Part shown: positions 1 through 64,000 of the stretch, piece by piece
Numbering within the stretch: the first letter of the stretch is position 1
Layout of the letters: every line of letters starts with the position of its first letter
Assembly: GCF_026626685.1 (NCBI RefSeq)
Contig: NZ_JAPNJX010000021.1
Coordinates: 169,329-233,328 of the forward strand
Source of the DNA: Nannocystis sp. SCPEA4
GTDB lineage: Bacteria; Myxococcota_A; Polyangia; Nannocystales; Nannocystaceae
Length of the DNA: 64,000 bases
Direction of reading: 5' to 3'
Notes under the pieces: model-generated
Seen by the model: the letters and a program-made list of their open reading frames with translations, nothing else
Database searches by the model: none
What the model was told of the DNA's origin: nothing
Made by a program: the position numbers and the translations under genes

Positions 1-1222
1 GGGACATGGGCAAAAGTTCAGGTAGCCAGTAGCGCGTCGCCAGGGCGGCCACCAGCACCCCGATCGAGGCGAACAGCGCCACCTCGCGCAGCCCCGGGAA
101 GCTGGTCCACGCCAGCCCGGCGAAGCCCGCCACCGTCGTCAGCGCCCCGAGCAACAGGCCCGGCCAGATCCGCCGCGCGCTCTGCCGCGGCCCGTCGCGC
201 GGCGGGTCGAGCATGTGGTGGTTGAACAGGTGCACCGAGTAGTCGATGCACACCCCGATCAGCGTCGCCCCGAACGCCAGCGTCAGCCCGTGCACCGACC
301 CGAACAGCGCCAGACAGGCCGCCAGCGCCGCCGCCACGCCCGCCACCAGCGGCGCCAGCGACAGCAGCACCAGCCGCGGCGAGCGGAACATCAGCAGGAA
401 CAGCGCGACGATGCCGACCAGCGAGACGGTGGAGATCCGGCCGATGTCCGCGCGCATGCTGGTCTCGGCCGCCAGCGCGAAGCGGGCCACGCCCGACTGC
501 TCGAGCACCAGGCGCCCGCCCGACTGGGCGTCGATCTCGGCGAAGGCCGCCTCGATCGCCGCCTGCAGCGGCGCCTGATCGGCGGCGTCGAACGGCGAGC
601 TGCGGGTCGCCAGCATCACCAGCGCGTGCTGGTCCTCGGCCACGAAGTGCCCGTCGCGCAGCCCGACCCCGCCGCCCTGGGCCGCCTCGAGCCGGCGCAG
701 CTGGGCCGGATAGGCCAACAGCGGGTCGGCCGGCGCGATCTGCTTGATCACCCCCGACGTCGGCAGACCGAGCTGGCGCCGCAGCTCGCGCGCCGCGGCC
801 CGCAGCCCGTCGTCGGACAACCTGTCCTGAAGGCCACCTGTCTCGTCGGCCAGGAGGAAGAACCGCCGCGGGTAGTACAGGTTGTGGATCGCCTCGGCGT
901 GCAGCTCGCCCGGCCCGGTGCGCAGCCACGCCACCTCGGAGCGGGTCTGCAGCCGGTCGGCCAGCGCCTGCGCCCCGGCGATGGCGACGTCGGGGTCGCC
1001 GTGCTCGTCGCTGACCGACAGCACCAGCGTGCGCGTCAGCTCCGAGCTGGCCATCCCGCGCGACAGCGCCGCCAGCTTGGGGTCGGCGACGTCGGCCATG
1101 AACGCCGTGATGTCGGTGACCACCTGCAGGCGCAGCGCGCAGAACGCCGCCAGCCCGGCCACCAGCGCCGCGCCGAGCCCTGCCCGCCACGCGCTCGCCC
1201 TGTCCGATCGACCAGGTTCCAT
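1..1222 (-). CDS. MMPL/RND-superfamily exporter (ApeM-like); 3'-truncated by the window edge; ATG start at 1222
   Basis: My own minus-strand translation in the frame starting at 1222 (MEPGRSDRASAWRAGLGAALVAGLAAFCALRLQVVTDITAFMADV... then a TM bundle ISTVSLVGIVALFLLMFRSPRLVLLSLAPLVAGVAAALAACLALFG...CIDYSVHLFNHHM) stays open to position 1. A TM1 + soluble loop + TM cluster layout fits MMPL exporters. The ORF is absent from the supplied track because it runs off the edge. Track ORF 18..1190 is an Arg/Gly-rich off-frame shadow. Confidence 0.55.
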   Translation of the reverse strand, partial: MEPGRSDRASAWRAGLGAALVAGLAAFCALRLQVVTDITAFMADVADPKLAALSRGMASSELTRTLVLSVSDEHGDPDVAIAGAQALADRLQTRSEVAWLRTGPGELHAEAIHNLYYPRRFFLLADETGGLQDRLSDDGLRAAARELRRQLGLPTSGVIKQIAPADPLLAYPAQLRRLEAAQGGGVGLRDGHFVAEDQHALVMLATRSSPFDAADQAPLQAAIEAAFAEIDAQSGGRLVLEQSGVARFALAAETSMRADIGRISTVSLVGIVALFLLMFRSPRLVLLSLAPLVAGVAAALAACLALFGSVHGLTLAFGATLIGVCIDYSVHLFNHHMLDPPRDGPRQSARRIWPGLLLGALTTVAGFAGLAWTSFPGLREVALFASIGVLVAALATRYWLPELLPMS

Positions 1223-1278
1223 CAGGCAGGTCCCATCAGCCAGGTCTCGTCAGGCAGGTCCATCCGCCGGACGCCGCG

Positions 1279-2004
1279 TCAGCGGCCCGCCGGCGGCGGC
1301 GCGGCCGGCTTCGGCGGCAGGCTGAACAGCGTCGTCTGCTCCTCGGCGGTGAACTTGCGCTGCGGGTCGACGGCCGAGAACGTGGTGACCGCCTCGTCGC
1401 CGCCGATCTCGACCACGCGCATCGTCGCGATCACGATCCCCTCGCCGGCGATCTCGACCCGCTCGATCAGCTTGTCGAGCGGCGCCAGCTTCGGCTTCAG
1501 CTTCAGCGTCCAGCGCTGGCCCTCGGACTTGAGCTCCATCGCGTACATCGTCGCCAGAGCCTCGCCGTCGCCGGCGAAGATCCGGACGAACGAGTCGACG
1601 AACAGCCGCACCGCCGGGCTCTTGTCGAGCGCAATCTCCTCGCGCCCGGCGTCGTCGGCCATCCGCAGCGCCGAGCCGTCGATCACCACCACCGAGCGCG
1701 CCGGCTTGGCCGTGTGCCGGGCCAGGCGCGACTTCTTGCCGTTGGGCACGAAGTAGATCGTGCCCTCGTTGACCAGCGGCGCCGCCAGCAGGGCCATCCG
1801 CTTCTCCTCGCGGAACGCCGCCTGCAGCCCGCTCATCCCGGCGAACCGGCCGAGCAGCTGCTCGAGCGTCAACGCGGCCGGCACCGGCGCGGCGGCCACC
1901 GGCAGCGGGTCGGTCGCGCCCGCCTGGCCGATCGAGCCGGTCATGACGACCACGACCGCGAGGACATGTCCGAACGGACCTGTCCGCAGGGATAGTAGCG
2001 ACAT
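1279..2004 (-). CDS. LolA-like outer-membrane lipoprotein carrier family protein (ApeL-like); signal peptide MSLLSLRTGPFGHVLAVVVVMTGSIGQAGA; alternative start at 2037
   Basis: The ORF-track protein has a signal-peptide-like N-terminus and the LolA-like size/composition (..TIYFVPNGKKSRLARHTAK..GEALATMYAMELKSEGQRWTLKLKPK..). It sits between the thioesterase and the MMPL exporter, as in aryl-polyene clusters. Confidence 0.45.
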   Translation of the reverse strand: MSLLSLRTGPFGHVLAVVVVMTGSIGQAGATDPLPVAAAPVPAALTLEQLLGRFAGMSGLQAAFREEKRMALLAAPLVNEGTIYFVPNGKKSRLARHTAKPARSVVVIDGSALRMADDAGREEIALDKSPAVRLFVDSFVRIFAGDGEALATMYAMELKSEGQRWTLKLKPKLAPLDKLIERVEIAGEGIVIATMRVVEIGGDEAVTTFSAVDPQRKFTAEEQTTLFSLPPKPAAPPPAGR

Positions 2005-2011
2005 GAGCTGG

Positions 2012-2416
2012 CTACACCAGGTACTTGAGCAGCGCATCGGGCGTCTCCGGCAAGAGGCGACCTTCTTGGTCGGTCGTGACGAGGATCGTCTGCCCGCGGG
2101 CCGAGCAGCGGTCGTCCTTGAGGTTGCGGATCCGGTAGGCGATGACCAGCCGCGGCGTCACCGCCACGAACCACGCGTCGACGCGGGCGCGGTCGGCGTA
2201 GCGCAGCGGGTAGGTGTAGCGGCAGTGGCTGTCGACCAGCAGCTGGGCGTAGCCCGCGCGGCGGATGTCCTCGATGTCGAGCCCGCGCGAGCGCATCAGC
2301 GCAGTCCGACCGATCTCCATGTACTTGTAGTAGTGCCCGTGCCAGACGATGTTGAGGATGTCGACGTCGTGGAACGGGACCTCGAACTCGACCGAGACCT
2401 CGTGCAGGCGGCTCAC
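2012..2416 (-). CDS. 4-hydroxybenzoyl-CoA/YbgC-type hotdog thioesterase; GTG start at 2416 overlapping the upstream stop (GTGA)
   Basis: C-terminal 134 aa of track ORF 2012..3739: VSRLHEVSVEFEVPFHDVDILNIVWHGHYYKYMEIGRTALMRSRGLD... is a typical 4HBT-fold N-terminus. Upstream residues in the same frame are Arg/Gly junk. The GTG at 2414-2416 overlaps the ammonia-lyase stop TGA (2413-2415). Confidence 0.6.
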   Translation of the reverse strand: MSRLHEVSVEFEVPFHDVDILNIVWHGHYYKYMEIGRTALMRSRGLDIEDIRRAGYAQLLVDSHCRYTYPLRYADRARVDAWFVAVTPRLVIAYRIRNLKDDRCSARGQTILVTTDQEGRLLPETPDALLKYLV

Positions 2417-3942
2417 GGCAGCGCTCCGATCGGCAGCGCGCCGGCGCGGAGCAGCCCCAGCACCGCGGCGATGTCGTGGTCCTGGCGGCGGTCGGCGTCG
2501 ACCATCGGCACCGCGGCGCGGACCGCCGCGTGGAGCGTCCGCGCGCGCGCGTGGATGTTGTGACCCGAGCGCAGGTCGACCGCCTGGCACATGGTGAGCA
2601 GCCCGATCGCGGCGACCGTCTCGGTCAGCTCGACGATCCGCAGGCAATCGCGCGCCGCGATCGTGCCCATGCTCACCTTGTCCTGGTTGTGGCATTCGGT
2701 GGAGCGGCTGAAGACGCTGGCCGGCATCGTCAGCTTCAACGCCTCGGCCGCCAGCGCCGACGCCGAGATCTGCATCGCCTTGAAGCCGTGGTGGGCCGCC
2801 CGATCGGGGCCCGTCCGCCCGACCAGGTTGGCGGGGAGGCCCGCATTCGTGTCGGGGTTGCAGACCAGCGCGATCTGGCGATCGACCAGGTCGGCCAGGT
2901 TGGCCACCGCCGTCTTCAGGGCGTCGAGCGCGAAGCAGGCGTGCCCGCCGTAGAAGTTGCCGCCGTGCAGCACCTCGCCGGTGTCCGGGTCGACCAGCGG
3001 GTTGTCGTTGGCGCCGACGATCTCGATCTCGAGCCACTGCTGCACCCAGGGTAGCGCGTCGAGAAGGACCCCGATCACGTGCGGGGCGCAGCGGATCGAG
3101 TATCGGTCCTGGATGCGCGCGGGGGCGGCCGGCCGCGGGTACTCGATATCCTCGCGGATCCACTGCGCGCAGGCCCTCTGGCCCGGATGCGGCTTGGCGG
3201 CGAAGATGCGGTCGTCGAAGTGAGCGGGGTTGCCGCCCAGGACGTCGCTGCCCATCGCCGTCAGCGCCGCGCACAGGCGCGCCAACCGCCGCGCGCGGGC
3301 GAACGCCAGGCAACCGAGCCCGACCATGACGCTGGTCCCGTTCATCAGCGCCAGGCTCTCCTTGGGCTGCAGCGTCAGCGGCGGGATCCCGGCCGCGCGC
3401 AGCGCCTCGGCTGCGGGCACCACCTGTCCCTTGAACCAGACCTCGCGCTCGCCGACCAGCGCCGCGACCACGTACGACAGCGGCGTCAGGTCGCCGCTGG
3501 CCCCGACCGAGCCCTCGGCCGGGATCCGCGGCAACAGCCGGTGCCGGAGCAGGTCGCACAGCCGCTCGAGCACCTCGATGCGCACGCCCGACCAGCCGCG
3601 CGCCAGCGCGACCAGGCGCACCGCCACCACCGCCGCGGCCTCGACCTCGTCGAGGATCCGCCCGGTGCCGCAGCCGTGGAAGCGCATCAGGTTGACCGGC
3701 ATCGCGGCCACGTGCTCGGCCGGCACCGCCGTCTCGCACGAGTCGCCGAACCCGGTCGTCACCCCGTACACCACCTCGCCCGCGGCCAGCCGGCGCGCCA
3801 GGTGATCGGCGCCGCGGGCCAGCAGCGCCCGGTAGTCCGGCGCGTCGTCGAGCGCCGGGAAAGCTGTCCCTTCGGCCAGCTCGATGACATCCCCGAGGCC
3901 GAGCCCTTGCGGGCCGACGAGCAGCACCCGCGCGCTACTCAC
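2413..3942 (-). CDS. Aromatic amino acid ammonia-lyase (HAL/TAL/PAL family, MIO cofactor)
   Basis: Shows YGVTTGFGDS, the MIO-forming Ala-Ser-Gly triad (GASGDLTPLS), and NGTSVMVGLG. Start reassigned to GTG 3942 (VSSARVLLVGPQ..), which has a GGAGG 5 nt upstream and overlaps the acyltransferase stop (GTGA). The track's first 70 aa are Arg-rich junk. Confidence 0.8.
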   Translation of the reverse strand: MSSARVLLVGPQGLGLGDVIELAEGTAFPALDDAPDYRALLARGADHLARRLAAGEVVYGVTTGFGDSCETAVPAEHVAAMPVNLMRFHGCGTGRILDEVEAAAVVAVRLVALARGWSGVRIEVLERLCDLLRHRLLPRIPAEGSVGASGDLTPLSYVVAALVGEREVWFKGQVVPAAEALRAAGIPPLTLQPKESLALMNGTSVMVGLGCLAFARARRLARLCAALTAMGSDVLGGNPAHFDDRIFAAKPHPGQRACAQWIREDIEYPRPAAPARIQDRYSIRCAPHVIGVLLDALPWVQQWLEIEIVGANDNPLVDPDTGEVLHGGNFYGGHACFALDALKTAVANLADLVDRQIALVCNPDTNAGLPANLVGRTGPDRAAHHGFKAMQISASALAAEALKLTMPASVFSRSTECHNQDKVSMGTIAARDCLRIVELTETVAAIGLLTMCQAVDLRSGHNIHARARTLHAAVRAAVPMVDADRRQDHDIAAVLGLLRAGALPIGALP

Positions 3943-4958
3943 TCCGACCTCCAGAACTCGTAGAAGTTGAACCAGTTGAGCGGCGCGAGGCGGCAGTAGT
4001 GCTCGAGGCGTTCGGCGTAGCGCTGGGCATGGGCGGCGGTGGCGGCCTCGCGGCGGCCCCTGGGCATTTCTAATTGTTCGGCGAAGGGCTCGCAATAAAG
4101 ATCGTAGCGGTCGGGCCCGTGGTACAGGCCGAAAGTCAAGTAAATCGGGCACTTTAGCAGCGCCGCGAGGGTGTACGGGCCGGTCGGGAAGCGCGCCGGG
4201 GCGCCGAGGAATTCGGCCGTGCAGGTCTTGTCGTTGACCCCGACCCGGTCGCCGAGCACCGCCACCAGCTCCCCGCGCTCGATCGCCTCCTTGGCGGTCA
4301 GGATGTAGCTCGTGTCACGCGGGTCGATCGGGATCACCCGCACGTCGAAGTCGGCCTGCACCGTGCGCAGGAAGTCGTTGATCATCTTCGCGTTCTGCCA
4401 GTACGCGAGGATGTGGATCGGGATCCGCTTGTCGACGCTGCTGGCCCGCATCGCCTCGAACGAGCCGAGGTGCGCCCCGAGCAGCAGCGCCCCCTTCCCC
4501 TCGGCCTGCAGCGCCCGCAGGTGCTCGATGCCGGTGTGGGTGATGCGGAACCGCCCGGTCTCGCCGCGGACCAGGAACACGCGGTCGAGCGCGCAGCGGG
4601 CGAACGTGTAGATGTGGCGCCAGCTGGCCCAGAACCCGTGCGGCTGGCCGATCCGCCGCAGGTAGTCCTGCGAGGCCCGCCGCGCCTTGCCGGCGAACAG
4701 CGCGTAGTAGAACGTGATCACGGCCAGCAGCACCCCGGCGCCGCGGCGGCCGAACACCCGGCAGAACAGCAGCGTCGCCCGGATCCCCAGCACCGTCCCG
4801 CGCTCGGGCCGGGTCATCCACGCCCGGTCGCCGTCGTCGGGCCTGACCGCCGGGACAGCCGACGCCGCGCTCCCGGGCCGCTCGCCCGCGCCCGCCGCGC
4901 CGCTCGCGTCGGGGATGACCGCGGGGACATGTCCCTTCGCGCCTGCCTCTTCCGCCAT
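3939..4958 (-). CDS. Lysophospholipid/lipid-A-type acyltransferase (ApeD-like); alternative start ATG 4817 (MTRPERG..)
   Basis: HtrB/LPLAT-like sequence (..FYYALFAGKARRASQDYLRRIG..GALLLGAHLGSFE..). The first 47 aa are Ala/Gly low complexity, so the true start may be 4817. Confidence 0.6.
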   Translation of the reverse strand: MAEEAGAKGHVPAVIPDASGAAGAGERPGSAASAVPAVRPDDGDRAWMTRPERGTVLGIRATLLFCRVFGRRGAGVLLAVITFYYALFAGKARRASQDYLRRIGQPHGFWASWRHIYTFARCALDRVFLVRGETGRFRITHTGIEHLRALQAEGKGALLLGAHLGSFEAMRASSVDKRIPIHILAYWQNAKMINDFLRTVQADFDVRVIPIDPRDTSYILTAKEAIERGELVAVLGDRVGVNDKTCTAEFLGAPARFPTGPYTLAALLKCPIYLTFGLYHGPDRYDLYCEPFAEQLEMPRGRREAATAAHAQRYAERLEHYCRLAPLNWFNFYEFWRSE

Positions 4959-4982
4959 GGCCGATCGAACCAGTCCTCTCGC

Positions 4983-5759
4983 TCAGCGGCTGGCCGGCAG
5001 CGCCGGGCGCCGCAGGCGGCGGTAGAGGTTGATCCACGGCCGCACCATCACCCGCTGGAACGACAGCCGGGTGTGCAGCCACGAGATCTTGAGGTTGTCG
5101 CCGAACACGCGGAAGTGCGACACCCCGCCCTCGTCGCGGCCGATGTAGCGGACCTTCGTCGGCAGGTTGATCACCGGCACCCCGGCCCACACCAGGCGCA
5201 CCGCCACCTCGATGTCGAAGTCCATGCGGTCGCCGGTGCGCCCGAGCGCCAGCGCGGGGTCCAGCGGGTAGACCCGGAAGCCGCACATCGGATCGGTGAT
5301 GACCCCGCGGCCGGCCTCGAAGTCGGTCCAGAACAGCGTGATCTTGCGGGCGACCAGCCGGCCCTTCGGCGCCGACGCGTCGTACACCGGCGCCCCGAGG
5401 ATCAGCGCGTCCGGCCGCTCGCGCGCGGTCGCCAGGAATTTCGGGATGTCCCCGAGGTCATGTTGCCCGTCGGCGTCGACCTGCAGCGCGTGGGTGTAGC
5501 CGAGCTCGCGCGCGAACTGGAACCCGGTCTTGACCGCCGCCCCCTTGCCGCCGTTTTGCGCCCGCCGGCGCACGTGCGCCAGCCCCTCGGCCCCCAGCGC
5601 CGCGACCGCCTGTCGCCCCGCCTCGCCGCTGCCGTCGTCGATCACGACCACGTCGGGCAGGTGCGCCTTGACCCGCAGCACCACGTCGCGGACCGTCCGC
5701 GGGTTGTCGTAGGTCGGGATCAGCGCGCACGGCCGGAACGCGCCTGTCCCGGCGAACAT
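4983..5759 (-). CDS. Family-2 glycosyltransferase; start at MFAGTGAF (5759); track ORF extends to GTG 5816
   Basis: CALIPTYDNPRTV...VVVIDDGSGE...QVDADGQHD (DxD) ...GFRVYPL are GT2 signatures. GAAGGGG lies 8 nt upstream of the 5759 ATG. The N-terminal extension in the track is made of the repeated GGACATGTCC element. Confidence 0.7.
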   Translation of the reverse strand: MFAGTGAFRPCALIPTYDNPRTVRDVVLRVKAHLPDVVVIDDGSGEAGRQAVAALGAEGLAHVRRRAQNGGKGAAVKTGFQFARELGYTHALQVDADGQHDLGDIPKFLATARERPDALILGAPVYDASAPKGRLVARKITLFWTDFEAGRGVITDPMCGFRVYPLDPALALGRTGDRMDFDIEVAVRLVWAGVPVINLPTKVRYIGRDEGGVSHFRVFGDNLKISWLHTRLSFQRVMVRPWINLYRRLRRPALPASR

Positions 5760-5808
5760 CTCAGCTGCCCCTTCGGACATCTCGTTTTCACCTGTCCCTG
5801 CGGACATG

Positions 5809-7656
5809 TCAGCCACCGTGCGCCTCGTACTCGAGCGCCCCGGCGGTGACCACCTCGCCCGCGCGCGCCAGCGAGAAGCGGACGCTCGTGCCCCGCACCT
5901 CGAGCCGCAGCACCAGCGCGTCGCCCGGCGCGATCGGCCGGGTGAACTTGAGCCGCGCCGCCTGCCGCAGCCGCCCCAGCTCGGGCCGCAGCGCCGCCAC
6001 CTGCGGCACCACCAGGGCCGTCAGCTGCGCCACCCCGGGCAGCACCGGCGCGCCGTCGAAGTGCCCGCGGAAGAACGCCAGGTCGACCGGCACCCCGACC
6101 TCGACCTCGTGCACCGCCGTGTCGCCCGCGTCGCGCCGCACGTGCCCGCGCAGCTCGAACCCGATCGCAGCTTGGCCCGCCGAGTCTCGCGCAGCTCCGT
6201 GGCCAGCACGCGGCCCATCGCGCCTGGTCGCCGTCGGCTCGGATCCGCCGCGCCCTGCGTCATCCGGCTCCTCCGCCGTCAGCCCGAGCAGCGCGTGCAG
6301 GCGCCGCTTCGTCAGCTTGCCGTTGGGCTCGCGCGGCAGCGCGGGCACCACCTTGATCCGCCGCGGCACCACCACCGGGTCGAACCACGGGAGCAGCCCC
6401 CGCCGCAGCTCGGCCACCAGCTCGCTGGCGTCGCGACCCGAGTCGCGGGCCACCACCGCGGCCATCAATTCGTGCCCGCGGGCGCCAGGCGTCTCGATCG
6501 CCACCACCGCCGCGTCGGCCACCGCCGGCAACGCCAGCAGCCGCTGCTCGACCTCCGCCACGGCCACCCGCTTGCCGGCGACCTTCACCACCCCGTCGAG
6601 CCGCCCGCGCAGGTGAAACCCGCCGCGCGCGTCGAGCTCGACCCGATCCTCGCAGGGGTACGGCGACGGCGCGTCGGGGGCCAGGAACGGCGAGCGCAGC
6701 AGCAGCCGCCCCTCGGCCGCGACCTCGACCGCGACCCCCGGCAGCGGCGTCCAGGCTGGCTCCGGGGACATGTCCCCTAAAACCTGTTCGTGCCGCCGCC
6801 AGCCGATCCCGCCGGTCTCCGACGAGCCGTACACCTCGGTCACCGCCAGCCCGAGCTGGGCCAGCAGCTCGTCGGCGGTCGCCCGCGGCAGCGGCGCGCC
6901 CGACGAGAACACCCGCCGCAGCGGCGGCAGGTCGCCGCGCTGCAGCACCGTCAGCCCGCGCAGGTGCGCCGGCGTGCTGATCAGCACCGTCGCCCCGACC
7001 TCGCGCGCCGCCCTCGCCACCGTCTCGGCGTGCAGCGGCGTCTCGCGGGCGAACGCCGCCCCCGCGGCCAGCGGCGCCAGCACCCCGAACAGCAGCCCGT
7101 AGAGGTGGTACGGCGGCACCGTCGCCAGCGCCACCTCGCCGGCCGCCAGCGCGAACGTGGCCGCCAGCGCCTGCGCCTCGCCGAGCAATTGCCCGGCCGT
7201 CTTGGCGCACGGCTGGTGGTCGCCGGTGCTGCCCGAGGTGTACACGACCGCCAGCCGCCGGTCCGCCGGCAGCGCTTCGGGCCATGTCGGATCGACCATG
7301 TCCCCAGGGGCATGTCCGGACAGCCAGTCGCGGACGTCCTGGGCGTCGGCCAGATCGGAGTCGTGGATCAGCGCCACCACGTCGGCGCGCCCCGCCAGCT
7401 CGCGCACCGCCGCCGGCTGGGCGTTCGGCGGCAGCGCGACCGCGTGGCCGCGCAGCCACGCGCCCAGGGCCGTGACCGCCAGGTGATAGCGGTCGCCGCA
7501 GACCACCAGCACCTCGCTGCCGGGCCGCGCCGGCGGCAGGCGCTCGGCGACGAGGCTCGCGTCGCGCATCAGTTCGCCCGCGCTGCGCGGGCCGGCCTCG
7601 CCGACGGCGACGCGCGCCGCGGGATCGGTGTGGACGAGCGGGACGAAGGACCTCAT
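5809..7656 (-). CDS. AMP-dependent synthetase/ligase fused in frame to a FabA/FabZ-like hotdog dehydratase (ApeH-ApeI-like)
   Basis: AMP-binding motifs VVYTSGSTGDHQPCAKT, YGSSETGG, PNGKLTKRRL. After a ~40-aa linker comes the dehydratase motif AFFRGHFDGAPVLPGV. Start ATG 7656 overlaps the upstream stop (ATGA). The first 200 aa of the 815-aa track ORF are a shadow of the upstream membrane-protein gene. Confidence 0.7.
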   Translation of the reverse strand: MRSFVPLVHTDPAARVAVGEAGPRSAGELMRDASLVAERLPPARPGSEVLVVCGDRYHLAVTALGAWLRGHAVALPPNAQPAAVRELAGRADVVALIHDSDLADAQDVRDWLSGHAPGDMVDPTWPEALPADRRLAVVYTSGSTGDHQPCAKTAGQLLGEAQALAATFALAAGEVALATVPPYHLYGLLFGVLAPLAAGAAFARETPLHAETVARAAREVGATVLISTPAHLRGLTVLQRGDLPPLRRVFSSGAPLPRATADELLAQLGLAVTEVYGSSETGGIGWRRHEQVLGDMSPEPAWTPLPGVAVEVAAEGRLLLRSPFLAPDAPSPYPCEDRVELDARGGFHLRGRLDGVVKVAGKRVAVAEVEQRLLALPAVADAAVVAIETPGARGHELMAAVVARDSGRDASELVAELRRGLLPWFDPVVVPRRIKVVPALPREPNGKLTKRRLHALLGLTAEEPDDAGRGGSEPTATRRDGPRAGHGAARDSAGQAAIGFELRGHVRRDAGDTAVHEVEVGVPVDLAFFRGHFDGAPVLPGVAQLTALVVPQVAALRPELGRLRQAARLKFTRPIAPGDALVLRLEVRGTSVRFSLARAGEVVTAGALEYEAHGG

Positions 7657-8306
7657 GCGCGGAGCAGACGGCGGAGCAAGCGGTCGGGCAACGCGTCGCC
7701 GAACCGGCGGAAGGTCGCCTTGCGGACGATGTACTCGACGGTGAACATTACCCCGATCAGCAGGTACGCCAAAAGTCCGGTGTACAGCGTCCACCAGGCC
7801 ACCGGGGCCCACAGCGCGAGCGCGGCGCTGACGGCCGCGTTGGCGACGAAGAACCCGCACCAGACCACCGTGACCTTGCGACAGTAGGCCGGCCCGCCGG
7901 GCGGCAGCTCGGGCTCCTGCAGCCGCGCGAACCGCTCGACCAGCGACACCGGCCCGCGCAGGCTGGCCGCGAAGTTGGCCAGAAGCCCGAGGTTGACCAG
8001 CACCGGCAGGGCCATGAACAGCCGCTGCTCGCCCGACAGCGCCGCCGCCGCGAACAGCCCGAGGAGCGACAGCGGCACCCGCAGCACCGGCCACAGGTCC
8101 TCGCGCCGGGCCTCGCGCAGGCGCAGCACGAGCCCCGGCAGCAGCGCGCAGGCGAGCACCAGCGCCAGCGTGCGCGGGCTCCAGCGCGTCATCCCGAGGT
8201 ACACCACCAGCGGGTAGCCGCCGACCAGCAGCGAACGGAACACCGCCGGGAGCCACCTCGGGACCCCCGCGGCCCGCTGCGGCTTGCCGTCAGGGTCCGC
8301 CATCAC
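7653..8306 (-). CDS. Integral membrane protein of unknown function (polytopic)
   Basis: 217 aa with five or more hydrophobic segments. It is coupled to the ligase gene by an ATGA overlap. Confidence 0.5.
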   Translation of the reverse strand: MMADPDGKPQRAAGVPRWLPAVFRSLLVGGYPLVVYLGMTRWSPRTLALVLACALLPGLVLRLREARREDLWPVLRVPLSLLGLFAAAALSGEQRLFMALPVLVNLGLLANFAASLRGPVSLVERFARLQEPELPPGGPAYCRKVTVVWCGFFVANAAVSAALALWAPVAWWTLYTGLLAYLLIGVMFTVEYIVRKATFRRFGDALPDRLLRRLLRA

Positions 8307-8319
8307 GGCCGCCTTTTTC

Positions 8320-8610
8320 TCAGCTGGCCGCCGCGGCCGCCCGTTGCTCGGCGACGAAGCGGGCCAGGTTGGTCACGCTGGCGAAGATGTGCCGGTTCTG
8401 CGCGTCGTCGGCCTTGGTCTTGACCCCGTACTTCTTGCCGATCGCCATCGCCAGCTCGAGCACGTCGATCGAGTCGAGGCCCAGCCCCTCGACCAGCAGC
8501 GGCGCCTCGGGGTCGATGTCCTCGGGGGTCATGTCCTGCAGCATCAGGGCCTCGATGATGAGCTCCTTGATCTCGCGGACCAGCGCGTCGGGCGGGGCGG
8601 CATCTGTCAT
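8320..8610 (-). CDS. Acyl carrier protein
   Basis: MTDAAPPDALVREIKELIIEALMLQDMTPEDIDPEAPLLVEGLGLDSIDVLELAMAIGKKYGV carries the phosphopantetheine-attachment DSI/L motif. Start moved to the internal ATG at 8610, giving a 96-aa ACP. Confidence 0.7.
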   Translation of the reverse strand: MTDAAPPDALVREIKELIIEALMLQDMTPEDIDPEAPLLVEGLGLDSIDVLELAMAIGKKYGVKTKADDAQNRHIFASVTNLARFVAEQRAAAAAS

Positions 8611-8782
8611 GGGGTCGGCGCATCCTACGGGGATCGCCCGGGACACGACAAGCCTCGCCCTTCCCCCTCCGTGGACACCCGAGCGCCGCGTGCTTTGCCC
8701 CACCGACACGGCGCAAGCTCACATCTTCGGGCTGGCTCTTGGTGCAGGCGGCTCCGGCGGCCTCTCGTACGCTCGCCGCCCC

Positions 8783-9562
8783 ATGACAAGCACCAATTCA
8801 CCGCGGATCGCCATCGTCACCGGCGGCGGCAACGGCATCGGCCGCGCCACCGCCCGCATGCTCGCCGACGCCGGCTACGCCGTCGCCGTGTGGGACCTGG
8901 CCGAACAGGCAGCCGAGGAGGTCGTGTCCGCGATCACCGCCGCCGGCGGCGTCGCCATCGCCCGCAAGGTCGACGTCACCAAGCCCGAGGACTGCGTCGC
9001 CGCGGCCGCCGCCGTGGTCGAGCGGTTCGGCCGCATCGACGTCCTCATCAACAACGCCGGGGTCGTCCGCGACGGCCAGCTGGTCAAGGTCAAGGACGGA
9101 CAGGTGGTCGGCCAGATGAGCGCCGAGCAGTTCCAGTTCGTCCTCGATGTCTGCCTCAAGGGCGTGTTCAACTGCACCCAGGCGGTCGTGCCGACCATGA
9201 TCGCCCAGAAGTACGGCCGCATCATCAGCACCAGCTCGGTCGTCGCCCTCTACGGCAACTTCGGCCAGACCAACTACGTCGCCGCCAAGGCCGGCGTGAT
9301 CGGCATGACGCGCGTATGGGCGCGCGAGCTCGGCCGTTACGGCATCACCGCCAACGTCGTCGCCCCGGGTTTCATCTCGACCGACATGGTCAAGAGCATC
9401 CCCGAGAAGGTGCTGCAGTCGATGATCGAGCACACCCCGGTCGGGCGCGCGGGTCAGCCCGACGACATCGCTCGCGCCTACCTCTTCCTCGCGGACGAGA
9501 AGTCGAGCTTCATCACCGGCGCCACTTTGAGCGTCGACGGCGGCTCGGTCCTCGGCACCTGA
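8783..9562 (+). CDS. fabG: 3-oxoacyl-ACP reductase (SDR family, FabG-like)
   Basis: RIAIVTGGGNGIGRATA (TGxxxGxG), NNAG, catalytic Y..K (YVAAKAGV), and PG motif (VAPGFISTDM). Start at the in-frame ATG 8783. It is divergent from the ACP gene. Confidence 0.8.
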   Translation: MTSTNSPRIAIVTGGGNGIGRATARMLADAGYAVAVWDLAEQAAEEVVSAITAAGGVAIARKVDVTKPEDCVAAAAAVVERFGRIDVLINNAGVVRDGQLVKVKDGQVVGQMSAEQFQFVLDVCLKGVFNCTQAVVPTMIAQKYGRIISTSSVVALYGNFGQTNYVAAKAGVIGMTRVWARELGRYGITANVVAPGFISTDMVKSIPEKVLQSMIEHTPVGRAGQPDDIARAYLFLADEKSSFITGATLSVDGGSVLGT

Positions 9563-9663
9563 GCCGCAGCACGCGGTTCAGGTCCGATTGCGTGGGCGGC
9601 GAACAGCGTCCTCACGGCGCGCGCGGCGCTGAACAGCCTCCGCCACGGCAGGCCCTCACCCTG

Positions 9664-9697
9664 CCCGCGCGGACCTCGGGCCGCGCGCGGCATTTTG
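9664..9697 (+). terminator. GC-rich hairpin (CCGCGCGG palindromes) followed by CATTTTG, downstream of fabG
   Basis: cccgcgcggacctcgggccgcgcgcgg then cattttg, located 100 nt after the fabG stop. It is the only T-tract terminator-like structure I saw. Confidence 0.3.
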
Positions 9698-9742
9698 CCC
9701 CTTCGTTGCAGCAGCAGCGCGAAAAGCCTACCGTAACGGGCG

Positions 9743-11527
9743 ATGCACGACGAAGGCGCGCGCTGGCTACCCAAGTTTCTCGCGGACAGCGGGTATCGCC
9801 ACGCGATGTATACCCATCAGTGGACCGAGGTGCTGATCTGGCGCGACGCGGAGCGCTGGCTCGGCCGCGGACCCGACCGCGACAGCGCCCTCGAAGATGC
9901 GCTGACGCAGATGTTCCCCTCGGCGGCGGCGCGCCAGCTCTTCGATCGCTTCCGCGAGGGCCTCCAGGAGCCAGCGCGCCCGCCCGCGGCGCCGGTCCCG
10001 CCGTCCGTATCCACCGAGCCTATCTCCGCCCCGCCCGCCGCCGCCGCCGCGCCCGAGCCCGAGCAGCCGCGCAGCCCGATCGTCGGCCGAATTCAGCTGC
10101 CCACGTATCCGGCGGCAGCGGTCGCCGAGGCGCGCGAGACGCTGGAAGAGATCCTCAAGGACATCCAGGACATGCGCCCCGACTTCGCGCTCATGTCCCC
10201 GCGCTACCAAAAGGTCTACATGCTGGCCTGGATCTCGCGCGCGCGCAGCTTCGACGAGCAGTTCCAGGGCGAGCACAAGATCACCGTGTTGGTGCGGCGC
10301 ATCGCCCACGAGCTGACCAACCTGAGCAAGACCTTGTGGCCGGGTTCGGTGCAGGCGCTGCAGATGAACGCCGTGCCCGCGTGTGTGGTCACCGAGCTCG
10401 GGCTCAAGACCCTGCACGCGCCGAAGACCTGGGCCGAGGCCCACGAATTCGTGCAGAACCACAAGGAGCGGGCGCTGACCAGCGAGGTCCCGGTCGACGA
10501 TTACGGCTGGGCCGATCGCGCGCGCAAGACCCCGCCGGGCCCGCCGCGCACGCTCTTGCGTGAGGCCCAGCGGGCCATCGAAGCCATCGCCGGCAACGTC
10601 ACCGATCCGCCGCCGCGCCACCTCACCACGCCGCCCGAGGAGCTGCCCAACGAGCAGCTCGACGCGCTCCTCAAGCACGCCCAGGCGCTGCGCGAGATCC
10701 GTCGCTTCATCGCCGCCGAGGATCCCGAGACCTGGGGCGCCGTCATGGGTCGCCTGCGCTGGCTCGCGGGGCGCCTCGGCGAGCGTCTGCCGCTGTTGCG
10801 TCGCTGGCTCGACCCCGAGTTCATCCCGCCGCCGGAGCGGGCCAAGACCGGTCCCTCCGCCGATCAGGTGCGCCAGCAACAGGCGGCCGTGCGGGCCGAA
10901 CGCGACGCGCTGGCCGCCGCCGACAGCTTCGACGACGAGACCCTGCTCGCCTTCTTGCAGCGGGCCTTCGACGCCCACAACACGCCGGAGGTCGCCTCGC
11001 TGGTCCAGCCGATCCGGCCGCGCATCGACGCCCTGCGGCCCGACCTGTTCGAGGATCGCCGCCTGCGTCGCCGCCTCACCGGCCTGCACGACGTGCTCAA
11101 GCGCGGCGAGCTCGGCGTACTGCCTTCCGACAGCGACGGCGACCTCGAGGAAGAGACCGACGACGTCGACGATCCGGGCGCGCACCTCGTCGCCCAGGTC
11201 CGGCCCAAGGTCGAGGGCAAGCGGGTCCTCTTCGTCAGCAACCGCGAGGACCCCGATCTCAAGTCCAAGCTCGAGGAGTCGCTCGGCCTCGACATCACCT
11301 GGTGCGACGGCAACGCCCGCAAGGTCCAGGCCCAGTGCGAGAGCATCTCGCGCCACAGCTACGACTACGTGCTCATCGCCACCGGCTTCCAGGCCCACAA
11401 CATCGACGGGATCCTGGCCCGCGCCGCCCGGGCCAGCGCCATTCCTTATGTGCGCGTGTTCAAGGGCCGTCCGCTCGCGGTCGCCCGCGCCCTCGCGCGC
11501 AGCCTCGGCGTCGCCTCGGCCGCCTGA
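9743..11527 (+). CDS. Hypothetical protein, 594 aa, with Pro/Ala-rich linkers; C-terminal ~100 aa resembles small conserved bacterial domains (DUF2325-like)
   Basis: Long ORF with codon usage consistent with the genome. I recognise no catalytic motif. Confidence 0.5.
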   Translation: MHDEGARWLPKFLADSGYRHAMYTHQWTEVLIWRDAERWLGRGPDRDSALEDALTQMFPSAAARQLFDRFREGLQEPARPPAAPVPPSVSTEPISAPPAAAAAPEPEQPRSPIVGRIQLPTYPAAAVAEARETLEEILKDIQDMRPDFALMSPRYQKVYMLAWISRARSFDEQFQGEHKITVLVRRIAHELTNLSKTLWPGSVQALQMNAVPACVVTELGLKTLHAPKTWAEAHEFVQNHKERALTSEVPVDDYGWADRARKTPPGPPRTLLREAQRAIEAIAGNVTDPPPRHLTTPPEELPNEQLDALLKHAQALREIRRFIAAEDPETWGAVMGRLRWLAGRLGERLPLLRRWLDPEFIPPPERAKTGPSADQVRQQQAAVRAERDALAAADSFDDETLLAFLQRAFDAHNTPEVASLVQPIRPRIDALRPDLFEDRRLRRRLTGLHDVLKRGELGVLPSDSDGDLEEETDDVDDPGAHLVAQVRPKVEGKRVLFVSNREDPDLKSKLEESLGLDITWCDGNARKVQAQCESISRHSYDYVLIATGFQAHNIDGILARAARASAIPYVRVFKGRPLAVARALARSLGVASAA

Positions 11528-11864
11528 TCCAAAGCGGTGCAGATCCGTGTGGCCCGCGCCACACGGCGACCCGCCGCGCTTGAACCCCGGTCAACAGCGC
11601 GAACCCGCCCCGCGCTTGGCCCAGTTACTGAATGTAGTTCGAGACGGCGACGACGACCGGGCGAGGTTCCGGCGATCGATGCGAGATCCCCAGCTCGTGG
11701 ACACTCGACCGGAGCTGGCGCGAACGACATGTCCATGCGGACATATGTCCACGGGCAGTTCCGCCCCCGGGGCCCGCTGTTCATGGCTGTCTCTTGCGAC
11801 ATGTCCACTCGGACATTCCCGAGCTCCGCCGCGGACACCAACCTCGGCCGCCGGAGCGACTCGC

Positions 11865-12464
11865 TCACTCGACCGCGATCGTCAGCTCGAACGGCTCGCC
11901 CTTGCGGGTCCCGGCGATCGTCCAGCGATCGAGCAAGCGCATCCGCGAGTACAGCCGCAGCGCCGCGTCGATGCCGTCGATCGGCTCGCCGTTGACGCTG
12001 CGCACCAGATCGCCGTTCTTGAAGCCGAAGAGCGCCAGCGGCGAGCCGGCGCGGATGGAGTACAGGTTGAACCCGACCGTCTTCCCGTCTCGCATCGCCG
12101 GGATCACGCGGGCCAGCCGGGGCGCCGTTTCCGGCGCCGCCACGAACGCGTCGAACTCGGCGCGCTTCACCACGCACACGCCGGCGTTGCACACCGGCGT
12201 CAGCGGCGAATCCTCCCGCGGGGCTGCCGGCGCCGGCAGCTCCGGCGCGCTCGGCCGCTTGGACCCCTCCTGGCACACCTGCAGCGCGACCTGCTGCTTC
12301 ACCAGATCGGCCTTCAGCGCCTCGATCTGCGCCCGGTGCTCGGCGAGCAGCGCCGACGTCGCCGCCAGCTCGGCCTGCAGCGCCGCCCGCTCGCGCCCGA
12401 CCGGGTCGCAGCCGAGCAGCATCAGCCCCACGAACGACCACGCGCCTGTCCGTCGCCTCGCCAT
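11865..12464 (-). CDS. PDZ-domain lipoprotein (GspC-like/periplasmic), lipobox LLGC
   Basis: MARRRTGAWSFVGLMLLGCD gives a signal peptide plus lipobox Cys. A coiled-coil segment follows, then the PDZ-like segment GFNLYSIRAGSPLALFGFKNGDLVRSVNGEPI. Start placed at ATG 12464, within the longer track ORF. Confidence 0.5.
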   Translation of the reverse strand: MARRRTGAWSFVGLMLLGCDPVGRERAALQAELAATSALLAEHRAQIEALKADLVKQQVALQVCQEGSKRPSAPELPAPAAPREDSPLTPVCNAGVCVVKRAEFDAFVAAPETAPRLARVIPAMRDGKTVGFNLYSIRAGSPLALFGFKNGDLVRSVNGEPIDGIDAALRLYSRMRLLDRWTIAGTRKGEPFELTIAVE

Positions 12465-12520
12465 CACGGGCGACTGAAGCACGACCGCCCCGCCGGCGAC
12501 AAGCGCGCTACAGTCCGCGC

Positions 12521-12736
12521 ATGACCCTCCCTGCCGAGCCCCGCGAGCCGCTGCTGCTGGCCCTGCGCCGCACGGACCCCGCCGCCTTCCGCCGCGAGGT
12601 CCGGGCCGTCCTGGCAGCCCAGGCCAGCGTGAGCGCCGGCGCGCGCGCCCTCGGCCTGCGCGAGGCCACCCTGCGCGACCTGCTCGCGGCCGACCCCGAG
12701 CTCGGCCGTGGCCTGGACCTCGACGACTGGCCTTGA
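12521..12736 (+). CDS. Small hypothetical protein (71 aa), possibly HTH-like
   Basis: The ORF ends immediately before the 14-bp phased CATG array. Its codon usage is compatible with the genome, and I found no homology to a known family. Confidence 0.3.
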   Translation: MTLPAEPREPLLLALRRTDPAAFRREVRAVLAAQASVSAGARALGLREATLRDLLAADPELGRGLDLDDWP

Positions 12737-12820
12737 GGCCATGCTCTGAAGGACACATCCGTCCCGTCTGACGCGCCAGGTCATGCCCTTCAGAACATGT
12801 CCTTGAGACCATGTTGCGAC
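12737..12820 (+). repeat. Array of six 14-bp phased units (G-R-M-CATG-TCC + 4 nt); CATG at 12740, (12756 degenerate), 12782, 12796, 12810
   Basis: Counted directly: ggcCATGctctgaa / ggacaCATCcgtcc / .. / ggtCATGcccttca / gaaCATGtccttga / gacCATGttgcgac. The array also contains the inverted repeats CTGAAGG/CCTTCAG. Confidence 0.5.
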
Positions 12821-12857
12821 GACTGACAACCCCGACTCCGCGTGCGACACTCGGCCC

Positions 12858-13283
12858 ATGCAGCAGCCGGTCGTCATCAGCGAACAGGAGCTCGACCGCC
12901 GCCACGGCACCCGCGCCCGCCTCGCCTCCGGCGGCGTCTACGGCTGCGCCTGCGCGGTGTACGAGGGCGACCTCACCGTCGACGGCGACGCCTGGCTCGG
13001 CGACGAGCACTGGTCGCAGCTGCAGCTCGCCGCCGCCCCGCAGGACATCGGCACCATCGCCGTCACCGGCAACCTCATCGTCCGCGGCGAGCTCCGCGTG
13101 TCCGACCGCCTGATGTGCGCCGTCGTCCTCGGCGATCTCGTGGCCCGCGCGCTCTTCATCTTCGAGACCGAGTTCTACGTCGGCGGTGACCTGCGGGTCG
13201 ATCGCCTCCAGGACCGCGACGACTACCTCACCGTCGTCGGCGAGCGCGTGGTGGCCGAGCCGGACGTGACCGGCGACGACTGA
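12858..13283 (+). CDS. Hypothetical protein (141 aa)
   Basis: The ORF has good codon usage. GNLIVRGELRV/VLGDLVARAL repeats could be a small beta-helical (bactofilin-like) fold, which is a weak guess. Confidence 0.4.
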   Translation: MQQPVVISEQELDRRHGTRARLASGGVYGCACAVYEGDLTVDGDAWLGDEHWSQLQLAAAPQDIGTIAVTGNLIVRGELRVSDRLMCAVVLGDLVARALFIFETEFYVGGDLRVDRLQDRDDYLTVVGERVVAEPDVTGDD

Positions 13284-13364
13284 GCCGCAGTGGGCGTGAG
13301 CACATGTCCTTTCGGACATGACACGCTCTGGCCCACGCGAGCACCGCGGCGCCGCTCGTGCGGC

Positions 13365-16073
13365 TCACTTGCGCCGCTTCGCCCGCACCACGCAGCGCGC
13401 CGCGACCTGCGGGCGGAACAGCGTGCGGGCCAGCGTCCACACCGCCTCGGCGGTGACCGCCCGGACCCGCTGCGGGTAGGCGAACGCGCGCGCCCGCGGC
13501 AGCCCGTACACCTCCGACAGCGCCAGCAGCGACGCCATCCGGCTGCGGCGCTGCTGCCCGAGCTCGAACTGGCCGACCAGCCACGCCTGCGCGCGCGCCA
13601 CCTCGGCCGGCGACGGCGGCTCCCGCACCGCGCGCTCGACCTCCGCCGCGATCGCGGCCAGCGCCTTCGGCAGCTTGTCCTGGCTGGTCGACGCGTGGAT
13701 CGCCACGTGGCCGGCGTCGACGCCCTCGACGCTCGACATCGACACCTCGTACACCAGCCCCTGGACCTCGCGCAGCGCCGTGAACAGCCGCCCCGTCTGG
13801 CCCCCGAGCACCGCGCTGAGCACGTCGAGCGCCGGCTCGCGCTCGTCGCCGACGGCGATCCCCGGCCAGCCGAGGGCGATGTGGGCCTGCTCGCGGTCCT
13901 GGAAGATCTCGCGCTCGCGCGGCCCTCGCGGCGCCTGCACCGGCTTCGCCTTGCCTGGCCCTTCAGGCATCCTGTCCCAAAGGCCAGCCTCGCGCAGCGC
14001 CGCCTCGACCTGGGCCGCCGCCGCCGCGACGTCGACGTCGCCCGCCAGCGCCAGCACCGCCTGCCCGATCGGGTAGTCGCGCCGCCACAGCGCCTTCAAT
14101 TTGGCCGGCGTCAGCGCCCGCAGCCCCTCGGGCGTGCCGCGGACCGGGCGGCTGAACGGATGCTCGCCGTACAGGAGCTTGTGCAGCCCGCGGGACGCCA
14201 CCTGGCCCGGGTCGTCGACCTCGGCCGCCAGATCCTGCAGGGCCACGCGCCGCTCCTCGTCGAGCTCGTCGGCCGCGAACGTCGGCGTGATCGTGCAGTC
14301 GAGCGCGTGCCCGAGCACCGCCGGGAAGTGCCGCGCCAGGCACTCGAAGTGCAGCCCGAGGCTGTTGCGGCCGGCGAACCCGTCGAGCCCCGCCGCCATG
14401 CCGTCGATCGCCCGGCTCAGCGCCTCGCCGCCCGTGCGCGCGTTGCCGCGGGTGAGCAGGGCCGCGGCCACCGAATTCGAGCCGGCCAGCGCGGCCGACT
14501 CGCGCCGCTGTCCCCCGGGCCAGATCAGCCAACCCGCCGCCACCGGCACCGCCGGCTCGACCCGCGCCAGCAGCCGCAGCCCGTTCGGCAGCGTCAGCGT
14601 GTCGATCCCGTCGGGCGCCCGCTTCGGCGCCGGTCCGCCGCGCCGCGGCCCCTCCGCCGGCTTCAGCGCGGCGTCGACGGCGGTCTTGACGGACCTGGCC
14701 TTGGCGACATCCACCTCGGCGCGCGGCAGCTCGAGGCTGACGCACGCGTGCGCCGGATCGAGCCAGCGCGCGCAGGCCGAGCGGACCGCCTCCGGCGTCA
14801 ACGCGGCCAGGGCCGCGTAGTACTCGCGCTCGCGCGCCAGGTCGCCGAAGATCGTGGCGCACGCACCCAGCGCGTGCGCCTGGCCCTGCACCGTCTCGCG
14901 CCGGTACACCAGGTCGCTCTCGAGGATCGCCTTGGCCCGCGCCAGCTCCTCGGGCGACACCGACGCCGCCGCCAGCCGCCGCACCTGGGTCAGCACCGCC
15001 GTCACCGCCGCGGCCGCCTGGGCCGCGGTCGTGCGCGCCGACACCAGCAGGGACCCGCCGAGCCGCAGCGTGTCGCAGTGGGCCTGGATGTCCGAAACGA
15101 CCTGTTCTTTGCGCCGTGTCTCGGCGACCAGGCGCGACGACTCGCCGTTGCCGAGCACCACCGCCGCGGCGTCGATCGCCGCCGCGTCGGCCGCTCCGGC
15201 CGCGGGCGCCGGCCAGGCCAGCAGCACGTAGGCCTCCTGGACCTCGGCGCGCTTCACCGTCACCCCGGGCCGCGGCGCCGGCTCACCCGTCGGCCGCCGG
15301 GCCGGCGCGGCCGGCAGCGCTCCGACGGTCGCCCGCGCCACCTTGCGCAGCGCCGCCACGTCGACCGCGCCGACGGCCACCAGCGTCAGCCGCTCGCCCG
15401 CGTAGGCCCGGCGGTGATAGGCCCGCAGCCGCGTCGCCGTGTGGCCGGCGACCTCGGCCTCGAGCCCCAGCACCGGCCGCGCGTACGCGTGCGTCCCGTA
15501 CACCCGCTCGAGCGCCGCCTGCGTCACCCGCTGGCCCGGGTCGTCGTCGTACTGCTTGATCTCCTCGATCACCACCTCGCGCTCCTGCGCCAGCGTGGTC
15601 GGGTCGAGCGTCGGGTGCAGCGTCGCCGCGGCGATCAGCGCCGCCGCCTCGGCCGCCCGCGCCGCCGGGGCCGTCACGTGCACCACCGTCTCGTCGTGGC
15701 TGGTGAACGCGTTGATGTCGCCGCCGAGCGCCTCGATCGCCCCCGCGAGGTCGAGCGCCGGCTCGGCCCGCCGCACCCCGGCCTTCGCCAGGCGCGCGCG
15801 GATGCTCTTCGGGCCATGTCCCAGAGCACATGGCTTGAAGAGCATGTGCTCGAGCAGGTGGGCGCAGCCGTGCTCGTCCGGGCGCTCGGCCGCGGTCCCC
15901 GACCCCACCCACAGCTGGATCGCCGCCGGTCCGGCGCCGGCCGGGCGCGCCGGCAGGATCAGCAGGCGGGCGCCGTTGGCCAGGCGCTCGTCGATGAGCG
16001 AGGCGAATTCGGAGGCGGCACCCGGAAGATCGAGGCCGCGGGGCGAGGGAGGCGAGACGGGCAGATCGGGCAC
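13365..16073 (-). CDS. M16 (pitrilysin/insulinase) family zinc peptidase, two tandem M16 units
   Basis: The HxxEH zinc motif is in GCAHLLEHMLFKP. The 902 aa contain a second inactive-type M16 half (..GSNSVAAALLTRGNARTGGE..). Confidence 0.8.
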   Translation of the reverse strand: MPDLPVSPPSPRGLDLPGAASEFASLIDERLANGARLLILPARPAGAGPAAIQLWVGSGTAAERPDEHGCAHLLEHMLFKPCALGHGPKSIRARLAKAGVRRAEPALDLAGAIEALGGDINAFTSHDETVVHVTAPAARAAEAAALIAAATLHPTLDPTTLAQEREVVIEEIKQYDDDPGQRVTQAALERVYGTHAYARPVLGLEAEVAGHTATRLRAYHRRAYAGERLTLVAVGAVDVAALRKVARATVGALPAAPARRPTGEPAPRPGVTVKRAEVQEAYVLLAWPAPAAGAADAAAIDAAAVVLGNGESSRLVAETRRKEQVVSDIQAHCDTLRLGGSLLVSARTTAAQAAAAVTAVLTQVRRLAAASVSPEELARAKAILESDLVYRRETVQGQAHALGACATIFGDLAREREYYAALAALTPEAVRSACARWLDPAHACVSLELPRAEVDVAKARSVKTAVDAALKPAEGPRRGGPAPKRAPDGIDTLTLPNGLRLLARVEPAVPVAAGWLIWPGGQRRESAALAGSNSVAAALLTRGNARTGGEALSRAIDGMAAGLDGFAGRNSLGLHFECLARHFPAVLGHALDCTITPTFAADELDEERRVALQDLAAEVDDPGQVASRGLHKLLYGEHPFSRPVRGTPEGLRALTPAKLKALWRRDYPIGQAVLALAGDVDVAAAAAQVEAALREAGLWDRMPEGPGKAKPVQAPRGPREREIFQDREQAHIALGWPGIAVGDEREPALDVLSAVLGGQTGRLFTALREVQGLVYEVSMSSVEGVDAGHVAIHASTSQDKLPKALAAIAAEVERAVREPPSPAEVARAQAWLVGQFELGQQRRSRMASLLALSEVYGLPRARAFAYPQRVRAVTAEAVWTLARTLFRPQVAARCVVRAKRRK

Positions 16074-16310
16074 GGTGTTGCTCGCCGCCCGCCTGTCGCG
16101 CGCGGCGCCCCCTCATACCCCGAGTCGCCGCCGCGCGCATCCTCGCCCGCGACCCGCGCCGCCCGGCGATCGCCCCGGCGCCCGCAGCTCGTCGACCCGT
16201 GACCGGCCTCGACGGCGCCGCGATCCGCCGTTTCCCGCGTCTTCCAGGCCCTTCCGCGCCTCCCCGGCCTGCCCGCGTCGCGTCCGCGCCCGGCACGGCT
16301 CCGCGCCCCG

Positions 16311-16640
16311 GTCTCACCGCCACGCGCTCGCCTCGGCCCGGCCCGGTGACTTCCCGTCTCACCGCGACGCGCTCGCCTCGGCCCCTCGCCCCGACCACGA
16401 GCAGCCCCCTCTCACCGCGACGCGCTCGCGTCGGGCCCCTCGCGCCACGAACAGCCCCCCGCGTCACCTCCGCGCCTGGTCTCACCGCCACGCGCTCGCG
16501 TCGGCCCCTCGCGCCACGAGCAGCCCCCCGCGTCACCTCCGCGCCCCGGTCTCACCGCCACGTGCTCGCGTCGGCCCCACGCTCCGGCCGCGACCTGTCA
16601 CCCGCGTCACCTTCCACGTCGCTGCGACTCGCGACCGCGC
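16311..16640 (+). repeat. Intergenic tandem repeat, 5 copies of a ~45-80-bp unit (GTCTCACCGC[C/G]ACGCGCTCGC[C/G]TCGG..CCCTCGCGCCACGAGCAGCCCCCCGCGTCACCTCCGCGCC)
   Basis: Copies start at 16311, 16356, 16410, 16489 and 16559. Copies 3-4 are ~97% identical over 70-79 bp. The array lies upstream of the 16755 gene. The minus-strand ORF 15283..16536 (GERVAVR repeats) is only the translation of this array. Confidence 0.7.
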
Positions 16641-16754
16641 TGGCCGGTCGCTCGCGTCCTCTCGCGCGCCCGCCATCGCGGGCCTCGCCGGCCTGCGCGC
16701 CCGCGCCCGCGCCCCATCCGGCCCGGGGCCGATTTTCTGCGGTATCGTCCCGCC

Positions 16755-18548
16755 GTGCTCTCCCCGACTCTCGCGTTGCGCTGCCCACATTGCCAGCACG
16801 CGCTCGGGCTCGCCGACATCCGCGGTGCCGCCACCTGCCCGGCCTGCGGTCAGGATCACGGTCTGCCGCCGGCCGTCGCCGACGCGCTCGCCCTGTACGA
16901 GCGGGCCATCCAGCAGGCCGTCAGCGATCTGGTCCGCAGCGCACCTGTCCCAACAGTCAGCCCGGAGCCCGACCCCGATCCCGCGGAAATCGCGCCGGCC
17001 CAGACCCGAGCCTACGCGCCCAGCGAGCCGGGCCCCTCGGCCAGACTGCTCGGCGCGCCGGTCCATCCCACCACCCTGCTGGCGATCGGCCCCGCCCCCG
17101 CGCCGCCCGCCCCCGGTCCCGCGAATCCTGTCCCCAAGGACAGCTACGAGCCGATGCCGGGCGAGACCATGCGCGCGCCGGTCCCCGCCAGGCCCGGCCC
17201 CGCCACCCTGTCGGGCCAGCTCGCCGCCCGCCCGCCGGTCCCCGGGCACAAGCCCGGCTCGCTCGCGGCCGAGCTGGCCGCCGGCCTCGCCGCCGAGGGC
17301 CTCGCCGCCGAGCCGGCCCCGGCCAGCGTGTTCGCCCACCTCTCGCCGCCCGCCGACCCACCTGTCCCTGCGGACAGCCACCCGTCGCCTGTCCCTGCGG
17401 CCAGCCTCGAACGCCCTGTCCCTGCGGCCAGCCCACATGTCCCTGCGGACATGTCCCCCGACGTCCCGCTCCTGCCGGCCTTCGACCCGGCGGCCCTGTC
17501 CGGCCCGCTGCCGGCCCCGCAACCACCTGCCCTTTCGACCAGCCCCGTCGGCGCCGGCGACACCATCCCCGGCACCGGCCCCTCGAACTCCTCGCTGCTG
17601 GCGATCCTCTACAACCGCTCCGGCGCCAGCCTGAGCACCCCCTCGTCGACGGCAGGCCTGGCCGCCCCGCCCGGCGGGCTGGCCGAGGCGCCGCTGCTGG
17701 TCACCGCCGTGCGCGATCCGGCCGACGGTCCACCTGTCCGATCGACCAGCGAGCTCGTCGCCGCCGTCCGCTCCTTCCTCCCCGATCGGCCCGACGCCGC
17801 CGAGCCCGAGCCCGAGGGCCGGATCCCCGCCAGCGCCCTCGCCGTGGCCCGCCGGGCCCTCCTGGCCCGCCACGCCGACGAGCGCCGCCAGCAGCAGGTC
17901 CGCGACGGCGGCTCCGGCCTGCTGCTCGCCGCCGTCGTCTGCCTCGTCCTCGTCGCGTTCGGCCTGTGGTACGTCGCCGCCCCGATCGCCGTGCTCGCCG
18001 TCCTCCTCCGCCTGCGCCGGGAGGAGCGCGGCGAGCGGTTCGGCGCCGAGGTCCAGCGCCTCGGCGAGGCCCTCGGCGGCCAGCGCCTGCCCAGCTACGA
18101 CGCCATCGCCGCGTGGTTCGACGGCCTGTGGCCCGCCCCCGTCAGCCCCGAGGCGATGTGGACCAGCCACCTGCACGGGGCCGTCCGCTGCCACGTCCAC
18201 GGCTACGCCGCCCTGGTCGACGTCCACCTGAACGAAAAGACAGCCGGCGGCGTCGTCTACCCGCCGCGGATCACCGCCTACCTGGCGGCGATCTGGCCCG
18301 GCCGCGTGCCGACGCTGCGCCCGTCCGCCACCGACCTCTCGCCGGAGGCCCAGGCCCGCCTCACGCGCCTGCGCAAGGCCGGCTACACCGTCGTCGCCGA
18401 CGGTCACGGCGGCCTCATCATGCGCGCCAGCGAGTCGATCGCCCAGGCCGCGCGGGCCGACATCACCCGCCTGCCCGCGCTGCAGGTCCCGATCGGCGAG
18501 CTCGCCGACCTCGCCCGCGATCTCGGCGCCGAGCCGGTCGTCCCGTAG
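16755..18548 (+). CDS. Zn-ribbon (CPHC..CPAC) / Pro-rich linker / single-TM / C-terminal domain protein of unknown function
   Basis: The N-terminus carries a CxxC-x17-CxxC pattern. A ~300-aa Pro/Ala-rich region has PVPAD/PVPAAS repeats encoded by CCTGTCCCTGCGGACAG-type DNA repeats. The TM helix is LLLAAVVCLVLVAFGLWYVAAPIAVLAVLL. Confidence 0.6.
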   Translation: MLSPTLALRCPHCQHALGLADIRGAATCPACGQDHGLPPAVADALALYERAIQQAVSDLVRSAPVPTVSPEPDPDPAEIAPAQTRAYAPSEPGPSARLLGAPVHPTTLLAIGPAPAPPAPGPANPVPKDSYEPMPGETMRAPVPARPGPATLSGQLAARPPVPGHKPGSLAAELAAGLAAEGLAAEPAPASVFAHLSPPADPPVPADSHPSPVPAASLERPVPAASPHVPADMSPDVPLLPAFDPAALSGPLPAPQPPALSTSPVGAGDTIPGTGPSNSSLLAILYNRSGASLSTPSSTAGLAAPPGGLAEAPLLVTAVRDPADGPPVRSTSELVAAVRSFLPDRPDAAEPEPEGRIPASALAVARRALLARHADERRQQQVRDGGSGLLLAAVVCLVLVAFGLWYVAAPIAVLAVLLRLRREERGERFGAEVQRLGEALGGQRLPSYDAIAAWFDGLWPAPVSPEAMWTSHLHGAVRCHVHGYAALVDVHLNEKTAGGVVYPPRITAYLAAIWPGRVPTLRPSATDLSPEAQARLTRLRKAGYTVVADGHGGLIMRASESIAQAARADITRLPALQVPIGELADLARDLGAEPVVP

Positions 18549-19093
18549 TCGCCGAGCCCCCACGTCGGGTCCGCCTCGGCCTCGTATTCGCGGCTCGAAC
18601 AAGAACCGACCCGCGCAGCAGCCCACCCATCCCGGCCCCCGCGTTTCTGGCCCGGAACGGTCTCCTGCGAGGGCTCGAGTCGCCGCAACGAGCCGCCACC
18701 CGACATGGAAACGTGTCGGTTTGGAATCGCGGTGGAAACGTCGCCGGTGCTCAAGCCCGTCGGTGACGTTGGCGCTCGCGACCGCCGCCTCGATCAGCCG
18801 CGCCTTCCGGGGTTCTCGCCAATCCGACGGTTGTGCCTCGTACATTGCGGGGAGCCCGGAAGCGCGAAAACGGCCCTCTGTTCCCGAACCAGGCCATTTG
18901 CGCCCCTGCATCGCTTCGAGGCCGTCGAGCCACCGACGCCGGCGCCCCCAAGGGCGCGAAAAAAGTTCGAAGTTTTTTGGATCGCAACGGGAGGGTCCTG
19001 GCTCTTCACCCTCGAGCCTCGCAATGGCCGGTCGTCCTCCGACGAAACCTGAACCCGGCGGGCCCATCCACCCCGAGGCTCGAGATCCCCGCC

Positions 19094-21037
19094 ATGACCT
19101 CTCAGAAAAAACCTTCGCCTGGCGAGAGCCGGTCCCCTGTCGCGCTGACGCTCGATCGACGCGGCTTCCTCAGGGTGGGCGCCACGCTCGGCGCCGGCTT
19201 TTTGCTGCCCGATCTCACAGGTTGCAGTTCGGTCGATGACGACAATCCGCAACCGGTCGACAATGGAGAGCTCTTCACGCCGGCCAGCGTCCGCTCCCGG
19301 GACGGCCTCCTCGACATCGAGCTGACCATCACCGAGATCGAGGTGACGGTGGGCCAGTATACGTTCATGACCCGCGCGTACACGGGTCTCAAGGTCAATC
19401 ACGGGGAGTCGAGCCTCGGCGATACGACGTATACGGGGACGGTCCCGGGCCCGAGCATCGAGCTCCGCCCGGGTGATAAGCTCAAGCTGAAGCTCATCAA
19501 CGGCCTTCCGGACGACGGCAGCGCCGTGGACCCGCAGGACTGCGCCATGGGCAGCGGCGGCGGCGGGCACGGCGGCGGCGGGCACGGAGCGGGCACGCAC
19601 AACAACACCACCAACCTCCACACGCACGGCCTGCACGTCGACCCCGGGCCGCCCGGAGACGACGTCTTCCTGAGGATCGGTCCTGGTGAAAGCTACGACT
19701 TCGTCTTCGATATCCCGCGAGACATCGACATGCCGGACGGGACGAAGGCCAATCATCCCGCCGGGACCTATTGGTACCACCCGCACATGCACGGATCGAC
19801 GGCGATCCAGGTGGCAGGTGGCATGGTCGGGGCGATCATCATTCGCGACGAAGAGCGAGACGACCTCGACAAGCTGTTTGCTACCGAGCCCGGTCCGGGG
19901 CAGGGCAAGGAGCAGCTCCTCGTCGTCGGCGAGTACATGATCCAGACCAAGGATTCGTGCGACGGGAAGACCCGCCTCGCTACGTATGGGGAGATGGGCC
20001 ACTCCGGTCCCCTTTCTCCTGGCGTCGACGATTTCTTCCACATCAACGGTCAGCTCAATCCGATCCTGCGCATGCGCCCGAGCGAGGTGCAGCGCCTTCG
20101 TGTGCTTCATACGGGCTTTCGTGCCCCGCTGGACGTCGCCTTCCTCCGCGTGCCGGACGATCAGGTGGACTCCACGACGGCGCTGCCGAAGCCCGGCTAT
20201 GACCCGTTCGGCTATTCTTGCGCCTCATCGAACGGCCCGCCCATGCTCAACCGGGACGAGCTGCGAGCGAAGTCGGCCACGTACTACCAGGTCGCGACGG
20301 ACGGGGTCACGTACGGCGCGCCCCTGAAGATGCCGCTCGCCAACCCGGTCTCCGAGATCGAGTACGTCATCCCTCCGGGCGGCCGCGTGGACATGCTCGT
20401 CCAATTCGAAGCGGGCACCTACCAGATGGTGGCGCTCGGCTACCTCGACTTCGTCTGCTGGGCGCCGCAAGTCCTCGCCACCGTGGTCGTCTCGGGGGAG
20501 CCGGACACGAGGCTGCAGATCCCGCAGGTGCTCACGCCGCCAGCGCTTTACCCGCCGTTCGACGACATGTCGAAGCCTGGTAACGCGATCACGAACAAAC
20601 GCCAGGTCGAATTCGAGGTGACCCAGGACGCCGACGGAGCGCACTTCCTCATCGACGGCAGGACGTTCTGCGAGAGCCGTGTCGATCAGTGCATCCTCCT
20701 CGACGCCGTGGAGGAATGGACAATCATCAACAAGTTCACCGATACGGCGGGCGAGTCGATTCATCCCTTCCACATCCATGTCAACTCGTTCCTCGTGACG
20801 TCCATCAACGGGAAGACGCCGGCACAGCCCATCTGGCGCGACACGTGTCTCATCCCCACGAGCGGCACGAACGCCGACGGCACCCTCACGTTCCTGTCGC
20901 GTTTCCTGCATTTCCAGGGACAGTACGTGCTGCACTGCCACATTTTGGAGCACGAGGATGAAGGCATGATGCAGCTCGTCGAGGTGCAGGAGGCGGCATG
21001 CCCGGCGCCGCCGACAGACGACTCTTGCGAGACCTGA
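19094..21037 (+). CDS. Multicopper oxidase (laccase/CueO-like) with Tat signal peptide
   Basis: The signal is RRGFLRVGATLGAGFLL (twin-arginine). The copper ligands are HTHGLHV, WYHPHMHG, HPFHIHVN and HCHILEHEDEGMM. Start placed at the in-frame ATG 19094 (MTSQKKPSPG). Confidence 0.8.
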   Translation: MTSQKKPSPGESRSPVALTLDRRGFLRVGATLGAGFLLPDLTGCSSVDDDNPQPVDNGELFTPASVRSRDGLLDIELTITEIEVTVGQYTFMTRAYTGLKVNHGESSLGDTTYTGTVPGPSIELRPGDKLKLKLINGLPDDGSAVDPQDCAMGSGGGGHGGGGHGAGTHNNTTNLHTHGLHVDPGPPGDDVFLRIGPGESYDFVFDIPRDIDMPDGTKANHPAGTYWYHPHMHGSTAIQVAGGMVGAIIIRDEERDDLDKLFATEPGPGQGKEQLLVVGEYMIQTKDSCDGKTRLATYGEMGHSGPLSPGVDDFFHINGQLNPILRMRPSEVQRLRVLHTGFRAPLDVAFLRVPDDQVDSTTALPKPGYDPFGYSCASSNGPPMLNRDELRAKSATYYQVATDGVTYGAPLKMPLANPVSEIEYVIPPGGRVDMLVQFEAGTYQMVALGYLDFVCWAPQVLATVVVSGEPDTRLQIPQVLTPPALYPPFDDMSKPGNAITNKRQVEFEVTQDADGAHFLIDGRTFCESRVDQCILLDAVEEWTIINKFTDTAGESIHPFHIHVNSFLVTSINGKTPAQPIWRDTCLIPTSGTNADGTLTFLSRFLHFQGQYVLHCHILEHEDEGMMQLVEVQEAACPAPPTDDSCET

Positions 21038-21546
21038 CGAGTCTCCTTCCCTCCACGGAGGACCGCTCCCCGGACCTTCGGCGTCCTCGCCCACTGCGTT
21101 GAATACCCGTGGCGAGCCGTGGAGCGCTGACGGGCGCGTCACGGTGCTCGCCGACGCACGTGAGCGTGCAATCGCACTCTGCACTGGCCAGTTGGGCGCC
21201 CAGTGGGCGCCCGCCCACCGCTCGATGACGCCAGCACCACGGCTCGTTCATTTCCCCCGATCAATCCGCCATTTCCGATGATGTCTTTTCTCTCTTCGAA
21301 GACGAGCCGAATGTGAACGCGGTTTCCCTCGATGACGGCAAGCTCCAGACCACTGCAGGGCGTCAGCGACGGCGGCACCGCCATCGCACTCGAGGGTGAG
21401 GGAGGCGAGGTTGCCGAAGTCGATCACGAAGGGCCGGTGGATCGAGGGTCAACCCTCGGGCACGGGCATGGTGCATCCCGTGATCGGCACGATGCTCGGT
21501 ATGACCTGCGCGCGGATGGACGCCAGGGGAATCGATCAGGAATAGC

Positions 21547-24500
21547 ATGAGCATGCACGACGAGAGCCGGGACGTTCGCGGGATCGAGCCGAGGTCGGAG
21601 CACAATGTCGCGGCGCAGCAGGATGCAGGCAGCCCCGACGCTGAAGAGGTGCTCCTCTGGGCCGCCGTGGCCGACCCGAACAGCCCGATCGGGCACCTGC
21701 CGCTGCTCGCCTCGGGCGAGCTGCGTCAGCTCGCGGTGTGGAACGACACGGCGGTGGCGTATCCGCCGGCGAGGTGCATCCACGAGTTGTTCGAGGACCA
21801 GGCCGCGCGGACGCCGGACGCGGTGGCCCTGGTGTTCGGCGACCAGCAGCTGACGTACCGCGAGCTCGACGAGCGCTCGAACCAGCTGGCCCATCATCTC
21901 CGCGGGCTGGGCGTGGGGCCGGAGGTGCTGGTCGGGCTGTGCGTCGAGCGCTCGCTCGAGATGCTCGTGGGGCTGCTGGCGATCCTCAAGGCGGGCGGCG
22001 CCTACGTGCCGCTCGACCCGAGCTATCCGCGCGAGCGCCTGGCCTTCATGCTGAACGACGCCCGACCCGCCGTGCTGCTCACGCAGGCGCGCCTGCGTGA
22101 CAGCCTTCCGGCGCACGAGGTGGTGGTCGTGCACCTCGATGCGCCCGCGTGGCAGCACCTGCCGCGTACGTCCCCTGCGGTCCACGTCGGGCCGGATCAC
22201 GCGATCTACGTCATCTACACGTCGGGCTCGACGGGACGACCCAAGGGCGTGCTCAACACCCATCGCGGGCTCTACAACCGCCTGCGCTGGATGCAGCGGG
22301 CCTACGGGCTCAACGCGAGCGACGCGATCCTGCAGAAGACGCCGCTGTCGTTCGACGTGTCCGGCTGGGAGCTGTGGTGGCCGCTGCTCGAGGGCGCCCG
22401 CATGGTGATCGCCGCGCCCGAGGGACACAAGGATCCGCGCTACCTCGCGGCCCTCATCGCGGCACGCGGCGTCACCGTGGCGCACTTCGTACCGTCGATG
22501 CTCGGCGTGTTCCTGGCGGCGACCGAGCCCAGAGAACGCGCGTCGCTGCGCCACGTCTTCGCCAGCGGCGAGGCGTTGCCGGGGCACTTGCGGGACGCCT
22601 GGTATGCGGGCAGCCGCGGCGCGCTCCACAACCTGTACGGCCCGACCGAAGCCGCGATCGACGTCACGAGCCATGCCTGCCAGGCCGAGGAGACGGGGCC
22701 GGTGCCGATCGGACGGCCGATCGACAACACCCGCACCTACGTGCTCGACGCTGCATTTCGCCCTGTCCCCGTCGGCGTCGCAGGAGAGCTGTATCTGGCG
22801 GGCGTGCAGCTCGCACGCGGCTACCTCGGCCGCCCCGGACTGACGGCGGAACGATTCGTGCCCGATCCGTTCGCGCCCGAGCCCGGCGCACGCATGTATC
22901 GCACCGGCGACCTGGCGCGCTTTCGCGACGACGGCGCGCTCGAGTTCCTCGGCCGCATCGACCACCAGGTCAAGATCCGCGGCTTCCGCATCGAGCTCGG
23001 CGAGATCGAGGCCGCACTCGCGGCGTACCCGTCGGTGCGCGACTGCGTGGTCGTGGCCCGGGAAGACGCGACCGGCGACAAGCGGCTGGTGGCTTACGTG
23101 GTCGGCGACGACGCCACGGCGAACGAGCTGCGAGCGTGGCTCGGCGCGAGGGTGCCGGAGTACATGGTCCCCTCGGCGTTCGTCTGCCTCGACGCCCTGC
23201 CGCTGAACCCCAACGGCAAGGTCGATCGCAAGGCCCTGCCTTCACCCGAAACGACCCGTGGTTCGGCAGAGACCTACGTGGCTCCGCGGACCGACGTCGA
23301 GCGCGCCCTCGTGGGCATCTGGGAAGAGCTGCTCGAGGTCCGCCCCATCGGCGTCAGCGACAATTTCTTCCTGCTGGGTGGTCATTCGCTCCTCGCCTTT
23401 CGCGTCGTATCGGCCGTCCAGGCGCGACTCGGGGGTGCGCCGAGCCTGGCCGCGCTGTTTCGCAATCCGACGATCGAGGCGCTGGCGGCTCTCTGGGACA
23501 CGAGGGCGGAGCGGCCGCAGATCGGCCTCTCGCCGCGAGCCGACGGCGAGGCGCCGTTCGCGGGCCTGTCGGGCACGGAGCGGCGCATCTGGTTCCTCGA
23601 AAAACTGTCGCCCCAGGCGCGGTCGTACCAGATCCCGCACGTGTTCGAGGTGGCGTCCGCGCTCTCTGCTCCGGCGCTCGAGGCGAGCGTGCGCGCGCTG
23701 GCATTGCGCCACCAGATCCTCCGCACGACCTATCCGGAGGTGGACGGCACGCCGCGGCGGGAAGTGTCCGACGACGTGTGGATCCCGATCCGCGTGGAGG
23801 ACGTCTCGTCGCTGCCCGCGGCGGAGCGCGATGCGGCGTTGCAGGCGATGCTCGCCGCGGAGGTGGAGGGCCGCTTCGACCTGGAGCGCGGGCCGCTGAC
23901 CCGTGTCCTGGCCGTAAGGACAGCCGCGGACCGGCACGTCGTCGTCGTGCATCAGCACCACATTATCACCGACGAGTGGTCCTGGGGGCTGCTGCTCGCG
24001 GAGCTCTCGTCCCTGTACGAAGCGTCGCGCCGCGGGGAGACGCTCGCGCTGCCTGCCCTCGCCTACCAGTACTCGGATTATGCGCGCGCAGAGCGGTCGG
24101 CGCTCGCGGGCGACGGGCTCGCGGCGTCTCGGGCCCACTGGAAGGAGGCCCTCTCCGACGTACCGCGGCTCGACCTCTCGATCGTCGCTCCCGCTGCGGG
24201 AGCGGTCTCGGGGCCCGAAGGGCATGTCTCGCTCCGGCTATCGCCGGAGACGAGCCGCCAGCTGCAGGCGCTCGCGCACGAACATGCCGCGACCCCTTTC
24301 ATGGCCTGGTATGCCGCCCTCTCGGCGGTGCTGTCGCGGTACAGCGGCCAGCAGGACTTCGGGCTCGGCGCGGTGGTCGCGAATCGCCAGATCGTCGGGA
24401 CCGAGGCGATGCTGGGGTTCTTCACCAACACCGTCGTGCTGCGGACCGACCTCTCGGGCGATCCGACGTTCGACGAGCTGCTCGCGCGGGCGCGGCGGAC

Positions 24501-27500
24501 TGCCCTCGATGCCTATGAGCATCAGGCGCTGCCGTTCGACGTCGTCGTGCAGGATCAGGGGCTGTCGCGGCAGGCCGGCGAGAATCCGCTGTTCGACGTG
24601 ACCTTCTTCGAGGTGACGCCGCCGACGGCAACGGCCGGCTGGTCACCGCGGCTCGGCGCGGTGCCGCAGGGCGTGACCACCGCCAAGAACGCGCTGGCCG
24701 TGACCGTGCAGCACACGGTCGAGGGGACCGTCGTCGAGGTCCTGTACGACACGACGCGCGTGTCGCGAACGGCGGCGGAGCGCCTGTGCGGGCATTTGCA
24801 GACTCTGGTGATTGACGCGGCTGCGCACCCGAACAGGCGGGTGTCGCAGTTGGAGCTGCTCACCGACGAGGAGACCGAGAAGCTCGCGGCGTGGAACGAC
24901 ACGCCGCGGACCGATCCTGCCGCGCGGTGCATTCACGAGTTGATCGCCGAGCAGGCGATCAGGGCACCGCAGGCTGTCGCGCTCGAGCAGGACGGGCTGC
25001 AGCTGAGCTACGGCGAATTCGAGGCGCAGGCCAATCGGCTGGCGCACCACCTGCGCTCGCTCGGCGTCGGGCCCGAGGTCCGCGTGGCCCTTTGTGTCGA
25101 GCGCTCCTTCGACATGGTCGTGGGTCTGGTCGCGATCCTGAAGGCGGGAGGCGCGTTCGTGCCGCTCGACCCGTCGTCTCCGCCGGACAGGCTCACGCTG
25201 CTGCTGACCGAGGCCGAGGCGCCGGTGCTGCTGACGCACGCGGCCGTCGGGCTCTCGGCGCCGGGCGTGACGGTCGTGCGGCTCGACGTCGATGCAGCGC
25301 AGTGGGCGTCGCAGCCCATCACCCCGCCCGAGAGCGGCGTGATGCCCGAACACGCGAACTACGTCGTCTTCACCTCGGGTTCGACCGGCAAGCCCAAGCC
25401 CGTGATCAACGAGCATCGCGGACTCGCCGCCCGCGTCGCGTTCCAGCGCCAGCACATCCCCGTCCATCCCGGCGATCGCATCCTCTTCAGCGCCGCGGTC
25501 GCCTTCGACGGCGCGATCGTCGACTGGATGCTCTCGCTGTGCAACGGCGCCACCTGCGTGTTGCCCAGCAACGCTTACGACGCCGTCGAGGGCATCGCCG
25601 AGTGCCTCGAACACCGCGCCATCACGTTCTCCTTCATCCCCCCCGCGATGTTGCGCGCGCTCCGCTGCCGCGCGCCGGCGCTGCGCCACATCACCCTCGC
25701 GGGCGACAAGACGCCACCATCCCTTGTGGCTCAGTGGGCCGGGGGCCGCCAGGTCCTCAATTCCTATGGCCCCACGGAGTTCAGCATCTTCGCCGCGCAG
25801 GCCTGGTTCGATCCGGCTCGGCCGGAGAGGTTCTCGATCGGCCGACCCGTGCACGGGGTGCACCTCTACGTGCTCGACGCCGCGAAGCGGCAGGTCCCGA
25901 TCGGCATGCCCGGTGAGATCCACCTCGCCGGGGTCGGCCTCGCGCGCGGCTATTTGAATCGCCCCGCCATGACGGCCGAGCGGTTCGTGCCGGATCCGTT
26001 CGCGAAGGAGCCGGGCGCCCGCATGTACTGCACCGGCGACCTCGCGCGCTGGAACGAGGATGGCGAGCTCGAGTTCCTCGGCCGCGCCGATCATCAGGTC
26101 AAGATCCGCGGCTTCCGTGTCGAGCTCGGCGAGGTCGAGGCGGCCCTCTCGTCGCACGCCGCGGTGGCGTCATGCGTCGTCGTCGCGCGAGAGGATGCCC
26201 CGGGGAACGTGCGCCTCGTCGCCTACGTGGTGGCGAAGGATGGCGCGCTCACCGTGGGCTCGCTGCGCGAGCACCTGCGCAGCAACCTGCCCGACTACAT
26301 GCTCCCGTCGGCGTTCGTCTTCCTCGACGCGCTGCCGCTGTCCGCCAACGGCAAGGTCGATCGCAAGACCCTGCCTGTTCCAAAAGACACGCGGCAGGCC
26401 GCGGAGACCTCGTACGCCGCGCCGCGCACGGAAGCGGAGCGAGCGCTCGCGGAGGTGTGGTCGGAGGTGCTGCGCGCCTCGTCGGTGGGGATCCACGACA
26501 ACTTCTTCTCGCTGGGCGGAGATTCGATCCTGGCGATCCAGGTGGTGGGACGGGCCAAGCGAGCCGGCTTGCACGTGACGGTGCGCGACATGTTCATGCA
26601 CCAGACGGTCGCGGAGCTGGTGCAGGTGGCGCGCAGATCGAGCGCAGCCGTGGCCGAGCAGGCGGTGACCGGCGCGGCCCTGCTGACGCCGAGCCAGCAG
26701 TGGTTCCTGGGCAAGAACCCCGAAGAGGCGCACCACTTCAATCAGGCCTGTATGTGGACGCCGTCGTCGGCGCTGTCGCCCGCGACGGTGGCCGAGGCGC
26801 TGCAGGTCGTATCGCGGCAGCACGACGCGCTGCGATTGCGATATGATCATACCGAGTCCGGATGGGTGCAGAGCCACGCGGAAGCGGTCGCGCTGCCGCT
26901 CGAGCGGATGGACCTCTCGACGGTGCCGCCCGACGTACGCAGGGCGGCCGTGGAGGTGTCGGCGGACGCATTGCAGAGCGGCCTGTCGCTGTCCGCGGGC
27001 CCGGTGGCCCGCGCGGTGTGGCTGGATCTGGGCGAGGAGGGCGCGCGGCTGCTGCTCGTCGTGCACCACCTCGTGGTCGACGGCGTGTCGTGGCGGATCT
27101 TGCACGAGGACCTCGAGCGCACCTGCGAGGCCCTGCTGGCGGGACGGACGCCGGAGCTCGCGGCCAAGACGACCTCGTTCCGGCAGTGGTCGGAGCGGCT
27201 GCACGCATTCGTCGCTGCCGGCGGCCTGTCGCAGGAGCTCGGCTTCTGGCGAGCTCGATGTGCGCGGGGCATCACGCCGCTGCCGCGGGACCGCGAGGCG
27301 GCGCCGGGCACGGTCGGAGACAGCCGCACGGTGGACGTGGAGCTGTCCGAGGCAGAGACCCGGGTGCTCCTTCACGACGTGAGCGCGGCCTACCGCACCG
27401 AGATCAATGATGTCCTGCTCTCGGCGCTCGCAGCGGCGCTGAGCGGGTTCTGCAACACGGACACGGTGTGCGTCACGCTCGAAGGGCATGGACGCGAGGC

Positions 27501-30500
27501 GCTGATCGAGGACGTCGATGTGTCTCGCACCGTCGGCTGGTTCACGTCGATGTTTCCGGTGTGGCTGACGGTTCCGGGGACCGACGATCCTGCGGCGCTG
27601 CTGAAGCGGGTCAAGGAACAGCTTCGATCGGTGCCGAACCGGGGCTTCGGATACGGCTGGCTGCGGTACGCGCACCCGGACGAGGCGGTGCGCGCCGCCC
27701 TCTCGGTGGAGCCGCCGGTGGTGTTCAATTACCTCGGGCAATTCGACATGGAGGCGCAGGGCCGGGGAATGCTCGGACCGGCGGCGGAGTCGGCGGGGAG
27801 GACCACGAGCTCGCGGATGGAGCTGTGGCACGCGCTGGCGGTGAACGGCGGCGTGTGGCAAGGACGACTGCGGTTCGAATGGACGTACAGCTCGGCGACC
27901 CACGACGGCGCGACGGTGGAGCGGCTCGCAGCTCGGTTCGTCGCCTCGCTGCGGCGACTCATCGCTCACTGCACGTCGAGCGAGGCGTTCGGCTACACGC
28001 CCTCGGACTTCCCGCTGGCTCGGCTCGGGCAGCAGGCCCTGGATGGGCTGTTCGCGGCCGCGCGCGACGTGGAGAGCGTCTACCCGCTCTCGCCGCTGCA
28101 GGCGGGGCTGTTGTTCCACGCCCTGAACGAGCCGGAGTCGCCGACCTACACCGTCCAGCTCGCGCTGCAGCTGGGAGGCGACGTCGACGCCGCGGCGCTC
28201 GAGAGCGCGTGGAAGACCGTGCTCGCGCGCCATGCGGTGTATCGGACGTCTTTCTTGTGGCAGGGCGTCCCGGAGCCGCTGCAGGTGGTGCGGCGGAGCG
28301 TCGCCTTCGCGATGCCGACGCACGACTGGTCCGCGCTGGACGCGGTCGAGGCGGAGGCGCGGTGGGAGGCCCTGCGGCGCGAGGAACGGGCGGCCGGCTT
28401 CGATTTCGGGCGGGCCCCGCTGGCGCGGGTCGTGCTCGTGCGCATGCCCGGAGGCCGGACGTGGATGCTGAAGACGACGCATCACATCCTGGCCGACGGC
28501 TGGTCGATGCCGGTCGTGCTCGGAGAGCTGCAGGCCGCCTATGCTGCGCACCGGGGCGGGCGCCGGCTCGCGCTGCCGGAGCCGGTGGCCTACGAGAGGT
28601 ACATCGCCTGGCTCGCGACGCGAGATCACAGGGCGTCGTCGGCGTTCTTCGCCGATTACCTGGCCGGCGTCGCGGAGCCGACGCGGCTGCCGTTCTCGCC
28701 GCCCACGGAGGCGACGCGGGAGCACGCGCAGCGTGACACCTCGCTGACCGCGGTCGAGACCGAGGCGGTCACGGCCTTCGCCCGGCGGCACGGGCTGACC
28801 TTGAACACGGTGGTGCAAGGGGCGCTCGCGCAGCTGCTCGGCCGTATCACGGGGCGGACGGATGTCGTCTTCGGCATGACGACGGCAGGTCGCAGCGCAC
28901 CGATCCGCGGCATCGAGCGGATGGTGGGCCTGTTCATCAACACGCTGCCGCTGCGGGCCCGGTGGTCCGGCTCGGAGGGCGTGGTCGAATGGCTGCAGCG
29001 GCTGCAAGCCGAGCAGGTGGAGCTGCGCGTCCACGAGGCGACCCCGCTGTACGAGGTGCAGCGCGCGAGCGCGGTGGGTGGAGGCCGCGCGCTGTTCGAC
29101 ACGCTCCTCGTGTTCGAGAACTACCCGGTGGACGAAGCGGCGCAGCAGGCCGCGGTCCTGCCGATCGAGAACTTCCAGGCGTTCGAGCAGACGAGCTACC
29201 CGCTCGCCATCACGGTGGCGGCCGGGACGACCATCGACCTGCGCTGGATGTGGGAACCCGCAGCGCTTCGCGGCGAAGACGTCGAGCAGCTCTGGGGAAA
29301 TCTGCGGACCGTCCTCCTCGACATGGTCGCGCACCCGGACAGGCGCCTGGCGGAGCTCGGCCTGTTGACGGCGGCGGAGTTACGTCAGCTCGCGGCGTGG
29401 AACGACACGGCAGTGGCGTATCCCACGGCGAGGTGCATCCACGAGCTGTTCGAAGAGCAGGCCGCGCGGACACCGGACGCGGTGGCCCTGGTGTTCGGCG
29501 AAAAGCAGCTGACGTACCGCGAGCTCGACGAGCGCTCGAATCAGTTGGCCCATCACCTCCGCGGGCTGGGCGTCGGCCCGGAGGTGCTGGTCGGGCTGTG
29601 CGTCGAGCGCTCGCTCGAGATGCTCGTCGGGCTGCTGGCGATCCTCAAGGCGGGCGGGGCGTACGTGCCGCTCGACCCGAGCTATCCGCGCGAGCGCCTG
29701 GCCTTCATGCTGACGGACGCCCGGCCCGCCGTGCTGCTCACACAGGCACGACTGCAAGACGGCCTTCCGGCGCACGCGGTCGTGACCGTGCTCCTCGATG
29801 CGCCCGCGTGGCAGCACCTGCCGCGTACGTCCCCTGCCGTCCACGTCGGGCCGGATCACGCGATCTACGTCATCTACACGTCGGGCTCGACGGGGCGGCC
29901 CAAGGGCGTGCTCAACACCCATCGCGGGCTCTACAACCGCCTGCGCTGGATGCAGCGAGCCTACGAGCTCAACGCGAGCGACGCGATCTTGCAGAAGACG
30001 CCGCTGTCGTTCGACGTCTCGGGCTGGGAGCTGTGGTGGCCGCTGCTCGAGGGCGCCCGCATGGTGATCGCCGCGCCCGAGGGCCACAAGGATCCGCGCT
30101 ACCTCGCGGCCCTCATCGCGGCACGCGGCGTCACCGTGGCGCATTTCGTACCGTCGATGCTCGGCGTGTTCCTGGCCGCGACGGAGCCCCGGGAGCGCGC
30201 GTCGCTGCGCCACGTGTTCGCCAGTGGCGAGGCCTTGCCGGGGCACTTGCGGGAGGCCTGGTATGCGGGCAGCCGCGGCGCGCTCCACAACCTGTACGGC
30301 CCGACCGAAGCTGCGATCGACGTCACGAGCCACGCCTGCCGGCCCGAGGAGACGGGGGCGGTGCCGATCGGACGGCCGATCGACAATACGCGCACCTACG
30401 TGCTCGACGCTGCATTTCGCCCTGTCCCCGTCGGCGTCGCAGGAGAGCTGTATCTGGCGGGCGTGCAGCTCGCACGCGGCTACCTGAGCCGCCCCGGGCT

Positions 30501-33500
30501 GACAGCGGAGCGATTCGTGCCCGATCCGTTCGCGCCCGAGGCGGGCGCCCGCATGTATCGCACCGGCGACCTGGCGCGCTTTCGCGACGACGGCGCGCTC
30601 GAGTTCCTCGGCCGCATCGACCACCAGGTCAAGATCCGCGGCTTCCGCATCGAGCTCGGCGAAATCGAGGCCGCACTCGCGGCGCACCCGTCGGTGCGCG
30701 ACTGCGTGGTCGTGGCCCGGGAAGACGCGACCGGCGACAAGCGGCTGGTGGCCTACGTGGTCGGTGACGACGCCACCGCGAACGAGCTGCGAGCGTGGCT
30801 CGGCGCGAGGGTGCCGGAGTACATGGTCCCCTCGGCGTTCGTCTGCCTCGACGCGCTGCCGCTGAACCCCAACGGCAAGGTCGATCGCAAGGCCCTGCCC
30901 TCCCCCGAGGCGACCCGCGGCGCGGACGAGACATTCGTGGCACCGCGGACCGAGGTCGAGCGCGCCCTGGTGGCGATCTGGGAAGAGCTGCTCGAGGTTC
31001 GCCCCATCGGCATCGACGACGACTTCTTCGCGCTCGGCGGCCACTCGCTCCTCGCGGTGCGCGTCGTGTCGGCGGTGAAGGCGAGGCTCGGGCTCGGGCT
31101 GACTCTGGCCACCTTGCTGCAGCGACCGACGGTGGCCGCCCTGGCGGCGTTGCTCGCCGAGATCGAGACGCGACCGGCGCCCGTGGCCGCGCTCTCACCC
31201 TCCCCGCGCGGCGCGGCCGAGCCCGCGTACGACGGCCTCTCGGGGACCGAGCGGCGGATCTGGTTCGTCGACAAGCTCGCGCCCGAGGCGCGGTCGTACC
31301 AGGTCCCGCACGTGTTCGTCGTCCGCGGGACGCTCTCGGAGCCGGCGCTGCGCGAGAGCGTGAAGCGACTCGCGGAGCGGCAGGAGATCCTGCGCACCAC
31401 CTATCCCGAGATGGACGGCGTGCTGACGCGAAGGGTGGCGAACAGCGTGTCGATCCCGCTGCGCCTGGAGGACGTCTCGGCGCTGTCCCAATCGGCGCGA
31501 GAATTCGCCTTGCGCGCCCACCTGGAGGCCGAGATCGCGGTCCCCTTCGATCTCGGGACCGGACCGCTGACACGCGTGCTGGTCGTGCGCCTGGAGGCCG
31601 AGCACCATGTCGTGCTCGTCCTTCAGCACCACATCATCACCGACGAGTGGTCCAGCGGGGTGCTGCTGTCCGAACTCTCGCGCCTGTACGAGGCGTGCTG
31701 CCGCGGCGAAGCGGCAGCGTTGCCGGCGCTCTCCTACCAGTTCGCCGACCATGCACGGGCGGAGCAGGAAGCCCTCACGAGCGGCGGCTTCGCGGCGTCG
31801 CGGGCCTACTGGAAGGACAGGCTCGCGGGCGTCCCGCGGCTGGAGCTGCCCATCGTGCGCACCGCCCCGGGGCGCGGCCCCGAGGCGAGCGTCGCGCTTC
31901 GCGTCCCGCTGGAGGCGAGCCGCGCCTTGCAAGCGCTCGCGCGCGACCACGGATGCACGCCCTTCATGGCCTGGTATGCCGCCCTCACGGCGGTGCTGTC
32001 GCGCTACAGCGGCCAGACGGACTTCGGTCTCGGCGCGGTGATTGCCAACCGCGAGGCGCCGGGCACGGCCGATCTGCTGGGATTCTTCACGAACACGGTG
32101 GCGCTGCGGACCGACCTCTCGGGCGATCCGACGTTCGCCGAGCTGCTCGCGCGGGCGCGGCGGACTGCCCTCGATGCCTATGAGCACCAGGCGCTGCCGT
32201 TCGACGTCGTCGTGCAGGATCAGGGGCTGTCGCGGCAGGCCGGCGAGAATCCGCTGTTCGACGTGACCTTCTTCGAGGTGACGCCGCCGACGGCCGACAC
32301 CGCGGCCGGCTGGTCGCCGCTCCTCGGCGCAGTGCCCCAGGGCCTGGCGACCGCCAAGAACGCGCTGGCCGTGTCCGTGCAGCACGCGACGGAGGGGACC
32401 GTCGTGGAGGTCCTGTACGACACCACACGCGTCTCACGAACGGCGGCCGAGCGGCTGTGCGGACACCTGCGGACGCTGGTGACCGACGCGGCGGCGCACC
32501 CGAACAGGCGGGTGTCGCAGCTCGATCTGCTGACCGACGAGGAGACCGAGAAGCTCGCGGCGTGGAACGACACGCCGCGGACCGATCCTGCCGCCCGTTG
32601 CATTCACGAGCTGATCGCCGAGCAGGCGATCAGGGCACCGCAGGCCGTCGCGCTCGAGCAGGACGGGCAGCAGTTGAGCTACGGCGAATTCGAGGCGCAA
32701 GCCAACCGGCTCGCGCACCACCTGCGCGCGCTCGGCGTCGGGCCCGAGGTCCGCGTGGCCCTTTGTGTCGAGCGCTCCTTCGACATGGTCGTGGGTCTGG
32801 TCGCCATCCTGAAAGCGGGAGGCGCGTTCGTGCCGCTCGACCCGTCGTCTCCGCCGGACAGGCTCTCGCTGCTGCTGACCGAGGCGGAGGCGCCGGTCCT
32901 GCTGACGCACGCGGACGTCCGGCTCTCGGCCCCGGGCGTGGCGGTGGTGCGGCTCGACGTCGATGCGGCGCAGTGGGCGTCGCTGCCCATCACCCCGCCC
33001 GAGAGCGGCGTGATGCCCGAGCACGCGAACTACGTCGTGTTCACCTCGGGTTCGACCGGCAAGCCCAAGCCCGTGATCAATGAGCATCGAGGACTCGCCG
33101 CCCGCGTGGCGTTCCAGCGCCAGCACATCCCCGTCCATCCCGGCGATCGCATCCTCTTCAGCGCCGCGATCGCCTTCGACGGCGCGATCGTCGACTGGAT
33201 GCTCTCGCTGTGCAACGGCGCCACCTGCGTGTTGCCCAGCAACGCCCACGACGCCGTCGAGGGCATCGCCGAGTGCCTCGAACACCGCGCCATCACGTTC
33301 TCCTTCATCCCCCCCGCGATGTTGCGCGTGCTCCGCTGCCGCGCGCCGGCGCTGCGCCACATCACCCTCGCCGGCGACAAGACGCCACCATCCCTTGTGG
33401 CTCAGTGGGCCGAGGGCCGCCGGGTCCTCAACTCCTATGGCCCCACCGAGTTCAGCATCTTCGCCGCGCAGGCCTGGTTCGATCCGTCGCGCCCGGAGAG

Positions 33501-36500
33501 GTTCTCGATCGGCCGGCCCGTGCATGGCGTTCGCCTCTACCTGCTCGACGCCGCGAAGCGGCAGGTCCCGATCGGCATGCCCGGTGAGATCCACCTCGCC
33601 GGGGTCGGCCTCGCGCGGGGTTATTTGCATCGTCCCGCCATGACGGCCGAGCGGTTCGTGCCGGATCCGTTCGCGAAGGAGCCGGGCGCCCGCATGTATT
33701 GCACCGGCGATCTCGCGCGCTGGAACGAGGACGGCGAGCTCGAGTTCCTCGGGCGCGTCGATCATCAGGTCAAGATCCGCGGCTTCCGGGTCGAGCTCGG
33801 CGAGGTCGAGGCGGCCCTCTCGTCGCACGCCGCGGTGGCGTCGTGCGTCGTCGTCGCGCGAGAGGATACGCCGGGGAGCCCGCGCCTCGTCGCCTATGTG
33901 GTGGCCAGGGACAGCGCGCTCGCGGCGACCGTGCTGCGCGAGCACCTGCGAAGCGACCTGCCCGACTACATGCTCCCGTCGGCGTTCGTCTTCCTCGACG
34001 CGCTGCCGCTGTCCGCCAACGGCAAGGTCGATCGCAAGGCCCTGCCCTCCCCCGAGGCGACCCGCGGCGCGGACGAGACATTCATGGCGCCCCGGACCGA
34101 GGTCGAGCGCGCCCTCGTGGCGATCTGGGAAGAGCTGCTCGAGGTCCGGCCCATCGGCATCGACGACGATTTCTTCGCGCTCGGCGGCCACTCGCTCCTG
34201 GCGGTGCGCGTCGCGTCTGCGGTGAAGACGAGGCTCGGGCTCGGGCTGACTCTGGCCACATTGCTGCAGCGGCCGACGGTGGCGGCCCTGGCGGCGTTGC
34301 TGGCCGAGACGGAGACGCGACCGACATCCGCGCTCTCTCCCTCCCCGCGCGGCGCGGCCGAGCCGGCGTACGACGGTCTCTCGGGGACCGAGCGGCGGAT
34401 CTGGTTCGTCGACAAGCTCGCGCCCGAGGCGCGGTCGTACCAGGTCCCCCACGTGTTCGTCGTCCGCGGCGCGCTCTCGGAGCCGGCGCTGCGCCAGAGC
34501 GTGAAGCAGCTCGCGGAGCGACAGGAGATCCTGCGCACCACCTATCCCGAGGTCGACGGCGTGTTGACGCGAAGGGTGGCAGACAGCGTGTCGATCCCGC
34601 TGCGCGTGGAGGACGTCTCGGCGCTGTCCGAATCGGCGCGGGAAGCCGCCTTGCGCGCCCACCTGGAGGCCGAAATCGCGGCCCGCTTCGATCTCGCGAC
34701 CGGACCGCTGACGCGCGTGCTGGTCGTGAGTCTGGAGGCCGAGCACCATGTCGTGCTCGTCCTCCAACACCACATCATCACCGACGAGTGGTCCAGCGGC
34801 GTGCTGCTGTCCGAGCTCTCGCGCCTGTACGAGGCGTGCTGCCGCGGCGAAGCGGCAGCGTTGCCGGCGCTCTCCTACCAGTTCGCCGACCATGCGCGGG
34901 CCGAGCAGGAGGCGCTCACGACCGGCGGCTTCGCGGCATCGCGGGCCTACTGGAAGGACAAGCTCGCGAGCGTGCCCCGGCTGGAGCTGCCCATCGTTCG
35001 TGCCGCTGCGGCGCGCGGCCCCGGCGTCGAGGCGAGCGTCGCGCTTCGCGTCCCGCTGGAGGCGAGCCGCGGGCTGCAGGCGCTCGCGCGCGCCCACGGA
35101 TGCACGCCCTTCATGGCCTGGTATGCCGCCCTCACGGCGGTGCTGTCGCGCTACAGCGGCCAGACGGACTTCGGGATCGGTGCCGTGATTGCCAACCGCG
35201 AGGTGCCGGGCACGGCCGAATTGCTGGGGTTCTTCACGAACACGGTGGTGCTGCGGACCGACCTCTCGGGCGATCCGACGTTCGCCGAGCTGCTCGCGCG
35301 GGCGCGGCGGACGGCGCTGGAGACCTATGAGCACCAGGCGCTGCCGTTCGACGTCGTCGTGCAGGATCAGGGGCTGTCGCGGCAGGCCGGCGAGAATCCG
35401 CTGTTCGACGTGACCTTCTTCGAGGTGACGCCGCCGACGACCGGCGCCGCGTCCGGCTGGTCACCGCTCCTCGACGGAGTGCCCACCGGCGTGGTGACCG
35501 CGAAGCAGGCGCTGGCGCTCGGCGTGCTGCATGACGCGGACGGGACCGAATTCTCCCTGACCTACGATACGACCCGCGTGGACGCCGGCGCGGTGGAGCG
35601 GCTCGGCAGGCACCTGCAGGTGTTGGTGCAGGACGGGGTGCTCCACCCGGACAGGCGCCTGTCGCAGCTGGACCTCCTGACGGAGGCGGAGCAGGCGAAG
35701 CTCGCGGCGTGGAACGACACGGCGGCAGCCTATCCCGCAGAGAGGTGCGTCCACGAGCTGTTCGAGGCGCAGGCCCGGCGGACGCCGGCCGCCGTGGCGC
35801 TGGTGTTCGGCGAACAGCAGCTGACCTATCAGGAGCTCGACGAGCGCTCGAACCAGCTGGCCCATCACCTGCGCGAGCTGGGCGTCGGCCCGGAGGTGCT
35901 GGTGGCGCTGTGCGTCGAGCGGTCGCTCGAGATGGTGGTGGGGCTGTTGGGGATCCTGAAGGCGGGCGGGGCCTACGTGCCGCTCGACCCGAGCTATCCG
36001 CAAGAGCGGCTGACATTCATGCTGACGGACGCGCGGCCGGCCGTGCTGCTCACGCAGGCGCGCCTGCGAGACAGCCTTCCGCCGCGCGAGGTCGTGACCG
36101 TGCACCTCGACGCGGGCGCGCCCGTGTGGCAGCAGCCGCGCACGTCCCCCGCAGTCGCCGTGGCGCCGGACCACGCGAGCTACGTGCTGTACACGTCGGG
36201 TTCGACGGGGCGGCCCAAGGGCGTCCAGATCCTGCACGCCGCGCTGACGAACCTGCTGCATGCCTTCGCCGAGCAGACGGCGATCGGGCCCCGGGACGCG
36301 CTGCTGGCCGTGACCTCGATGTCGTTCGACATCGCCGGGCTCGAGCTGTTCATGCCCCTGATCCGGGGGGCCTCGATCCACCTGGCGTCCCGCGACGACG
36401 CGAGCAACGGCGAAGCGCTGGTGCGCGCCCTCGATCGCGCGACGATGATGCAGGCGACGCCGGCGACCTGGCGCATGGTGCTGGACGCTGGCTGGACGGG

Positions 36501-38817
36501 TGAGAGGCCGCTGCAGGTGCTGTGCGGCGGGGAGGCGATGACGCCGGATCTGGCGGTCGAGCTGGCGCGCAGGGCATCCCCGGTGTGGAACGTGTATGGG
36601 CCGACCGAGACGACGATCTGGTCCGCGCTCTCTCGCGTCGACTCCGGACGGAGTCCCGTCCGGCTCGGTCGAGGGATCGCCAATACGCAGCTCCACGTGG
36701 TCGACAAGAACCTGAGGCAGACGCCGGTGGGCGTCCCGGGCGAGCTGTACATCGGGGGAGACGGGCTCGCGCGCGGCTATTTGGGCCGGCCCGCACTGAC
36801 AGCGGAGCGCTTCGTGCCCGACCCGTTCTCCGCCGTGCCCGGGGCGCGGATGTACCGCACGGGCGACCTCGTCCGCTGGGACGCGAACGGAGCGCTGGAG
36901 TTTCTCGGGCGCATCGATCACCAGGTCAAGATCCGCGGCTTCCGCATCGAGCTCGGGGAGATCGAGGCGGTGCTGTCGTCGCACCCGTGCGTGCGCGCGT
37001 GCGCCGTGGTCGTGTGGGAACCTGCGCCCGGTGACAGGCGCCTGGTCGCGTACGTGGTGCCCGGCGAGAGTGGATGCACCGACGATGCATTGCGCGAGCA
37101 CCTCGGGGCCGCGCTGCCGCCGTACATGGTCCCCTCGCTGTTCGTGCGGCTCACGGCGCTGCCGCTGAGCCCCAGCGGCAAGGTGGACCGCAAGGCCCTG
37201 CCGCCGCCCGACGCGACGCGCGACGCGGTCGAGACGTCCTGCGTGGCGCCGCGGACCGAGGCCGAGCGCGTGCTCGCCGAGCTGTGGTCAGCGGTGCTGC
37301 AGCGCTCGCCGCTCGGGATCCACGACAACTTCTTCTCGCTCGGAGGGGACTCGATCCTGGCGATCCAGGTGATCGGTCGCGCGAAGCGAGCCGGCTTCCA
37401 TCTCACGGCACGCGACATGTTCACGCATCAGACGGTGGCCCAGCTCGCGCTGGTGGTCCGCAGAGACAGCGCGGTGCTGGCGGAGCAAGAAGCCGTCCGC
37501 GGAACGGTGCCGCTGACGCCGATCCAGCACTGGTTCCTCGATGGGGACCCGGTGGACGCCCATCACTACTGCCCGGCGATGCGCTGGACGCCGCCGCCCG
37601 CGCTCTCGCCCGAGATCGCCGCAGAGGCGCTGCGGATCGTCGCGGCGCAGCATGACGCGGTGCGGTTGCGGTATCGTCGCAGCGCGTCCGGGTGGGTTCA
37701 GGAGCACGAGGCGGGGGCGACCCTCGTGCTCGAGCGGGTCGATCTGTCGGCGTTGGATCGCCCGGCCCGCGACGCCGCGGCGACCGAGGCGGTGGCGCGG
37801 CTGCAACGCGGCATGAATCTGTCCAGCGGCCCGATCTGCCGCGCTGCGTGGCTGGACCTGGGCGAAGGCGGCGCGCAGCTGGTTCTCGTCATGCACCACC
37901 TCGTCACGGACGGCCTGTCGTGGCGAATCGTGTGCGAGGACCTGCAGCACACCTGCGATGCGCTGCTCGCCGGGCGGACACCGGAGCTCGGGCCGAAGAC
38001 GACGTCCCTCCGCCAGTGGTCCGAGCGACTGCACGCGTTCATCGCCGGCGGCGGCCTGTCGCAGGAGCTCGAGTACTGGCAGGCGCAGTGCGCTCGTCGC
38101 ATGACTCCGCTCGTGCGAGATCGTGACTGCGCGCCGGGGACCTTCGGCGACAGCCGCACCGTGAAGGTGGAGCTCTCGCCGGCAGATACCAGCGCACTCC
38201 TCCGCGCCGTGGGCTCGACGCAGGGAACGGAGATCGACGCGGTCCTGCTGTCGGCCCTCGCCTCCGCGCTGAGCGGCGCCTCCGCGACAGATACGGTCTG
38301 CGTGGCGCTGCAGCACCACGGTCGCGAGCCAGTCGTGGCAGACGTGGACGTGTCCCGCACTCTGGGATGGTTCTCGTCGCTGTTCCCGCTGTGGCTGAGC
38401 GTGCTGCCGGGCTGCGACCCTGCGGTGCTGCTGAACGACGTGAAAGCGCAGCTGCGGTCCGTGCCCGGCCGGGGCCTCGGATACGGCTGGCTGCGGTACG
38501 CGCATCCGGACGCGAGTGTGCGCGCGTCGCTGTCCGTACCGATGCCGGTGGTGTTCAACTACCTCGGGCAGTACGAGGCAGGCTCGCCCTGGTCCTTCGA
38601 CGGGACCGAGCATACGAGCATCAGCCCGAACATGGCGCTTTATCATGAGCTCGTGGTGAGTTGCATCGTGGTGGACGGGCGACTGCGGCTCGGCTGGAGC
38701 TTCAGCAGCGCTGTCTATGAGAGCTCGACGATCGAGCGGATCGCGGAGGCGTTCCTCTCGTCGCTGCGGCGACTCATCGCCTACTGCACCTCGGGGGAGG
38801 ACACGTCTTGGAATTGA
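21547..38817 (+). CDS. Nonribosomal peptide synthetase, 5756 aa, 5 modules: A-T / C-A-T-E / C(DCL)-A-T / C-A-T / C-A-T-E; no TE domain
   Basis: The five A domains carry the A-domain core motifs (YTSGSTG.PKG, NxYGPTE, GELxIxG). The T domains carry GGHSL or GGDSI. The C domains carry HHxxxDEWS. The E domains carry HHLVxDGxSWR after the GGDSI carriers. Partial Stachelhaus reading gives A1/A3 as D-V-W..L-I-D (Ser-like), A5 as D-I-L..V-I-W (Gly-like), and A2/A4 as an unusual D-G-V..S-I-F (unassigned). A1 is ~identical to A3, and C2-A2 is ~identical to C4-A4. Confidence 0.95.
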   Translation: MSMHDESRDVRGIEPRSEHNVAAQQDAGSPDAEEVLLWAAVADPNSPIGHLPLLASGELRQLAVWNDTAVAYPPARCIHELFEDQAARTPDAVALVFGDQQLTYRELDERSNQLAHHLRGLGVGPEVLVGLCVERSLEMLVGLLAILKAGGAYVPLDPSYPRERLAFMLNDARPAVLLTQARLRDSLPAHEVVVVHLDAPAWQHLPRTSPAVHVGPDHAIYVIYTSGSTGRPKGVLNTHRGLYNRLRWMQRAYGLNASDAILQKTPLSFDVSGWELWWPLLEGARMVIAAPEGHKDPRYLAALIAARGVTVAHFVPSMLGVFLAATEPRERASLRHVFASGEALPGHLRDAWYAGSRGALHNLYGPTEAAIDVTSHACQAEETGPVPIGRPIDNTRTYVLDAAFRPVPVGVAGELYLAGVQLARGYLGRPGLTAERFVPDPFAPEPGARMYRTGDLARFRDDGALEFLGRIDHQVKIRGFRIELGEIEAALAAYPSVRDCVVVAREDATGDKRLVAYVVGDDATANELRAWLGARVPEYMVPSAFVCLDALPLNPNGKVDRKALPSPETTRGSAETYVAPRTDVERALVGIWEELLEVRPIGVSDNFFLLGGHSLLAFRVVSAVQARLGGAPSLAALFRNPTIEALAALWDTRAERPQIGLSPRADGEAPFAGLSGTERRIWFLEKLSPQARSYQIPHVFEVASALSAPALEASVRALALRHQILRTTYPEVDGTPRREVSDDVWIPIRVEDVSSLPAAERDAALQAMLAAEVEGRFDLERGPLTRVLAVRTAADRHVVVVHQHHIITDEWSWGLLLAELSSLYEASRRGETLALPALAYQYSDYARAERSALAGDGLAASRAHWKEALSDVPRLDLSIVAPAAGAVSGPEGHVSLRLSPETSRQLQALAHEHAATPFMAWYAALSAVLSRYSGQQDFGLGAVVANRQIVGTEAMLGFFTNTVVLRTDLSGDPTFDELLARARRTALDAYEHQALPFDVVVQDQGLSRQAGENPLFDVTFFEVTPPTATAGWSPRLGAVPQGVTTAKNALAVTVQHTVEGTVVEVLYDTTRVSRTAAERLCGHLQTLVIDAAAHPNRRVSQLELLTDEETEKLAAWNDTPRTDPAARCIHELIAEQAIRAPQAVALEQDGLQLSYGEFEAQANRLAHHLRSLGVGPEVRVALCVERSFDMVVGLVAILKAGGAFVPLDPSSPPDRLTLLLTEAEAPVLLTHAAVGLSAPGVTVVRLDVDAAQWASQPITPPESGVMPEHANYVVFTSGSTGKPKPVINEHRGLAARVAFQRQHIPVHPGDRILFSAAVAFDGAIVDWMLSLCNGATCVLPSNAYDAVEGIAECLEHRAITFSFIPPAMLRALRCRAPALRHITLAGDKTPPSLVAQWAGGRQVLNSYGPTEFSIFAAQAWFDPARPERFSIGRPVHGVHLYVLDAAKRQVPIGMPGEIHLAGVGLARGYLNRPAMTAERFVPDPFAKEPGARMYCTGDLARWNEDGELEFLGRADHQVKIRGFRVELGEVEAALSSHAAVASCVVVAREDAPGNVRLVAYVVAKDGALTVGSLREHLRSNLPDYMLPSAFVFLDALPLSANGKVDRKTLPVPKDTRQAAETSYAAPRTEAERALAEVWSEVLRASSVGIHDNFFSLGGDSILAIQVVGRAKRAGLHVTVRDMFMHQTVAELVQVARRSSAAVAEQAVTGAALLTPSQQWFLGKNPEEAHHFNQACMWTPSSALSPATVAEALQVVSRQHDALRLRYDHTESGWVQSHAEAVALPLERMDLSTVPPDVRRAAVEVSADALQSGLSLSAGPVARAVWLDLGEEGARLLLVVHHLVVDGVSWRILHEDLERTCEALLAGRTPELAAKTTSFRQWSERLHAFVAAGGLSQELGFWRARCARGITPLPRDREAAPGTVGDSRTVDVELSEAETRVLLHDVSAAYRTEINDVLLSALAAALSGFCNTDTVCVTLEGHGREALIEDVDVSRTVGWFTSMFPVWLTVPGTDDPAALLKRVKEQLRSVPNRGFGYGWLRYAHPDEAVRAALSVEPPVVFNYLGQFDMEAQGRGMLGPAAESAGRTTSSRMELWHALAVNGGVWQGRLRFEWTYSSATHDGATVERLAARFVASLRRLIAHCTSSEAFGYTPSDFPLARLGQQALDGLFAAARDVESVYPLSPLQAGLLFHALNEPESPTYTVQLALQLGGDVDAAALESAWKTVLARHAVYRTSFLWQGVPEPLQVVRRSVAFAMPTHDWSALDAVEAEARWEALRREERAAGFDFGRAPLARVVLVRMPGGRTWMLKTTHHILADGWSMPVVLGELQAAYAAHRGGRRLALPEPVAYERYIAWLATRDHRASSAFFADYLAGVAEPTRLPFSPPTEATREHAQRDTSLTAVETEAVTAFARRHGLTLNTVVQGALAQLLGRITGRTDVVFGMTTAGRSAPIRGIERMVGLFINTLPLRARWSGSEGVVEWLQRLQAEQVELRVHEATPLYEVQRASAVGGGRALFDTLLVFENYPVDEAAQQAAVLPIENFQAFEQTSYPLAITVAAGTTIDLRWMWEPAALRGEDVEQLWGNLRTVLLDMVAHPDRRLAELGLLTAAELRQLAAWNDTAVAYPTARCIHELFEEQAARTPDAVALVFGEKQLTYRELDERSNQLAHHLRGLGVGPEVLVGLCVERSLEMLVGLLAILKAGGAYVPLDPSYPRERLAFMLTDARPAVLLTQARLQDGLPAHAVVTVLLDAPAWQHLPRTSPAVHVGPDHAIYVIYTSGSTGRPKGVLNTHRGLYNRLRWMQRAYELNASDAILQKTPLSFDVSGWELWWPLLEGARMVIAAPEGHKDPRYLAALIAARGVTVAHFVPSMLGVFLAATEPRERASLRHVFASGEALPGHLREAWYAGSRGALHNLYGPTEAAIDVTSHACRPEETGAVPIGRPIDNTRTYVLDAAFRPVPVGVAGELYLAGVQLARGYLSRPGLTAERFVPDPFAPEAGARMYRTGDLARFRDDGALEFLGRIDHQVKIRGFRIELGEIEAALAAHPSVRDCVVVAREDATGDKRLVAYVVGDDATANELRAWLGARVPEYMVPSAFVCLDALPLNPNGKVDRKALPSPEATRGADETFVAPRTEVERALVAIWEELLEVRPIGIDDDFFALGGHSLLAVRVVSAVKARLGLGLTLATLLQRPTVAALAALLAEIETRPAPVAALSPSPRGAAEPAYDGLSGTERRIWFVDKLAPEARSYQVPHVFVVRGTLSEPALRESVKRLAERQEILRTTYPEMDGVLTRRVANSVSIPLRLEDVSALSQSAREFALRAHLEAEIAVPFDLGTGPLTRVLVVRLEAEHHVVLVLQHHIITDEWSSGVLLSELSRLYEACCRGEAAALPALSYQFADHARAEQEALTSGGFAASRAYWKDRLAGVPRLELPIVRTAPGRGPEASVALRVPLEASRALQALARDHGCTPFMAWYAALTAVLSRYSGQTDFGLGAVIANREAPGTADLLGFFTNTVALRTDLSGDPTFAELLARARRTALDAYEHQALPFDVVVQDQGLSRQAGENPLFDVTFFEVTPPTADTAAGWSPLLGAVPQGLATAKNALAVSVQHATEGTVVEVLYDTTRVSRTAAERLCGHLRTLVTDAAAHPNRRVSQLDLLTDEETEKLAAWNDTPRTDPAARCIHELIAEQAIRAPQAVALEQDGQQLSYGEFEAQANRLAHHLRALGVGPEVRVALCVERSFDMVVGLVAILKAGGAFVPLDPSSPPDRLSLLLTEAEAPVLLTHADVRLSAPGVAVVRLDVDAAQWASLPITPPESGVMPEHANYVVFTSGSTGKPKPVINEHRGLAARVAFQRQHIPVHPGDRILFSAAIAFDGAIVDWMLSLCNGATCVLPSNAHDAVEGIAECLEHRAITFSFIPPAMLRVLRCRAPALRHITLAGDKTPPSLVAQWAEGRRVLNSYGPTEFSIFAAQAWFDPSRPERFSIGRPVHGVRLYLLDAAKRQVPIGMPGEIHLAGVGLARGYLHRPAMTAERFVPDPFAKEPGARMYCTGDLARWNEDGELEFLGRVDHQVKIRGFRVELGEVEAALSSHAAVASCVVVAREDTPGSPRLVAYVVARDSALAATVLREHLRSDLPDYMLPSAFVFLDALPLSANGKVDRKALPSPEATRGADETFMAPRTEVERALVAIWEELLEVRPIGIDDDFFALGGHSLLAVRVASAVKTRLGLGLTLATLLQRPTVAALAALLAETETRPTSALSPSPRGAAEPAYDGLSGTERRIWFVDKLAPEARSYQVPHVFVVRGALSEPALRQSVKQLAERQEILRTTYPEVDGVLTRRVADSVSIPLRVEDVSALSESAREAALRAHLEAEIAARFDLATGPLTRVLVVSLEAEHHVVLVLQHHIITDEWSSGVLLSELSRLYEACCRGEAAALPALSYQFADHARAEQEALTTGGFAASRAYWKDKLASVPRLELPIVRAAAARGPGVEASVALRVPLEASRGLQALARAHGCTPFMAWYAALTAVLSRYSGQTDFGIGAVIANREVPGTAELLGFFTNTVVLRTDLSGDPTFAELLARARRTALETYEHQALPFDVVVQDQGLSRQAGENPLFDVTFFEVTPPTTGAASGWSPLLDGVPTGVVTAKQALALGVLHDADGTEFSLTYDTTRVDAGAVERLGRHLQVLVQDGVLHPDRRLSQLDLLTEAEQAKLAAWNDTAAAYPAERCVHELFEAQARRTPAAVALVFGEQQLTYQELDERSNQLAHHLRELGVGPEVLVALCVERSLEMVVGLLGILKAGGAYVPLDPSYPQERLTFMLTDARPAVLLTQARLRDSLPPREVVTVHLDAGAPVWQQPRTSPAVAVAPDHASYVLYTSGSTGRPKGVQILHAALTNLLHAFAEQTAIGPRDALLAVTSMSFDIAGLELFMPLIRGASIHLASRDDASNGEALVRALDRATMMQATPATWRMVLDAGWTGERPLQVLCGGEAMTPDLAVELARRASPVWNVYGPTETTIWSALSRVDSGRSPVRLGRGIANTQLHVVDKNLRQTPVGVPGELYIGGDGLARGYLGRPALTAERFVPDPFSAVPGARMYRTGDLVRWDANGALEFLGRIDHQVKIRGFRIELGEIEAVLSSHPCVRACAVVVWEPAPGDRRLVAYVVPGESGCTDDALREHLGAALPPYMVPSLFVRLTALPLSPSGKVDRKALPPPDATRDAVETSCVAPRTEAERVLAELWSAVLQRSPLGIHDNFFSLGGDSILAIQVIGRAKRAGFHLTARDMFTHQTVAQLALVVRRDSAVLAEQEAVRGTVPLTPIQHWFLDGDPVDAHHYCPAMRWTPPPALSPEIAAEALRIVAAQHDAVRLRYRRSASGWVQEHEAGATLVLERVDLSALDRPARDAAATEAVARLQRGMNLSSGPICRAAWLDLGEGGAQLVLVMHHLVTDGLSWRIVCEDLQHTCDALLAGRTPELGPKTTSLRQWSERLHAFIAGGGLSQELEYWQAQCARRMTPLVRDRDCAPGTFGDSRTVKVELSPADTSALLRAVGSTQGTEIDAVLLSALASALSGASATDTVCVALQHHGREPVVADVDVSRTLGWFSSLFPLWLSVLPGCDPAVLLNDVKAQLRSVPGRGLGYGWLRYAHPDASVRASLSVPMPVVFNYLGQYEAGSPWSFDGTEHTSISPNMALYHELVVSCIVVDGRLRLGWSFSSAVYESSTIERIAEAFLSSLRRLIAYCTSGEDTSWN

Positions 38818-39521
38818 CAGATCCATCGCAAGATCGGCTGTTGTGCGCCGAGCAGCTCGAGGAGCAGAGCGCCGGTCTCCCGGCAGCTGCTCGCGCGCAA
38901 CTGCTGGAGGTGCGGACGTGGCTCAGGACGTTCATCTCCAGGCCGAACCCGATCATCGGTCGCAAGGGGTCGGTGTGTCCCTTTGTCGAGCCCGGCCTGA
39001 ACCGCTTCCGATCGATCCGCTTTCATGTGTACGAGGGCGAGCTGCGCCCCGCCGCCGTGGAGTCGGTGATGCGCGCGCTGGTGGCACGCTTTCCCACGGA
39101 GCTCCCCACCACCGGGATGGGCCGCGAGTTCCGGGCCATCCTGACGCTATTCCCCGGGTTGCCGAACGACGCGGGGCCGCGGTTCATCGACCCCGTGCAA
39201 CAGGCGCTGAAGCCCGAGATCACCGCCCGGGGTCTGATGATCGGCCAATTCTATCCCGGCTGCCGCGAGCCCGGCCTGCACAACCCCGACTATCGCCCGC
39301 TCGAAGCACCGCACCCGATGCTGGTGATTCGCCCGATGCAGCTCACCGATCTGATGTTCCTGTTCTCCCGCCCGGAGTACCTGTCGGCCTACGTCCGGAG
39401 GTTCGGCATCACCGCCCGCGACGAGCTCACGGCGCGGATCACCGCCGCCGGCGTCCCGCAACTGCCGGTGAACTGGGAGGCGGTCCTGGACGCAGCGTTT
39501 CCACCCAGCCATGCGGTCTGA
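38808..39521 (+). CDS. Hypothetical protein (237 aa), overlapping the NRPS stop by 10 nt
   Basis: ATG 38808 overlaps the NRPS 3' end. Codon usage is good. It contains ..GRKGSVCPFVEPGLNRF.. and I recognise no family. Confidence 0.55.
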   Translation: MELTDPSQDRLLCAEQLEEQSAGLPAAARAQLLEVRTWLRTFISRPNPIIGRKGSVCPFVEPGLNRFRSIRFHVYEGELRPAAVESVMRALVARFPTELPTTGMGREFRAILTLFPGLPNDAGPRFIDPVQQALKPEITARGLMIGQFYPGCREPGLHNPDYRPLEAPHPMLVIRPMQLTDLMFLFSRPEYLSAYVRRFGITARDELTARITAAGVPQLPVNWEAVLDAAFPPSHAV

Positions 39522-39561
39522 GATGAGCCCGGCGCGCCCGACATCGATCACCCCGAGGAGG

Positions 39562-41196
39562 TCAATGACTGGCGCTCTCTGCGGAGCGCTGGATGGCGCG
39601 GATCTCTCCCTGGTCCATCGTGATGACCCGGTCCGCGCAAGAGAAATAGCGGTCGTCGTGGCTGACCGCGAGGACGGTCTTTCCGCGGGCCCGGAGCGTG
39701 GGGAGCAGCTCGGTGTAGAAATACTTGCGGAACTCGGGGTCCTGGTCGGCGGCCCACTCGTCGAACACGTAGATCGGGCGGTCCTCGAGCAGCGCGACGA
39801 TCATCGCCAGGCGCTTGCGCTGGCCGGTCGACAGCTCGCGCTTGGTGAAGCCGCCCTCGGCAAAGGACGTCTGACTGCGAAGGTGCATCTGCTCGAGCAG
39901 CCGGTGGACCTCGCTGGCGTCGACGTCGGCGAGGCCGTAGAGGCGCGAGAACAGGTGGAAGTCGGAGTAGATCGTCGTGAACAGCTCGCGGTAGGCGGCG
40001 GCGTTGTGCTGCTCGACGGAGATGCCGTCGACCAGCAGTCGCCCGCCGCTCGGCGCATACAGGCCAGTGAGCGTCTTGACCAGAGTCGTCTTGCCGCTGC
40101 CGTTGCCGCCGACGATGAACAGCACCTCGCCGGCGTTTACGGTGAGGTCGATCGGGCCGATGTGGAAGCCTCGGTCGGTCCCCCCCGAATGGCCGTATTG
40201 CAGGCCGCACAGCTCGATCGACGAAAAGCGCCCGCCCCACGGGTCCTCGCCGGGTTCGGAGCCCTCGAGGCCCGCCGCGTCGAGCTTGGCCTCGAGCGCC
40301 GCGATCTCGGCCAGCGCCTGATTGGAGCGAGTGAATGCGGCCACGCCGTTGATGATGCCGCTGAGCGGACCCCAGACGAACATCGTGCCGGCGACGAGGG
40401 TGCCGGTCGTGGCCGTGTCCGTCGGGACGTACTGGGGGAGCACGAACACGACGGCGCCGAGCAGCGCGAACAGGCTGCAGTTGGCGAAGATCCAGTTGTC
40501 GTCGAAGATCCGGCCCGACTGGACCGTCGCGCGCCGCAGCCGCTCGGAGTGGGCGACGATGCCGGCGCGCAGCTCGCTGCCGCGGAGACGGCTGTACTTG
40601 ACCTCCTTGAAGCCGCGCAGCAGATCCGTCAGAGACTCGAAGAAGCGCAGGCGTGTCTGCGCTTTCTCCTGGAAGTAGCCGTCGAGCTCGCGGACCCGGG
40701 CGCGGTAGATGCTCACGCTGATCGCGGTCAGCAGCGCGAGCAAGACGAACGCGGTCGGCGATATGTACGCGAGGTAGAGGCAGGCGAACACGGAGATGCT
40801 GGCCGACTGCAGCACGTGGGCCATGTTCCCTGCCCATCCCGAGATCACGGCCGCGTTCTCCGTGAGGCGGTCGAAGATCTCGGCCGAGCCGATGCGTTCG
40901 ATGCTGGCCAGATCGGCGCGCTCGACCTTGTCGACGATCCGGGTCTTCATGCGGTGCAGCGCCGACTCGACGATGGCCACACAGCGGTGGTACGTGGCGC
41001 GCCCCGTGATGGCGTAAAGGATGACGCCCAGCGCGTACATCGCAAAGATGCGAAATTCGGTCGGGTCGGACGAAGCGCTCGCGGTATTGATCAACGCGAG
41101 CACCAACACGTTGGCGACGCCGGCGAGGCTGGCCGCGGTCAGCACCGCGCGTCGCTCCCTCCCTGCCTCGTCGAGGAACAGTTCGACGATAGTCAT
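39562..41196 (-). CDS. Cyclic-peptide export ABC transporter (SyrD/YojI family; fused permease-ATPase)
   Basis: An N-terminal 6-TM domain is followed by Walker A (GGNGSGKTT), the signature LSTGQRKRL, and Walker B (IYVFDEWAAD). This family architecture sits adjacent to NRPS clusters. Confidence 0.8.
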   Translation of the reverse strand: MTIVELFLDEAGRERRAVLTAASLAGVANVLVLALINTASASSDPTEFRIFAMYALGVILYAITGRATYHRCVAIVESALHRMKTRIVDKVERADLASIERIGSAEIFDRLTENAAVISGWAGNMAHVLQSASISVFACLYLAYISPTAFVLLALLTAISVSIYRARVRELDGYFQEKAQTRLRFFESLTDLLRGFKEVKYSRLRGSELRAGIVAHSERLRRATVQSGRIFDDNWIFANCSLFALLGAVVFVLPQYVPTDTATTGTLVAGTMFVWGPLSGIINGVAAFTRSNQALAEIAALEAKLDAAGLEGSEPGEDPWGGRFSSIELCGLQYGHSGGTDRGFHIGPIDLTVNAGEVLFIVGGNGSGKTTLVKTLTGLYAPSGGRLLVDGISVEQHNAAAYRELFTTIYSDFHLFSRLYGLADVDASEVHRLLEQMHLRSQTSFAEGGFTKRELSTGQRKRLAMIVALLEDRPIYVFDEWAADQDPEFRKYFYTELLPTLRARGKTVLAVSHDDRYFSCADRVITMDQGEIRAIQRSAESASH

Positions 41197-41232
41197 GAAT
41201 CGATGCCGTCGTACGCCGCTGGCCGAGCGGGC

Positions 41233-41463
41233 TCAGCCCGTCTGGTCTTCCGCGGCCTTTGCCATGGCGAGCCGCAAGGACAGCGGCCGCATGTCGGTCC
41301 ACACTTCATCGATGTAGGCGAGGCACTCTTGCTTGGTGCCATTCTTGCCCGCCTTGCGCCATCCGGCGGGCAGTTCGCGGTCGGCGGACCAAATCGAGTA
41401 CTGCTCCTCGTGGTTGAGGACCACCTCGTAACGCCGGGTATCATCCGTCTCGTCGTCGCGCAT
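41233..41463 (-). CDS. MbtH-like protein
   Basis: [53 protein letters not shown] contains the three invariant MbtH Trp residues and the S(I/V)W, PxGW and LxxxxxxWTDxRP motifs. Start set to the internal ATG 41463, giving 76 aa. Confidence 0.8.
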
Positions 41464-42046
41464 GAACGTGTTCCTGATCAGTCGGGATCCAGATGTGGAG
41501 AGCGGCAGGACGCTCGCACGTCGGCCGGTCGCCGTCAACACCCGGTGCGCGACGCGTGGCGAACGACGACGGTGAACAGAGTCGTCGAAACAAGACGCTC
41601 CACGTGTATCGACTCACCGTCGATGGCCGAGGTCTCGCGCGCACGTCTCCAGGCATTGGCGACGAACCGCGCGGATCTGCGCGAACCGCCCGACTGGCTC
41701 GCGTACCCGTGCAGGGAGCCGCGCACGGCCTCGATCCCGCACACCGACGTGAGCAGATCGAGGGGCCCGCCGGCGACGATCAGACTCGTGTCACACGGGC
41801 GCCGCCGAACCATACGAGCACCCCATCCGGTGCTCTGGGAAGGCGCTCCCCTCGGGTGGGCCCGGGAGGCCTCGCAGTGCAATGATCGACGAATCGTCAC
41901 GCCGGGCGAGCGCGCCGGGCGTGAGCGTTCATGCGTGCCAGACGGGGCCGGAACGGGCTCCTGGGCCCGAATCGCGCACCGCGCGCGACACGGAAAACGA
42001 TGCAACGACCTTGACATTGGGACTCAAACGCAGTGAGGTACTGTCC

Positions 42047-42586
42047 ATGGCGAGCGAGACGACGCAAGCAAAAGAATTGGTCACTGATCCGGAGACGCGG
42101 CTGCTGCAGGCCGACGCGATCATTCATCGTAACGTGCTGTGGGCGCTCGGCGCGGGGGCGGTACCGATCCCGATCGCCGATGTGCTCGCCGTGAGCGCCG
42201 TGCAGGTCAAGCTGCTCAAGGAGCTGTCCGCGCTCTACGGCATCGCGTTCCGCGAGGATCTCGTCAAGAAGATCGTCGGTTCGCTGCTCGTCGGGATCGG
42301 CGGCGTCGGTGTCGGCGCGGCGCTCGGGATGAGCCTCGCCAAGCTGATTCCGGTGGTCGGCCAGGCGCTGGGGATCGTCAGCGTGCCGGTCGCGTCCGGC
42401 GCCTTCACTCACGCCATTGGCCGCGTCTTCGTCATGCACTTCGAATCCGGCGGCACCTTCCTCGATTTCGATCCGCACCAGATGCGCGAGCACTTCAGGC
42501 GCGAATTCGAGGGCGCGAAGGAGAAGGTCGCCGAGATGCGGAATCGACCCGGCGCACCGACCGTGTCGCCCCAGGGGCCGGCGTAG
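42047..42586 (+). CDS. Hypothetical protein, possibly DUF697/YcjF-like
   Basis: The VLWALGAGAVPIPIADVLAVSAVQVKLLKELSALYG segment resembles DUF697. Start moved to ATG 42047, so the first 55 aa of the track are rejected. Confidence 0.45.
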   Translation: MASETTQAKELVTDPETRLLQADAIIHRNVLWALGAGAVPIPIADVLAVSAVQVKLLKELSALYGIAFREDLVKKIVGSLLVGIGGVGVGAALGMSLAKLIPVVGQALGIVSVPVASGAFTHAIGRVFVMHFESGGTFLDFDPHQMREHFRREFEGAKEKVAEMRNRPGAPTVSPQGPA

Positions 42587-42602
42587 TCCGAAGGAGCGGT
42601 CG

Positions 42603-42791
42603 ATGGAATTGACCCTGCTCTTCGGCTATGCACTGCCGGTAGTGACCCTGTTGGCGCTCGGGTTGCTCGGCACGACGCGGCGCCTCGGCTTCTGGTGGAC
42701 GGTGCTGCTGTCGATCGTGCTGACGCCGATCGGCGGATTCATCGCCGCCCAGTTCTCGGGTCCACGCCAGGCCGATCGACGAGCAGGCTGA
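42603..42791 (+). CDS. Small membrane protein (62 aa, 2 TM)
   Basis: MELTLLFGYALPVVTLLALGLLGTTRRLGFWWTVLLSIVLTPIGGFIAAQF. It lies between two same-strand genes with short gaps. Confidence 0.3.
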   Translation: MELTLLFGYALPVVTLLALGLLGTTRRLGFWWTVLLSIVLTPIGGFIAAQFSGPRQADRRAG

Positions 42792-42797
42792 CGTCTC

Positions 42798-43781
42798 ATG
42801 GCGAACACCAGGGAGACGAGGAAGGTCGACGACCGCTCGCCCTTGCGCGAGTGGAGCGAGAAGACGCTCGGCCGGGTCGAATACCTCACCTACACCGCGC
42901 TGGTCGTGATGCTGATGTTGCTCGGCTTCCTGTGGCCGCGGATGTTCATCACCATCCCGACTGGCAGCCAGGGCGTGATGTACCGCTATTTCGCCGGAGG
43001 CACCGTGACGGACAGGGTGTGGGGCGAAGGGCTGCACATCATCCCGCCGTGGGACCACCTCACGCTGTACGAGGTGCGCCTGCAGCAGAAGACGTTGAAT
43101 TTCGACGTCCTCAGCGACGAGGGGCTCAACCTGCAGGTCGCCGTCTCGGTGAAATTCCGGCCGGACAGCGACATGCTCGGGCATCTCCACCGCGACATCG
43201 GCCCCGATTACTTCGAGCGGATGATCGAGCCGGACATCCAGGCCCACGTCCGGCGGGCCTTCGGGGATCGACCGGCGTACGAGATTTACTCGAGCGCCAA
43301 CGACCTGCTGCTCGAATTGCGCCGGATCTCGGCGCTCGGCCGCGACGAACCCGGCGACGGCGAGAAGGAGAAGCCGTACGTGCAGATCCAGGAGATCGAG
43401 CTGGTCGACCTCGAGTTGCCGGAGATCGTCCTCGCCGCGATCGCCGAGAGTTACCGCCAGAAGCAGCTCATGCTCGAGTATCGCCACAAACTCGAGCGCG
43501 AGGAGGCGGAGGCCCAGCGCAAGCGGACCGAGGCGAGCGGCATCCGCGACTACAACACGATCATCGGCGAGCTCTCCCCCGACGTGCTGCGCTGGCGCGA
43601 CCTCGAGGTGACGTCGGAGCTCGCCAAGGCGCCCAACTCCAAGGTGCTGGTCCTCGGCAAGGGCAGCTCGAACTCCTCGCTGCTGTTCAACGTCGGTGGT
43701 GACTCGACGACGGACTCGACGACGGCCCCTGCATCGCCGGCCGCCGCGGCGCCGGCCTCCGCGTCGCCCGCTGCGCCCTGA
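42798..43781 (+). CDS. SPFH/band-7 (prohibitin/HflC-like) family membrane protein with Ser/Thr/Ala-rich tail
   Basis: An N-terminal TM segment is followed by the band-7 core (QGVMYRYFAGGTV...LNLQVAVSVKFRP...) and a coiled-coil EREEAEAQRKRTEASG region. Confidence 0.75.
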   Translation: MANTRETRKVDDRSPLREWSEKTLGRVEYLTYTALVVMLMLLGFLWPRMFITIPTGSQGVMYRYFAGGTVTDRVWGEGLHIIPPWDHLTLYEVRLQQKTLNFDVLSDEGLNLQVAVSVKFRPDSDMLGHLHRDIGPDYFERMIEPDIQAHVRRAFGDRPAYEIYSSANDLLLELRRISALGRDEPGDGEKEKPYVQIQEIELVDLELPEIVLAAIAESYRQKQLMLEYRHKLEREEAEAQRKRTEASGIRDYNTIIGELSPDVLRWRDLEVTSELAKAPNSKVLVLGKGSSNSSLLFNVGGDSTTDSTTAPASPAAAAPASASPAAP

Positions 43782-43788
43782 GCTCGGC

Positions 43789-45321
43789 TCAATTCCGGCC
43801 GGTCGCGTCTCGCCACAGCTCGAGGAGCTTGTGCAGCACCGGCCCGTCTGGCCGCGGCGGCTCCTCGATGCTCGGCTCGAGCTCGATGCCAAAGCGACGC
43901 AGGTCGAGGAAGGGGTTCTTCTCGAGGTCGAAAGCGCTGAGCGGGCGCTCGAGTCGCCCCGGGCGCAGGCCATGCGTGATCGAGCTCTGCTGGACCGCTT
44001 CGCTCTCGAGGTATTGCAGCCAGAGCCGCGCGGCGTCGCGTTCACGGGCGTGCTCGTCGTCGTCGGGCCACATCAGCACCGCGGGGTGCTCGGCGACGAA
44101 GGTCGGCGACGGGTAGTACACCCGGACTTCTCCGAGCTCGTCGGCGTTGATTCGCGCGAGGATCGGGAAGACGAGGCTCTCGTAGGTGACGACGCCGTCA
44201 TAGGCCGTCGGGCCGAGGTCGAAGAAGTGGTCGGTCAGCAGGAAGGCGGAGTCGAACCAGTCGTCACGTCCCGCGTTGCAGCGCCGCAGCCACCGCTGCA
44301 GGACCTCGCCCTCGCGCTCGAGCGCAAGCGCGATGTCGCCGGCGGTGTCGGCGAGGAGGTACTGACGGGCCATCAGCACCAGCGTCGCAGTACCGCCGGC
44401 GGAGTTCGGCGCGGGGAACCCCAGCTTGACGCGGCCCCACGAGCGCAGCTCTTCGGGCGTCGGAATCAGCGGAGCGGCGGGCTTCGGCGGGGCCGCAAGG
44501 GCGGAGCGCCCTTTTTTCGTCACGCGCGGCGGGTCGGGCGGCGGCGGTGGCGGGTTCCGCTGGATGTACCAGTCGAGCCAGGAACCCGGGAGCATGTCCT
44601 CCTGCAGCACACCTTCGAGCTCGGGTGCGCGAGGAATCATGGGACAGAGCGCGTCGACCCAGAACCCCACCCCATCGCGGTCGGCCTCGCGGATCGCCCG
44701 CAGCGCCCGGAACTGCTCCTCGTGGAGCAGGACGACGAGCGGCGAGCGGACGAGGGGGCGCCGCTCGTCGATCCGGAACAGCAATTCGTCCGACTGCTCG
44801 CGCCAGCGGATTTCCAGGTAGCGCAGGGAGAGCTCCTCGGCCGGCGCCCACAGCGTCGGTCGCAGTTCACCGCGCAGGATGGCGTTGGCGGCGGCGAAAT
44901 CGTCGCTCGCGGTCAGCCGGAGCTGGACGTTCGGGCACTGCTCCATGAAGGCGGCGGCGGCTCGCGTGAGCCAGGGCCCCTGGTCGGTGCTGTGGACGAC
45001 CTCGACGAGGTATGGCAGCCCACCTGGGCCAGGGGGGCCGCACTCGGGTGCTGCGTCGCCGGGCTCGCCCCGTAGCTCGACGAATTCGGCGACCGGTGGG
45101 ACGGCGTCGACCAGGTTGCCGCCGTAAGCCATGAACGCCGCGATGACGCCGACCAGGGCCCACAAGGCGCCGAGGAACAGCGCATTGCCGACGATGGAGC
45201 CCCATCCCCGGGGGCGCCCCTCATCCTCACGCGGGGCCGGGGTGCGGCGGCCGAGCCTGAACAGCGCGATCACGAGGAGAGACAGCGCGAGGGCGAGACC
45301 GATGCGAATCGCGACCTCCAT
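43789..45321 (-). CDS. Hypothetical membrane-anchored protein (N-terminal TM MEVAIRIGLALALSLLVIALF), Pro-rich segment; function unknown
   Basis: Long ORF with good codon usage. Start placed at ATG 45321; the track starts at 45393. Confidence 0.45.
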   Translation of the reverse strand: MEVAIRIGLALALSLLVIALFRLGRRTPAPREDEGRPRGWGSIVGNALFLGALWALVGVIAAFMAYGGNLVDAVPPVAEFVELRGEPGDAAPECGPPGPGGLPYLVEVVHSTDQGPWLTRAAAAFMEQCPNVQLRLTASDDFAAANAILRGELRPTLWAPAEELSLRYLEIRWREQSDELLFRIDERRPLVRSPLVVLLHEEQFRALRAIREADRDGVGFWVDALCPMIPRAPELEGVLQEDMLPGSWLDWYIQRNPPPPPPDPPRVTKKGRSALAAPPKPAAPLIPTPEELRSWGRVKLGFPAPNSAGGTATLVLMARQYLLADTAGDIALALEREGEVLQRWLRRCNAGRDDWFDSAFLLTDHFFDLGPTAYDGVVTYESLVFPILARINADELGEVRVYYPSPTFVAEHPAVLMWPDDDEHARERDAARLWLQYLESEAVQQSSITHGLRPGRLERPLSAFDLEKNPFLDLRRFGIELEPSIEEPPRPDGPVLHKLLELWRDATGRN

Positions 45322-45685
45322 CACGCACATCTCGAGACACGGTGAACTGCGCGCACTTGGGCGTCCGTGGACATGGCGAGGGCATCCTGGCACACGGGCT
45401 TCAGGGCGTCAAACGTGGTGTAGACCACCCCCCGGGGCGCATTCACGCCGAGCCGATACGCCGACGGCCAGGCCACCACCGTCGAGCTCCTCGGCGACGC
45501 TGCCCTCCCCGTCGCCGACCCGCGCGTCACCTCCGTCGTGCAGCCGAGCGAGGCGATCGAGCGTGCGCTCACCGACGCGATCGCCAACAAGCGTGGGCCA
45601 CCAAGACGGAAGACTCGCTTGCACCGACCTCGCATCACGACGGCTGGTCTCGGCTTCGTGCTCGGGCTCGTTGAGCGGTCCTTTT

Positions 45686-45727
45686 GAACATGTGCTGAAA
45701 GACATGTTTTCAGAGACATGCCAGTGC
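45686..45727 (+). repeat. Three 14-bp phased CATG units (CATG at 45689, 45703, 45717) with hairpin CTGAAAGACATGTTTTCAG
   Basis: gaaCATGtgctgaa / agaCATGttttcag / agaCATGccagtgc, counted directly. It is intergenic, upstream of the 45321 gene. Confidence 0.45.
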
Positions 45728-45880
45728 CCCCGCCCGAGGCGACGGGCGCGACGCGCGGACCGGCGAGCGAGCCGCTGCCGACAGCCCGATGGTCGGGCGC
45801 TGGCACGACGGCCAGGCGGCCATCAGGCCAGCAACCATGGCGGTGGACGCGTTATTCCACGCGTTCGTACTGTCGCCGCG

Positions 45881-46624
45881 TCATGCGTAGGGCCCGAAGC
45901 TGCAGCAGGTCGCGGCCTTTTCCACCAGCAACTGGAAGCTGTCGGGATCCGTCCAGCTCGCGCAGATCGCTTCGGATGCGCACGCCCCGGTCGTGCTGCC
46001 GTCCTCGATGCAAGTACAGGTCTCCGTGTCGCACACGATCGCCTGCGGTGGCTCGCCGATGCACTCGAAATCGACCCGGCAGGCGCTGCCGTCCACTTGC
46101 CCATTCCCTTCGTAGTCGCAGGCGTTCTTGCCAGTGCAGATCTCGACTTCCTGCGCCAGTGCTTCGGAGCACGGCCCCGCATCTTCCTCGTTGAGGATGC
46201 CGAGGATGTCGTCGCAGTTCATGCTGGCGTAGCACATGTAGCTGGCATCGGTGGCCGCCGCACACTCCGGCGTCTCGCCCTCGTCACCGCAGAACGCCGC
46301 GATGCATTGCGCGACCGTGACAGTGGGATCGCACGCCACGACCGCGGCGCAGAAGGTCGCGCAGGCATCCTCGTCGCCGGTATCGTCGGAGCTGGCTCCC
46401 GTCGCGGTCGTGGGCTCGCCGGCGTCGGTGGTGCTCTCCAAGCTCGTACTCCCGGGTTCCGTGGCGCTCGTGGTGACGCCGGAGGTGCCCTCGGTGCCGC
46501 CGCTCGAGCCGGTGCCTTCATCGCCGCAGGCGCCGGCCACGATGGCCGCCCACACGAGGTATCCGGCCCCCACGCCCTGAGGTCGACATTGTCTATTCTG
46601 TGCTCTGTTCTCGGTTCGTCGCAT
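45881..46624 (-). CDS. Cys-rich secreted lipoprotein (lipobox VAGAC), Thr/Ser/Gly-rich linker then ~28 Cys
   Basis: The signal plus lipobox is YLVWAAIVAGAC. The composition (ACDPTVTVAQCIAAFCGDEGETPEC...) fits myxobacterial Cys-rich extracellular proteins. Confidence 0.5.
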   Translation of the reverse strand: MRRTENRAQNRQCRPQGVGAGYLVWAAIVAGACGDEGTGSSGGTEGTSGVTTSATEPGSTSLESTTDAGEPTTATGASSDDTGDEDACATFCAAVVACDPTVTVAQCIAAFCGDEGETPECAAATDASYMCYASMNCDDILGILNEEDAGPCSEALAQEVEICTGKNACDYEGNGQVDGSACRVDFECIGEPPQAIVCDTETCTCIEDGSTTGACASEAICASWTDPDSFQLLVEKAATCCSFGPYA

Positions 46625-47247
46625 CGAGGCACGTGAACCCGACCGCGCCTCGGCCCATTCCTATCGACAGGCGTTTTGTGACGTCGCATCATGCGCCGCG
46701 ACGCAGCGAGGGTCCGACGTGGCCGGAGCGGTTCGCCGCCGAGGCGGCTCGGCCTGCACCGCGGTGGATGATCGCCACGACACAGGTCGACGCCCGCGAG
46801 CTTTGGGGGCTCCCCCCGCCCAGATCGCCGCCGCCCTCGATCACGGCAAGGGGGCGGTGATCGGGGGCAGCTCGACCCGCTTGTCGGGCCCGGCTTCGAG
46901 TCCGCCCCTACCCCGTCGCCGCCGCCACCGCCGTGTTCGTCGCCCTCCTCGGCATTGCGCTCGAGAGTGGGTCACGTTCGCCGGCGACACGCACGCGGCA
47001 TCAGTCGCGGAGGGCAGCAGGGAGGGGTTCGTCGACGGCGATAGTCGGCGAACGCCACGGTCGGATCGCCGCCTTTCTCGAAGAAGTACGGCGCGACGGG
47101 CCTCGTTCGCCGAGCCGCTCCGCGGCGTGTCGTCGCTGTTTTTGCCGGGCGTGTGCACGCCTGGCGAAGGGCGGCCACCCCCCATTCGGCGAATGCCAGC
47201 ATCGGCTGCATCGCGTGGAGCAGCAGCCACGTCACCCACGCTCGCCG

Positions 47248-47940
47248 TCATGCCTTGCCGCCCCTGGCGAGGCGATCGATGAGGAGCTTCGCGGCCGCCG
47301 CCGAGGAGGCCGGGTTCTGGCCGGTGATCAACTGGCCGTCGCTGACCGTATGAACGCCCCAGTTCTTGACCTTGGAGAAGATCGCCCCGAGCCTCATCAG
47401 CTCATCCTCGACGAGGAAGGGCACCACCTTCGTCAGGCCGACGTCCTCCTCCTCACCATTGGTGAAGCCGGTGACGTTCTTACCCTCGACAAGCGGCTTG
47501 CCGTCCGGGGTCTTGACATTGTGCAGGACACCCGGCGCGTGGCAGACGAGCGCGATCGGCTTGCCGGCTGCGAGGAACGCTTCGATCAGCTCGATCGAGT
47601 TCCGATCCTCGGCGAGGTCCCACATCGGGCCGTGGCCACCAGGGTAGAATACGGTGTCGAAGCCTTCCTGCTTGACGCTGTCGAGGGGGACCGTCCTTGC
47701 GAGTCGGGCCTTGGCGGCCTCATCGGCTTCGAACCGACGCGTGAGATCGGTCTGGAAGTTCGGCTCGTTGCTCTTCGGATCGAGCGGCGGCTGGCCACCC
47801 TTCGGCGAAGCCAAGACGATCTCGGCGCCCGCGTCCTTGAACACGTAGTAAGGCGCGGCCAGTTCCTCCAGCCAGAAGCCGGTCTTGCGGCCGGTGTTTC
47901 CGAGTTTGTCGTGGGAAGTGAGGACCATCAGGATCTTCAT
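47248..47940 (-). CDS. DJ-1/PfpI family (class-I glutamine amidotransferase-like) protein
   Basis: MKILMVLTSHDKLGNTGRKTGFWLEELAAPYYVF... with the nucleophile elbow IALVCHAPGVL. Confidence 0.8.
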   Translation of the reverse strand: MKILMVLTSHDKLGNTGRKTGFWLEELAAPYYVFKDAGAEIVLASPKGGQPPLDPKSNEPNFQTDLTRRFEADEAAKARLARTVPLDSVKQEGFDTVFYPGGHGPMWDLAEDRNSIELIEAFLAAGKPIALVCHAPGVLHNVKTPDGKPLVEGKNVTGFTNGEEEDVGLTKVVPFLVEDELMRLGAIFSKVKNWGVHTVSDGQLITGQNPASSAAAAKLLIDRLARGGKA

Positions 47941-48202
47941 GACTGTCTCCTTGTGCCCGGGTTACGTCGATCTCTCGTCTCCTGATTCTGCCAGAATGTC
48001 GTCCTGGCGTCCGTCAGCTCGCGTTCGAGATCGCGGTGGCGAGCGAGAGCCCGCCGCCCGCCGATGCAGTCGGCCTCGACGTTTACAACGACCGTGATTG
48101 GATGCGTGAACAACGTGGGTCAGCCACATGTCGACGAGATGTGGGTCACCGTCGCTCGTCGGCCCGGCCCAGCTCGGACGTGAAAGCAGGCGGCAGCGCG
48201 GC

Positions 48203-48347
48203 CCACCCCGCGCGCGCCTCGGCGACGCGACCGACCAGCCGCAGCGCGTGGGCTCGCCAGACCTGCTCACGGCGCCCGATCCCCTGTCTCTCGGGCCAGC
48301 CGCGGGCGCTCGGGCGCGCTTGACCGTGATTGCTGTGGATCGATCGT
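48203..48347 (+). repeat. 145-bp direct repeat, copy 1
   Basis: Identical to 48998-49142 by direct reading. It contains TTGACC-N17-ATCGTA, a promoter-like spacing. A related 18-mer (cgttcggtggaccgcgtc) follows it. Confidence 0.8.
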
Positions 48348-48747
48348 AACCGTTCGGTGGACCGCGTCGTGACGTGAACCCTCCGAGGAGGTCCGTGGGA
48401 CCCGGCCCGTTGCCCTGGTTACTCTCGGCCCCGGTTGTCGTTGCCGTCCGTGAGCGCGATATTTGAGGCGCTGCAGCGTGCCGCGCACGCCGGCGTCGAG
48501 GATGCTGTCAACACCCTCTCGCTGGTCCGCGACGACCTCGTCCTGCACTCGGTGACGCCGGCGCACGGGACCAGGCTGAGCTCGTGCTGCCCGAAGCGGC
48601 GCGCTCCGGCATTCCGCGAGAGTGTGAGGGGATACCCAGACGGATCAGGGGGGGTTCAGTCGCTCTGTCTGTGCTGATTTGAGTCGTGAAGAAGATCACC
48701 CGCTGCGGATGCCTTCGCGCGCGCTGCAACGTGCTACTCACCGAGCC

Positions 48748-48963
48748 ATGTCCGCCGATGTCTCGTACTTGCTGCTTGGGTTCACCACGTTGATGCTGCT
48801 GGGCTTTGGCTTGCAGATCGCCATCATGCGCAAGCGTCGCGGCGAGTACATCGTCTACAAGCCGCTGCTGCTGCTGGCGCTGGTCGTGCTCTGGGGCCTC
48901 AGCCTGGTCTCCGTCGTGACCGGCAAGAGCATCTCCGAGCTCACCGGCGGCGTGATCGGGTAG
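48748..48963 (+). CDS. Small membrane protein (71 aa, 2 TM), between the two 145-bp repeats
   Basis: MSADVSYLLLGFTTLMLLGFGLQIAIMRKRRGEYIVYKPLLLLALVVLWGLSLVSVVTGKSI. The track's TTG start at 48679 is rejected in favour of ATG 48748. Confidence 0.3.
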   Translation: MSADVSYLLLGFTTLMLLGFGLQIAIMRKRRGEYIVYKPLLLLALVVLWGLSLVSVVTGKSISELTGGVIG

Positions 48964-48997
48964 CTCTTCCCAGCCGTAAGCGTTCGGTCTACCGCGT

Positions 48998-49142
48998 CCA
49001 CCCCGCGCGCGCCTCGGCGACGCGACCGACCAGCCGCAGCGCGTGGGCTCGCCAGACCTGCTCACGGCGCCCGATCCCCTGTCTCTCGGGCCAGCCGCGG
49101 GCGCTCGGGCGCGCTTGACCGTGATTGCTGTGGATCGATCGT
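48998..49142 (+). repeat. 145-bp direct repeat, copy 2
   Basis: Identical to copy 1. It is preceded by cgttcggtctaccgcgtc, which is related to the 18-mer following copy 1. Confidence 0.8.
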
Positions 49143-49612
49143 CCCCGCCGGCGCCGCGCGACTGCGACGACGTGTCACCGGCCTCGCGGCTCGTCCTCGA
49201 TACCGACCCCGAGCTCGTCGATCGCGCCCGGGCGCGCGGGAGCCCGGCGCTCCGCGGTGACGCGACCATCCCCGCGTCCTCGCCGAGACCCCCCGAGCCT
49301 CGCGTGGCCCTCCGGTGCGGCCGTCGTCGACGGAGAGCCGCGGCGAATTCTCCGGCGCGCCGGACGTGATCGCCCTGCACACCTGCGCGGCGCCGATGCC
49401 GTGTCGCTGCCGCTCGCGTCGCTCGTCGCGCAGCGCGGGCGCGTGCGAGCGCGGCTGTCGAGCAATGCCGGGAGCGCGCGTAACATTGATGAATGGCACC
49501 GCCGAACACCGGACCGCGGGGTTTCACGCGGTCGCAAGATTGGCGCCTCCTCGAAAGCGTCGTCGTGTGCACGCAAATCGCGGCCCGTTCGCCGCAACTC
49601 GCAAAAATTTAT

Positions 49613-49641
49613 CGTGGGACCATTGGCGCGGTCGGGTGCCG
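49613..49641 (+). promoter_or_regulatory. Sigma70-like promoter: -35 TTGGCG (49613-18), 17-nt spacer, -10 TATAAA (49636-41)
   Basis: Read directly from the sequence. It lies in an AT-enriched stretch about 55 nt upstream of the 35-aa ORF. Promoters this canonical are rare in this GC-rich background. Confidence 0.35.
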
Positions 49642-49697
49642 CTGCTATAAACATCGGACCGGGGCAATCATCAAAGTCCGCGCCGGTGAAAGGTAGA

Positions 49698-49805
49698 ATG
49701 ACCATGAACAAGAATGACACCAAGAAGTCGCAGAAGAACCTCTCCTTCAAGTCGGGCGTCCGCGCCGGCGCCGCGGGTGCCCCCGCCCCGGCCCGCATCG
49801 ACTGA
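49698..49805 (+). CDS. 35-aa small ORF, candidate RiPP precursor: MTMNKNDTKKSQKNLSFKSGVRAGAAGAPAPARID
   Basis: A low-GC, Lys-rich N-terminal half and a Gly/Ala/Pro-rich C-terminal half ending in Asp. AAAGG lies 4 nt upstream. A promoter-like element sits upstream and a 36-nt hairpin 38 nt downstream. It is directly upstream of the JmjC gene and the HlyD/C39-ABC export cassette. Confidence 0.45.
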   Translation: MTMNKNDTKKSQKNLSFKSGVRAGAAGAPAPARID

Positions 49806-49842
49806 GCCGTAGGTCGAGCGAGAGGCCCGTAGACCGGGCCGC

Positions 49843-49878
49843 ACGGAGGTCCACGCGTCCGGACGCGTGGGCCTCCGT
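49843..49878 (+). terminator. Strong 18-bp-stem hairpin (ACGGAGGTCCACGCGTCC|GGACGCGTGGGCCTCCGT), attenuator/terminator-like, no U-tract
   Basis: The arms are 17/18 complementary. It is located between the 35-aa ORF and the JmjC gene, the classical position for a precursor-peptide attenuator. Confidence 0.45.
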
Positions 49879-49946
49879 ATGCGCTTGCGCGGCGTCATGC
49901 CGGGCGGCGAACGTCCAAGGTCCGGATTCACCATAGAGGATTTCCC

Positions 49947-51188
49947 TTGTTACAGCACCTCGACGAAGCCCTCGAACGCTTGATCGCGCCGATGCGCGCG
50001 GACGAGTTCTTCCGCGATTATTACGGTCGCAAGACGCTGATCATCCGTGGGACGCCGGACAAGTTCGCCGCGATCTACGATGAAGAGCGCTGGCGGACGG
50101 TCCCGCTCGCCGAGACCACCGCCGTCTATCAGACCGAATACGACGGGGTGCCGCTGTCTCGCGTCGTGCCGATCCCGCCGGCGCAGCTGCATCAATTCTT
50201 CGAGGCGGGCCTGTTGACGGTCGGCCGGCTCGATGCGCAGCCGCAGATCGCGGCGCTGATGGACGGCCTGCGCGCGAGCCTGCAATTCCCGTCCGGCAAG
50301 GTGTCCAACGTCGACAAGGCGCTGTGCTTCGCCTCGCGCGGCAACACCGGCTACAAGCTGCACTGGGACCTGCACCACAACTTCATCCTGCAGATCGCCG
50401 GCGCCAAGCACTGGCGCTACGGGCACGAGCCCGCGGTCGACGCCCCGGTCGACGGGGCGGGCCTGGCGGGCCCGGGCGAGCCGGCGATTCACTACGACGG
50501 GCAGGCGATCCTGACCCCGCGGCTGGAGGACCTGGCCGAGGATACGCTCCACCCCGGCGATTTCCTGTACATGCCGCCGGGGGTGTGGCACGCGCCCTGC
50601 TCGCTGGGTCACTCCAATCACATCTCGATCGCGCTCGGCCACCGCCCGATCTACAAGCTGATCTCCGACGTCCTCAAGCTCGAGATCGGGCGCAAGCGCT
50701 GGTGGCGGCAAGGCTTCCCGGCGCTGCGCGGCGCCGATCGCCACTCCGGGGCGGTGCCGGAGCACGTCATGGGCCTGTTCGCCGAGGCGATCGCGCGGCT
50801 GCGCGACGAGCTGGCGGAGCTCGACCTGCGCCAGCTCCACAAGGAGTGGTCGCTCGAGGTCGCGGAGCACCACGGCGGGCGCCCGAAGACGCCGCCCGCG
50901 CCGGTCACCATGCACGAGCGCCTGACCCGGGCCACGCCGGTGCCGATCCGCTACTGCCTGGCGGCGTCGGAGGACGACCCGAGCGAGACGGAGGTGTACA
51001 TCTTCGCCGGCGACGAGCGCTACGTGCGGCTCCCCGAAGGGGCGCAGCAGTTCGTCGCCCGCCTCGCCGCCGAGCAGGAGTTCGTGGCCGAGAGCGCGCT
51101 GCAGTGGGACCCGGACTTCGAATGGCCCGAGGTCCAGGGCGCGCTCACACGGCTGCTCGCAGAGGGCATCCTGGTGCGGGCGGCCTGA
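49947..51188 (+). CDS. JmjC/cupin-4 family Fe(II)/2-oxoglutarate-dependent oxygenase-like protein; TTG start with AGAGGA RBS
   Basis: The HWD..H facial triad lies in KLHWDLHHNFILQIAGAKHW ... HAPCS. Its size and topology match bacterial JmjC hydroxylases (YcfD/RoxA-like). Confidence 0.7.
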   Translation: MLQHLDEALERLIAPMRADEFFRDYYGRKTLIIRGTPDKFAAIYDEERWRTVPLAETTAVYQTEYDGVPLSRVVPIPPAQLHQFFEAGLLTVGRLDAQPQIAALMDGLRASLQFPSGKVSNVDKALCFASRGNTGYKLHWDLHHNFILQIAGAKHWRYGHEPAVDAPVDGAGLAGPGEPAIHYDGQAILTPRLEDLAEDTLHPGDFLYMPPGVWHAPCSLGHSNHISIALGHRPIYKLISDVLKLEIGRKRWWRQGFPALRGADRHSGAVPEHVMGLFAEAIARLRDELAELDLRQLHKEWSLEVAEHHGGRPKTPPAPVTMHERLTRATPVPIRYCLAASEDDPSETEVYIFAGDERYVRLPEGAQQFVARLAAEQEFVAESALQWDPDFEWPEVQGALTRLLAEGILVRAA

Positions 51189-51192
51189 GCGC

Positions 51193-51630
51193 TCACCCGA
51201 GCGGCTTCTCGAACTTGTAGGAGCTGCTCGTCCGCGCGTAGCCCAGCGCCGCGTAGAACCCGTGGGCGCCGGTCCGCGAGGCACCTGATCGCAAGACCAG
51301 GTACGCACAATCGCGGGCGCGCGCCCACGCCTCGGCCGCGTGCACCAACCGGCGGCCGACGCCGCGCTGGCGCGCCCGCTCGTCGACCGCGATCGCAGTG
51401 AGCTCGGCGCTGGCCGCCGTGAGCAACGAAGGACGCTCCTGGACGTGCATCCACCCGATCACCCCCTCCCCGGCCTCGGCCACGAACAAGCCCTGGCTCG
51501 CCGCGCCCTGCAGCGCCGCCAGCCGCCGCCGCAGCTCGGCGGCGGTCACCGTGACGCCGAGCGGCAGGCACAGCCTGGCCACGCCGGCGGCGTCGTCGAG
51601 TTGCATGGGGCGGACGTGCGGCTCGGTCAT
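51193..51630 (-). CDS. GNAT family N-acetyltransferase
   Basis: The acetyl-CoA motif is AIAVDERARQRGVGRRLVHAAEAWA, and a C-terminal GFYAALGY follows. It converges on the JmjC gene with a 4-nt gap. Confidence 0.75.
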   Translation of the reverse strand: MTEPHVRPMQLDDAAGVARLCLPLGVTVTAAELRRRLAALQGAASQGLFVAEAGEGVIGWMHVQERPSLLTAASAELTAIAVDERARQRGVGRRLVHAAEAWARARDCAYLVLRSGASRTGAHGFYAALGYARTSSSYKFEKPLG

Positions 51631-51842
51631 GTTCGCCGCGATCTTATCCGGACCGCCGCGGCCTCGCCAGCCGGTCTCGCCGAATCTTCACCCGCATCCC
51701 CTGCGCGCGATCATGACTCATGCCCCAAAGGACATGTGGATGATTGATGGCAGCGACTTGTCGCGCGGGGGTCTCGTGCTAATCCGACGATCGATCGCTC
51801 TCGCGTAGCCACTGACGATTCCCTCCGCACATTGTCCCGCCC

Positions 51843-52985
51843 ATGCCCGGTCAACCATTCTCGCAGTCGTTATCCGCCCTCGCGGCCCAGCGCGCCCGCT
51901 CGGGGCGCCTCGGGCTGGTCGTCGGCGCCGCGCTGCTGGTCGCGTGGACGTCGTGGATGGTGCTGGCGCGGGTCAAGGTCCACGCGGTGACCACGAGCGC
52001 GCGGGTCGAGGCGGTCGCGTTTCGCGTCGAGGCCGAGGTCGCGGGTCGCGTGGTCGAGACCCGGCTGCGACTCGGCGCCGAGGTCGAGGCGGGCGAGCTG
52101 CTCGTCGAGCTCGACAGCCAGCCGCTGGCCCTCGCGCTGGCCGAGAAGCAGGCGCTGCGAGCCAGCCTCGCGGCCCAGGTGGCGGCGCTGGACGGCCAGC
52201 TCGCGGCCGTCGCGGCGCTCCTGGCCGACCAGCACCAGCTGGCGTCGCGGCGCAACCGCGAGGCCGAGGTGCAGGCGCGCGCCGCCCGGATCTCGGCCCG
52301 CTACGCCGAGACCGAGGCCGACCGCTCGACCCGGCTGTACGACGCGAAGGTCGAGTCCGAGGCCGAGCTGTCGCGCACGCGGGCCAACGGACTGATCCAC
52401 CGCACGGCCGCTCGCGCTGCCGCGCTGTCGGTGGCGCGGATCGACGCCGAGGGCGCGACGGCGGCCACGGAGATCGAGCTGGACCTCGCGCAGCTCGAGC
52501 GCCAGCGCGCCGAGCTGCACGGCCAGATCGCGGTGACGACCGCGAGCATCGAGTCGATCGCCCACCAGATCGAGCAGCGGCGCGTGCGAGCGCCGGCCGC
52601 CGGGCGCCTGGGCGAGGTCGCGCTGCTGCAGCCCGGCTCGGTGCTGGCCGCCGGCGACGACATCGCCACGGTCGTGCCGGGCGGCGAGCTGCGGATCGCG
52701 GCCCAGTTCGCCCCCGCGACCGCGGTCGGCCGGATCCGCGCGGGTCAGCCGGCCCGCCTGCGCCTCGACGGGTTCCCGTGGACGCAATACCGATCGATCG
52801 CCGCCACCGTGGTGCGGGTCGCCGACGAGGCCCGCGAGGGCCACGTGCGCGTCGAGCTGAGCGTCGAGGCGGCGGCCCTGCCCGGCGTGCGGCTGCAGCA
52901 CGGCCTGCCCGGCTCGGTCGAGGTCGAGGTCGAGACCCTCTCGCCGGCGGAGATCCTGCTGCGCGCCGCGGGGGCGCTGTTCTGA
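51843..52985 (+). CDS. HlyD-family membrane fusion/secretion protein (bacteriocin-export type)
   Basis: An N-terminal TM segment, long coiled coils (LALALAEKQALRASLAAQVAALDGQLAAV..) and a C-terminal beta-barrel segment. It is followed by a C39-ABC gene 7 nt downstream. Confidence 0.8.
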   Translation: MPGQPFSQSLSALAAQRARSGRLGLVVGAALLVAWTSWMVLARVKVHAVTTSARVEAVAFRVEAEVAGRVVETRLRLGAEVEAGELLVELDSQPLALALAEKQALRASLAAQVAALDGQLAAVAALLADQHQLASRRNREAEVQARAARISARYAETEADRSTRLYDAKVESEAELSRTRANGLIHRTAARAAALSVARIDAEGATAATEIELDLAQLERQRAELHGQIAVTTASIESIAHQIEQRRVRAPAAGRLGEVALLQPGSVLAAGDDIATVVPGGELRIAAQFAPATAVGRIRAGQPARLRLDGFPWTQYRSIAATVVRVADEAREGHVRVELSVEAAALPGVRLQHGLPGSVEVEVETLSPAEILLRAAGALF

Positions 52986-52992
52986 GGTCGCC

Positions 52993-55707
52993 ATGCCCAC
53001 CCGCTCCGCCCCGCGCCGCCGCAGCCTGTTCGCGCCCGAGGTCATCCAGACCTCGGCGATGGACTGCGGGCCGGCGGCGCTCAAGTGCGTCCTCGAAGGC
53101 CACGGGATCCACGTCAGCTACGGCCGCCTGCGCGAGGCCTGCCAGACCGGGATCGACGGCACGTCGATCGACACGCTCGAGGAGATCGCCGGCGAGCTCG
53201 GGATCGACGCGCAGCAACGCATCGTGCCGCTCGACCACGTGTTCGAGCCCGCCGCCGGCGCCCTGCCGGCGTTGCTGGTGGTCCGCCAGCCCGGTGGCAG
53301 CAATCACTTCCTGGTCGTGTGGTCGTGCCACGGCGACCTCGTGCAGCTCATGGACCCCGGGACCGGCCGGCGCTGGACGCAGCGGCGGCGGCTGCTGGAC
53401 AGCGCGTACCTCCACTCGCAGCGCACGCCCGCGGCGGCCTGGCGCGAGTGGGCGAGCTCGCCGGAGTTCGTCGACGCGTTGCGGGCGCGCTGCGTGAAGA
53501 TCGGCTGCGGCGAGCTCGGGGCCACCCTCGTCGCCGAAGCCCTCGCCGAGCCGGGCTGGCGCACCCTGGCGGCGCTCGACGCCGCGGTGCGCATGGTCCA
53601 CGGCATGGTCCGCGCCCGGGCGATCGCCCGCGGTCGCCCCGCCGCGGGCATCCTCGTCGCGGTGTTCGCCCGCGCGCGGGTCGAGGATCTCGCGCACCCC
53701 ACGGCCCACCAGACGATCCCGCGGCTGTTCTGGTCGGTCCGACCGGCGCCGGCCGACGAGGACGGCGAGGAGGCGCTGATGCTGCGTGGCGCGGTGCTGG
53801 TCAGCTTCCGCGGCCTGCGTGGCGCCCCGGGCGGCGACGGCTTGCCCGCGGGGGCCGTCGTGCGCTCGCCCGAGCTCGCCGAGGCGCTGCGCGAGCCGCC
53901 CGCCCGCCCGGGCCGCGCGCTGCTCGGGCTGCTCCGGCTCGACGGCCTCGGCGCGCCGGCCCTGCTGCTCGTGGGCCTCGCGCTGGCGTCCGTGTGCGTG
54001 CTGCTCGAGGCCGTGGCGCTGCGCAGCGCCCTCGACGTCGGCGCGTGGTTGGGGCTGCCGGAGCAGCGCGCTGCGGCGTGGGGGCTGCTCGTCGCGCTGC
54101 TGCTGATCGTCCTGGCCGTCGAGGTCCCGCTGGCCGCGGCGGTGCTGCGAATGGGCCGCGCGCTCGAGGCCCGGCTGCGGATCGCCTTCTTGCGCAAGAT
54201 CCCCCGGCTCGAGGATCGCTACCTGCAGAGCCGCCCCACCTCGGACATGGCCGAGCGCAGCCACGGCGTCCACCGCCTGCGCCTGATCCCCGGGGTCGCC
54301 GCCCAGCTGCTGCGCGGCGGGCTGGAGCTCGCGCTGGTCACCGCCGGCCTGGTGTGGCTCGACCCCGACTGCGTGCCGCTGGCGCTGCCGATCGCCGCGG
54401 CGACGGTGCTGCTGCCGCTCGCGTTCCAGCCGCTGCTGGGCGAGCGCGACATGCGGGTGCGCAGCCACGCCGGGGCGCTGAGCCGCTTCTACCTCGACGC
54501 GCTGCTCGGCCTCACCGCGATCCGCACCCACGGCGCCGAGCGGACGGTGCGGCGCGAGCACGAGGGCCTGTTGGTCGAGTGGGCGCACACGTCGCGCGCG
54601 CTGCTGGCGGTGGTCGTGGCGGTCGAGGCGATGCAGACGCTGACGGGCGTCGGCCTGGTCGCGTGGCTGTTCTTCGATCACGTCCAGCGCGTCAGCGGCG
54701 GGGCCAGCACGCTGCTGTTCCTCTACTGGGCGCTGTCGCTGCCGGTGCTCGGCCAGGAGATCGCGGCCGCGCTGCGGCAGGTCCCCGCGCACAGGAACGT
54801 CACGCTGCGCCTGCTCGAGCCGCTCGGCGCGCGCGAGGTGCCGAGCACCGCGAGCGCCGGCGAAGTCCGCCCGCGGCCCGCGGCGGTGGGTCTGCGCTTC
54901 GCGGGCGTCGGGGTGGTGGCCGGCGGACACGCCCTGCTCGCGGACGTCGACCTGCAGCTGCGGCCCGGCGAGCACGTCGCCGTCATCGGGCCCTCGGGGG
55001 CCGGCAAGAGCACGCTCCTCGGCCTGCTGCTCGGCTGGCACCACCCGGCGCAGGGGCAGGTCCTGGTCGACGACGAGCCGCTGCGCGGCGAGGTGCTCGA
55101 GCGCCTGCGGACCTGGACGGCGTGGGTCGACCCGGGCGTCCGCCTGTGGAACCGCTCCTTGCTCGACAACCTCCGCTACGGCGCCCGCGCCGACATGGAG
55201 GCGACCGCCCTCGCGCGCGCCTTCGCCGACGCCGACCTCCGCGATCTGCTCGCCGAGCTGCCCGAGGGCCTGCAGACGGCGCTCGGCGAGGGCGGCGCGC
55301 TGTTGTCGGGCGGCGAGGGCCAGCGGGTCCGCCTCGGTCGGGCGCTGGCCCGCGAGCAGCCCGCGCTGGTGCTGCTCGACGAGCCGTTCCGCGGCCTCGA
55401 CCGCCCGCGCCGGCAGCGGCTCCTCTCCCGGGTGCGCGCGCGCTGGCGCAGCTCGACCCTGCTGTGCGTCACCCACGACGTCGGCGAGGCCGTCGGCTTC
55501 GATCGCGTGCTCGTGGTCGAGGGCGGTCGCGTGGTCGAGGACGGCCCGCCCGACCTGCTCGCGGCGCGGCCCGACTCCCGCTATTCGGCGCTGGTGGCCG
55601 CCGAGGCCGAGCTGCGCGAGGAGCTGTGGGCGAACCCCGCCTGGCGCCATTTGCGATTGATAGGAGGGGCCGTGCGCGGGCCGCAGGAGGGGCCCTCCGA
55701 TGAATGA
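52993..55707 (+). CDS. Peptidase-C39-domain ABC transporter (bacteriocin/RiPP leader-cleaving exporter, permease + ATPase)
   Basis: The C39 catalytic Cys is in QTSAMDCGPAALKCV and the His in SNHFLVVWS. A 6-TM domain follows, then Walker A GPSGAGKST, the signature LSGGEGQRVRL and Walker B LVLLDEPF. Confidence 0.85.
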   Translation: MPTRSAPRRRSLFAPEVIQTSAMDCGPAALKCVLEGHGIHVSYGRLREACQTGIDGTSIDTLEEIAGELGIDAQQRIVPLDHVFEPAAGALPALLVVRQPGGSNHFLVVWSCHGDLVQLMDPGTGRRWTQRRRLLDSAYLHSQRTPAAAWREWASSPEFVDALRARCVKIGCGELGATLVAEALAEPGWRTLAALDAAVRMVHGMVRARAIARGRPAAGILVAVFARARVEDLAHPTAHQTIPRLFWSVRPAPADEDGEEALMLRGAVLVSFRGLRGAPGGDGLPAGAVVRSPELAEALREPPARPGRALLGLLRLDGLGAPALLLVGLALASVCVLLEAVALRSALDVGAWLGLPEQRAAAWGLLVALLLIVLAVEVPLAAAVLRMGRALEARLRIAFLRKIPRLEDRYLQSRPTSDMAERSHGVHRLRLIPGVAAQLLRGGLELALVTAGLVWLDPDCVPLALPIAAATVLLPLAFQPLLGERDMRVRSHAGALSRFYLDALLGLTAIRTHGAERTVRREHEGLLVEWAHTSRALLAVVVAVEAMQTLTGVGLVAWLFFDHVQRVSGGASTLLFLYWALSLPVLGQEIAAALRQVPAHRNVTLRLLEPLGAREVPSTASAGEVRPRPAAVGLRFAGVGVVAGGHALLADVDLQLRPGEHVAVIGPSGAGKSTLLGLLLGWHHPAQGQVLVDDEPLRGEVLERLRTWTAWVDPGVRLWNRSLLDNLRYGARADMEATALARAFADADLRDLLAELPEGLQTALGEGGALLSGGEGQRVRLGRALAREQPALVLLDEPFRGLDRPRRQRLLSRVRARWRSSTLLCVTHDVGEAVGFDRVLVVEGGRVVEDGPPDLLAARPDSRYSALVAAEAELREELWANPAWRHLRLIGGAVRGPQEGPSDE

Positions 55708-57817
55708 CACGACCGCCTCGTCGCGCTGGCCCGTGCGACGGATCGCCGAGGCCATCGCCTGCCTCGCCCAGGTCGGCGGCCTGGCCCCGCGGCAGGTCGA
55801 GCTCGGCGAGGCCCCGGCCGGGCTCGCCGACGCCGACGCGCTGAACTTCGCCCGGTGGGTCGAGGGCGCGGCCGACTGGCTCGGCGTCGAGGCCGAGCCG
55901 GTCGTCACGACCTATCCGGAGATCGACGGCTTCCTCGCCGCCGCCGGCCCGGCGCTGCTGCAGCTGCCGGGCGAGCCGCGCAGCTTCCTCCTGCTGGTGC
56001 GCGCGACCAGGCAGGGCCTGGTCCTCCTCGGCCCCGATCACGAGCAGCGGACGGTCCCGCGGGCGCACGTGCGGGCGCTGCTGTGCGCGGAGGTCGAGGC
56101 GCCGATGCTCCCGCGCCTCGACAGCATGCTCGACGAGGCCGGCGTCACTCGCCGCGGCCGCGCCCGCGCCGAGCTCCTCGCCCAGTGGCTGCGCGCCGCC
56201 ACCATCGAGGGCTTCTGGCTGCTGCGCCTGCCGCCCGGCGCCGACCTGCGAGCCCAGGCCCGCCGCTTCCGCCTGCCGCGGCGCGCCGCCGGCGTCCTCG
56301 CCGGCTACGCCGCGGTCGTCGCCCTCGGCGTGCTCTCGTGGATCGCCGTCGGCCGCGGCGCGCTCACCGGCACCGTCGATCACGGCTGGCTCATCGCCTG
56401 GGTGGTGCTGCTGGCCACGGCCGCGGCGCTGCGCGCCCTCGTCACCGCCGCGTCCGGCCGGCTGGCGATCGACGTCGGCGCGCTCCTCAAGCAGCGGCTC
56501 CTCGCCGGCGCGCTGGCCCTCGACAGCCAGCAGGTCCGCCTCCGCGGCGCGGGACAGTTCCTCGGCTGGGTGCTCGAGTCGGACGCGATCGAGTCGCTCG
56601 CGCTGAGCGGCGGGCTCGCCGGTGTGTTCGCCCTGATCGAGCTGGTCGCCGCGTTCGCGGTCCTCGCGGCCAGCGGCCACGCCTGGCCGCTCGTCCCGGC
56701 GCTGGTGGTCTGCCTCGCGGCGGTCGCGTGGCTCGGCCGCGCCTACCTCGGCGGCCGGCGCCGCTGGACCGGCTTGCGCCTCGACATGACGCACGACCTC
56801 GTCGAGCAGATCGTCGGCCATCGCACGCGGATCGCCCAGCAGGCGCCGGAGGCCCGCTCCGATCGCGAGGACCAGGCGCTCCACGGCTACCTCGATGCCG
56901 GCGCGCGGCTGGACCGGGCCATGATCGTCCTCACCGGCCTGCTCCCCGGCGGCTGGCTCCTCCTCGGCCTGCTCGTCCTCGGTCCGGCCTTCGTCGCCGA
57001 CACCAGCCCGGCCGCCGCGCTGGTCGTCGCCGTCGGCGGCGTGCTGCTGGCCCATCGCGCGCTGCGGTCGCTCGTCGGCGGCCTCACGCAGCTGCTCGGC
57101 GCCCGCGTCGCGTCGGAGTCGATCGCGCCGATGTTCCACGCGACCGCCGGCCAGGAGCGCGTGTCCCCGGTGCTGCGCGGCGAGCTCGACCCCGACGGCG
57201 AGCCCGCGCCGCTCCTCGACGTCGATCGGCTCTCGCACCATTACCCGGGTCGTCGCGAACCGGCGCTGGACCACTGCAACCTGCAGATCCACCGCGGCGA
57301 ACGCGTGCTGCTCGAGGGCCGCTCGGGCGGCGGCAAGTCGACGCTGCTGTCGCTGCTCGCCGGCCTGCGCGAACCGCAGCACGGGCTCGTCCTGCTCGAC
57401 GCGCTCGATCGCCGGACCCTCGGCCTCGCCGGCTGGCGCCAGCGCGTCGTCGCGGTCCCGCAGTTCCACGACAATCACGTGATGACGGGCACCCTGGCGT
57501 TCAACCTGCTGATGGGACGACGCTGGCCGCCGACCGCGGACGACCTCGCCGAGGCGCAGGAGGTGTGCGAGGCGCTGGCGCTCGGCGAGCTGCTGGGGCG
57601 CATGCCCGCCGGCCTGCTGCAGGTCGTCGGCGAGACCGGGTGGCAGCTGTCCCACGGCGAGCAGAGCCGCCTCTTCATCGCCCGCGCGCTGCTCCAGGGC
57701 GCCGACCTGACGCTCCTGGACGAGAGCTTCGCCGCGCTCGATCCCGAGACCCTGCGGATCGCCCTCGCATGCGTCCTCGAGCGCGCCCCCACCCTCCTCG
57801 TCGTCGCCCACCCCTGA
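55700..57817 (+). CDS. ABC transporter permease/ATPase, second half-transporter of a heterodimeric peptide exporter
   Basis: A TM domain, then Walker A GRSGGGKST, signature LSHGEQSRLFIA and Walker B LTLLDESFA. ATG 55700 overlaps the upstream stop (ATGAATGA). HlyD + C39-ABC + second ABC is the layout of NHLP/Nif11-type microcin export cassettes. Confidence 0.85.
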   Translation: MNDTTASSRWPVRRIAEAIACLAQVGGLAPRQVELGEAPAGLADADALNFARWVEGAADWLGVEAEPVVTTYPEIDGFLAAAGPALLQLPGEPRSFLLLVRATRQGLVLLGPDHEQRTVPRAHVRALLCAEVEAPMLPRLDSMLDEAGVTRRGRARAELLAQWLRAATIEGFWLLRLPPGADLRAQARRFRLPRRAAGVLAGYAAVVALGVLSWIAVGRGALTGTVDHGWLIAWVVLLATAAALRALVTAASGRLAIDVGALLKQRLLAGALALDSQQVRLRGAGQFLGWVLESDAIESLALSGGLAGVFALIELVAAFAVLAASGHAWPLVPALVVCLAAVAWLGRAYLGGRRRWTGLRLDMTHDLVEQIVGHRTRIAQQAPEARSDREDQALHGYLDAGARLDRAMIVLTGLLPGGWLLLGLLVLGPAFVADTSPAAALVVAVGGVLLAHRALRSLVGGLTQLLGARVASESIAPMFHATAGQERVSPVLRGELDPDGEPAPLLDVDRLSHHYPGRREPALDHCNLQIHRGERVLLEGRSGGGKSTLLSLLAGLREPQHGLVLLDALDRRTLGLAGWRQRVVAVPQFHDNHVMTGTLAFNLLMGRRWPPTADDLAEAQEVCEALALGELLGRMPAGLLQVVGETGWQLSHGEQSRLFIARALLQGADLTLLDESFAALDPETLRIALACVLERAPTLLVVAHP

Positions 57818-57882
57818 ATCGTGTGGACGAGGCGTCGATCAGCGGCGTGCAGAGGAAGGTCGCGCCGGCGAGCAAGGATCTG

Positions 57883-58737
57883 CTATTGGATGCACCCGGA
57901 CTTGCGGCCATCCCCCTCGTTGTCGGTCTCGAAGCGTGCGCTCTTCCAAGTGTTCCGGCAGGCGGGCAGGTTGAAGTCCGCCATGTCGTACTTTTCGTTG
58001 TCCAGTGCAAAGTTGGCCAGAAGAACGTTATCGGTGGCACCAGCGGCCAGGCGGATGCCAATGGCGCCGTTCTCTTCGGCGGCGTTGGCCTGGAGGAGGT
58101 TATCATCCCCGTCCACCTCGATCCCGTCATTCCCATTGCCGCGGGCGAAGACGGCGTGAATCACGTTGTCGTAGCTGTCCTCGTCGACGAAGATTCCGTC
58201 GGCGCCGTTGAGGTCGTACCCTCCCCCGGTCCGGACGAGGACACCACTGCTGTCGAACAGAGCGAGCCCGTTGAGGCCGTTCCCGGACGCGGTGACGTTT
58301 CGGAGGGTGACGTCGACGGAGCCGAGCACGTCGATGCCATCCAGGCCGCTGTCTTCGACGGTGGCGTTCATGACGAGGACGTCGCTCGCACCCTCGACAC
58401 GAATGCCGGTGTCGAAGCCCTGAACGAGCACGTTGTTGATGACGACATCCGTCCGCGGCCCTTTTACCGAGATGCCGGTGCCCGTCGTGCCGGAGATCCG
58501 ATGGTGGCCCCCGTTGAGCCGGACGTTGCTCGCCTTGATGATGATGCCGTGCCCCTCACAGCTCAGGTCGTCGCTGATCCGGTACATCCCTGCCGAGTGG
58601 ATCGTGTACGAGCAGCTCTCGATCTTCGTCACCTTTGCTATGGCTGAGGCCGGGCTCAGCAGGATGCTCGCAAGCCCGGCGAGAATTGTCAGGCGTAGTG
58701 TGGTACGGTGGATGGTATTTCGCGCGCTGGTCCTCAT
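57883..58737 (-). CDS. Secreted right-handed parallel beta-helix (NosD/pectate-lyase-fold) repeat protein; signal peptide MRTSARNTIHRTTLRLTILAGLASILLSPASAIA
   Basis: Repetitive G-x-D-G-I/N-N-V beta-helix rungs (GLDGIDVLGSVDVTLRNVTASGNGLNGLAL...). GC content is lower than its surroundings. The track ORF extends to 58806. Confidence 0.55.
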   Translation of the reverse strand: MRTSARNTIHRTTLRLTILAGLASILLSPASAIAKVTKIESCSYTIHSAGMYRISDDLSCEGHGIIIKASNVRLNGGHHRISGTTGTGISVKGPRTDVVINNVLVQGFDTGIRVEGASDVLVMNATVEDSGLDGIDVLGSVDVTLRNVTASGNGLNGLALFDSSGVLVRTGGGYDLNGADGIFVDEDSYDNVIHAVFARGNGNDGIEVDGDDNLLQANAAEENGAIGIRLAAGATDNVLLANFALDNEKYDMADFNLPACRNTWKSARFETDNEGDGRKSGCIQ

Positions 58738-59563
58738 TGCTTTTCCCTCACTGTTCGCGGAGCCCGTAGTGACAGTATCCCGAGCCCTCCGCTCGTGTGA
58801 TAGCAAAAAGTGGTAGATCCTCCGCGTACCGTCAATTGCCCTCGATCACGGCGTGCATGCGGGCCACGGCCTCGTCATCCGAACAGAGGTGGCCACTCTT
58901 CAGTTTTCCGATCTCGATCACATCTTGCGTCTCTCGGAGCGGCAGCTCGACGCATCCGTCAAGCATTGCGCCGCGAGTTCGACATGTGTGGAGGTGCGTG
59001 TGTAACCGTTCAGTCTGGTGCGTGGTACCCCGGGGTGCGACGGCCTCGATGCGGCAAACGACGTGAACGCGGAGGGCCGAGGGCAAGTCGCGCGACACCG
59101 GTCTCGGTGCCGCGAAGCTCGAGCCTCGGCCCCGACGGCCCAGAAATCGAGTTGCTCGAGCAGCACCCGTCCCCGGGTCGGCCGTGGCCCCGCCCGACGT
59201 GCTGGTCGGCCGTTCGCGACCGCGGGAGCACCGAAGCGCGCCGGCGCCTCGGTGCAGTCGACCCCGATTGGGGGCGAAGGCCCCGGCCGCCCGCGAGCGA
59301 CGGTGCCGCCTGCACGCCACGCTCGCGCCGTCGCGCCGGGGGCCGCGCCCGCTTCGCGCCCTCACCGCGCAATGATGCATCTCGCTCGAATCGCGGGCCG
59401 TCGCCGAATGCTCGCAATCGCCATGGCGAGCATTCGCTCGGAAACAATACACTGCGCAGCGCAATGCGTGGTCGACAGGCACCAGCGAATCATGGCCGTC
59501 TTCCGCCCGTGCGCGCGGTCGTGGGTCTTGAGGGGCCCCATACGCCGTGCTAGCTTCCCCGCG

Positions 59564-59585
59564 CTGTCGTGAATAGGTGCGACAG
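59564..59585 (+). promoter_or_regulatory. Inverted repeat CTGTCG-N10-CGACAG 38 nt upstream of the 103-aa gene (candidate operator)
   Basis: Read directly. It overlaps the 10-mer GACAGGTGAA, which also occurs (reverse complement) at 5784-5797 upstream of the GT2 gene. Confidence 0.25.
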
Positions 59586-59622
59586 GTGAACGCCCGCGCG
59601 TCGCAGGCGAATTGGAGGATCT

Positions 59623-59934
59623 ATGGCATACGAATCAAGCATGCAGGATGGGAATCAGCTGGCGGAGCTCGAGCAGCTCGACGTGATCGAATCGAACGAG
59701 CTGAAGGTCGGCAACGCCTTCCACGCGTTCCGCTTCGCCGTCGTGCAGCCGCTGAACGAGCTCGACGAGCGGACCTTCGCCGTCCTCAAGGAGGCGTCGG
59801 TGCTCCTGGCCAAGCAGCAGGGCATCGACGAGAAGACCGCGCAGCAGCGGATCCTCGACGAGGCGGGGGAGAGCAACCCGATCGAGCAGGTCTCCCGTCA
59901 CGTCATCGCCCACTCGAAGCTGTTCACCAAGTGA
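59623..59934 (+). CDS. Small Cys-free protein (103 aa), candidate precursor/substrate of the downstream rSAM-MNIO enzymes; contains HAFRFAV
   Basis: Near-perfect RBS (TTGGAGGatctATG) and good codon usage. A 17-nt palindromic hairpin sits 22 nt after the stop, then the rSAM gene. I found no similarity to NHLP/Nif11 leaders. Confidence 0.6.
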   Translation: MAYESSMQDGNQLAELEQLDVIESNELKVGNAFHAFRFAVVQPLNELDERTFAVLKEASVLLAKQQGIDEKTAQQRILDEAGESNPIEQVSRHVIAHSKLFTK

Positions 59935-59955
59935 ACGGCCGGACCGGCGGGCGCG

Positions 59956-59972
59956 CGCCGTGCATTGCACGG
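59956..59972 (+). terminator. Perfect 17-nt palindrome GCCGTGCATTGCACGGC between the small gene and the rSAM gene (attenuator-like)
   Basis: Read directly. Only the central base is unpaired. Confidence 0.35.
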
Positions 59973-60002
59973 CGTCGGGCCCGCCGGTCGCCCCCACCCG
60001 AC

Positions 60003-61958
60003 ATGCCACCCTCCATCGACATGCGCGCGAGCGTCGGCCCGCCCGACGTGCTCTTGCTGTTCCCCCCGGCCACCGAGGCGCGGCTGTTCCCGTACCTCAG
60101 CCTGCCGGCCCTGACCGCGTACCTGCGGCGCGAAGGCGTCGCGGTGCGACCGCGCGACCTCAACATCGAGCTGTGCCACGCCCTGCTCGCGCCCGCGGCG
60201 TTGCGCGCCTACCTCGGGCCGGAGCTCGCCGCCGAGGCGGACCCGCAGCCGCTCGCGCGGGCGTATCGCTCGGCGATGGCGCGCTACCTGCTGGCGATCT
60301 GCGACTCGCTGCGCGCCCGCGTGTTCGACAAGGCCGCGGCGGCGATCGACAGTCGGTCGGCGCTGCGACTCGCCGGCCAGGCCATCGATCTGCTGTTCGA
60401 GCGATCGGCGCTGAAGTTCTCGTCGACCTCGTTGTCCCGGCTCGCGGCCCGGTTCACCGCCGGCGACGAGCCGGACGCGGACGACCTCGCCGCGCGTGCC
60501 CTCGCGGCGCTGCTGGACGACGCGCTCGCGCCGTCGACCCCGGCGATCGTCGGCATCTCGGTCGCGTTCTACAGCCAGATCGGGCCGGCGCTGTGGTTGG
60601 CGCGGCGGATCCGCGCGCGCTGCCCCGACGCCGTCATCGTGCTCGGGGGCCCGCAGATCATGCTGCGTCACGACGCATTGGCCCGCGTCCCGGCGATCGC
60701 CGGGATCGTCGACGCGCTGGCGACCGGCGCCGGCGAGGCGACCCTCGCCGCGCTCGCGCGGGCGGCCGCGGGCGCTGCCGCGTGGAGCGACGTGCCCTCC
60801 GTGGTGTGGCTCGACCGCCGCGCGCCGTCGCGGGACGATCCGCCGCCGCCGATCGCCGCGTTGCCCCCGCCCGACTTCTCCGATCTGCCGTGGCAGCGCT
60901 ACGTCATGGACGCGGTCCAGCTCCCGCTCGTCACCGGCATCGGCTGCTTCTGGGGCCGCTGCGCCTTTTGTTCGTACGGCGCCCGCTCGCGCCGCGTCGG
61001 CTATCAGCAGAAGTCGCCGCGCCAGATCGCCGACGAATGCGAGCACCTGGTCCGCACGTACGGCGTCCGCCGCATCAACTTCGTCGACGAGATGACGAAC
61101 TTGCCGGTCGTGCGTCGGGCCATGCGCCTGCTCCGTCGCCGCGGCGTCGCCATCGAGTTCAGCGTCCGCTGCCGCTTCGAGCGCCTGCTCCGCGACCTCG
61201 AGGTCTGCCGTGAGCTGCGCGCCCTCGGCTGCGTCCAGATGGCGGTCGGCTACGAGACCAATTCGCAGCGCCTCCTCGATCGCCTGGACAAGGGCGTCGA
61301 CGCCGCCGACTACCAGCCGATCGTCGACAACCTGCACGCCGTCGGCATCGAGCTGCGGCTGTCGGTGATGGGCGGGATCCTCGACGAGACCGCCGAGGAG
61401 GTCGCCGCCTCCGAGGCGTTCCTCGCCGCCAACGCCGACAAGATCGCCATCGACGTCATGCAGATGCTCACCTGCGAGCCCGGCACCCCGCTCGCCGAGC
61501 GCCCCGAGGAATTCGGCGTCGTCATCCCCGACCGCGAGCGCTGGCAGGGCAACGAATTGCTCAGCTACGGCCTCGGTCGCGTCGGCCTGCGCTTCGAGGC
61601 GCGCGGCGCCCCGCCCTTCGAGGCGATGCAGCGGCGCTTCCTCGCCATCCATCACAACGTCCATCCTCACAAGAACGACGACGTCCCGCCCGAGCGTCGC
61701 GGACCGCCGGCGCCCGCGGAGCCGGTGTACGCGGTCCAGCTTCACCCGTGGGTCCGGGTCGTGCACGCCACCTGGCGTGACGGCGCGGCCGCGCCGTTCC
61801 TCGCCAACTTGCTGTGGCAGACGATCTATCGCTTGCCGCCCGCCATCCAGCACGACGGCGAGCTGCTGCGGGCCGACGGCGACGAGGCCGCCCGCGTGCT
61901 CACGCGACTGCTCGCGACCGGGGCGGGCACGCCGGTGCGGGCCCGGAGGTCCGCATGA
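60003..61958 (+). CDS. B12-binding-domain radical SAM protein (class-B-like); cluster GCFWGRCAFC
   Basis: The N-terminal Rossmann segment is B12-binding-like (AVIVLGGPQIML). The Cys cluster is C-x4-C-x2-C, a non-canonical spacing. rSAM core motifs are present (GYETNSQRLLDRL..). Start set to ATG 60003; the track begins at 59577. Confidence 0.65.
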   Translation: MPPSIDMRASVGPPDVLLLFPPATEARLFPYLSLPALTAYLRREGVAVRPRDLNIELCHALLAPAALRAYLGPELAAEADPQPLARAYRSAMARYLLAICDSLRARVFDKAAAAIDSRSALRLAGQAIDLLFERSALKFSSTSLSRLAARFTAGDEPDADDLAARALAALLDDALAPSTPAIVGISVAFYSQIGPALWLARRIRARCPDAVIVLGGPQIMLRHDALARVPAIAGIVDALATGAGEATLAALARAAAGAAAWSDVPSVVWLDRRAPSRDDPPPPIAALPPPDFSDLPWQRYVMDAVQLPLVTGIGCFWGRCAFCSYGARSRRVGYQQKSPRQIADECEHLVRTYGVRRINFVDEMTNLPVVRRAMRLLRRRGVAIEFSVRCRFERLLRDLEVCRELRALGCVQMAVGYETNSQRLLDRLDKGVDAADYQPIVDNLHAVGIELRLSVMGGILDETAEEVAASEAFLAANADKIAIDVMQMLTCEPGTPLAERPEEFGVVIPDRERWQGNELLSYGLGRVGLRFEARGAPPFEAMQRRFLAIHHNVHPHKNDDVPPERRGPPAPAEPVYAVQLHPWVRVVHATWRDGAAAPFLANLLWQTIYRLPPAIQHDGELLRADGDEAARVLTRLLATGAGTPVRARRSA

Positions 61959-62914
61959 CGCGACGACCGACGACGCCGCGGCTCGGTCTCGGGGTCGGGA
62001 TGGATCTGCCGTGGGGCGAGCGGATCGGCTTCACCCGTGATCCCGGGCGCGGCGACACCGTCACCCCGCGGGTCGCCAACTTCCTGGCGCGCTACCAGGA
62101 GCGCTTCCATTACCTCGTGTTCGCGTTCCAGCCGGGCAACCGCAACCGCCTGCGCGCCGGCGACTACTTCGCCGCCTACGACGCCCTGTTCGCCGCGGCG
62201 CCGCGGATCGGTCACCGCGCGCTGCACCACACCCTGCTCAACATGGCGACCCTCGAGCCGATCGAGTTCGACGCGGTGGCGGCGTTCACCAACGCGCTCG
62301 TCGAGCGCTACGGCTTCGCGTGGATCGTCGAGGACCTCGGGCTGTGGTCGATCGCCGGCAAATCGCTGCCGTACCCGCTGCCGCCGTTCTTGACCGACGA
62401 GGGGCTGGCCGCGTGCATCCGCAACGTCCGCGGCTGGCAGTCGCGCCTGGCCGCGCCGGTGTGCGTCGAGTTCCCGGGCTTCACCGAGGGCGCGACGATC
62501 ACGATCGGGGCGATGGACGCCTTCGAGTTCTTCCGCGTCGTCGCCGACGAGACGGGCTCGCCGGTCACGCTCGACGTCGGCCACCTCCTCAGCTACCAGT
62601 GGTCGCAGGGCCGCGTGGGCCCGCGCCGCTTCGAGGCGCTCGAGCGCCTGCCGCTGCTCGCCTGTCACGAGATTCACCTGTCCGGCTGCCAGATCTCCGG
62701 CGGCAAGTTCCGCGACCTTCACCACGGCGTCCTGCTCGACGAGCAGCTCGAGCTGCTCGCCTGGCTGCTGCCCCGCTGCCCTCACCTCCGCGCGATCACC
62801 TACGAAGATCCGCGCTACTTCGAGGACGGCGAGCTGGTGCCCAAGTCGGTCGCCAACTTCGAGCGGCTCGCGGCCATGGCCGCCGCCTGGCTCGGCGAGG
62901 AGGCGCATGCCTGA
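61955..62914 (+). CDS. DUF692-family protein (multinuclear non-heme iron oxidase, MNIO; MbnB/TglH-like)
   Basis: The N-terminal RLGLGVGMDLPWGE resembles DUF692 N-termini. Its ~320-aa size fits a TIM barrel. ATG 61955 overlaps the rSAM stop (ATGA), and its own stop overlaps the next gene by 8 nt. Confidence 0.55.
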   Translation: MTRRPTTPRLGLGVGMDLPWGERIGFTRDPGRGDTVTPRVANFLARYQERFHYLVFAFQPGNRNRLRAGDYFAAYDALFAAAPRIGHRALHHTLLNMATLEPIEFDAVAAFTNALVERYGFAWIVEDLGLWSIAGKSLPYPLPPFLTDEGLAACIRNVRGWQSRLAAPVCVEFPGFTEGATITIGAMDAFEFFRVVADETGSPVTLDVGHLLSYQWSQGRVGPRRFEALERLPLLACHEIHLSGCQISGGKFRDLHHGVLLDEQLELLAWLLPRCPHLRAITYEDPRYFEDGELVPKSVANFERLAAMAAAWLGEEAHA

Positions 62915-63707
62915 GACGTTACAGACCGCGCTCTACCGGCTGCTCCACGATCGCCGCGCGCGCGACCAGTTCCTCGCCGGCCGCCTCGAATCCCTCGGGC
63001 TCGAGCCGTCGGCGCAGGCCCACCTGCGCACCATCGATCCGGACGAGCTGGTCGCCATCAGCGGCGCGATCGGGCGCGACCTGTTGCGCGGCAACGTCGA
63101 GTACGACGGCGGCCTGCGCAGCACCTTCCCCGATCTGTTCGCGCAGCTGGAGCGCGCCGGTCACGGCGCGGCCGCGCTGGTCGAGCGCTTCGTCGCCTCG
63201 CCGCAGTACGCCGACAGCCGGCAGGTGCCGTACGGCCCGCGCGGGATCTCGGTCGAGGAGGCGTTCTTCGAATTCCTGCGCGGTGACGACGCGCTGCGGG
63301 TCGCCGGACCGCACGCCGTCGATCTGCTGACCCACGAGTTCCTGACCGGCCTCCTCTCGATCCTCGTGCTCAACCGGGACCCGAGCTTCGCCGTGCGCAC
63401 CGCGCTGATCCGCGACAACGGCGTCGCCCACTACGCGGTGCAGCGCTATCCGGCCGAGTTCGTCCGCACCTTGACGAAGGGCCCGATCGCCGCGGATCCG
63501 TCCGGCGCGGCGCTGTTCCTCTACGCCGCCACGCCCGCGCGCTTCGTCCGCGGCCCCGCCACGCCGGTCAGCGCGGCGCTGGTGGAGCACGGGCGGATGC
63601 GGCCCGACGCCCTGGTCGCCGCGCTGGCGGGACAGGGCGTGGTGGTCACCGTCGAAAGCCTCGCGGCGCTCGGCGAGGGCCTCGCGCGTCTGGGGGTGAT
63701 CGCGTGA
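62907..63707 (+). CDS. MNIO partner protein (DUF2063-like)
   Basis: 266 aa, translationally coupled immediately downstream of the DUF692 gene, as in MbnBC/TglHI/BufBC pairs. Assigned by position and size rather than by motif. Confidence 0.4.
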   Translation: MPETLQTALYRLLHDRRARDQFLAGRLESLGLEPSAQAHLRTIDPDELVAISGAIGRDLLRGNVEYDGGLRSTFPDLFAQLERAGHGAAALVERFVASPQYADSRQVPYGPRGISVEEAFFEFLRGDDALRVAGPHAVDLLTHEFLTGLLSILVLNRDPSFAVRTALIRDNGVAHYAVQRYPAEFVRTLTKGPIAADPSGAALFLYAATPARFVRGPATPVSAALVEHGRMRPDALVAALAGQGVVVTVESLAALGEGLARLGVIA

Positions 63708-64000
63708 CGCGGGGTCTGGTCCGCGCGTTCGAGGAGCACGGCGAGGTGCTCGCGCACTGGCATCGCCAGGGCTGGTCGCGCGAGTGCGTGGTCGTCCTCG
63801 ATCATCACCTCGACCTCAAGCGGATCGCCGCCGACCAGCTCGCGCGCGTCCGCGACGGCGCCCGCGGCGGCGGCCTCGACCGGCTCCACCGCGATCTCCC
63901 GTTCCGCGACGACGACCGGTTCGCCTACGGCCTCGACAGCTTCCTCTACGCCGCCGCCGACCTCGGGCTGATCGAGCGCGTGGTGTGGGTCCTGCCGGAG
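63704..64000 (+). CDS. Hypothetical protein (partial, continues beyond the window); GTG start overlapping the upstream stop; possible metal-dependent hydrolase fold (VVVLDHHLDL)
   Basis: The open frame VTRGLVRAFEEHGEVLAHWHRQGWSRECVVVLDHHLDLKR... runs to the window end. Confidence 0.35.
   Translation, partial: MTRGLVRAFEEHGEVLAHWHRQGWSRECVVVLDHHLDLKRIAADQLARVRDGARGGGLDRLHRDLPFRDDDRFAYGLDSFLYAAADLGLIERVVWVLPE

Follow-up and report, generated by a model that had tools for sequence, protein, structure and literature searches.

Phased CATG triples in two Nannocystis genes are copies of a lineage-specific 14-bp palindromic repeat whose home is the DNA after stop codons

The window, by which we mean the whole 64,000-nucleotide stretch of Nannocystis DNA analysed here, contains on its minus strand a gene for an acyl-CoA ligase / ApeI-like dehydratase (5809-7656) and a gene for an M16 peptidase (13365-16073), each of which harbors three CATG tetranucleotides in a 14-bp register. 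The positions given in the original prediction (7283, 7297 and 7311 in the ligase; 15815, 15829 and 15843 in the peptidase) agree with the sequence, and so do the translations given for the two stretches, ..SGHAPGDMVDPTWPE.. and ..LEHMLFKPCALGHGP.., respectively. The sense strand of the ligase array (7283..7314, minus strand) reads GGACATG CCCCTGGGGA CATG GTCGATCCGA CATG GCCCGAAG and encodes G-H-A-P-G-D-M-V-D-P-T-W (residues ~114-125). The peptidase array (15801..15846, minus strand) has a fourth, degenerate unit, a GATG at 15801, in phase with the other three. A period of 14 is not divisible by 3, so each of the three CATGs falls in a different codon phase, GGA-CAT-G, GAC-ATG and ACA-TGG in the ligase and CAC-ATG, CCA-TGT and GGA-CAT-G in the peptidase; with this period and these three phases, an amino-acid repeat is rejected as the source of either array. 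A period that is a multiple of three and confined to a single frame is found only for the PVPxDS copies of a Pro-rich ORF and the DMSAGTG copies of the ligase linker, both described below.

The two triples are a nucleotide-level signal that exceeds chance by far and is conserved across species. The pattern CATG-N10-CATG-N10-CATG occurs four times in the window (at 7283, 12782, 15815 and 45689) and in none of 100 dinucleotide-preserving shuffles. With 197 CATGs in the window (~165 are expected from base composition), the naive expectation is 197 x (197/64000)^2, or about 0.002 triples, which is near the earlier estimate of about 0.001 per 64 kb. Two CATGs are 14 bp apart in 11 instances and 28 bp apart in five, and any other spacing up to 100 bp is represented zero to four times. 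The original prediction had proposed codon-shuffled controls, and these did not produce phased triples at a similar rate: 1000 synonymous-codon shuffles of all 39 called genes (the calls are those of a simple codon-usage caller) gave on average 0.78 pairs, with a maximum of 4, and 0.004 triples, against the five pairs and two triples observed. For the individual genes, a triple appeared in 28 of 20000 shuffles of the ligase (0.14%) and in 44 of 20000 shuffles of the peptidase (0.22%).

The CATG itself, which the original prediction took to be the signal, turns out to be a by-product. The repeated module is a 14-bp palindrome, TGTCC-N4-GGACA, head-to-tail copies of which read GGACA/TGTCC and thus form a CATG every 14 bp where two units abut. 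Since the module starts with TG and ends with CA, its duplication within the frame C/(TGTCC-N4-GGACA)n/G writes a CATG at each junction. Tandem duplication of the 14-mer within C...G flanks also predicts the edges of the arrays, where GCTG or CCTG is common on the left and CAGG or CAGC on the right. Allowing for at most one mismatch, the palindrome occurs 25 times in the window compared to 1.7 times in shuffled sequences. In 200 kb of Nannocystis DNA we found 82 perfect units, making this the top-ranked palindrome of the 5-N4-5 type (the runner-up has 34 copies), and GGACATGTCC is the joint commonest 10-bp palindrome in the same DNA with 26 copies, despite its four A/T positions. Beyond the core the units share just a loose consensus, for example a GAAG loop. 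Units that lack any CATG are numerous (C-TGTCC...GGACA-G, or a variant with CAGG), and non-abutting units with variable spacing are also present. Some arrays are runs of identical units, and a 17-unit array in N. pusilla (CATGCGCGCGAGGA) keeps GGACATG while the TCC arm is lost. The 5-N4-5 geometry is that of FNR-type sites, and three units span about four helical turns. Rfam 15 yielded no matches to the window at the gathering threshold, and we found no transposase genes in the window. The searchable literature contains nothing on Nannocystis repeats or palindromes, and the palindromic repeat is apparently undescribed; among the papers listed, mentions of GGACATGTCC concern the eukaryotic p53 half-site or other human and mouse contexts, and we consider them coincidental.

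Other members of the family in the window lie between genes and in a Pro-rich ORF. An array at 12740..12813 (plus strand) has CATGs at 12740, 12782, 12796 and 12810 in one 14-bp register and lies between a gene for a 71-residue HTH-like protein (12521-12736) and one for a 141-residue protein (12858-13283); every species has an array in this spacer, with differing unit number and sequence. Just beyond, at 13290..13335, a hairpin between convergent genes is centered around CATGTCC-TTTC-GGACATG, with CATGs at 13303 and 13317. The convergent spacer 11528-11864 contains two perfect units (11730 and 11802) together with partial ones (11728..11815). Three units whose spacing is not 14 bp (5745, 5766 and 5793, within 5745..5808) lie ahead of or at the start of a GT2 gene, the nearest of them starting 2 nt from the ligase stop codon. 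At 1965..1994, in the spacer after the stop of the minus-strand gene 2012-2416, GGACATGTCC is followed by two units, and a variant array with a 14-bp period (1213..1261; 3.5 copies of CAGGTCCCATCAGG, with CAGG in place of CATG) lies just past the stop of a LolA-like gene. Farther along there is an intergenic triple at 45689..45720 (plus strand; GAACATG / AGACATG / AGACATG) and an intergenic pair at 51719..51736 (plus strand), located between a GNAT gene (51193-51630, minus strand) and an HlyD-like gene (51843-52985, plus strand). The Pro-rich ORF at 16755-18548 harbors perfect units at 17129, 17363 and 17438 and units with one mismatch at 17390 and 17417 (17129..17453, plus strand), including a CATG pair at 17436/17450; all of these units are in one frame and encode P-V-P-x-D-S/M, and orthologues of the ORF have three to seven copies. 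The part of the window from 18 to 64 kb, where biosynthetic gene clusters are located, is nearly devoid of the element.

The range of the repeat family is limited to Nannocystis and close relatives. In loci orthologous to positions 3-26 kb of the window, six Nannocystis species have 7-17 CATG-14-CATG pairs per 22 kb, where 0.2-0.3 are expected. The loci of divergent Nannocystis MAGs contain a trace at most (two pairs in L007, one pair in L017, one perfect unit in L022 and none in L021), and no such pairs were detected in 13 loci from more distant Nannocystaceae, Polyangia and other Myxococcales (L008-L016, L018-L020 and L023). Other Nannocystaceae do not have a different periodic word in its place: ATCGC at 14 bp in L015 forms isolated pairs and no arrays. 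A metagenome scan (at least 120 matches) recovered true arrays in 14-bp register, 2-11 units long, on at least 51 different high-GC contigs, these contigs having been chosen by the repeat pattern itself. The low-GC matches were unrelated 7-bp microsatellites, (GGGACAT)n, and other satellites. A phage origin was also considered and discarded, as all three matches to viral contigs were unrelated tandem duplications in DNA of 51-56% GC.

Contrary to the view of the triples as a phenomenon of coding sequences, the family is rarest in coding DNA and is at home in the DNA just after stop codons. In the Nannocystis loci the density of perfect units per kb is 6.4 in convergent spacers, 0.39 in tandem spacers, 1.0 in divergent spacers and 0.17 in coding DNA; however, the divergent value is effectively zero, as 13 of the 13 matches lie in the Pro-rich gene that was missed by the caller. 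The same ranking of convergent spacers above all others holds in independent metagenome contigs (convergent 2.3, tandem 0.88, divergent 0.08 and coding 0.06 per kb, among the matches listed). The family is not strictly extragenic: 29 of the 82 perfect units fall within ORFs, and more do so if the missed Pro-rich gene is counted. Arrays mostly begin 2-25 nt past a stop codon. A unit or pair is present in 17 of 25 convergent spacers, and in many convergent pairs the array fills the spacer.

The arrays in convergent spacers are predicted to fold into very stable hairpins (z = -4.2 to -8.5, with none of 200 shuffles equally stable). The hairpin at 13290-13335 is one example (-24.7 kcal/mol, z = -4.74, 0/200 shuffles equally stable). 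One array was folded on both strands and gave z = -7.15 and -5.36, and in another (L123) the base of the stem is formed by pairing between the two stop codons. Complementarity in convergent spacers runs past the units into site-specific sequence, such as GAGTGA...TCACTC in L004 and GTGGGC...GCCCAC in the window. By contrast, stable stem-loops are formed neither by the coding copies nor by some of the arrays between same-direction genes (z = +0.9 to -1.9 for the two groups): several of the latter have unremarkable folds (z = -0.5 to -1.7), and the intergenic triple at 45689..45720 has z = -1.7 and -1.1 on its two strands. The arrays do not have the form of intrinsic terminators with a GC-rich stem and a T-run; no T-run follows them, and a consensus scan of positions 1-20000 of the window found three hairpin-plus-T-run terminators, where 3.7 are expected, none of them at an array. 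The same region has no sigma-70-like promoter matches.

The arrays show no preference for either orientation relative to transcription (28 independent metagenome arrays, with 262 versus 215 matches, among the matches listed). An apparent orientation bias in the Nannocystis loci rested on about three independent spacers and is gone in the metagenome arrays. Many units read GGGAC-ATG-NNN-TGA, which prompted us to consider mini-ORFs (ATG-NNN-TGA) or arrays of Shine-Dalgarno sequences with start codons, but the loops mostly lack TGA, and this reading is also contradicted by arrays that fill convergent spacers and are neutral in orientation. The same neutrality, and a dyad symmetry that leaves no strand asymmetry, also speak against CsrA-type GGA arrays and Rho rut sites.

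The coding copies sit only in places that tolerate insertions. The original prediction placed the M16 triple across the HxxEH zinc motif, which is correct for the first CATG (15843) alone: it is the His-Met of HxxEHM, an ancestral codon pair, CAC-ATG, that is also found in outgroups without the repeat. The other two CATGs open an in-frame insertion of about 18 residues after HxxEHM that is present only in Nannocystis and missing from the outgroups. The triple is present in L001-L006 (locus position 10228), and its codons CCA, TGT, GGA and CAT are kept in all orthologues; the divergent MAG locus L007 has phased CATGs at offsets 0, 28 and 42 and a different peptide. The ligase triple is present in L001 and L003-L006 of the orthologous Nannocystis loci and is found in a hypervariable loop. 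A second ligase site (6755..6796, minus strand; residues ~288-300, ..EQVLGDMSPEP..) has phased GCTG / CATG (6769) / CCTG around GGGGACATGTCCCC, and two intact CATGs in N. punicea and N. exedens. The third ligase site is the interdomain linker, where RDMSAGTG occurs zero to three times depending on the species, so that linker copy number shifts on the timescale of speciation. In the AlphaFold model of the ligase (mean pLDDT 87) these three sites are three of the four segments of lowest confidence: residues 111-120 (pLDDT 70, a predicted coil), residues 291-300 (61, also modelled as coil) and the linker at 463-495 (below 50). The fourth, residues 141-150 (67), does not contain the element. Of the notion that a DNA signal is superimposed on protein-coding constraint, the first half is borne out, in that the pattern is nucleotide-level and due neither to chance nor to codon bias nor to an amino-acid repeat, whereas the constraint on the protein is not strong at these places.

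Comparison of orthologues, as suggested with the original prediction, reveals that CATG phasing is kept at synonymous sites. The coding triples are held by rare A/T-ending codons (CCA, TGT, GGA, CAT and ACA, whose shares within their codon families are 2%, 9%, 6%, 16% and 3%, respectively), while the bases between the CATGs vary. In the peptidase the array codons make up four of the five A/T-ending codons that are identical in all orthologues (hypergeometric p = 8e-5), and in the ligase four of six (p = 4e-4). Outside the array, 31 of 32 A/T-ending codons of the peptidase are not common to all species, whereas the array codons are kept in four of four cases. Pooling both arrays, none of 24 CATG positions is variable compared to 13 of 40 positions between the CATGs (Fisher p = 0.001). 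In the first ligase spacer seven of ten positions vary, including changes of the amino acid, and the CATGs are invariant; even ligase homologues with just 66-70% identity have two CATGs 14 bp apart at the same site. For reference, codons differ between species at about 16% of the sites with the same amino acid.

The coding copies retain the core without the hairpin. The RNA folds of the two flagged arrays are ordinary (z = +0.94 for the ligase and -1.9 for the peptidase); therefore structure cannot be what preserves them. A hairpin in the sense transcript as the conserved feature is likewise not supported, given these folds and the absence of a sense-strand G.U bias: G.U-compatible mismatches in imperfect units number 46 for the sense and 65 for the antisense strand in coding DNA, and 19 versus 29 in same-direction spacers. 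The majority of mismatches in imperfect units are not wobble-compatible. This pattern is at least as compatible with recognition of a sequence in double-stranded DNA as with an RNA hairpin, and the loss of hairpin potential in coding copies hints at sequence-specific recognition.

The flagged triples are thus gene-embedded copies of a repeat family of Nannocystis and close relatives. As to what the family is, we somewhat favor a modular palindromic repeat of gene 3' ends that resembles REP/BIME elements and is probably terminator-like, with rare copies captured in genes. The normal home of the repeat is the first bases past stop codons, above all between convergent genes, where the arrays are predicted to form unusually stable hairpins. 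Judging from placement and folding, the arrays may function as bidirectional terminators or as structures that protect 3' ends, similar to enterobacterial REP/BIME, and they probably expand and contract through slippage or unequal exchange. Occasionally copies would arise in, or be captured by, insertion-tolerant parts of genes, such as surface loops, interdomain linkers and disordered Pro-rich segments, and would then be translated as short flexible peptides, e.g., DMSAGTG, GHVLxDM and PVPxDS. Since the core persists in the coding copies and the hairpin does not, our best guess is that these copies are kept because the factor that reads the family, whatever its nature, recognizes their GGACATG core.

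An alternative explanation, which we regard as possible but clearly the less probable, is that the arrays are operators on double-stranded DNA. A dimeric, sequence-specific protein would occupy each 5-N4-5 palindrome, its dimers lined up every 14 bp, and would work as a nucleoid-associated protein or as a transcription roadblock at gene ends; the hairpin would then be a side effect of the dyad, and the coding copies would be binding sites. The exact register, the conservation of GGACATG cores with free bases between them, and the persistence of cores without hairpin potential in the coding arrays as well as in the 17-unit array of N. pusilla agree with this explanation, as do the neutral orientation and the missing G.U bias. 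An analogy is offered by the ribbon-helix-helix nucleoid protein CdbA of M. xanthus, which has more than 500 binding sites in short GC-rich repeats (PMC7156744). CdbA itself is not a suitable reader of the palindrome, as its motif is a GC-rich direct repeat, 4 bp apart, with no link to TGTCC-N4-GGACA. However, promoter-only divergent spacers are nearly without arrays and are the poorest intergenic class, so that the sites are not concentrated at promoters; complementarity that extends beyond the units in convergent spacers would be required by a hairpin and not by an operator; and units also occur non-abutting and at variable spacing. A bolder version, which we put forward only tentatively and think rather doubtful, is that the palindrome is the word of a dedicated Nannocystis recognition system: a protein would read GGACATG cores in strict 14-bp register, mark or enforce gene ends, and could propagate the module, and the ligase and M16 copies would be selected internal sites (for attenuation, processing or protein binding) and not relics. 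If this were the case, and if propagation is driven, the repeat would be the smallest self-propagating module known.

Less probable still, and in our opinion unlikely, is a palindrome of purely selfish or neutral nature, comparable to a minisatellite, that spreads by duplication and collects in the least harmful places, its coding copies being neutral relics kept by limited divergence and by the impossibility of 14-bp indels in an ORF. The quick turnover of copy number and sequence in intergenic arrays and in the ligase linker, the runs of identical units that point to recent amplification, the scarcity of the element among the biosynthetic gene clusters of the window and the modest divergence of codons between species would all be expected under this scenario. 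It does not account for array codons that survive where other rare A/T-ending codons are rapidly lost, for CATGs that never change beside a spacer that does, for phased pairs in distant ligase homologues, or for arrays that occupy the same spacers across all species despite the turnover of their sequence. That the arrays are clusters of CATG methylation sites, either an epigenetic signal for a methyl-sensitive protein (as with SeqA and clustered GATC) or a link to restriction-modification, seems very unlikely. Methyltransferases of other bacteria are known to target CATG, and it is the most invariant part of the arrays, but it is neither much enriched nor much depleted in the window overall, and many units do without it. 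We give a similarly slim, slightly smaller chance to selection on the protein, with peptides such as HVLxDM and DMSAGTG being functional and the DNA pattern secondary. Distant homologues also have D-M or E-D-M at the ligase site, similar peptides are found at two ligase sites (GHVLRDMADPTW and EHVLGDMSPEPAW), and PVPxDS is repeated in a single frame; however, this explanation leaves the choice of rare synonymous codons unexplained, shuffles that keep the protein almost never regenerate a triple, the same DNA motif is used in different frames in the ligase and the peptidase and is most abundant in non-coding DNA, and L007 preserves the phasing with a different peptide. Chance, or a side effect of codon usage or dinucleotide composition, has practically no probability left. 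CAC-ATG is an ordinary codon pair that the outgroups share, but the dinucleotide and synonymous-codon shuffles both reject this source, none of the 1000 codon shuffles reached five pairs, and the excess recurs in six other genomes and at orthologous positions.

Nannocystis genomes measure 10-13 Mb, and the genus is mined for natural products. To our knowledge, classical hairpin-plus-U terminators are largely missing from high-GC bacteria such as myxobacteria, in which the formation of gene ends is poorly understood. A repeat that occupies most convergent spacers just past the stops, with very stable predicted folds, is a concrete candidate for 3'-end formation in Nannocystis. Its modules can apparently become part of proteins, as peptides of loops and linkers, and then be maintained at the nucleotide level despite strong GC3 pressure, which would provide a natural case for the study of synonymous-site selection and of the birth of linker sequences. 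In practice, the repeat may help to annotate operon ends, to distinguish real from spurious ORFs in Nannocystis, and to design expression constructs.

Several known systems share part of this description. Like the Nannocystis repeat, the uptake signals of Neisseria (DUS) and Haemophilus (USS) are lineage-specific, occur at about one copy per kb and have coding copies in less constrained parts of proteins; their intergenic inverted pairs double as terminators, a role that the Nannocystis arrays may share. However, they are non-palindromic words that the competence machinery reads, and tandem arrays of them are not formed. The cyanobacterial HIP1 (GCGATCGC) is, like GGACATGTCC, a short, perfect, greatly over-represented palindrome that turns up in several frames of coding DNA and is conserved among orthologues. 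HIP1 is not known to form phased arrays or to be strongly enriched between genes or at 3' ends, whereas the density of the Nannocystis element outside genes is 9 to 40 times that within them. The met-boxes bound by the ribbon-helix-helix protein MetJ are abutting short palindromes in fixed register, in 2-5 or more copies, but they are 8 bp long and serve a known repressor in the promoters of one regulon, whereas the Nannocystis arrays avoid promoter-only spacers and are scattered over many contexts. Rickettsia palindromic elements, too, are in-frame palindromic repeats in genes that are translated at positions tolerated by the fold and persist across species; they are 100-150 bp long with family-wide similarity along their length, in contrast to a 14-bp module, and are neither tandem 14-bp modules nor concentrated at gene 3' ends. 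The comparison with the REP, BIME and REPIN elements of enterobacteria and pseudomonads has its own differences. REPs measure ~20-40 bp and alternate in orientation with variable linkers, whereas the Nannocystis copies are just 14 bp long and lie head-to-tail in exact register; nothing like the GTAG-like 5' tetranucleotide of REPs was seen in the Nannocystis repeat; and the roughly one third of perfect copies in coding DNA of the Nannocystis loci is unusual for REPs. Nevertheless, both are short imperfect palindromes that form hairpins, cluster in arrays, reach very many copies within one lineage and have a sequence specific to that lineage, and both are placed after stop codons, between convergent genes and within operons while avoiding promoter-only spacers.

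The original prediction of phased CATG tetranucleotides inside two coding sequences is borne out when the sequence is read directly. Window positions 7280-7321 read ggcCATGtcggatcgacCATGtccccaggggCATGtccggac, and the CATGs of the M16 gene lie at 15815, 15829 and 15843; the predicted translations and the three codon phases were confirmed for both genes. The pattern CATG-N10-CATG-N10-CATG occurs four times in the window (7283, 12782, 15815 and 45689) and did not arise in any of 100 dinucleotide-preserving shuffles. The window has 197 CATGs, among which a spacing of 14 is found 11 times and a spacing of 28 five times, against zero to four occurrences for each remaining spacing up to 100. Genes were called with a simple codon-usage caller trained on the window itself, 39 in all, and permuting their synonymous codons gene by gene gave on average 0.78 CATG pairs 14 bp apart (maximum 4) and 0.004 triples, compared to five pairs and two triples observed. 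A triple appeared in 28 of 20,000 synonymous shuffles of the ligase gene alone and in 44 of 20,000 of the M16 gene, so that triples are far rarer in codon-shuffled controls than in the actual genes.

The M16 protein served as query in a scan of genomes, and orthologous loci with 10 kb of flanking DNA in either direction were retrieved from N. radixulma, N. bainbridge, N. punicea, N. sp. RBIL2, N. exedens and N. pusilla; the same scan also retrieved more distant Nannocystaceae. The six Nannocystis loci all represent one chromosomal neighbourhood, that of window 3-26 kb. All six species have the M16 triple; five of the retrieved loci reach the ligase, and each of these five has the ligase triple too. 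The CATGs are spelled by rare codons (share of the codon family: CCA 2%, TGT 9%, GGA 6%, CAT 16%, ACA 3%), and these are held across species, so that the phasing is kept at synonymous sites. The window M16 gene has 36 A/T-ending codons, five of them identical across orthologues, and four of these five belong to the array (hypergeometric p = 8e-5); in the ligase, array codons make up four of the six A/T-ending codons identical across orthologues (hypergeometric p = 4e-4). The first ligase spacer differs in almost all species (CCCCTG, TTTTGA, TTTCAG, TTTTGG, TTTTAA), its amino acids altering along with the bases, and the CATGs are invariant. Pooled over both arrays, 13 of the 40 positions in spacers vary and none of the 24 in CATGs (p = 0.001). 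Metagenome ligase homologues of 66-70% identity preserve a CATG pair with 14-bp spacing at the same position, although which pair survives differs between them. From the codon shuffles and the orthologue comparison we conclude that the CATG signal is retained and lies at the level of nucleotides; explanations by chance or at the level of the protein are ruled out, or very nearly.

Printing the sequence in a 14-bp register reveals that the phasing is real but that CATG, taken in the prediction as the repeated signal, is only the seam between abutting TGTCC-N4-GGACA palindromes. With at most one mismatch this palindrome occurs 25 times in the window versus 1.7 expected, and 200 kb of Nannocystis DNA hold 82 perfect copies, so that no other 5-N4-5 palindrome there comes near it in number; GGACATGTCC, with 26 copies, is the joint commonest 10-bp palindrome in the same DNA. 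The 14-mer starts with TG and ends with CA. Lone units are usually flanked by C...G; arrays often have GCTG or CCTG as left flank and CAGG or CAGC as right flank. This is the expectation if the 14-mer were duplicated in tandem within constant flanks; such duplication would yield the exact 14-bp period, the CATG seams and the rotating codon phases. Amplification is still under way, as is evident from runs of identical units that reach 17 in N. pusilla and eight among metagenome contigs. A variant 14-bp tandem repeat at 1213-1261 (CAGGTCCCATCAGG, 3.5 copies), shortly after the stop of a LolA-like gene, shares the period and the TCC/GG positions with the CATG arrays. It has a CAGG seam, lacks dyad symmetry and may represent a decayed array or a variant one.

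The repeat is concentrated between convergent genes. Perfect units in the Nannocystis loci reach 6.4 per kb in convergent spacers, 0.39 in tandem spacers, 1.0 in divergent spacers and 0.17 in coding DNA; all 13 divergent hits fall inside one Pro-rich gene missed by the gene caller, so the true divergent density is effectively zero. In metagenome contigs, which are genomic contexts independent of these loci but were chosen by the array pattern itself, the corresponding densities are 2.3, 0.88, 0.08 and 0.06 for perfect units and 2.8, 0.92, 0.58 and 0.013 for arrays. There, arrays usually start 2-25 nt past a stop codon and form the whole spacer of many convergent gene pairs. The Nannocystis loci have 25 convergent spacers, 17 of them with a unit or pair, and orthologous spacers carry an array in every case, with unit number and sequence varying. 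Array orientation is neutral with respect to transcription. Directly 3' of the stop codon of a 71-residue ORF (12521-12736, HTH-like in appearance, ending in GARALGLREATLRDLL), all Nannocystis species have GGACA(T/G)G or GGCCATG, and the downstream spacer holds an array. Units also lie in several short spacers of a minus-strand aryl-polyene/flexirubin-like cluster at 1-9000 (MMPL, LolA-like, a thioesterase-sized ORF, aromatic amino-acid lyase, lipid A-type acyltransferase, GT2, ligase-dehydratase fusion and ACP). Window 18000-64000 is nearly devoid of the element, with no perfect units and arrays at 45689 and 51719 only, which may reflect recent acquisition of islands. This part encodes a multicopper oxidase, a 5756-residue NRPS (21547-38817), ABC exporters, a JmjC protein, C39-peptidase ABC transporters with HlyD and, at 59.6-63.7 kb, a radical-SAM and MbnB/TglH-like RiPP set.

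Arrays in convergent spacers fold into long hairpins or hairpin pairs (z = -4.2 to -8.5 relative to shuffled sequence, with none of 200 shuffles equally stable). The array of metagenome contig L123, the sole one folded on both strands, gives z = -7.15 and -5.36; at 7684-7754 its spacer is repeat and nothing else, and the stop codons of the convergent pair (TGA ... TCA) base-pair at the base of the stem. In other metagenome convergent spacers too the array extends nearly to the two stop codons, leaving a few bases at most on either side. The stem of the convergent hairpin at window 13290-13335 (z = -4.7) runs on into site-specific flanks. Folds are ordinary for the coding arrays (z = +0.94 in the ligase, -1.9 in M16) and likewise for several arrays between same-direction genes. 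Classical terminators in window 1-20000 were not above chance, a search of Rfam gave no match, and imperfect units have no sense-strand bias to G.U-compatible mismatches.

According to gene calls and Pfam, the ligase array (7283-7314) lies in a minus-strand gene (5809-7656) of the aryl-polyene-like cluster, encoding a 615-residue fusion protein of an acyl-CoA ligase and an ApeI/FabA-like dehydratase. It falls between the conserved DLRPWL and ATVYTSG, in a stretch variable in length and sequence among 60 homologues. A second copy is found near residue 295, and the ligase-dehydratase linker carries RDMSAGTG (GGGACATGTCCGCGGGGACAGG) in zero to three copies (none in the window and N. radixulma, three in N. 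exedens, one or two elsewhere). These linker copies, in loci L003-L006 and aligned to window ~6170-6270, each sit on a block of ~17-20 residues, and their differing number suggests that the element expands by tandem duplication within an ORF. In an AlphaFold model of the ligase (48 homologues, mean pLDDT 87), three of the four weakest segments are element sites (residues 111-120, pLDDT 70; 291-300, 61; 463-495, below 50); the fourth (141-150, 67) is without the element. The M16 array (15815-15846) lies within a 902-residue peptidase gene on the minus strand (13365-16073, gene calls and Pfam). It had been described as spanning the HxxEH motif, which holds for the first CATG, the His-Met pair CAC-ATG of HxxEHM that is present in outgroups too; the second and third open an insertion of ~18 residues (FKP-CALGHGPKSIRARLAKAGVRRAEPAL-DLAG) where outgroups have ~8. 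In L007, a locus from a divergent MAG, the CATGs stand at offsets 0, 28 and 42 and the peptide is different. The M16 orthologue of N. pusilla Na p29 (L006 10001-12615) comes as two separate gene calls (10001-10813 and 10810-12615), owing to a frameshift or else to an error in the assembly. The Pro-rich ORF at 16755-18548, for which Pfam gave no hit, has three to seven perfect units per species in a single frame encoding PVPxDS; every copy of its peptide P-V-P-x-D-S/M lies on a perfect TGTCC-N4-GGACA with the rare proline codon CCT, and units are 21-54 bp apart, at distances that are all divisible by 3, not at 14 bp. The 681-bp divergent spacer between this ORF and the M16 gene holds a 70-bp tandem repeat (16410-16582, 2.5 copies, 93% match, TRF score 295). 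This 70-bp repeat has no sequence relationship to the 14-bp family and is overlapped by a row of 53-bp period at 16353-16475.

The six Nannocystis species have 7-17 phased CATG pairs per 22 kb versus 0.2-0.3 expected. Among divergent Nannocystis MAG loci (M16 identity 50-74%), L007 has two pairs, L017 one pair and L022 one perfect unit; L021 has no phased pair or perfect unit. Thirteen more distant loci (Nannocystaceae, Polyangia and other Myxococcales) contain neither phased CATG pairs nor an alternative word with a 14-bp period. The metagenome pattern CATG-N7-GGACATG-N7-GGACATG matched at least 120 stretches, and at least 51 distinct contigs of 66-77% GC carry genuine 14-bp arrays of 2-11 units. 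Low-GC matches were rejected as family members, being 7-bp microsatellites and unrelated satellites. The (GGGACAT/CATGTCC)n heptanucleotide microsatellites of the low- to mid-GC contigs L039, L057, L058, L126, L130 and L142 fit the 14-bp pattern trivially, having the GGACATG word in common, and are unrelated to the Nannocystis arrays. The viral contigs scanned held nothing relevant to the family.

With somewhat more confidence than doubt, we read the element as a palindromic, modular repeat located at the 3' ends of genes, probably a bidirectional terminator or 3'-end-protecting hairpin, with rare copies embedded in loops and linkers. The weakest link of this 3'-end reading is what causes the coding copies to be preserved: they keep GGACATG cores and do not keep the hairpin, which fits sequence-specific recognition of the repeat on DNA at least as well as it fits RNA structure. 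We regard such recognition as a possible but rather unlikely explanation. That the repeat is a purely neutral relic appears quite improbable, as rare codons are retained and phased CATGs persist in deep homologues.

Literature searches, whose coverage was incomplete, returned no description of the Nannocystis 14-bp repeat. Judged by placement, abundance, lineage specificity and folding, in all of which the repeat is alike, the closest known class would be the REP/BIME-type extragenic palindromes. The repeat also resembles Rickettsia palindromic elements in its capture into genes, and HIP1 in the over-representation of a short palindrome. However, it differs from all three in that its module is tiny (14 bp), its copies abut head to tail in strict register, and a sizeable minority of them lie in coding DNA.

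Follow-up and report, generated by a model that had tools for sequence, protein, structure and literature searches.

The 64,000-nt stretch of DNA from Nannocystis sp. SCPEA4 that was analyzed here (the window) carries members of a genus-specific family of short hairpin-forming repeats that has not been described before. The repeat unit consists of the 10-bp palindrome GGACATGTCC and four variable bases. Two neighboring units pair into a hairpin whose stem measures 10-12 bp and whose loop measures 4 nt, and longer arrays are the same 14-bp lattice, extended or decayed in place. We give roughly even chances to the view that these arrays are lineage-specific short interspersed palindromic repeats of Nannocystis, which are REP-like, untagged, and located at the 3' ends of genes.

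Results

A preliminary description of this DNA had reported that CATG recurs at an exact 14-bp period, and this periodicity was confirmed. The motif CATG-N10-CATG was found 11 times in the window, compared with a mean of 0.62-0.68 in dinucleotide-preserving shuffles (shuffle maxima 4-5). Five CATG pairs were spaced by 28, and all remaining spacings from 1 to 60 (except 14) were represented by three pairs or fewer. When at most one mismatch was permitted, GGACATGTCC was found 15 times in the window (2.08 in shuffles) and TGTCC-N4-GGACA 25 times (1.72 in shuffles). The reported excess of GACATGTC, given as at least 6 copies against about 0.5 expected, also held, in that 8 exact copies were found against 1.01 expected from shuffles; the two palindromes named there, GGGGACATGTCCCC at 6764-6777 and GGGACATGTCCC at 4924-4935, were both present. 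The array positions listed were all correct except for the pair given as 51738/51752, which lies at 51719/51733. Arrays additional to that list were found at 7283/7297/7311, 15815/15829/15843, and 17436/17450, along with a five-unit lattice of a CAGG variant at 1198-1263.

The spacing proved equally rigid in the Nannocystis sample, where the distance from unit to unit was 14 in 150 cases, 13 in one, and 15 in one. The arrangement TGTCC-N-GGACA had four intervening bases in 269 cases, with three cases or fewer for any other length from 0 to 12. It had been remarked that 14 bp matches neither the helical repeat nor the codon phase of DNA, which is correct; the period arises because a 10-bp self-complementary arm is joined to a 4-nt loop, as in a hairpin, and three units (42 bp) restore the reading frame. 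Because the arm is itself palindromic, the transcripts of both strands carry the identical stem. In 104 isolated pairs, the bases flanking the stem were complementary in 58% and 51% of cases, compared with 29% expected, and both unit-centered (16-31% along the unit axis) and direct-repeat relations were at background. The hairpin axis is the relevant symmetry.

Array size ranged from one to six units, with single units making up 118 of 364 arrays; isolated perfect singles numbered 22, and extension of their palindrome was weak. The best-conserved positions of the unit were the C and G of CATG. Degenerate copies had changed on one side far more often (593) than on both sides (80), and compensatory changes from arm to arm numbered 48, a weak excess over the shuffled null (mean 32.7, maximum 51); arm covariation was therefore dropped as proof of RNA structure. 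The loops showed a YYRR bias, such that each unit reads RR-GGACATGTCC-YY. Beyond this bias, the loops of 102 perfect pairs were near random (the commonest occurred in 6 of 102), and the flanks were unrelated between copies. Some arrays were true tandem 14-mers in which the same N4 was repeated (L003, L050, and L081). Neither a GTAG/CGTC tag nor any other conserved tetranucleotide was detected in the flanks of 237 arrays; none of the four array-adjacent flank bases exceeded 0.4, and the outer peaks (up to 0.57) matched decayed neighbor units.

Intergenic copies folded better than shuffled sequences, with z from -2.2 to -4.1 (weaker, at -1.3, for the focal array and that at 45686). Arrays in coding sequence that are conserved across species folded no better than shuffles, and their conservation is thus left unexplained by an RNA hairpin. 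There was no U-tract 3' of the hairpin; T frequency was 0.11-0.35 at +1 to +12, without a T run. In a consensus scan of 20 kb, canonical U-tract terminators were not enriched (3 versus 3.7 expected), and none lay at arrays. Rfam gave no gathering-score match in the window and only chance-level matches (E ~0.6) in 11500-13500, by which a known RNA family was ruled out.

A search of 185,579 species genomes for exact GGACATGTCC-N4-GGACATGTCC returned 103 matches, 98 of which were from Nannocystis or Nannocystaceae; of the other five, a single Myxococcales MAG contributed two and unrelated taxa three. The preliminary description had allowed that the arrays might be confined to one local duplicated segment. 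They were found to be spread along entire chromosomes in at least 8 Nannocystis genomes, and its suggestion of a short-repeat element family was supported, the motif being a genus-wide interspersed repeat. The orthologous locus of Nannocystaceae ST9 contained no unit over 21.8 kb. Perfect 10-mers occurred at about 58-62 per Mb, compared with about 1 per Mb by our base-composition estimate, and ~0.9 Mb of sampled Nannocystis DNA yielded 502 units when one mismatch or none was allowed. By extrapolation from this sample, each 11-13-Mb genome would hold hundreds or thousands of copies.

The median distance of an array was 33 bp past the closest stop codon, as against 640 bp to the closest start. 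Gene calls were crude and GC3-based, which blurs the distinction among convergent, tandem, and divergent regions; by these calls there were 9.1 units per kb in convergent intergenic regions, 1.4 in tandem and 0.8 in divergent ones, and 0.18 in coding sequence. When ascertained seeds were excluded, an array was carried by 48% of convergent, 13% of tandem, and 11% of divergent intergenic regions, and the convergent enrichment exceeded the 2:1 expected per 3' end. The earlier proposal that promoter regions carry binding arrays for a dimeric regulator is unsupported as it was stated. The arrays are overwhelmingly at gene 3' ends, the extrapolated copy number per genome is very high, and arrays also occur within coding sequence. 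Recognition by some sequence-specific dimeric factor is nonetheless plausible. Some arrays sat at operon junctions, and others were translated in protein linkers ("RDMSAGT"). Single units within coding sequence fell in the only codon-bias-compatible frame, Asp-Met-Ser, in 35 of 47 cases, so that many of them may be coincidental.

The arrays of the window are listed in Table 1. The focal array begins straight after the TGA (12734-12736) that closes a 71-aa ORF, and a 141-aa ORF follows it at 12858-13283. Tandem Repeats Finder (TRF) returned a period of 14 at 12782-12814, and the region folded as one long imperfect hairpin (-28 kcal/mol, z = -1.3). Downstream, the hairpin at 13300 lies in the gap where the 141-aa ORF (stop 13283) and an M16 peptidase gene (stop 13365) converge; its RNA fold was -20.1 kcal/mol (z = -4.1; 0 of 200 shuffles were as good), and the hairpin is conserved in N. 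radixulma. The two arrays beginning at 11725 and 11797 had fold z of -2.2 and -2.7. The array at 1948 (fold z = -2.6) ends ~4-18 nt before the start codon (1944) of the LolA-like gene, and the CAGG-variant lattice was returned by TRF with period 14, 3.5 copies, and 82% matches.

Table 1. Palindromic arrays and unit-like sequences in the window.
Feature	Position	Strand	Context and units
CAGG-variant five-unit lattice	1198..1263	minus	LolA-like/MMPL intercistronic gap; e.g., AGGCAGGTCC-catc
Thioesterase/LolA-like junction array	1948..1985	minus	GGACATGTCC-gaac-GGACCTGTCC and a decayed third unit
LpxL-like acyltransferase 5'-end units	4911..4976	minus	unit-like GGCCATGGCG includes start codon 4958
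AMP-ligase/glycosyltransferase junction	5740..5811	minus	five degenerate units in two registers
AMP-ligase units in coding sequence	6766..6789	minus	read E-Q-V-L-G-D-M-S
AMP-ligase three-unit array in coding sequence	7280..7317	minus	three 14-bp lattice positions, 42 bp
Two arrays	11725-11762 and 11797-11820		convergent, between a 590-aa ORF (stop 11527) and a PDZ-domain gene (stop 11865)
Focal array	12737..12816		six-position lattice in one 14-bp register (12737, 12751, decayed 12765, 12779, 12793, 12807); GGCCATGCTC, GGACACATCC, decayed position, GGTCATGCCC, GAACATGTCC, GACCATGTTG
Two-unit hairpin	13300..13323		GCACATGTCC-tttc-GGACATGACA
M16 peptidase 5'-end array	15812..15849	minus	three units; fold z = -1.9; identical in N. 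radixulma
Linker repeats	17363..17456		TGTCC-ctgc-GGACA every 27 bp, the last being CCACATGTCC-ctgc-GGACATGTCC
Intergenic degenerate units	45686..45723		GAACATGTGC-tgaa-AGACATGTTT-tcag-AGACATGCCA; fold z = -1.3
Divergent-region degenerate units	51716..51739		ACTCATGCCC-caaa-GGACATGTGG; overlap a candidate start codon of a minus-strand gene

Several units coincide with coding sequence. The unit TGACATGTCC supplies the ATG that is annotated as the start codon of the GT2 gene (5807). In the acyltransferase gene, a perfect GGACATGTCC at 4925-4934 is translated as G-H-V; this 10-mer is identical in 6 of 6 species, its codons GGA and CAT are non-preferred, and neighboring codons vary. The second of the AMP-ligase units at 6766 is broken in SCPEA4 by three clustered synonymous changes (GTTTTA versus GTCCTC). 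The three-unit array at 7280 is present in 6 of 6 species, its units are read in all three frames (G-H-A-P-G-D-M-V-D-P-T-W), and it showed no excess RNA folding (z = +0.6). That it might be an in-frame 42-bp insertion into the ligase was considered and rejected, since the protein alignment showed no insertion relative to homologues of 65-73% identity. The repeats at 17363 are translated within a Pro/Ala-rich linker (PVPAD...HVPADMS). The GNAT/HlyD label of the region around 51716 is that of the preliminary description, the genes of this region lying outside the annotation made here.

At orthologous sites in different species, for which both members of each pair had been ascertained through the perfect pattern, the two 10-mers were identical, the loop differed at 1-3 of its 4 bases, and the surrounding intergenic DNA was unalignable. 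A less biased sample was provided by the loci orthologous to the window from four more species, and the less biased cases L044/L048 and L056/L090 showed decay. The number of units at one junction varies by species. At the thioesterase/LolA-like junction, an array of 2-4 units was present in 6 of 6 Nannocystis genomes. The AMP-ligase/glycosyltransferase junction of Nannocystis species measures 98-277 bp and contains units; that of the non-Nannocystis relative L109 has 50 bp and no motif. An interdomain linker of the ligase contains 0-5 lineage-specific translated units depending on the species. Long intergenic regions showed fast turnover and length change. The region 11725..11820 was longer in N. 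radixulma by 285 bp, consisting of further motif-bearing units, and measured 575-1515 bp, rich in TGTCC-N4-GGACA, in other species. Strain-level indels and a 2.35-kb insertion coincided with arrays, the insertion carrying two genes in N. radixulma and lying within the focal array; rearrangement breakpoints were also located at arrays.

Discussion

From the position of the arrays and the folding of intergenic copies, we infer that the REP-like repeats act at the RNA level. Arrays would be transcribed at gene 3' ends and cistron boundaries, where the hairpins (in RNA, possibly also in single-stranded DNA) would end or protect transcripts as bidirectional, U-tract-independent terminators or 3'-end stabilizers. 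The units are probably recognized by a sequence-specific factor, and such a putative factor would keep both the stem sequence and the 4-nt spacing invariant. New copies could arise via local slippage or duplication, through which the family may have spread into tolerant coding linkers as well. Several observations count against this reading. There is no U-tract after the hairpin, compensatory changes exceed the shuffled null weakly while most degenerate copies are altered on one side, and 11% of divergent, promoter-side regions carry arrays. Also, a hairpin selected for stability only would tolerate loops of 3, 5, or 6 nt and any stem, and self-complementary arms are more typical of sites at which homodimers bind double-stranded DNA.

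A further step, which we offer only tentatively, would be to regard the lattice as the code by which a putative factor specific to Nannocystis recognizes a helix of two-fold symmetry (a double-stranded RNA stem or duplex DNA) as a strand-symmetric mark of the end of a gene. If so, a factor-dependent mark would replace U-tract terminators in these genomes of 71% G+C and 11-13 Mb, and selection at the nucleotide level would keep the mark even over start codons and coding sequence. In arrays of at least three units, alternative pairings, some with a downstream start codon, could couple termination to translation of the next cistron.

Three other accounts of the family as a whole were weighed against the REP-like reading. 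The units might be duplex DNA sites for a homodimeric protein (nucleoid-associated, gyrase-type, insulator, or roadblock), with each 10-bp palindrome bound, the 14-bp phasing reflecting cooperative binding, and the hairpin potential a by-product; arrays would then mark or relax the DNA between converging transcription units. BIME-2 elements of E. coli bind gyrase. This account, which we consider unlikely, accommodates the perfect CATG-centered palindrome of each arm with its best-conserved C and G, the base-pair-exact spacing, the loop bias by which each unit is extended to RR-GGACATGTCC-YY, the existence of single units, the convergent enrichment above 2:1, and the conservation within coding sequence that lacks an RNA-folding signal. 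It is opposed by the complementarity outside the units, which follows the hairpin axis and not the unit axis, and by the isolated perfect singles, which are few and extend the palindrome weakly. Many of the single units, those of coding sequence being mostly in the frame that codon bias allows, may be coincidental, and no candidate protein is known. We think it unlikely that the repeats are selfish or neutral and serve the host in no way. They would then be a miniature mobile or self-expanding palindrome, mobilized by a RAYT/IS200-like transposase or spread through slippage and fold-back synthesis, that accumulates where insertions are tolerated (after stops, between convergent genes, in disordered linkers). 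Such an origin would fit the least harmful locations that the arrays occupy, the mostly one-sided decay of degenerate copies, the quick turnover and length change in long intergenic regions, the variable copy number in the protein linker and at junctions, the true tandem 14-mers, and the breakpoints at arrays. Perfect copies, however, share neither loop nor flanks and so lack the copy-and-paste signature of a defined element, and the conserved GTAG/CGTC tag is absent. Moreover, 10-mers that stay perfect at orthologous sites while their loops diverge call for selection or a homogenizing drive. When E. coli RayT was compared with ~1 Mb of sampled Nannocystis DNA (~1% of the genomes), there was no phmmer hit and the best tblastn E was 0.07.

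CATG is a common methyltransferase target, and inverted pairs of the DNA uptake sequence (DUS) lie downstream of genes with variable sequence between the copies. Both facts bear on the third account, in which the 10-mer would be an iterated palindrome of the HIP1 type or a DUS-like sequence, its excess kept by a methyltransferase- or repair-associated drive acting at CATG or ACATGT, or else by a bias in DNA uptake, and its pairs serving secondarily as terminators. The variable loops and the pairs downstream of genes resemble those of DUS. HIP1 is over-represented 15-300-fold and conserved between species (PMC5861425); the Nannocystis motif is likewise conserved within and between ORFs, and its over-representation, which rests partly on our composition estimate, falls inside that range. 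We nevertheless hold this account to be improbable. HIP1 and DUS have no fixed spacing between neighbors, whereas the Nannocystis spacing is invariant; HIP1 has no gene-level positional bias (PMC5861425), whereas the density of the Nannocystis motif in convergent intergenic DNA is about 50 times that in coding DNA; and the flanks are complementary along the hairpin axis. Hardly credible is the idea that a pathway-specific regulator (e.g., PadR-type) uses the arrays as operators to control the aryl-polyene-like gene cluster, which lies within the window's first 10 kb. PadR-type operators occur singly or in small number in the promoter of a padR-linked target gene and have the consensus ATGT-N8-ACAT, which two ACATGT spaced by 14 bp formally reproduce, and units are concentrated at 1.2-17.5 kb of the window and around the starts of several genes in that cluster. 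The same arrays, however, occur genome-wide in unrelated contexts, mostly after stop codons, and also within coding regions and protein linkers; a scan of 20 flanking ORFs revealed neither a PadR domain nor any other regulator gene. A cluster-specific regulon was ruled out by the genome-wide scan, the positional statistics, and the lack of a neighboring regulator.

Nannocystis genomes are among the largest of bacteria and are mined for natural products. A genus-specific tag at about half of convergent gene boundaries can aid their annotation, helping to place gene ends, choose among start codons, and recognize falsely fused ORFs. The family is also a likely hotspot of indels and rearrangement, biosynthetic clusters included. 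Protein linkers acquire lineage-specific peptide repeats from it, and it offers a convenient starting point in the search for a factor that would read it. With its fixed arms and free loops, the rigid 10+4 architecture is unusually strict compared with the REP elements of other bacteria and constrains models of how such repeats are generated and maintained.

The family stands between REP hairpins, uptake-sequence pairs, and highly iterated palindromes, classes that are usually handled separately. As with the REP/BIME elements of Enterobacteria, Pseudomonas, and Stenotrophomonas, which are short (20-40 bp), G+C-rich palindromic repeats present in more than 100 copies per genome, the two-unit Nannocystis element measures 24-28 bp, lies downstream of ORFs and between convergent or unidirectional genes, is often arrayed and occasionally intragenic, is lineage-specific, and is plausibly transcribed as an RNA hairpin. 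REPs carry a conserved unpaired GTAG or CGTC tetranucleotide at one end of the palindrome, and "untagged" REP-like families also exist (Di Nocera et al. 2013, PMC3733652). Copies of a REP have the sequence of the entire element in common, loop included, and a cognate RAYT (Y1 transposase) gene commonly has repeats on either side. The Nannocystis family differs in that it has no such tag, its loop and flanks are not conserved between copies, its arms are each perfect palindromes (the element is identical on both strands), and it follows a fixed 14-bp lattice; the absence of the tag and of shared loops ruled out a classical REP/REPIN. Uptake sequences are over-represented 9-12-mers; Neisseria DUS and Haemophilus USS share with the Nannocystis family a conserved 10-mer in ~1,000 or more copies per genome, inverted pairs just downstream of genes that form terminator-like hairpins around non-conserved bases, and copies in coding regions as well; however, they are not self-complementary, their pair spacing is variable, and their excess is tied to natural competence, whereas no observation made here connects the Nannocystis motif with uptake. 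HIP1 of cyanobacteria (GCGATCGC / GGCGATCGCC) resembles it as a perfect palindrome of 8-10 bp in tens- to hundreds-fold excess (PMC5861425, PMC4390886) that is restricted to its clade and conserved across species, whether within ORFs or outside them, but is scattered, without 3'-end bias or fixed spacing, and tied to orphan methyltransferases, in contrast to the 14-bp-phased arrays at gene ends described here.

Rickettsia palindromic elements (RPE) and intragenic REPs likewise lie in frame within genes and are translated as extra peptides in tolerant regions. RPE are 100-150 bp and conserved over their full length, whereas the translated Nannocystis pieces are 10-24 bp (RDMSAGT, HVxxDMS) and reside in low-complexity linkers. 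An intrinsic terminator is also a G+C-rich hairpin tens of bases past a stop codon, and a symmetric one could serve both strands; the Nannocystis hairpin has no U-tract, which ruled out the canonical form, and its stem is conserved genome-wide with a fixed loop length. A CRISPR array was ruled out by the repeat of 10 bp, the spacer of 4 bp, and the 1-6 units, as CRISPR repeats are 23-50 bp and alternate with unique spacers of about equal length. In a search of the literature, no publication tied Nannocystis to repeats of this kind. The string GGACATGTCC was encountered there only as the consensus of the p53 half-site, which is a coincidence.

Periodicity of CATG in the window

The preliminary description had reported that CATG recurs at a 14-bp period. 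When the window (64 kb, 71.4% G+C) was compared with 100 shuffles preserving dinucleotides, 11 CATG pairs were found at exactly 14 bp, versus a mean of 0.62-0.68 and a maximum of 5 in the shuffles, confirming the claim. The second commonest spacing was 28 bp (5 pairs). Moreover, GACATGTC was present in 8 copies (1.0 expected), GGACATGTCC with at most one mismatch in 15 (2.1 expected), and TGTCC-N4-GGACA with at most one mismatch in 25 (1.7 expected). The arrays listed in that description were real and their coordinates correct, except for a pair placed at 51738/51752 that actually lies at 51719/51733; the list was incomplete, lacking the additional arrays and the CAGG-variant lattice given in the table.

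Features of the window and of compared stretches (window coordinates unless a handle is given)
Feature	Position	Description
Aryl-polyene-like cluster	1-9562	mostly minus strand
CAGG-variant lattice	1198-1263	
In-frame indel relative to N. radixulma	4853-4924	72 bp; acyltransferase N-terminus, next to the 4925 unit; flanked by direct repeat TGACCGCSGGGACA
Synonymous differences in AMP-ligase gene	6780-6785	three, clustered; GTT TTA (Val-Leu) vs GTC CTC in N. radixulma
Additional arrays	7280; 15812; 17433	
Difference from N. radixulma	11858-11864	285 bp of extra motif-bearing units in N. radixulma
Focal array	12737-12816	six positions in one 14-bp register, third decayed; begins immediately 3' of TGA stop
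N. radixulma insertion	12752-12820; L001 (N. radixulma) 14246-16596	2.35 kb, two genes; exactly inside focal array
Tandem repeat	16353-16582	2.5 copies, periods 53 and 70 bp, 93% matches; upstream of Pro/Ala-rich ORF
Pro/Ala-rich ORF	16755-18548	
Multi-module NRPS	21547-38817	single ORF, 5756 aa
Motif in long ORF	L023 (N. punicea) 6158-6272	CCCTGCGGACATGTCCGCC unit every 57 bp
Spaced hairpins	L074 (N. bainbridge) 6596-6703	two-unit hairpins every 42 bp; 18-nt linkers mutually unrelated; 14-bp register held though each third position is not motif-like

Taxonomic range

One genome per species, from 185,579 bacterial and archaeal species, was scanned for exact GGACATGTCC-N4-GGACATGTCC. Among the 103 matching stretches, 98 belonged to Nannocystis species or Nannocystaceae MAGs (named genomes: exedens, pusilla, punicea, bainbridge, radixulma, and RBIL2), two to a single Myxococcales MAG, and three, approximately the chance level, to unrelated taxa. 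Matches were dispersed over whole chromosomes, and at the orthologous locus of the more distant Nannocystaceae member ST9 (49% protein identity) there were no units in 21.8 kb. The motif is therefore a genome-wide, genus-level repeat family, in agreement with the short-repeat element family that had been among the options raised earlier. The genome-wide spread rules out a cluster-specific signal as well as local duplication, and the arrays are thus not confined to one duplicated segment, one of the findings that had been named as refuting the preliminary description. The N. radixulma locus was 95-98% identical to the window in DNA, and the ketoreductase of the window was identical to one from that species; the AMP-ligase matched that of Nannocystis sp. 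SCPEA4 at 100% identity.

Anatomy of the unit

Unit structure was determined in approximately 0.9 Mb of Nannocystis DNA, comprising the fetched loci and the window. In each unit, four bases follow the self-complementary 10-mer GGACATGTCC. Units were separated by 14 bp in 150 cases and by 13 or 15 bp in one case each; distances of 28, 42, or 56 bp were found 63, 52, and 16 times, respectively. In TGTCC-N-GGACA, N was 4 in 269 cases, every other value from 0 to 12 occurring at most 3 times, and in GGACA-N-TGTCC, N was 0 in 281 cases (otherwise at most 5). Arrays contained 1 to 6 units, most commonly two (182/364 arrays). The C and G of CATG were the best-conserved positions, and the 4-nt loop was near random, its sole bias being YYRR.

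In 104 isolated pairs, the bases at the two positions immediately flanking the pair were mutually complementary in 58% and 51% (29% expected), and unit-centred and direct-repeat relations were at background level. The element is thus a hairpin whose stem spans 10-12 bp and whose 4-nt loop is the symmetry axis. The 14-bp period is accounted for by a 10-bp arm plus the loop; it takes three units (42 bp) to return to the same reading frame. In the window, intergenic copies folded clearly better than shuffled controls (z of -2.2 to -4.1), and arm-to-arm compensatory changes were only weakly in excess (48, compared with 32.7 on average and at most 51 under the null). Flanks past the outermost recognisable units had the faded composition of more units, in register; arrays thus decay by substitution with the lattice retained.

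Position relative to genes

According to crude GC3-based gene calls, unit density was 9.1 per kb in convergent, 1.4 in tandem, and 0.8 in divergent intergenic regions, and 0.18 in coding sequence; with seeds excluded, an array was present in 48%, 13%, and 11% of the three intergenic classes, respectively. By the same calls, the median distance of arrays outside genes was 33 bp to the closest stop codon and 640 bp to the closest start. A search for a U-tract 3' of the hairpin, or for a GTAG or CGTC tag at it, revealed none, and canonical U-tract terminators showed no enrichment within the window's first 20 kb.

The aryl-polyene-like cluster, which was syntenic in every Nannocystis genome examined, encodes MMPL, a LolA-like protein, a thioesterase, an aromatic amino-acid lyase, an LpxL-like acyltransferase, a GT2 glycosyltransferase, an AMP-ligase fused to an ApeI/FabA-like dehydratase, an ACP, and a ketoreductase. 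When the window was compared with N. exedens, N. pusilla, N. punicea, N. bainbridge, and N. radixulma, arrays at the thioesterase/LolA-like, glycosyltransferase/acyltransferase, and ligase/glycosyltransferase junctions were kept in 6/6 genomes with differing unit numbers. An array at the LolA-like/MMPL junction was seen in the window, the species comparison having covered the other three. In L109, from a non-Nannocystis relative, the junctions were tight and without the motif. For several downstream genes, the start codon was the ATG of a unit.

Evolutionary behaviour

At sites common to different species (compared stretches L024/L083/L084, L032/L057, L028/L096, and L039/L098), both 10-mers were identical and loops differed at 1-3 of 4 positions; the 10-mer identity is biased, both members having been ascertained via the perfect pattern. 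The surrounding intergenic DNA was unalignable between species. The less biased pairs L044/L048 and L056/L090 showed decay or register shift. Long intergenic regions change fast (81-900 bp and 121-2402 bp across species), and those of every species compared retained some motif copies. The 285 bp of extra units, the 2.35-kb insertion, and the 72-bp indel that set the window apart from N. radixulma all coincided with arrays. The insertion, with its epoxide-hydrolase-like and LysR regulator genes, was absent from N. exedens, N. pusilla, and N. punicea as well as from the window, and the G+C-rich acyltransferase N-terminal segment differed in length by 0-200 bp across six species. Perfect copies within one genome did not share loops or flanks and so bear no mark of copy-and-paste spread of a defined element.

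Classification and interpretation

The family is not a CRISPR array; a canonical terminator was rejected given the absent U-tract, an Rfam family because the search returned no match, and a HIP1-type scattered palindrome on account of the fixed spacing and 3'-end bias. It resembles REPs in size, copy number, and position (PMC3733652), but differs in tag and shared sequence, and no RAYT was matched in the small sample of approximately 1 Mb of Nannocystis DNA. In the literature, the sole occurrence found for the 10-mer was the p53 half-site consensus, a coincidental likeness, and our search found no publication describing the family. We classify it as untagged REP-like palindromic repeats: a real and clean finding, in which the class is familiar and the family itself undescribed. 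Its notable features are the rigid 10+4 lattice, self-complementary arms, fixed arms with free loops, and translated linker copies.

The best-supported reading is that of REP-like, hairpin-forming interspersed repeats that are specific to Nannocystis and cluster at the 3' ends of genes and at the boundaries of cistrons. As a proposed function, the hairpin would act after transcription, ending or protecting transcripts in a genome without U-tract terminators, and the fixed stem sequence and loop length may reflect recognition by a putative sequence-specific factor. Because the arm is self-complementary, the stem is identical on both strands, a property suited to an element between convergent genes.

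Four rival explanations are less probable. Duplex-DNA sites for a homodimeric protein are supported by the palindromic nature of the arm, by its exact phasing, and by sequence conserved within genes where folding is not in excess; flank complementarity along the hairpin axis weakens this reading. Selfish or neutral palindromes could account for the tolerated locations and the turnover; however, arms that are conserved next to freely varying loops, together with the lacking copy-paste signature, argue against them. A HIP1- or DUS-like drive would have over-representation and conservation in common with the family, but fixed spacing is a feature of neither HIP1 nor DUS, and HIP1 shows no bias towards 3' ends (PMC5861425). 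Operators of a cluster-specific regulator are contradicted by the distribution of arrays.

Units inside coding sequence

Among single units within coding sequence, 35/47 were in the frame G GAC ATG TCC (Asp-Met-Ser). Because this alone fits the codon bias of the genome, many of them probably reflect coincidence or mere tolerance. Arrays of two units translate as His-Val-x-x-Asp-Met-Ser. The AMP-ligase/dehydratase fusion protein carries 0-5 translated units ('RDMSAGT') in its interdomain linker, depending on species, and motif DNA encodes the 'PVPAD...HVPADMS' repeats of the Pro/Ala-rich ORF. At the acyltransferase N-terminus, one perfect 10-mer was identical in six species, with non-preferred codons GGA and CAT and variable adjoining codons. 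The synonymous differences in the AMP-ligase gene, where TTA is a very rare codon, destroy or create the second motif unit there.

The 57-bp spacing in the N. punicea ORF points to a motif-based peptide repeat of 19 aa. The tandem repeat has a partial counterpart in N. radixulma. The NRPS ORF, whose first 4000 aa contain at least four condensation, at least four adenylation, and at least three carrier domains, is almost without motif units.

Follow-up and report, generated by a model that had tools for sequence, protein, structure and literature searches.

Canonical linear type-I nonribosomal peptide synthetases (NRPSs), represented by the tyrocidine and gramicidin S synthetases, follow an A-T-C module logic aided by an MbtH helper, and in them a GGDSI-type T precedes an epimerisation (E) domain with the motifs HHxxxDG, EGHGRE and FNYLGQ, which is followed in turn by a DCL-type C domain. 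The NRPS described here shares each of these traits, and the best PDB matches of its C2 domain are LCL-type C domains. It differs in lacking a thioesterase (TE), reductase (R) or terminal C domain and in ending, on a Gly module, with an E-type domain (E2) whose conserved Glu is replaced by Gln. The surugamide/desotamide-family NRPSs, off-loaded by PBP-type TEs (SurE, WolJ, Ulm16), resemble it in the absence of a cis TE and, as far as predicted here, in the L N-terminus, the Gly end and the Trp-rich peptides; chains taken by PBP-type TEs start with an L-residue and finish with Gly or a D-amino acid, on NRPSs without a cis TE (PMC11735501, PMC7459860). Cytochrome P422 enzymes, finally, are Trp hydroxylases with a haem-ligand motif (RxGxVCP) and substrate motifs (Rx(M/L)x3Dx2F, Dx2(Q/H)x3K and MxGxF). 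According to the available text of the preprint on this family (bioRxiv 10.64898/2025.12.11.692455), their genes are often located in NRPS clusters, where they are proposed to supply hydroxy-Trp building blocks, and the assays were made on free Trp only. The gene following our NRPS matches the family in PF21780, all four motifs, an assayed orthologue (Ne015) and its location in an NRPS cluster, whereas the myxobacterial cluster, its NRPS and its product are not described in that text.

The window is the whole stretch of 64,000 nucleotides of Nannocystis sp. SCPEA4 that was analysed; its GC content is 70%. An actinomycete origin, which this value might suggest, was rejected because the scan for related loci pointed to Nannocystis, a myxobacterium. 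The NRPS gene was recovered from the list of open reading frames exactly as given in a preliminary description of this DNA (Table 1). Pfam finds in it five AMP-binding, AMP-binding_C, five PP-binding and six Condensation-superfamily domains, and nothing else. A, T (with the GGxS serine) and C (HHxxxD) recur in module order, and Pfam and motif reading together bear out the five modules and the domain order described before. The same holds for the DCL-type C directly after E1, for the mosaic module whose T4 is of the GGHSL, C-partner type, and for a Gly-like final A domain followed by an E-type domain. The specificities likewise agree with Ser-X-Ser-X-Gly, with one Ser code in A1 and A3, an identical code in A2 and A4, and a Gly code in A5; codes were read from a MAFFT alignment in which the gap at positions 330/331 was set by hand. 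T1, T3 and T4 are GGHSL-type carriers and T2 and T5 are of the GGDSI type. E1 has the full set of traits of an epimerisation domain, namely HHxxxDG and EGHGRE, a GGDSI-type T before it and a DCL-type C after it, and the same is found in P. fumosum. A release domain in cis, be it a TE, an R or a terminal C domain, was not detected by Pfam in the 5756-aa protein (no PF00975 or reductase match), so that the earlier claim that none is present stands. C2, C4 and C5 carry HHIITDEWS, with DE where DG is expected, which the preliminary description had not mentioned. This motif was rejected as a sign of a dehydrating C_modAA domain: in the PDB, C2 comes closest to ordinary C domains, those of Txo1/Txo2 and TycC (E 6e-57 to 2e-47), AmbE scores merely 2e-12, and C5, although it follows a non-Ser module, bears the motif too, which also speaks against any other special C type.

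The NRPS lies at the heart of a cluster of eight genes, at about 19.1-45.4 kb of the window, that is common to Nannocystis, Polyangium and Sorangium: conserved in the three genera are the genes for the NRPS, the P422 enzyme, a Tat-lipoprotein multicopper oxidase, an ABC exporter, an MbtH protein, and DUF697, Band_7 and SBP proteins. The N. pusilla locus (L044) is collinear with the window over 19.5 kb at 91.4%, and an NRPS orthologue of 5717 aa (P0376) has the same domain order at 89.8% identity. The orthologues of P. fumosum, Polyangium sp. 6x1 and Sorangium So ce1036 measure 5848, 5760 and 5866 aa, respectively, and in the N-terminal 2650 aa of the P. fumosum protein domain order and codes match those of the window NRPS. 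Through one match (P0008), a homologue search with the NRPS N-terminus opened the way to the complete N. pusilla locus; since it returned only fragments of at most 1120 aa, it is unusable for counting modules. The multicopper oxidase (PF07731 and PF07732 in Pfam) is laccase-like and exported, its signal (DRRGFLR and LTGC after the ATG at 19094) having been read by eye and not with a predictor; in N. pusilla, Polyangium and Sorangium, orthologues of 73-90% identity belong to the NRPS cluster. A multicopper oxidase of Sorangium So ce1099 with 60% identity has no adjoining NRPS and was discarded as a cluster relative. The M16 peptidase, the PDZ protein and the upstream 732-aa protein, all missing from the retrieved loci of the other genera, were discarded as cluster members, as was the ORF at 21336-21545 as an MbtH gene upstream of the NRPS: it has no Pfam match, and the MbtH gene is that at 41233-41613.

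Table 1. Features of the NRPS cluster, in positions of the window
Feature	Position	Strand	Basis
Multicopper oxidase, Tat motif DRRGFLR, lipobox LTGC	19094..21037	+	Pfam, sequence by eye
NRPS gene, 5756 aa, A-T / C-A-T-E / C-A-T / C-A-T / C-A-T-E (last E altered)	21547..38817	+	ORF list, Pfam, motifs
A1, code DVWHFSLIDK (Ser), about 95% DNA identity with A3	21790..23226	+	Pfam, code extraction
T1, GGHSL	23299..23496	+	motif
C2, LCL-type, HHIITDEWS	23548..24891	+	motif, alignment, PDB matches
A2, code DGVFTASIFK, proposed 6-OH-Trp	24949..26361	+	code extraction
T2, GGDSI, type pairing with an E domain	26443..26625	+	Pfam, motif
E1, canonical epimerisation domain, HHLVVDGVSW, LEGHGRE, FNYLGQ, TPSDFP linker	26659..27996	+	motifs
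C3, DCL-type, N-terminal LSPLQAGLLFH, HHILADGWS	28069..29376	+	motifs
A3, code DVWHFSLIDK (Ser)	29449..30885	+	Pfam, code extraction
T3, GGHSL	30964..31155	+	motif
C4, LCL-type, HHIITDEWS	31219..32556	+	Pfam, motif
A4, code DGVFTASIFK	32614..34032	+	code extraction
T4, GGHSL	34105..34302	+	motif
C5, LCL-type, HHIITDEWS	34360..35697	+	motif
A5, code DILQLGVIWK (Gly)	35764..37188	+	code extraction
T5, GGDSI	37264..37455	+	motif
E2, terminal E-type domain, PIQHWF, HHLVTDGLSW, RTLGWF, FNYLGQ; LQHHGRE	37498..38814	+	motifs, alignment
DUF6875 / cytochrome P422 gene (237 aa), start codon TTG, overlaps NRPS stop	38808..39521	+	ORF, Pfam
ABC transporter, presumed exporter, membrane and ATPase domains in one protein	39562..41232	-	Pfam
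MbtH-like protein	41233..41613	-	Pfam scan, cluster conservation
DUF697 protein, kept in cluster in all three genera	41753..42586	+	Pfam
SPFH/Band_7 protein, kept in cluster	42792..43781	+	Pfam
SBP_bac_11 solute-binding-like protein, 37-41% identity in Polyangium and Sorangium	43789..45408	-	Pfam

Its closest counterparts in the PDB place E2 with the E domains of PvdL, TycA, GrsA and TycB (E 4e-77 to 2e-55); it is 59% identical to E1 and keeps the E motifs PIQxWF, HHxxxDG.SW, RT.GWF and FNYLGQ. Where EGHGRE is expected it reads LQHHGRE, an exchange of the conserved Glu for Gln that was absent from the preliminary description and whose position is confirmed by alignment to PvdL as well as by its distance of 139 residues from the His. 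QHHGRE is present in all 13 orthologues examined (seven from Nannocystis, five from Polyangium and one from Sorangium). Among 330 E domains of the best 150 representative proteins, 270 have EGHGR and nearly all others keep the Glu; Gln at this position occurs in the E2 family only, and protein P0379 has Gly or Thr in two domains. The dN/dS of E2 is 0.22-0.36, like that of the active C5 domain, and judged by its substitutions E2 is selectively maintained, under purifying selection. At the same time there is neither a chiral substrate nor a D-accepting partner for it: A5 is a Gly domain, nothing lies downstream and a COM tail is absent. The NRPS ends nine residues past the E2 core (...CTSGEDTSWN), with neither a TPSDF/COM tail nor a donor helix, and the tails after E2 are not conserved among the orthologues. 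The Glu of EGHGRE, E882 in TycA and E892 in GrsA, is one of the two acid/base residues of E domains. The E892A variant of GrsA retains about one sixth of the activity (PMC8905534), and the exchange is consequently no proof that E2 is inactive. Since E2 has no stereocentre to invert, we propose that it is an E-derived domain which either serves in release itself or provides a docking site or structural support for a trans-acting release factor.

The strongest competing explanation is a stand-alone TE in trans, cluster-borne in Polyangium and encoded elsewhere in Nannocystis, with E2 retained as a scaffold. Off-loading of TE-less NRPSs in trans has firm precedent, one case being that by PBP-type TEs (PMC11735501). 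In two Polyangium genomes the region immediately upstream of the NRPS holds a type II TE gene (PF00975, 248-249 aa, GHSMGG) flanked by MbtH and DUF697, so that a trans-acting TE may be encoded elsewhere in the Nannocystis genome. However, neither a TE, a PBP-type TE nor a reductase was found in the window by a Pfam scan of its genes and tblastn with the Polyangium TE (E > 0.9), no Nannocystis protein is among the best 120 homologues of this TE, down to 44% identity, and E2 is constrained like catalytic domains. Type II TEs are, moreover, usually editing enzymes, and on these grounds the explanation appears possible but rather doubtful. Unlikely, in our estimate, is also the boldest form of our own proposal, in which E2 would represent a new class of the C/E superfamily that replaces the thioesterase, either by off-loading the Gly-thioester (hydrolysis or cyclisation) or by one-base activation of the Gly C-alpha, and in which the exported hydroxy-Trp peptide would then be cross-linked or polymerised by the lipoprotein laccase. 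We know of no E-type domain for which release activity has been shown.

The P422 protein of the window is identical to WP_267689131.1 (Nannocystis sp. SCPEA4), matches PF21780 with E = 3e-51 and contains the four family motifs as they appear in the available preprint text (RKGSVCP, DPVQQALK, MIGQF and RPMQLTDLMF); no PDB relative was found for it. Its N. exedens orthologue, with 96% identity, is UniRef A0A1I2HNG7, and this protein is Ne015, an assayed Trp 6-hydroxylase marked '6-OH' in the supplement of the preprint (bioRxiv 10.64898/2025.12.11.692455). By way of this 96%-identical orthologue, on which the assay was made, the window P422 is proposed to be a haem enzyme hydroxylating L-Trp at C6. 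A role of the DUF6875 protein as release enzyme was ruled out, the family being haem Trp hydroxylases. Residue X, selected by A2 and A4, is probably 6-OH-Trp, as gene adjacency and the preprint assay of the orthologue suggest. The A4 code is DGVFTASIFK in all Nannocystis orthologues and DGIFTASIFK in Polyangium; a literature search for the former gave no match, and one for known myxobacterial hydroxy-Trp peptides gave nothing relevant. X could instead be unmodified Trp or some other bulky hydrophobic residue, with the P422 product feeding another pathway or modifying the peptide later. The lack of a verified match for the A2/A4 code, the unrelated codes of A domains adjoining P422 in other phyla and the restriction of the preprint's assays to free Trp are in line with this, but the overlap of the P422 gene with the NRPS stop codon, its retention in the cluster in three genera although gene order changes, and the supply of hydroxy-Trp that the preprint proposes for P422 enzymes of NRPS clusters make it an unlikely reading.

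With 6-OH-Trp as X, the chain predicted from domain order and codes is L-Ser-D-6OHTrp-L-Ser-L-6OHTrp-Gly, for which the calculated [M+H]+ is 654.252 in the linear and 636.241 in the head-to-tail cyclic form; any oxidative cross-link would lower these values by 2.016. Of the D-configuration claimed previously for residues 2 and 5, only the first part holds, through the canonical E1 followed by the DCL-type C3; residue 5 would have none, because Gly is achiral and E2 also lacks the EGHGRE Glu. The predicted chain, with an L N-terminus and a C-terminal Gly on an NRPS without TE, falls under the WolJ-type substrate rule (PMC11735501, PMC7459860). Following the surugamide/desotamide logic, a PBP-type cyclase of beta-lactamase fold might thus close the pentapeptide head to tail by linking the amine of L-Ser to the C-terminal Gly. 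This is nonetheless improbable, as a beta-lactamase-family gene is missing both from the scanned genes of the window and from those called or scanned at the Polyangium and Sorangium loci, and such enzymes have so far been described from actinomycetes. The myxobacterial host and the E-type end without its Glu set the present system further apart from the surugamide/desotamide NRPSs.

Within the NRPS gene, A1 (21.77-23.20 kb) and A3 (29.43-30.86 kb) are 95.2% identical at the DNA level, the C-terminal part of C2 together with A2 (24.45-26.20 kb) is 94.6% identical to the C-terminal part of C4 with A4, and T3 with the N-terminal part of C4 (30.86-32.27 kb) matches T4 with the N-terminal part of C5 at 93.7%. 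All three blocks had been noted before and are real, but at about 93-95% they fall short of the near-identity ascribed to them, and the C2-A2/C4-A4 block starts at about 24.3 kb and not at 23.95 kb. From there on the C-terminal part of C2 shares 85-99% identity with C4, while the preceding segment (23.3-24.25 kb, T1 and the N-terminal part of C2) shares just 54-75% with its counterpart in T3/C4. In the two species compared, paralogous blocks within each genome are 94-95% identical, and orthologues and cross-species paralogues 90-91%. As paralogues within a genome are thus closer than orthologues, gene conversion between modules would account for the pattern, with one breakpoint inside the C-terminal part of the C domain and one at the A10/T boundary. 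The comparison indicates an old module arrangement whose Ser and X units are homogenised by ongoing gene conversion. The preliminary description had instead seen a recent tandem module duplication with a swapped carrier domain, the repeats being young copies. The sharp edges of the blocks and their DNA identity of 93-99% would fit such an event, yet Nannocystis, Polyangium and Sorangium have the five-module layout and the gene size in common, and T1 with the N-terminal part of C2 shares no more than about 70% identity with T3 and the N-terminal part of C4 though these segments are 91-92% identical to their orthologues. The closer kinship of paralogues in both species, furthermore, is a mark of concerted evolution and not of one recent event, and differing duplication breakpoints among the relatives, a sign of independent gain, were not seen. 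A recent duplication is accordingly quite improbable. With its defined breakpoints, this gene would be a clean natural case of concerted evolution among NRPS modules, one that bears on NRPS engineering.

It is highly improbable that a D-configured or Gly-terminated chain is passed to a further NRPS subunit encoded elsewhere, through COM domains as in TycA and GrsA. A terminal E domain is nothing unusual, with 31 such cases among the 330 E domains surveyed in the best 150 representative proteins; in that set, however, 26 of the 31 have exactly EGHGR and four others keep the Glu or a variant of EGHGR, the Gln being confined to the E2 family. E2 also stops right after its core, with neither TPSDF nor a donor helix and with a tail that varies among orthologues, and none of the three genera has a C-starting NRPS gene in the cluster. 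The weakest alternative, an assembly artefact in which kb-scale repeats were collapsed or expanded and the real module number is different (a risk raised in the preliminary description), is hardly credible, for although short-read Polyangium assemblies break in the gene (locus L006 begins at a contig end and L007 1.3 kb from one) and the N. pusilla long-read assemblies contain frameshifts, the whole gene is collinear in length with that of N. pusilla on a 12.7-Mb contig, its last three modules (10 kb) are collinear and unchanged in length in five further Nannocystis, including N. punicea (complete genome) and N. exedens (11.3-Mb contig), and five other genomes contain gene models of 5717-5866 aa.

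The reading we favour, with moderate confidence, is an intact five-module NRPS for a Ser/6-OH-Trp/Gly pentapeptide, with repeats homogenised by conversion and an altered E-type end in a release or docking role. The translationally coupled P422 haem enzyme would convert free L-Trp to 6-OH-Trp, and the NRPS, aided by the MbtH protein, would load Ser, X, Ser, X and Gly, with A2 and A4 taking 6-OH-Trp. E1 would invert residue 2 and the DCL-type C3 accept the D-residue, so that T5 would carry the complete predicted chain before release. The released peptide would be exported by the ABC transporter, and from the conserved linkage of its gene we infer that oxidation of the hydroxyindoles outside the cytoplasm is probably the task of the multicopper oxidase, a Tat-exported lipoprotein. 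The locus connects the newly described P422 family with a concrete, conserved and uncharacterised assembly line and yields a testable pentapeptide prediction, and its conserved and maintained E-type domain, unable to perform ordinary epimerisation, opens the release of TE-less NRPSs to experiment.

As to the terminal domain itself, CroK-C2 of crocacin biosynthesis in the myxobacterium Chondromyces, reportedly a hydrolytic C-like release domain in the work of Mueller et al. (2014, Chem Biol 21:855), and the fungal terminal C_T cyclisation domains resemble E2 in that a member of the C/E superfamily ends a TE-less line. The likeness is positional only, as these are C-type domains whereas E2 is clearly E-type by sequence. 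The X domain of glycopeptide NRPSs, which is said to be a degenerate C/E-like domain that recruits the P450 cross-linking enzymes (Haslinger and colleagues, 2015), differs from E2, whose HH motif is intact and which has no TE behind it; P422 acts on free Trp, and the cluster oxidase cannot meet the NRPS because it is a Tat-exported lipoprotein. What the glycopeptide lines and the present cluster share is a last module with an altered C/E domain, a peptide with many oxidisable aromatic residues, here as predicted, and oxidative enzymes encoded in the cluster.

The NRPS lies in a window with a GC content of ~70% and is encoded by a single ORF, whose Pfam matches are limited to AMP-binding (five), PP-binding (five) and Condensation-superfamily (six) domains. 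The absence of a thioesterase or reductase domain from the NRPS bears out the preliminary description, which had reported no release domain. Motif reading, together with aligning the six C/E domains to the E domain of GrsA, yields the order A-T / C-A-T-E / C-A-T / C-A-T / C-A-T-E; the ORF, five-module order and motifs of that description were thus recovered. C3 is of the DCL type (LSPLQAGLLFH, HHILADGWS), while C2, C4 and C5 are LCL-type, yet carry the motif HHIITDEWS. The nearest PDB relatives of the latter are ordinary C domains of Txo1/2 and TycC, not domains of the dehydrating AmbE type. GGDSI-type T domains precede the E domains, the remaining T domains being GGHSL-type. The Stachelhaus codes (positions 330/331 set from the GPTE anchor) read DVWHFSLIDK (Ser) for A1 and A3, DGVFTASIFK for A2 and A4, and DILQLGVIWK (Gly) for A5. 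The D-residue proposed earlier for position 5 is consequently abandoned, as epimerization of Gly has no stereochemical consequence. In kind the NRPS is ordinary; its termination module is unusual.

Self-BLAST and sliding-window alignments resolve the internal repeats as a mosaic with sharp edges. A1 and A3 (21.75-23.2 kb) share 93-99% identity, T1 and the N-terminal part of C2 (23.3-24.25 kb) match T3 and the corresponding part of C4 at only 54-75%, and identity returns to 85-99% for the C-terminal part of C2 with A2 (24.3-26.2 kb) against the C-terminal part of C4 with A4. T3 and the N-terminal part of C4 (30.86-32.28 kb) recur in T4 and the N-terminal part of C5 at 88-97%, and T2-E1 and T5-E2 are ~70% identical. 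Hence, the repeat blocks described previously are real, with the C2-A2 block beginning at ~24.3 rather than 23.95 kb. Their attribution to recent tandem duplication does not hold. When window copies of each block were compared with those of N. pusilla, paralogous blocks inside one genome were 94-95% identical (90% for one N. pusilla block), orthologous blocks 90-93% and cross-species paralogous blocks 90-91%. Paralogues closer than orthologues in both lineages are unlike the outcome of a single recent duplication and are the signature of concerted evolution of the modules by gene conversion. A non-converted segment has ~70% identity between paralogues and 91-92% between orthologues, so that the module arrangement itself is old.

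Module number is not an assembly artefact, contrary to the previously voiced concern over collapse or expansion, as layout and length recur in three genera. Collinearity with window positions 28.8-41.6 kb or beyond extends over six Nannocystis loci (89-95% identity). In N. pusilla, locus L044 aligns collinearly with 21.28-40.79 kb, a span that takes in the entire NRPS, at 91.4% and with no more than 88 gap positions; its multicopper oxidase likewise lies upstream. The domain order is identical in P0376, a representative Nannocystis protein of 5717 aa (89.8% identity), and gene models comprise 5848 aa in Polyangium fumosum, 5760 aa in Polyangium sp. 6x1 and 5866 aa in Sorangium sp. So ce1036. 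The first 2650 aa in P. fumosum follow the window layout, A(Ser)-T-C(HHIITDEWS)-A(DGIFTASIFK)-T-E(EGHGRE)-C(DCL). In two N. pusilla long-read assemblies (loci L011 and L044), frameshifts fragment the NRPS into numerous short gene calls despite DNA-level collinearity with the window; the frameshifts probably reflect sequencing errors rather than pseudogenisation.

The gene directly downstream encodes a DUF6875 protein identical to WP_267689131.1 (Nannocystis sp. SCPEA4); relatives of this gene likewise assign the window to Nannocystis. A 2025 preprint (bioRxiv 10.64898/2025.12.11.692455) renames this family cytochrome P422 and describes enzymes with thiolate-ligated haem acting on free L-Trp, with hydroxylation at N1, C6 or C7, their genes often sitting in NRPS clusters. 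All four family motifs, as defined there, are present (RKGSVCP, RPMQLTDLMF, DPVQQALK, MIGQF). In its supplement, the 237-aa N. exedens protein Ne015 (UniProt A0A1I2HNG7) appears as a 6-OH enzyme; this entry is exactly the N. exedens orthologue at locus L001 (96% identity to the window protein). Given this assignment and the overlap with the NRPS stop codon, 6-hydroxy-Trp is the probable substrate of A2 and A4. Their code is conserved across all orthologues and had no match in a literature search. P422 genes also occur within a few kb of NRPS A/C domains in Methylobacter, Nocardia, Mycobacterium, Croceicoccus, Sphingomonas and a Fibrobacteria MAG (loci L012, L015, L019-L022, L026, L028, L029, L032-L035, L037, L040-L042); the A-domain codes recovered at these loci are unrelated to DGVFTASIFK.

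The cluster is uncharacterised yet widely conserved among myxobacteria. Eight genes, in varying order, are common to Nannocystis, Polyangium and Sorangium: multicopper oxidase, NRPS, P422, at least one ABC transporter, MbtH, DUF697, Band_7 and an SBP_bac_11-like protein. The M16 peptidase, PDZ protein and upstream 732-aa unknown protein were not found in the fetched Polyangium and Sorangium loci. In N. pusilla, Polyangium and Sorangium the NRPS clusters contain multicopper oxidase orthologues (73-90% identity); one further Sorangium copy (60%) is not clustered with an NRPS. For the window enzyme, a twin-arginine motif and lipobox predict a Tat-exported lipoprotein, whose site of action should be extracytoplasmic, with the exported peptide as its substrate; hydroxyindoles are plausible laccase substrates. 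Two long ORFs without Pfam match have a strong coding signal (GC3 0.89-0.92), and neither turned up in the related clusters from other genera; in the one starting at 16350, codon position 2 is unusually GC-rich (0.63), which suggests a low-complexity Ala/Pro/Gly-rich protein. The flanks hold a largely minus-strand set of genes resembling aryl-polyene or lipid clusters (1-9600) and a RiPP-like set (49800-63000).

Coordinates of features in the window and, where indicated, in Polyangium loci
Feature	Position	Strand	Remark
MMPL	2-1249		1-9600 set
LolA-like gene	1279-2157		1-9600 set
Aromatic amino-acid lyase	2413-4152		1-9600 set
LpxL-like acyltransferase	3939-4982		1-9600 set
GT2	4983-6020		1-9600 set
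AMP-ligase fused to ApeI-like dehydratase	5809-8289		1-9600 set
SDR/KR	8018-9562	+	1-9600 set
ACP	8320-8718		1-9600 set
Long ORF	9737-11527	+	no Pfam match
Long ORF	16350-18548	+	no Pfam match
Multicopper oxidase	starts ATG 19094	+	signal region 19094-19200: DRRGFLR, then lipobox LTGC
NRPS ORF	21547-38817	+	5756 aa
P422 (DUF6875)	38808-39521	+	TTG start overlaps NRPS stop codon, 7 nt after GGGAGGA
JmjC/cupin	49833-51188		RiPP-like set
GNAT	51193-51687	-	RiPP-like set
HlyD	51816-52985		RiPP-like set
C39-peptidase ABC transporter	52993-55707		RiPP-like set
Second ABC ATPase	55700-57817		RiPP-like set
NosD-like beta-helix protein	57883-58845	-	RiPP-like set
B12-binding radical SAM enzyme	59577-61958		RiPP-like set
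MbnB/TglH/ChrH-family enzyme	61781-62914		RiPP-like set
Type II thioesterase, Polyangium	L045 8451-9200; L047 8456-9202	-	between MbtH and NRPS

Besides the probable 6-hydroxy-Trp building block and the inter-module concerted evolution, the third notable feature of the cluster is its conserved, altered terminal domain (E2*). By sequence it clearly belongs to the E type: it shares 59% identity with E1, finds its top PDB matches in the E domains of PvdL, TycA and GrsA, and retains PIQHWF, HHLVTDGLSW, RTLGWF and FNYLGQ. However, it has QHHGRE where E domains have EGHGRE, the Gln aligning with GrsA E892 / TycA E882, one of two acid/base residues (PMC8905534). This Gln is present in all sequences from Nannocystis (7/7), Polyangium (5/5) and Sorangium (1/1). 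In the latter two genera the Gly of HHxxxDG has also drifted, becoming Ile or Ala. In a survey of 330 E domains, drawn from the 150 best representative proteins, almost none has lost the Glu, and Gln replaces it only in the E2* family. A dN/dS of 0.22-0.36, the same range as for C5, indicates that the domain is not decaying. As GrsA E892A reportedly retains ~1/6 activity (PMC8905534), E2* may still exchange protons.

E2* stops directly after the domain core, without the TPSDF motif found after E1, and orthologues show no conservation of the tail, which argues against COM-type hand-over to another synthetase. One option for chain release is that the E-derived domain itself could off-load the peptide. 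Another is a thioesterase encoded elsewhere and acting in trans: the Polyangium clusters carry a 248-249-aa type II enzyme directly upstream of the NRPS (nearest named relative, a type II TE from Jahnella sp. MSr9139, 72% identity) together with a second DUF697 gene, but neither gene occurs in the Nannocystis window, and no Nannocystis protein is among the best 120 homologues of this thioesterase. A PBP-type cyclase is less likely; the predicted chain follows its substrate rule (L N-terminus, Gly C-terminus, no cis TE), but neither a beta-lactamase-fold cyclase nor a thioesterase was found within the window. For off-loading by E2* itself, the nearest precedents are the crocacin C-like hydrolytic domain and the fungal C_T domains, to which the likeness is positional only.
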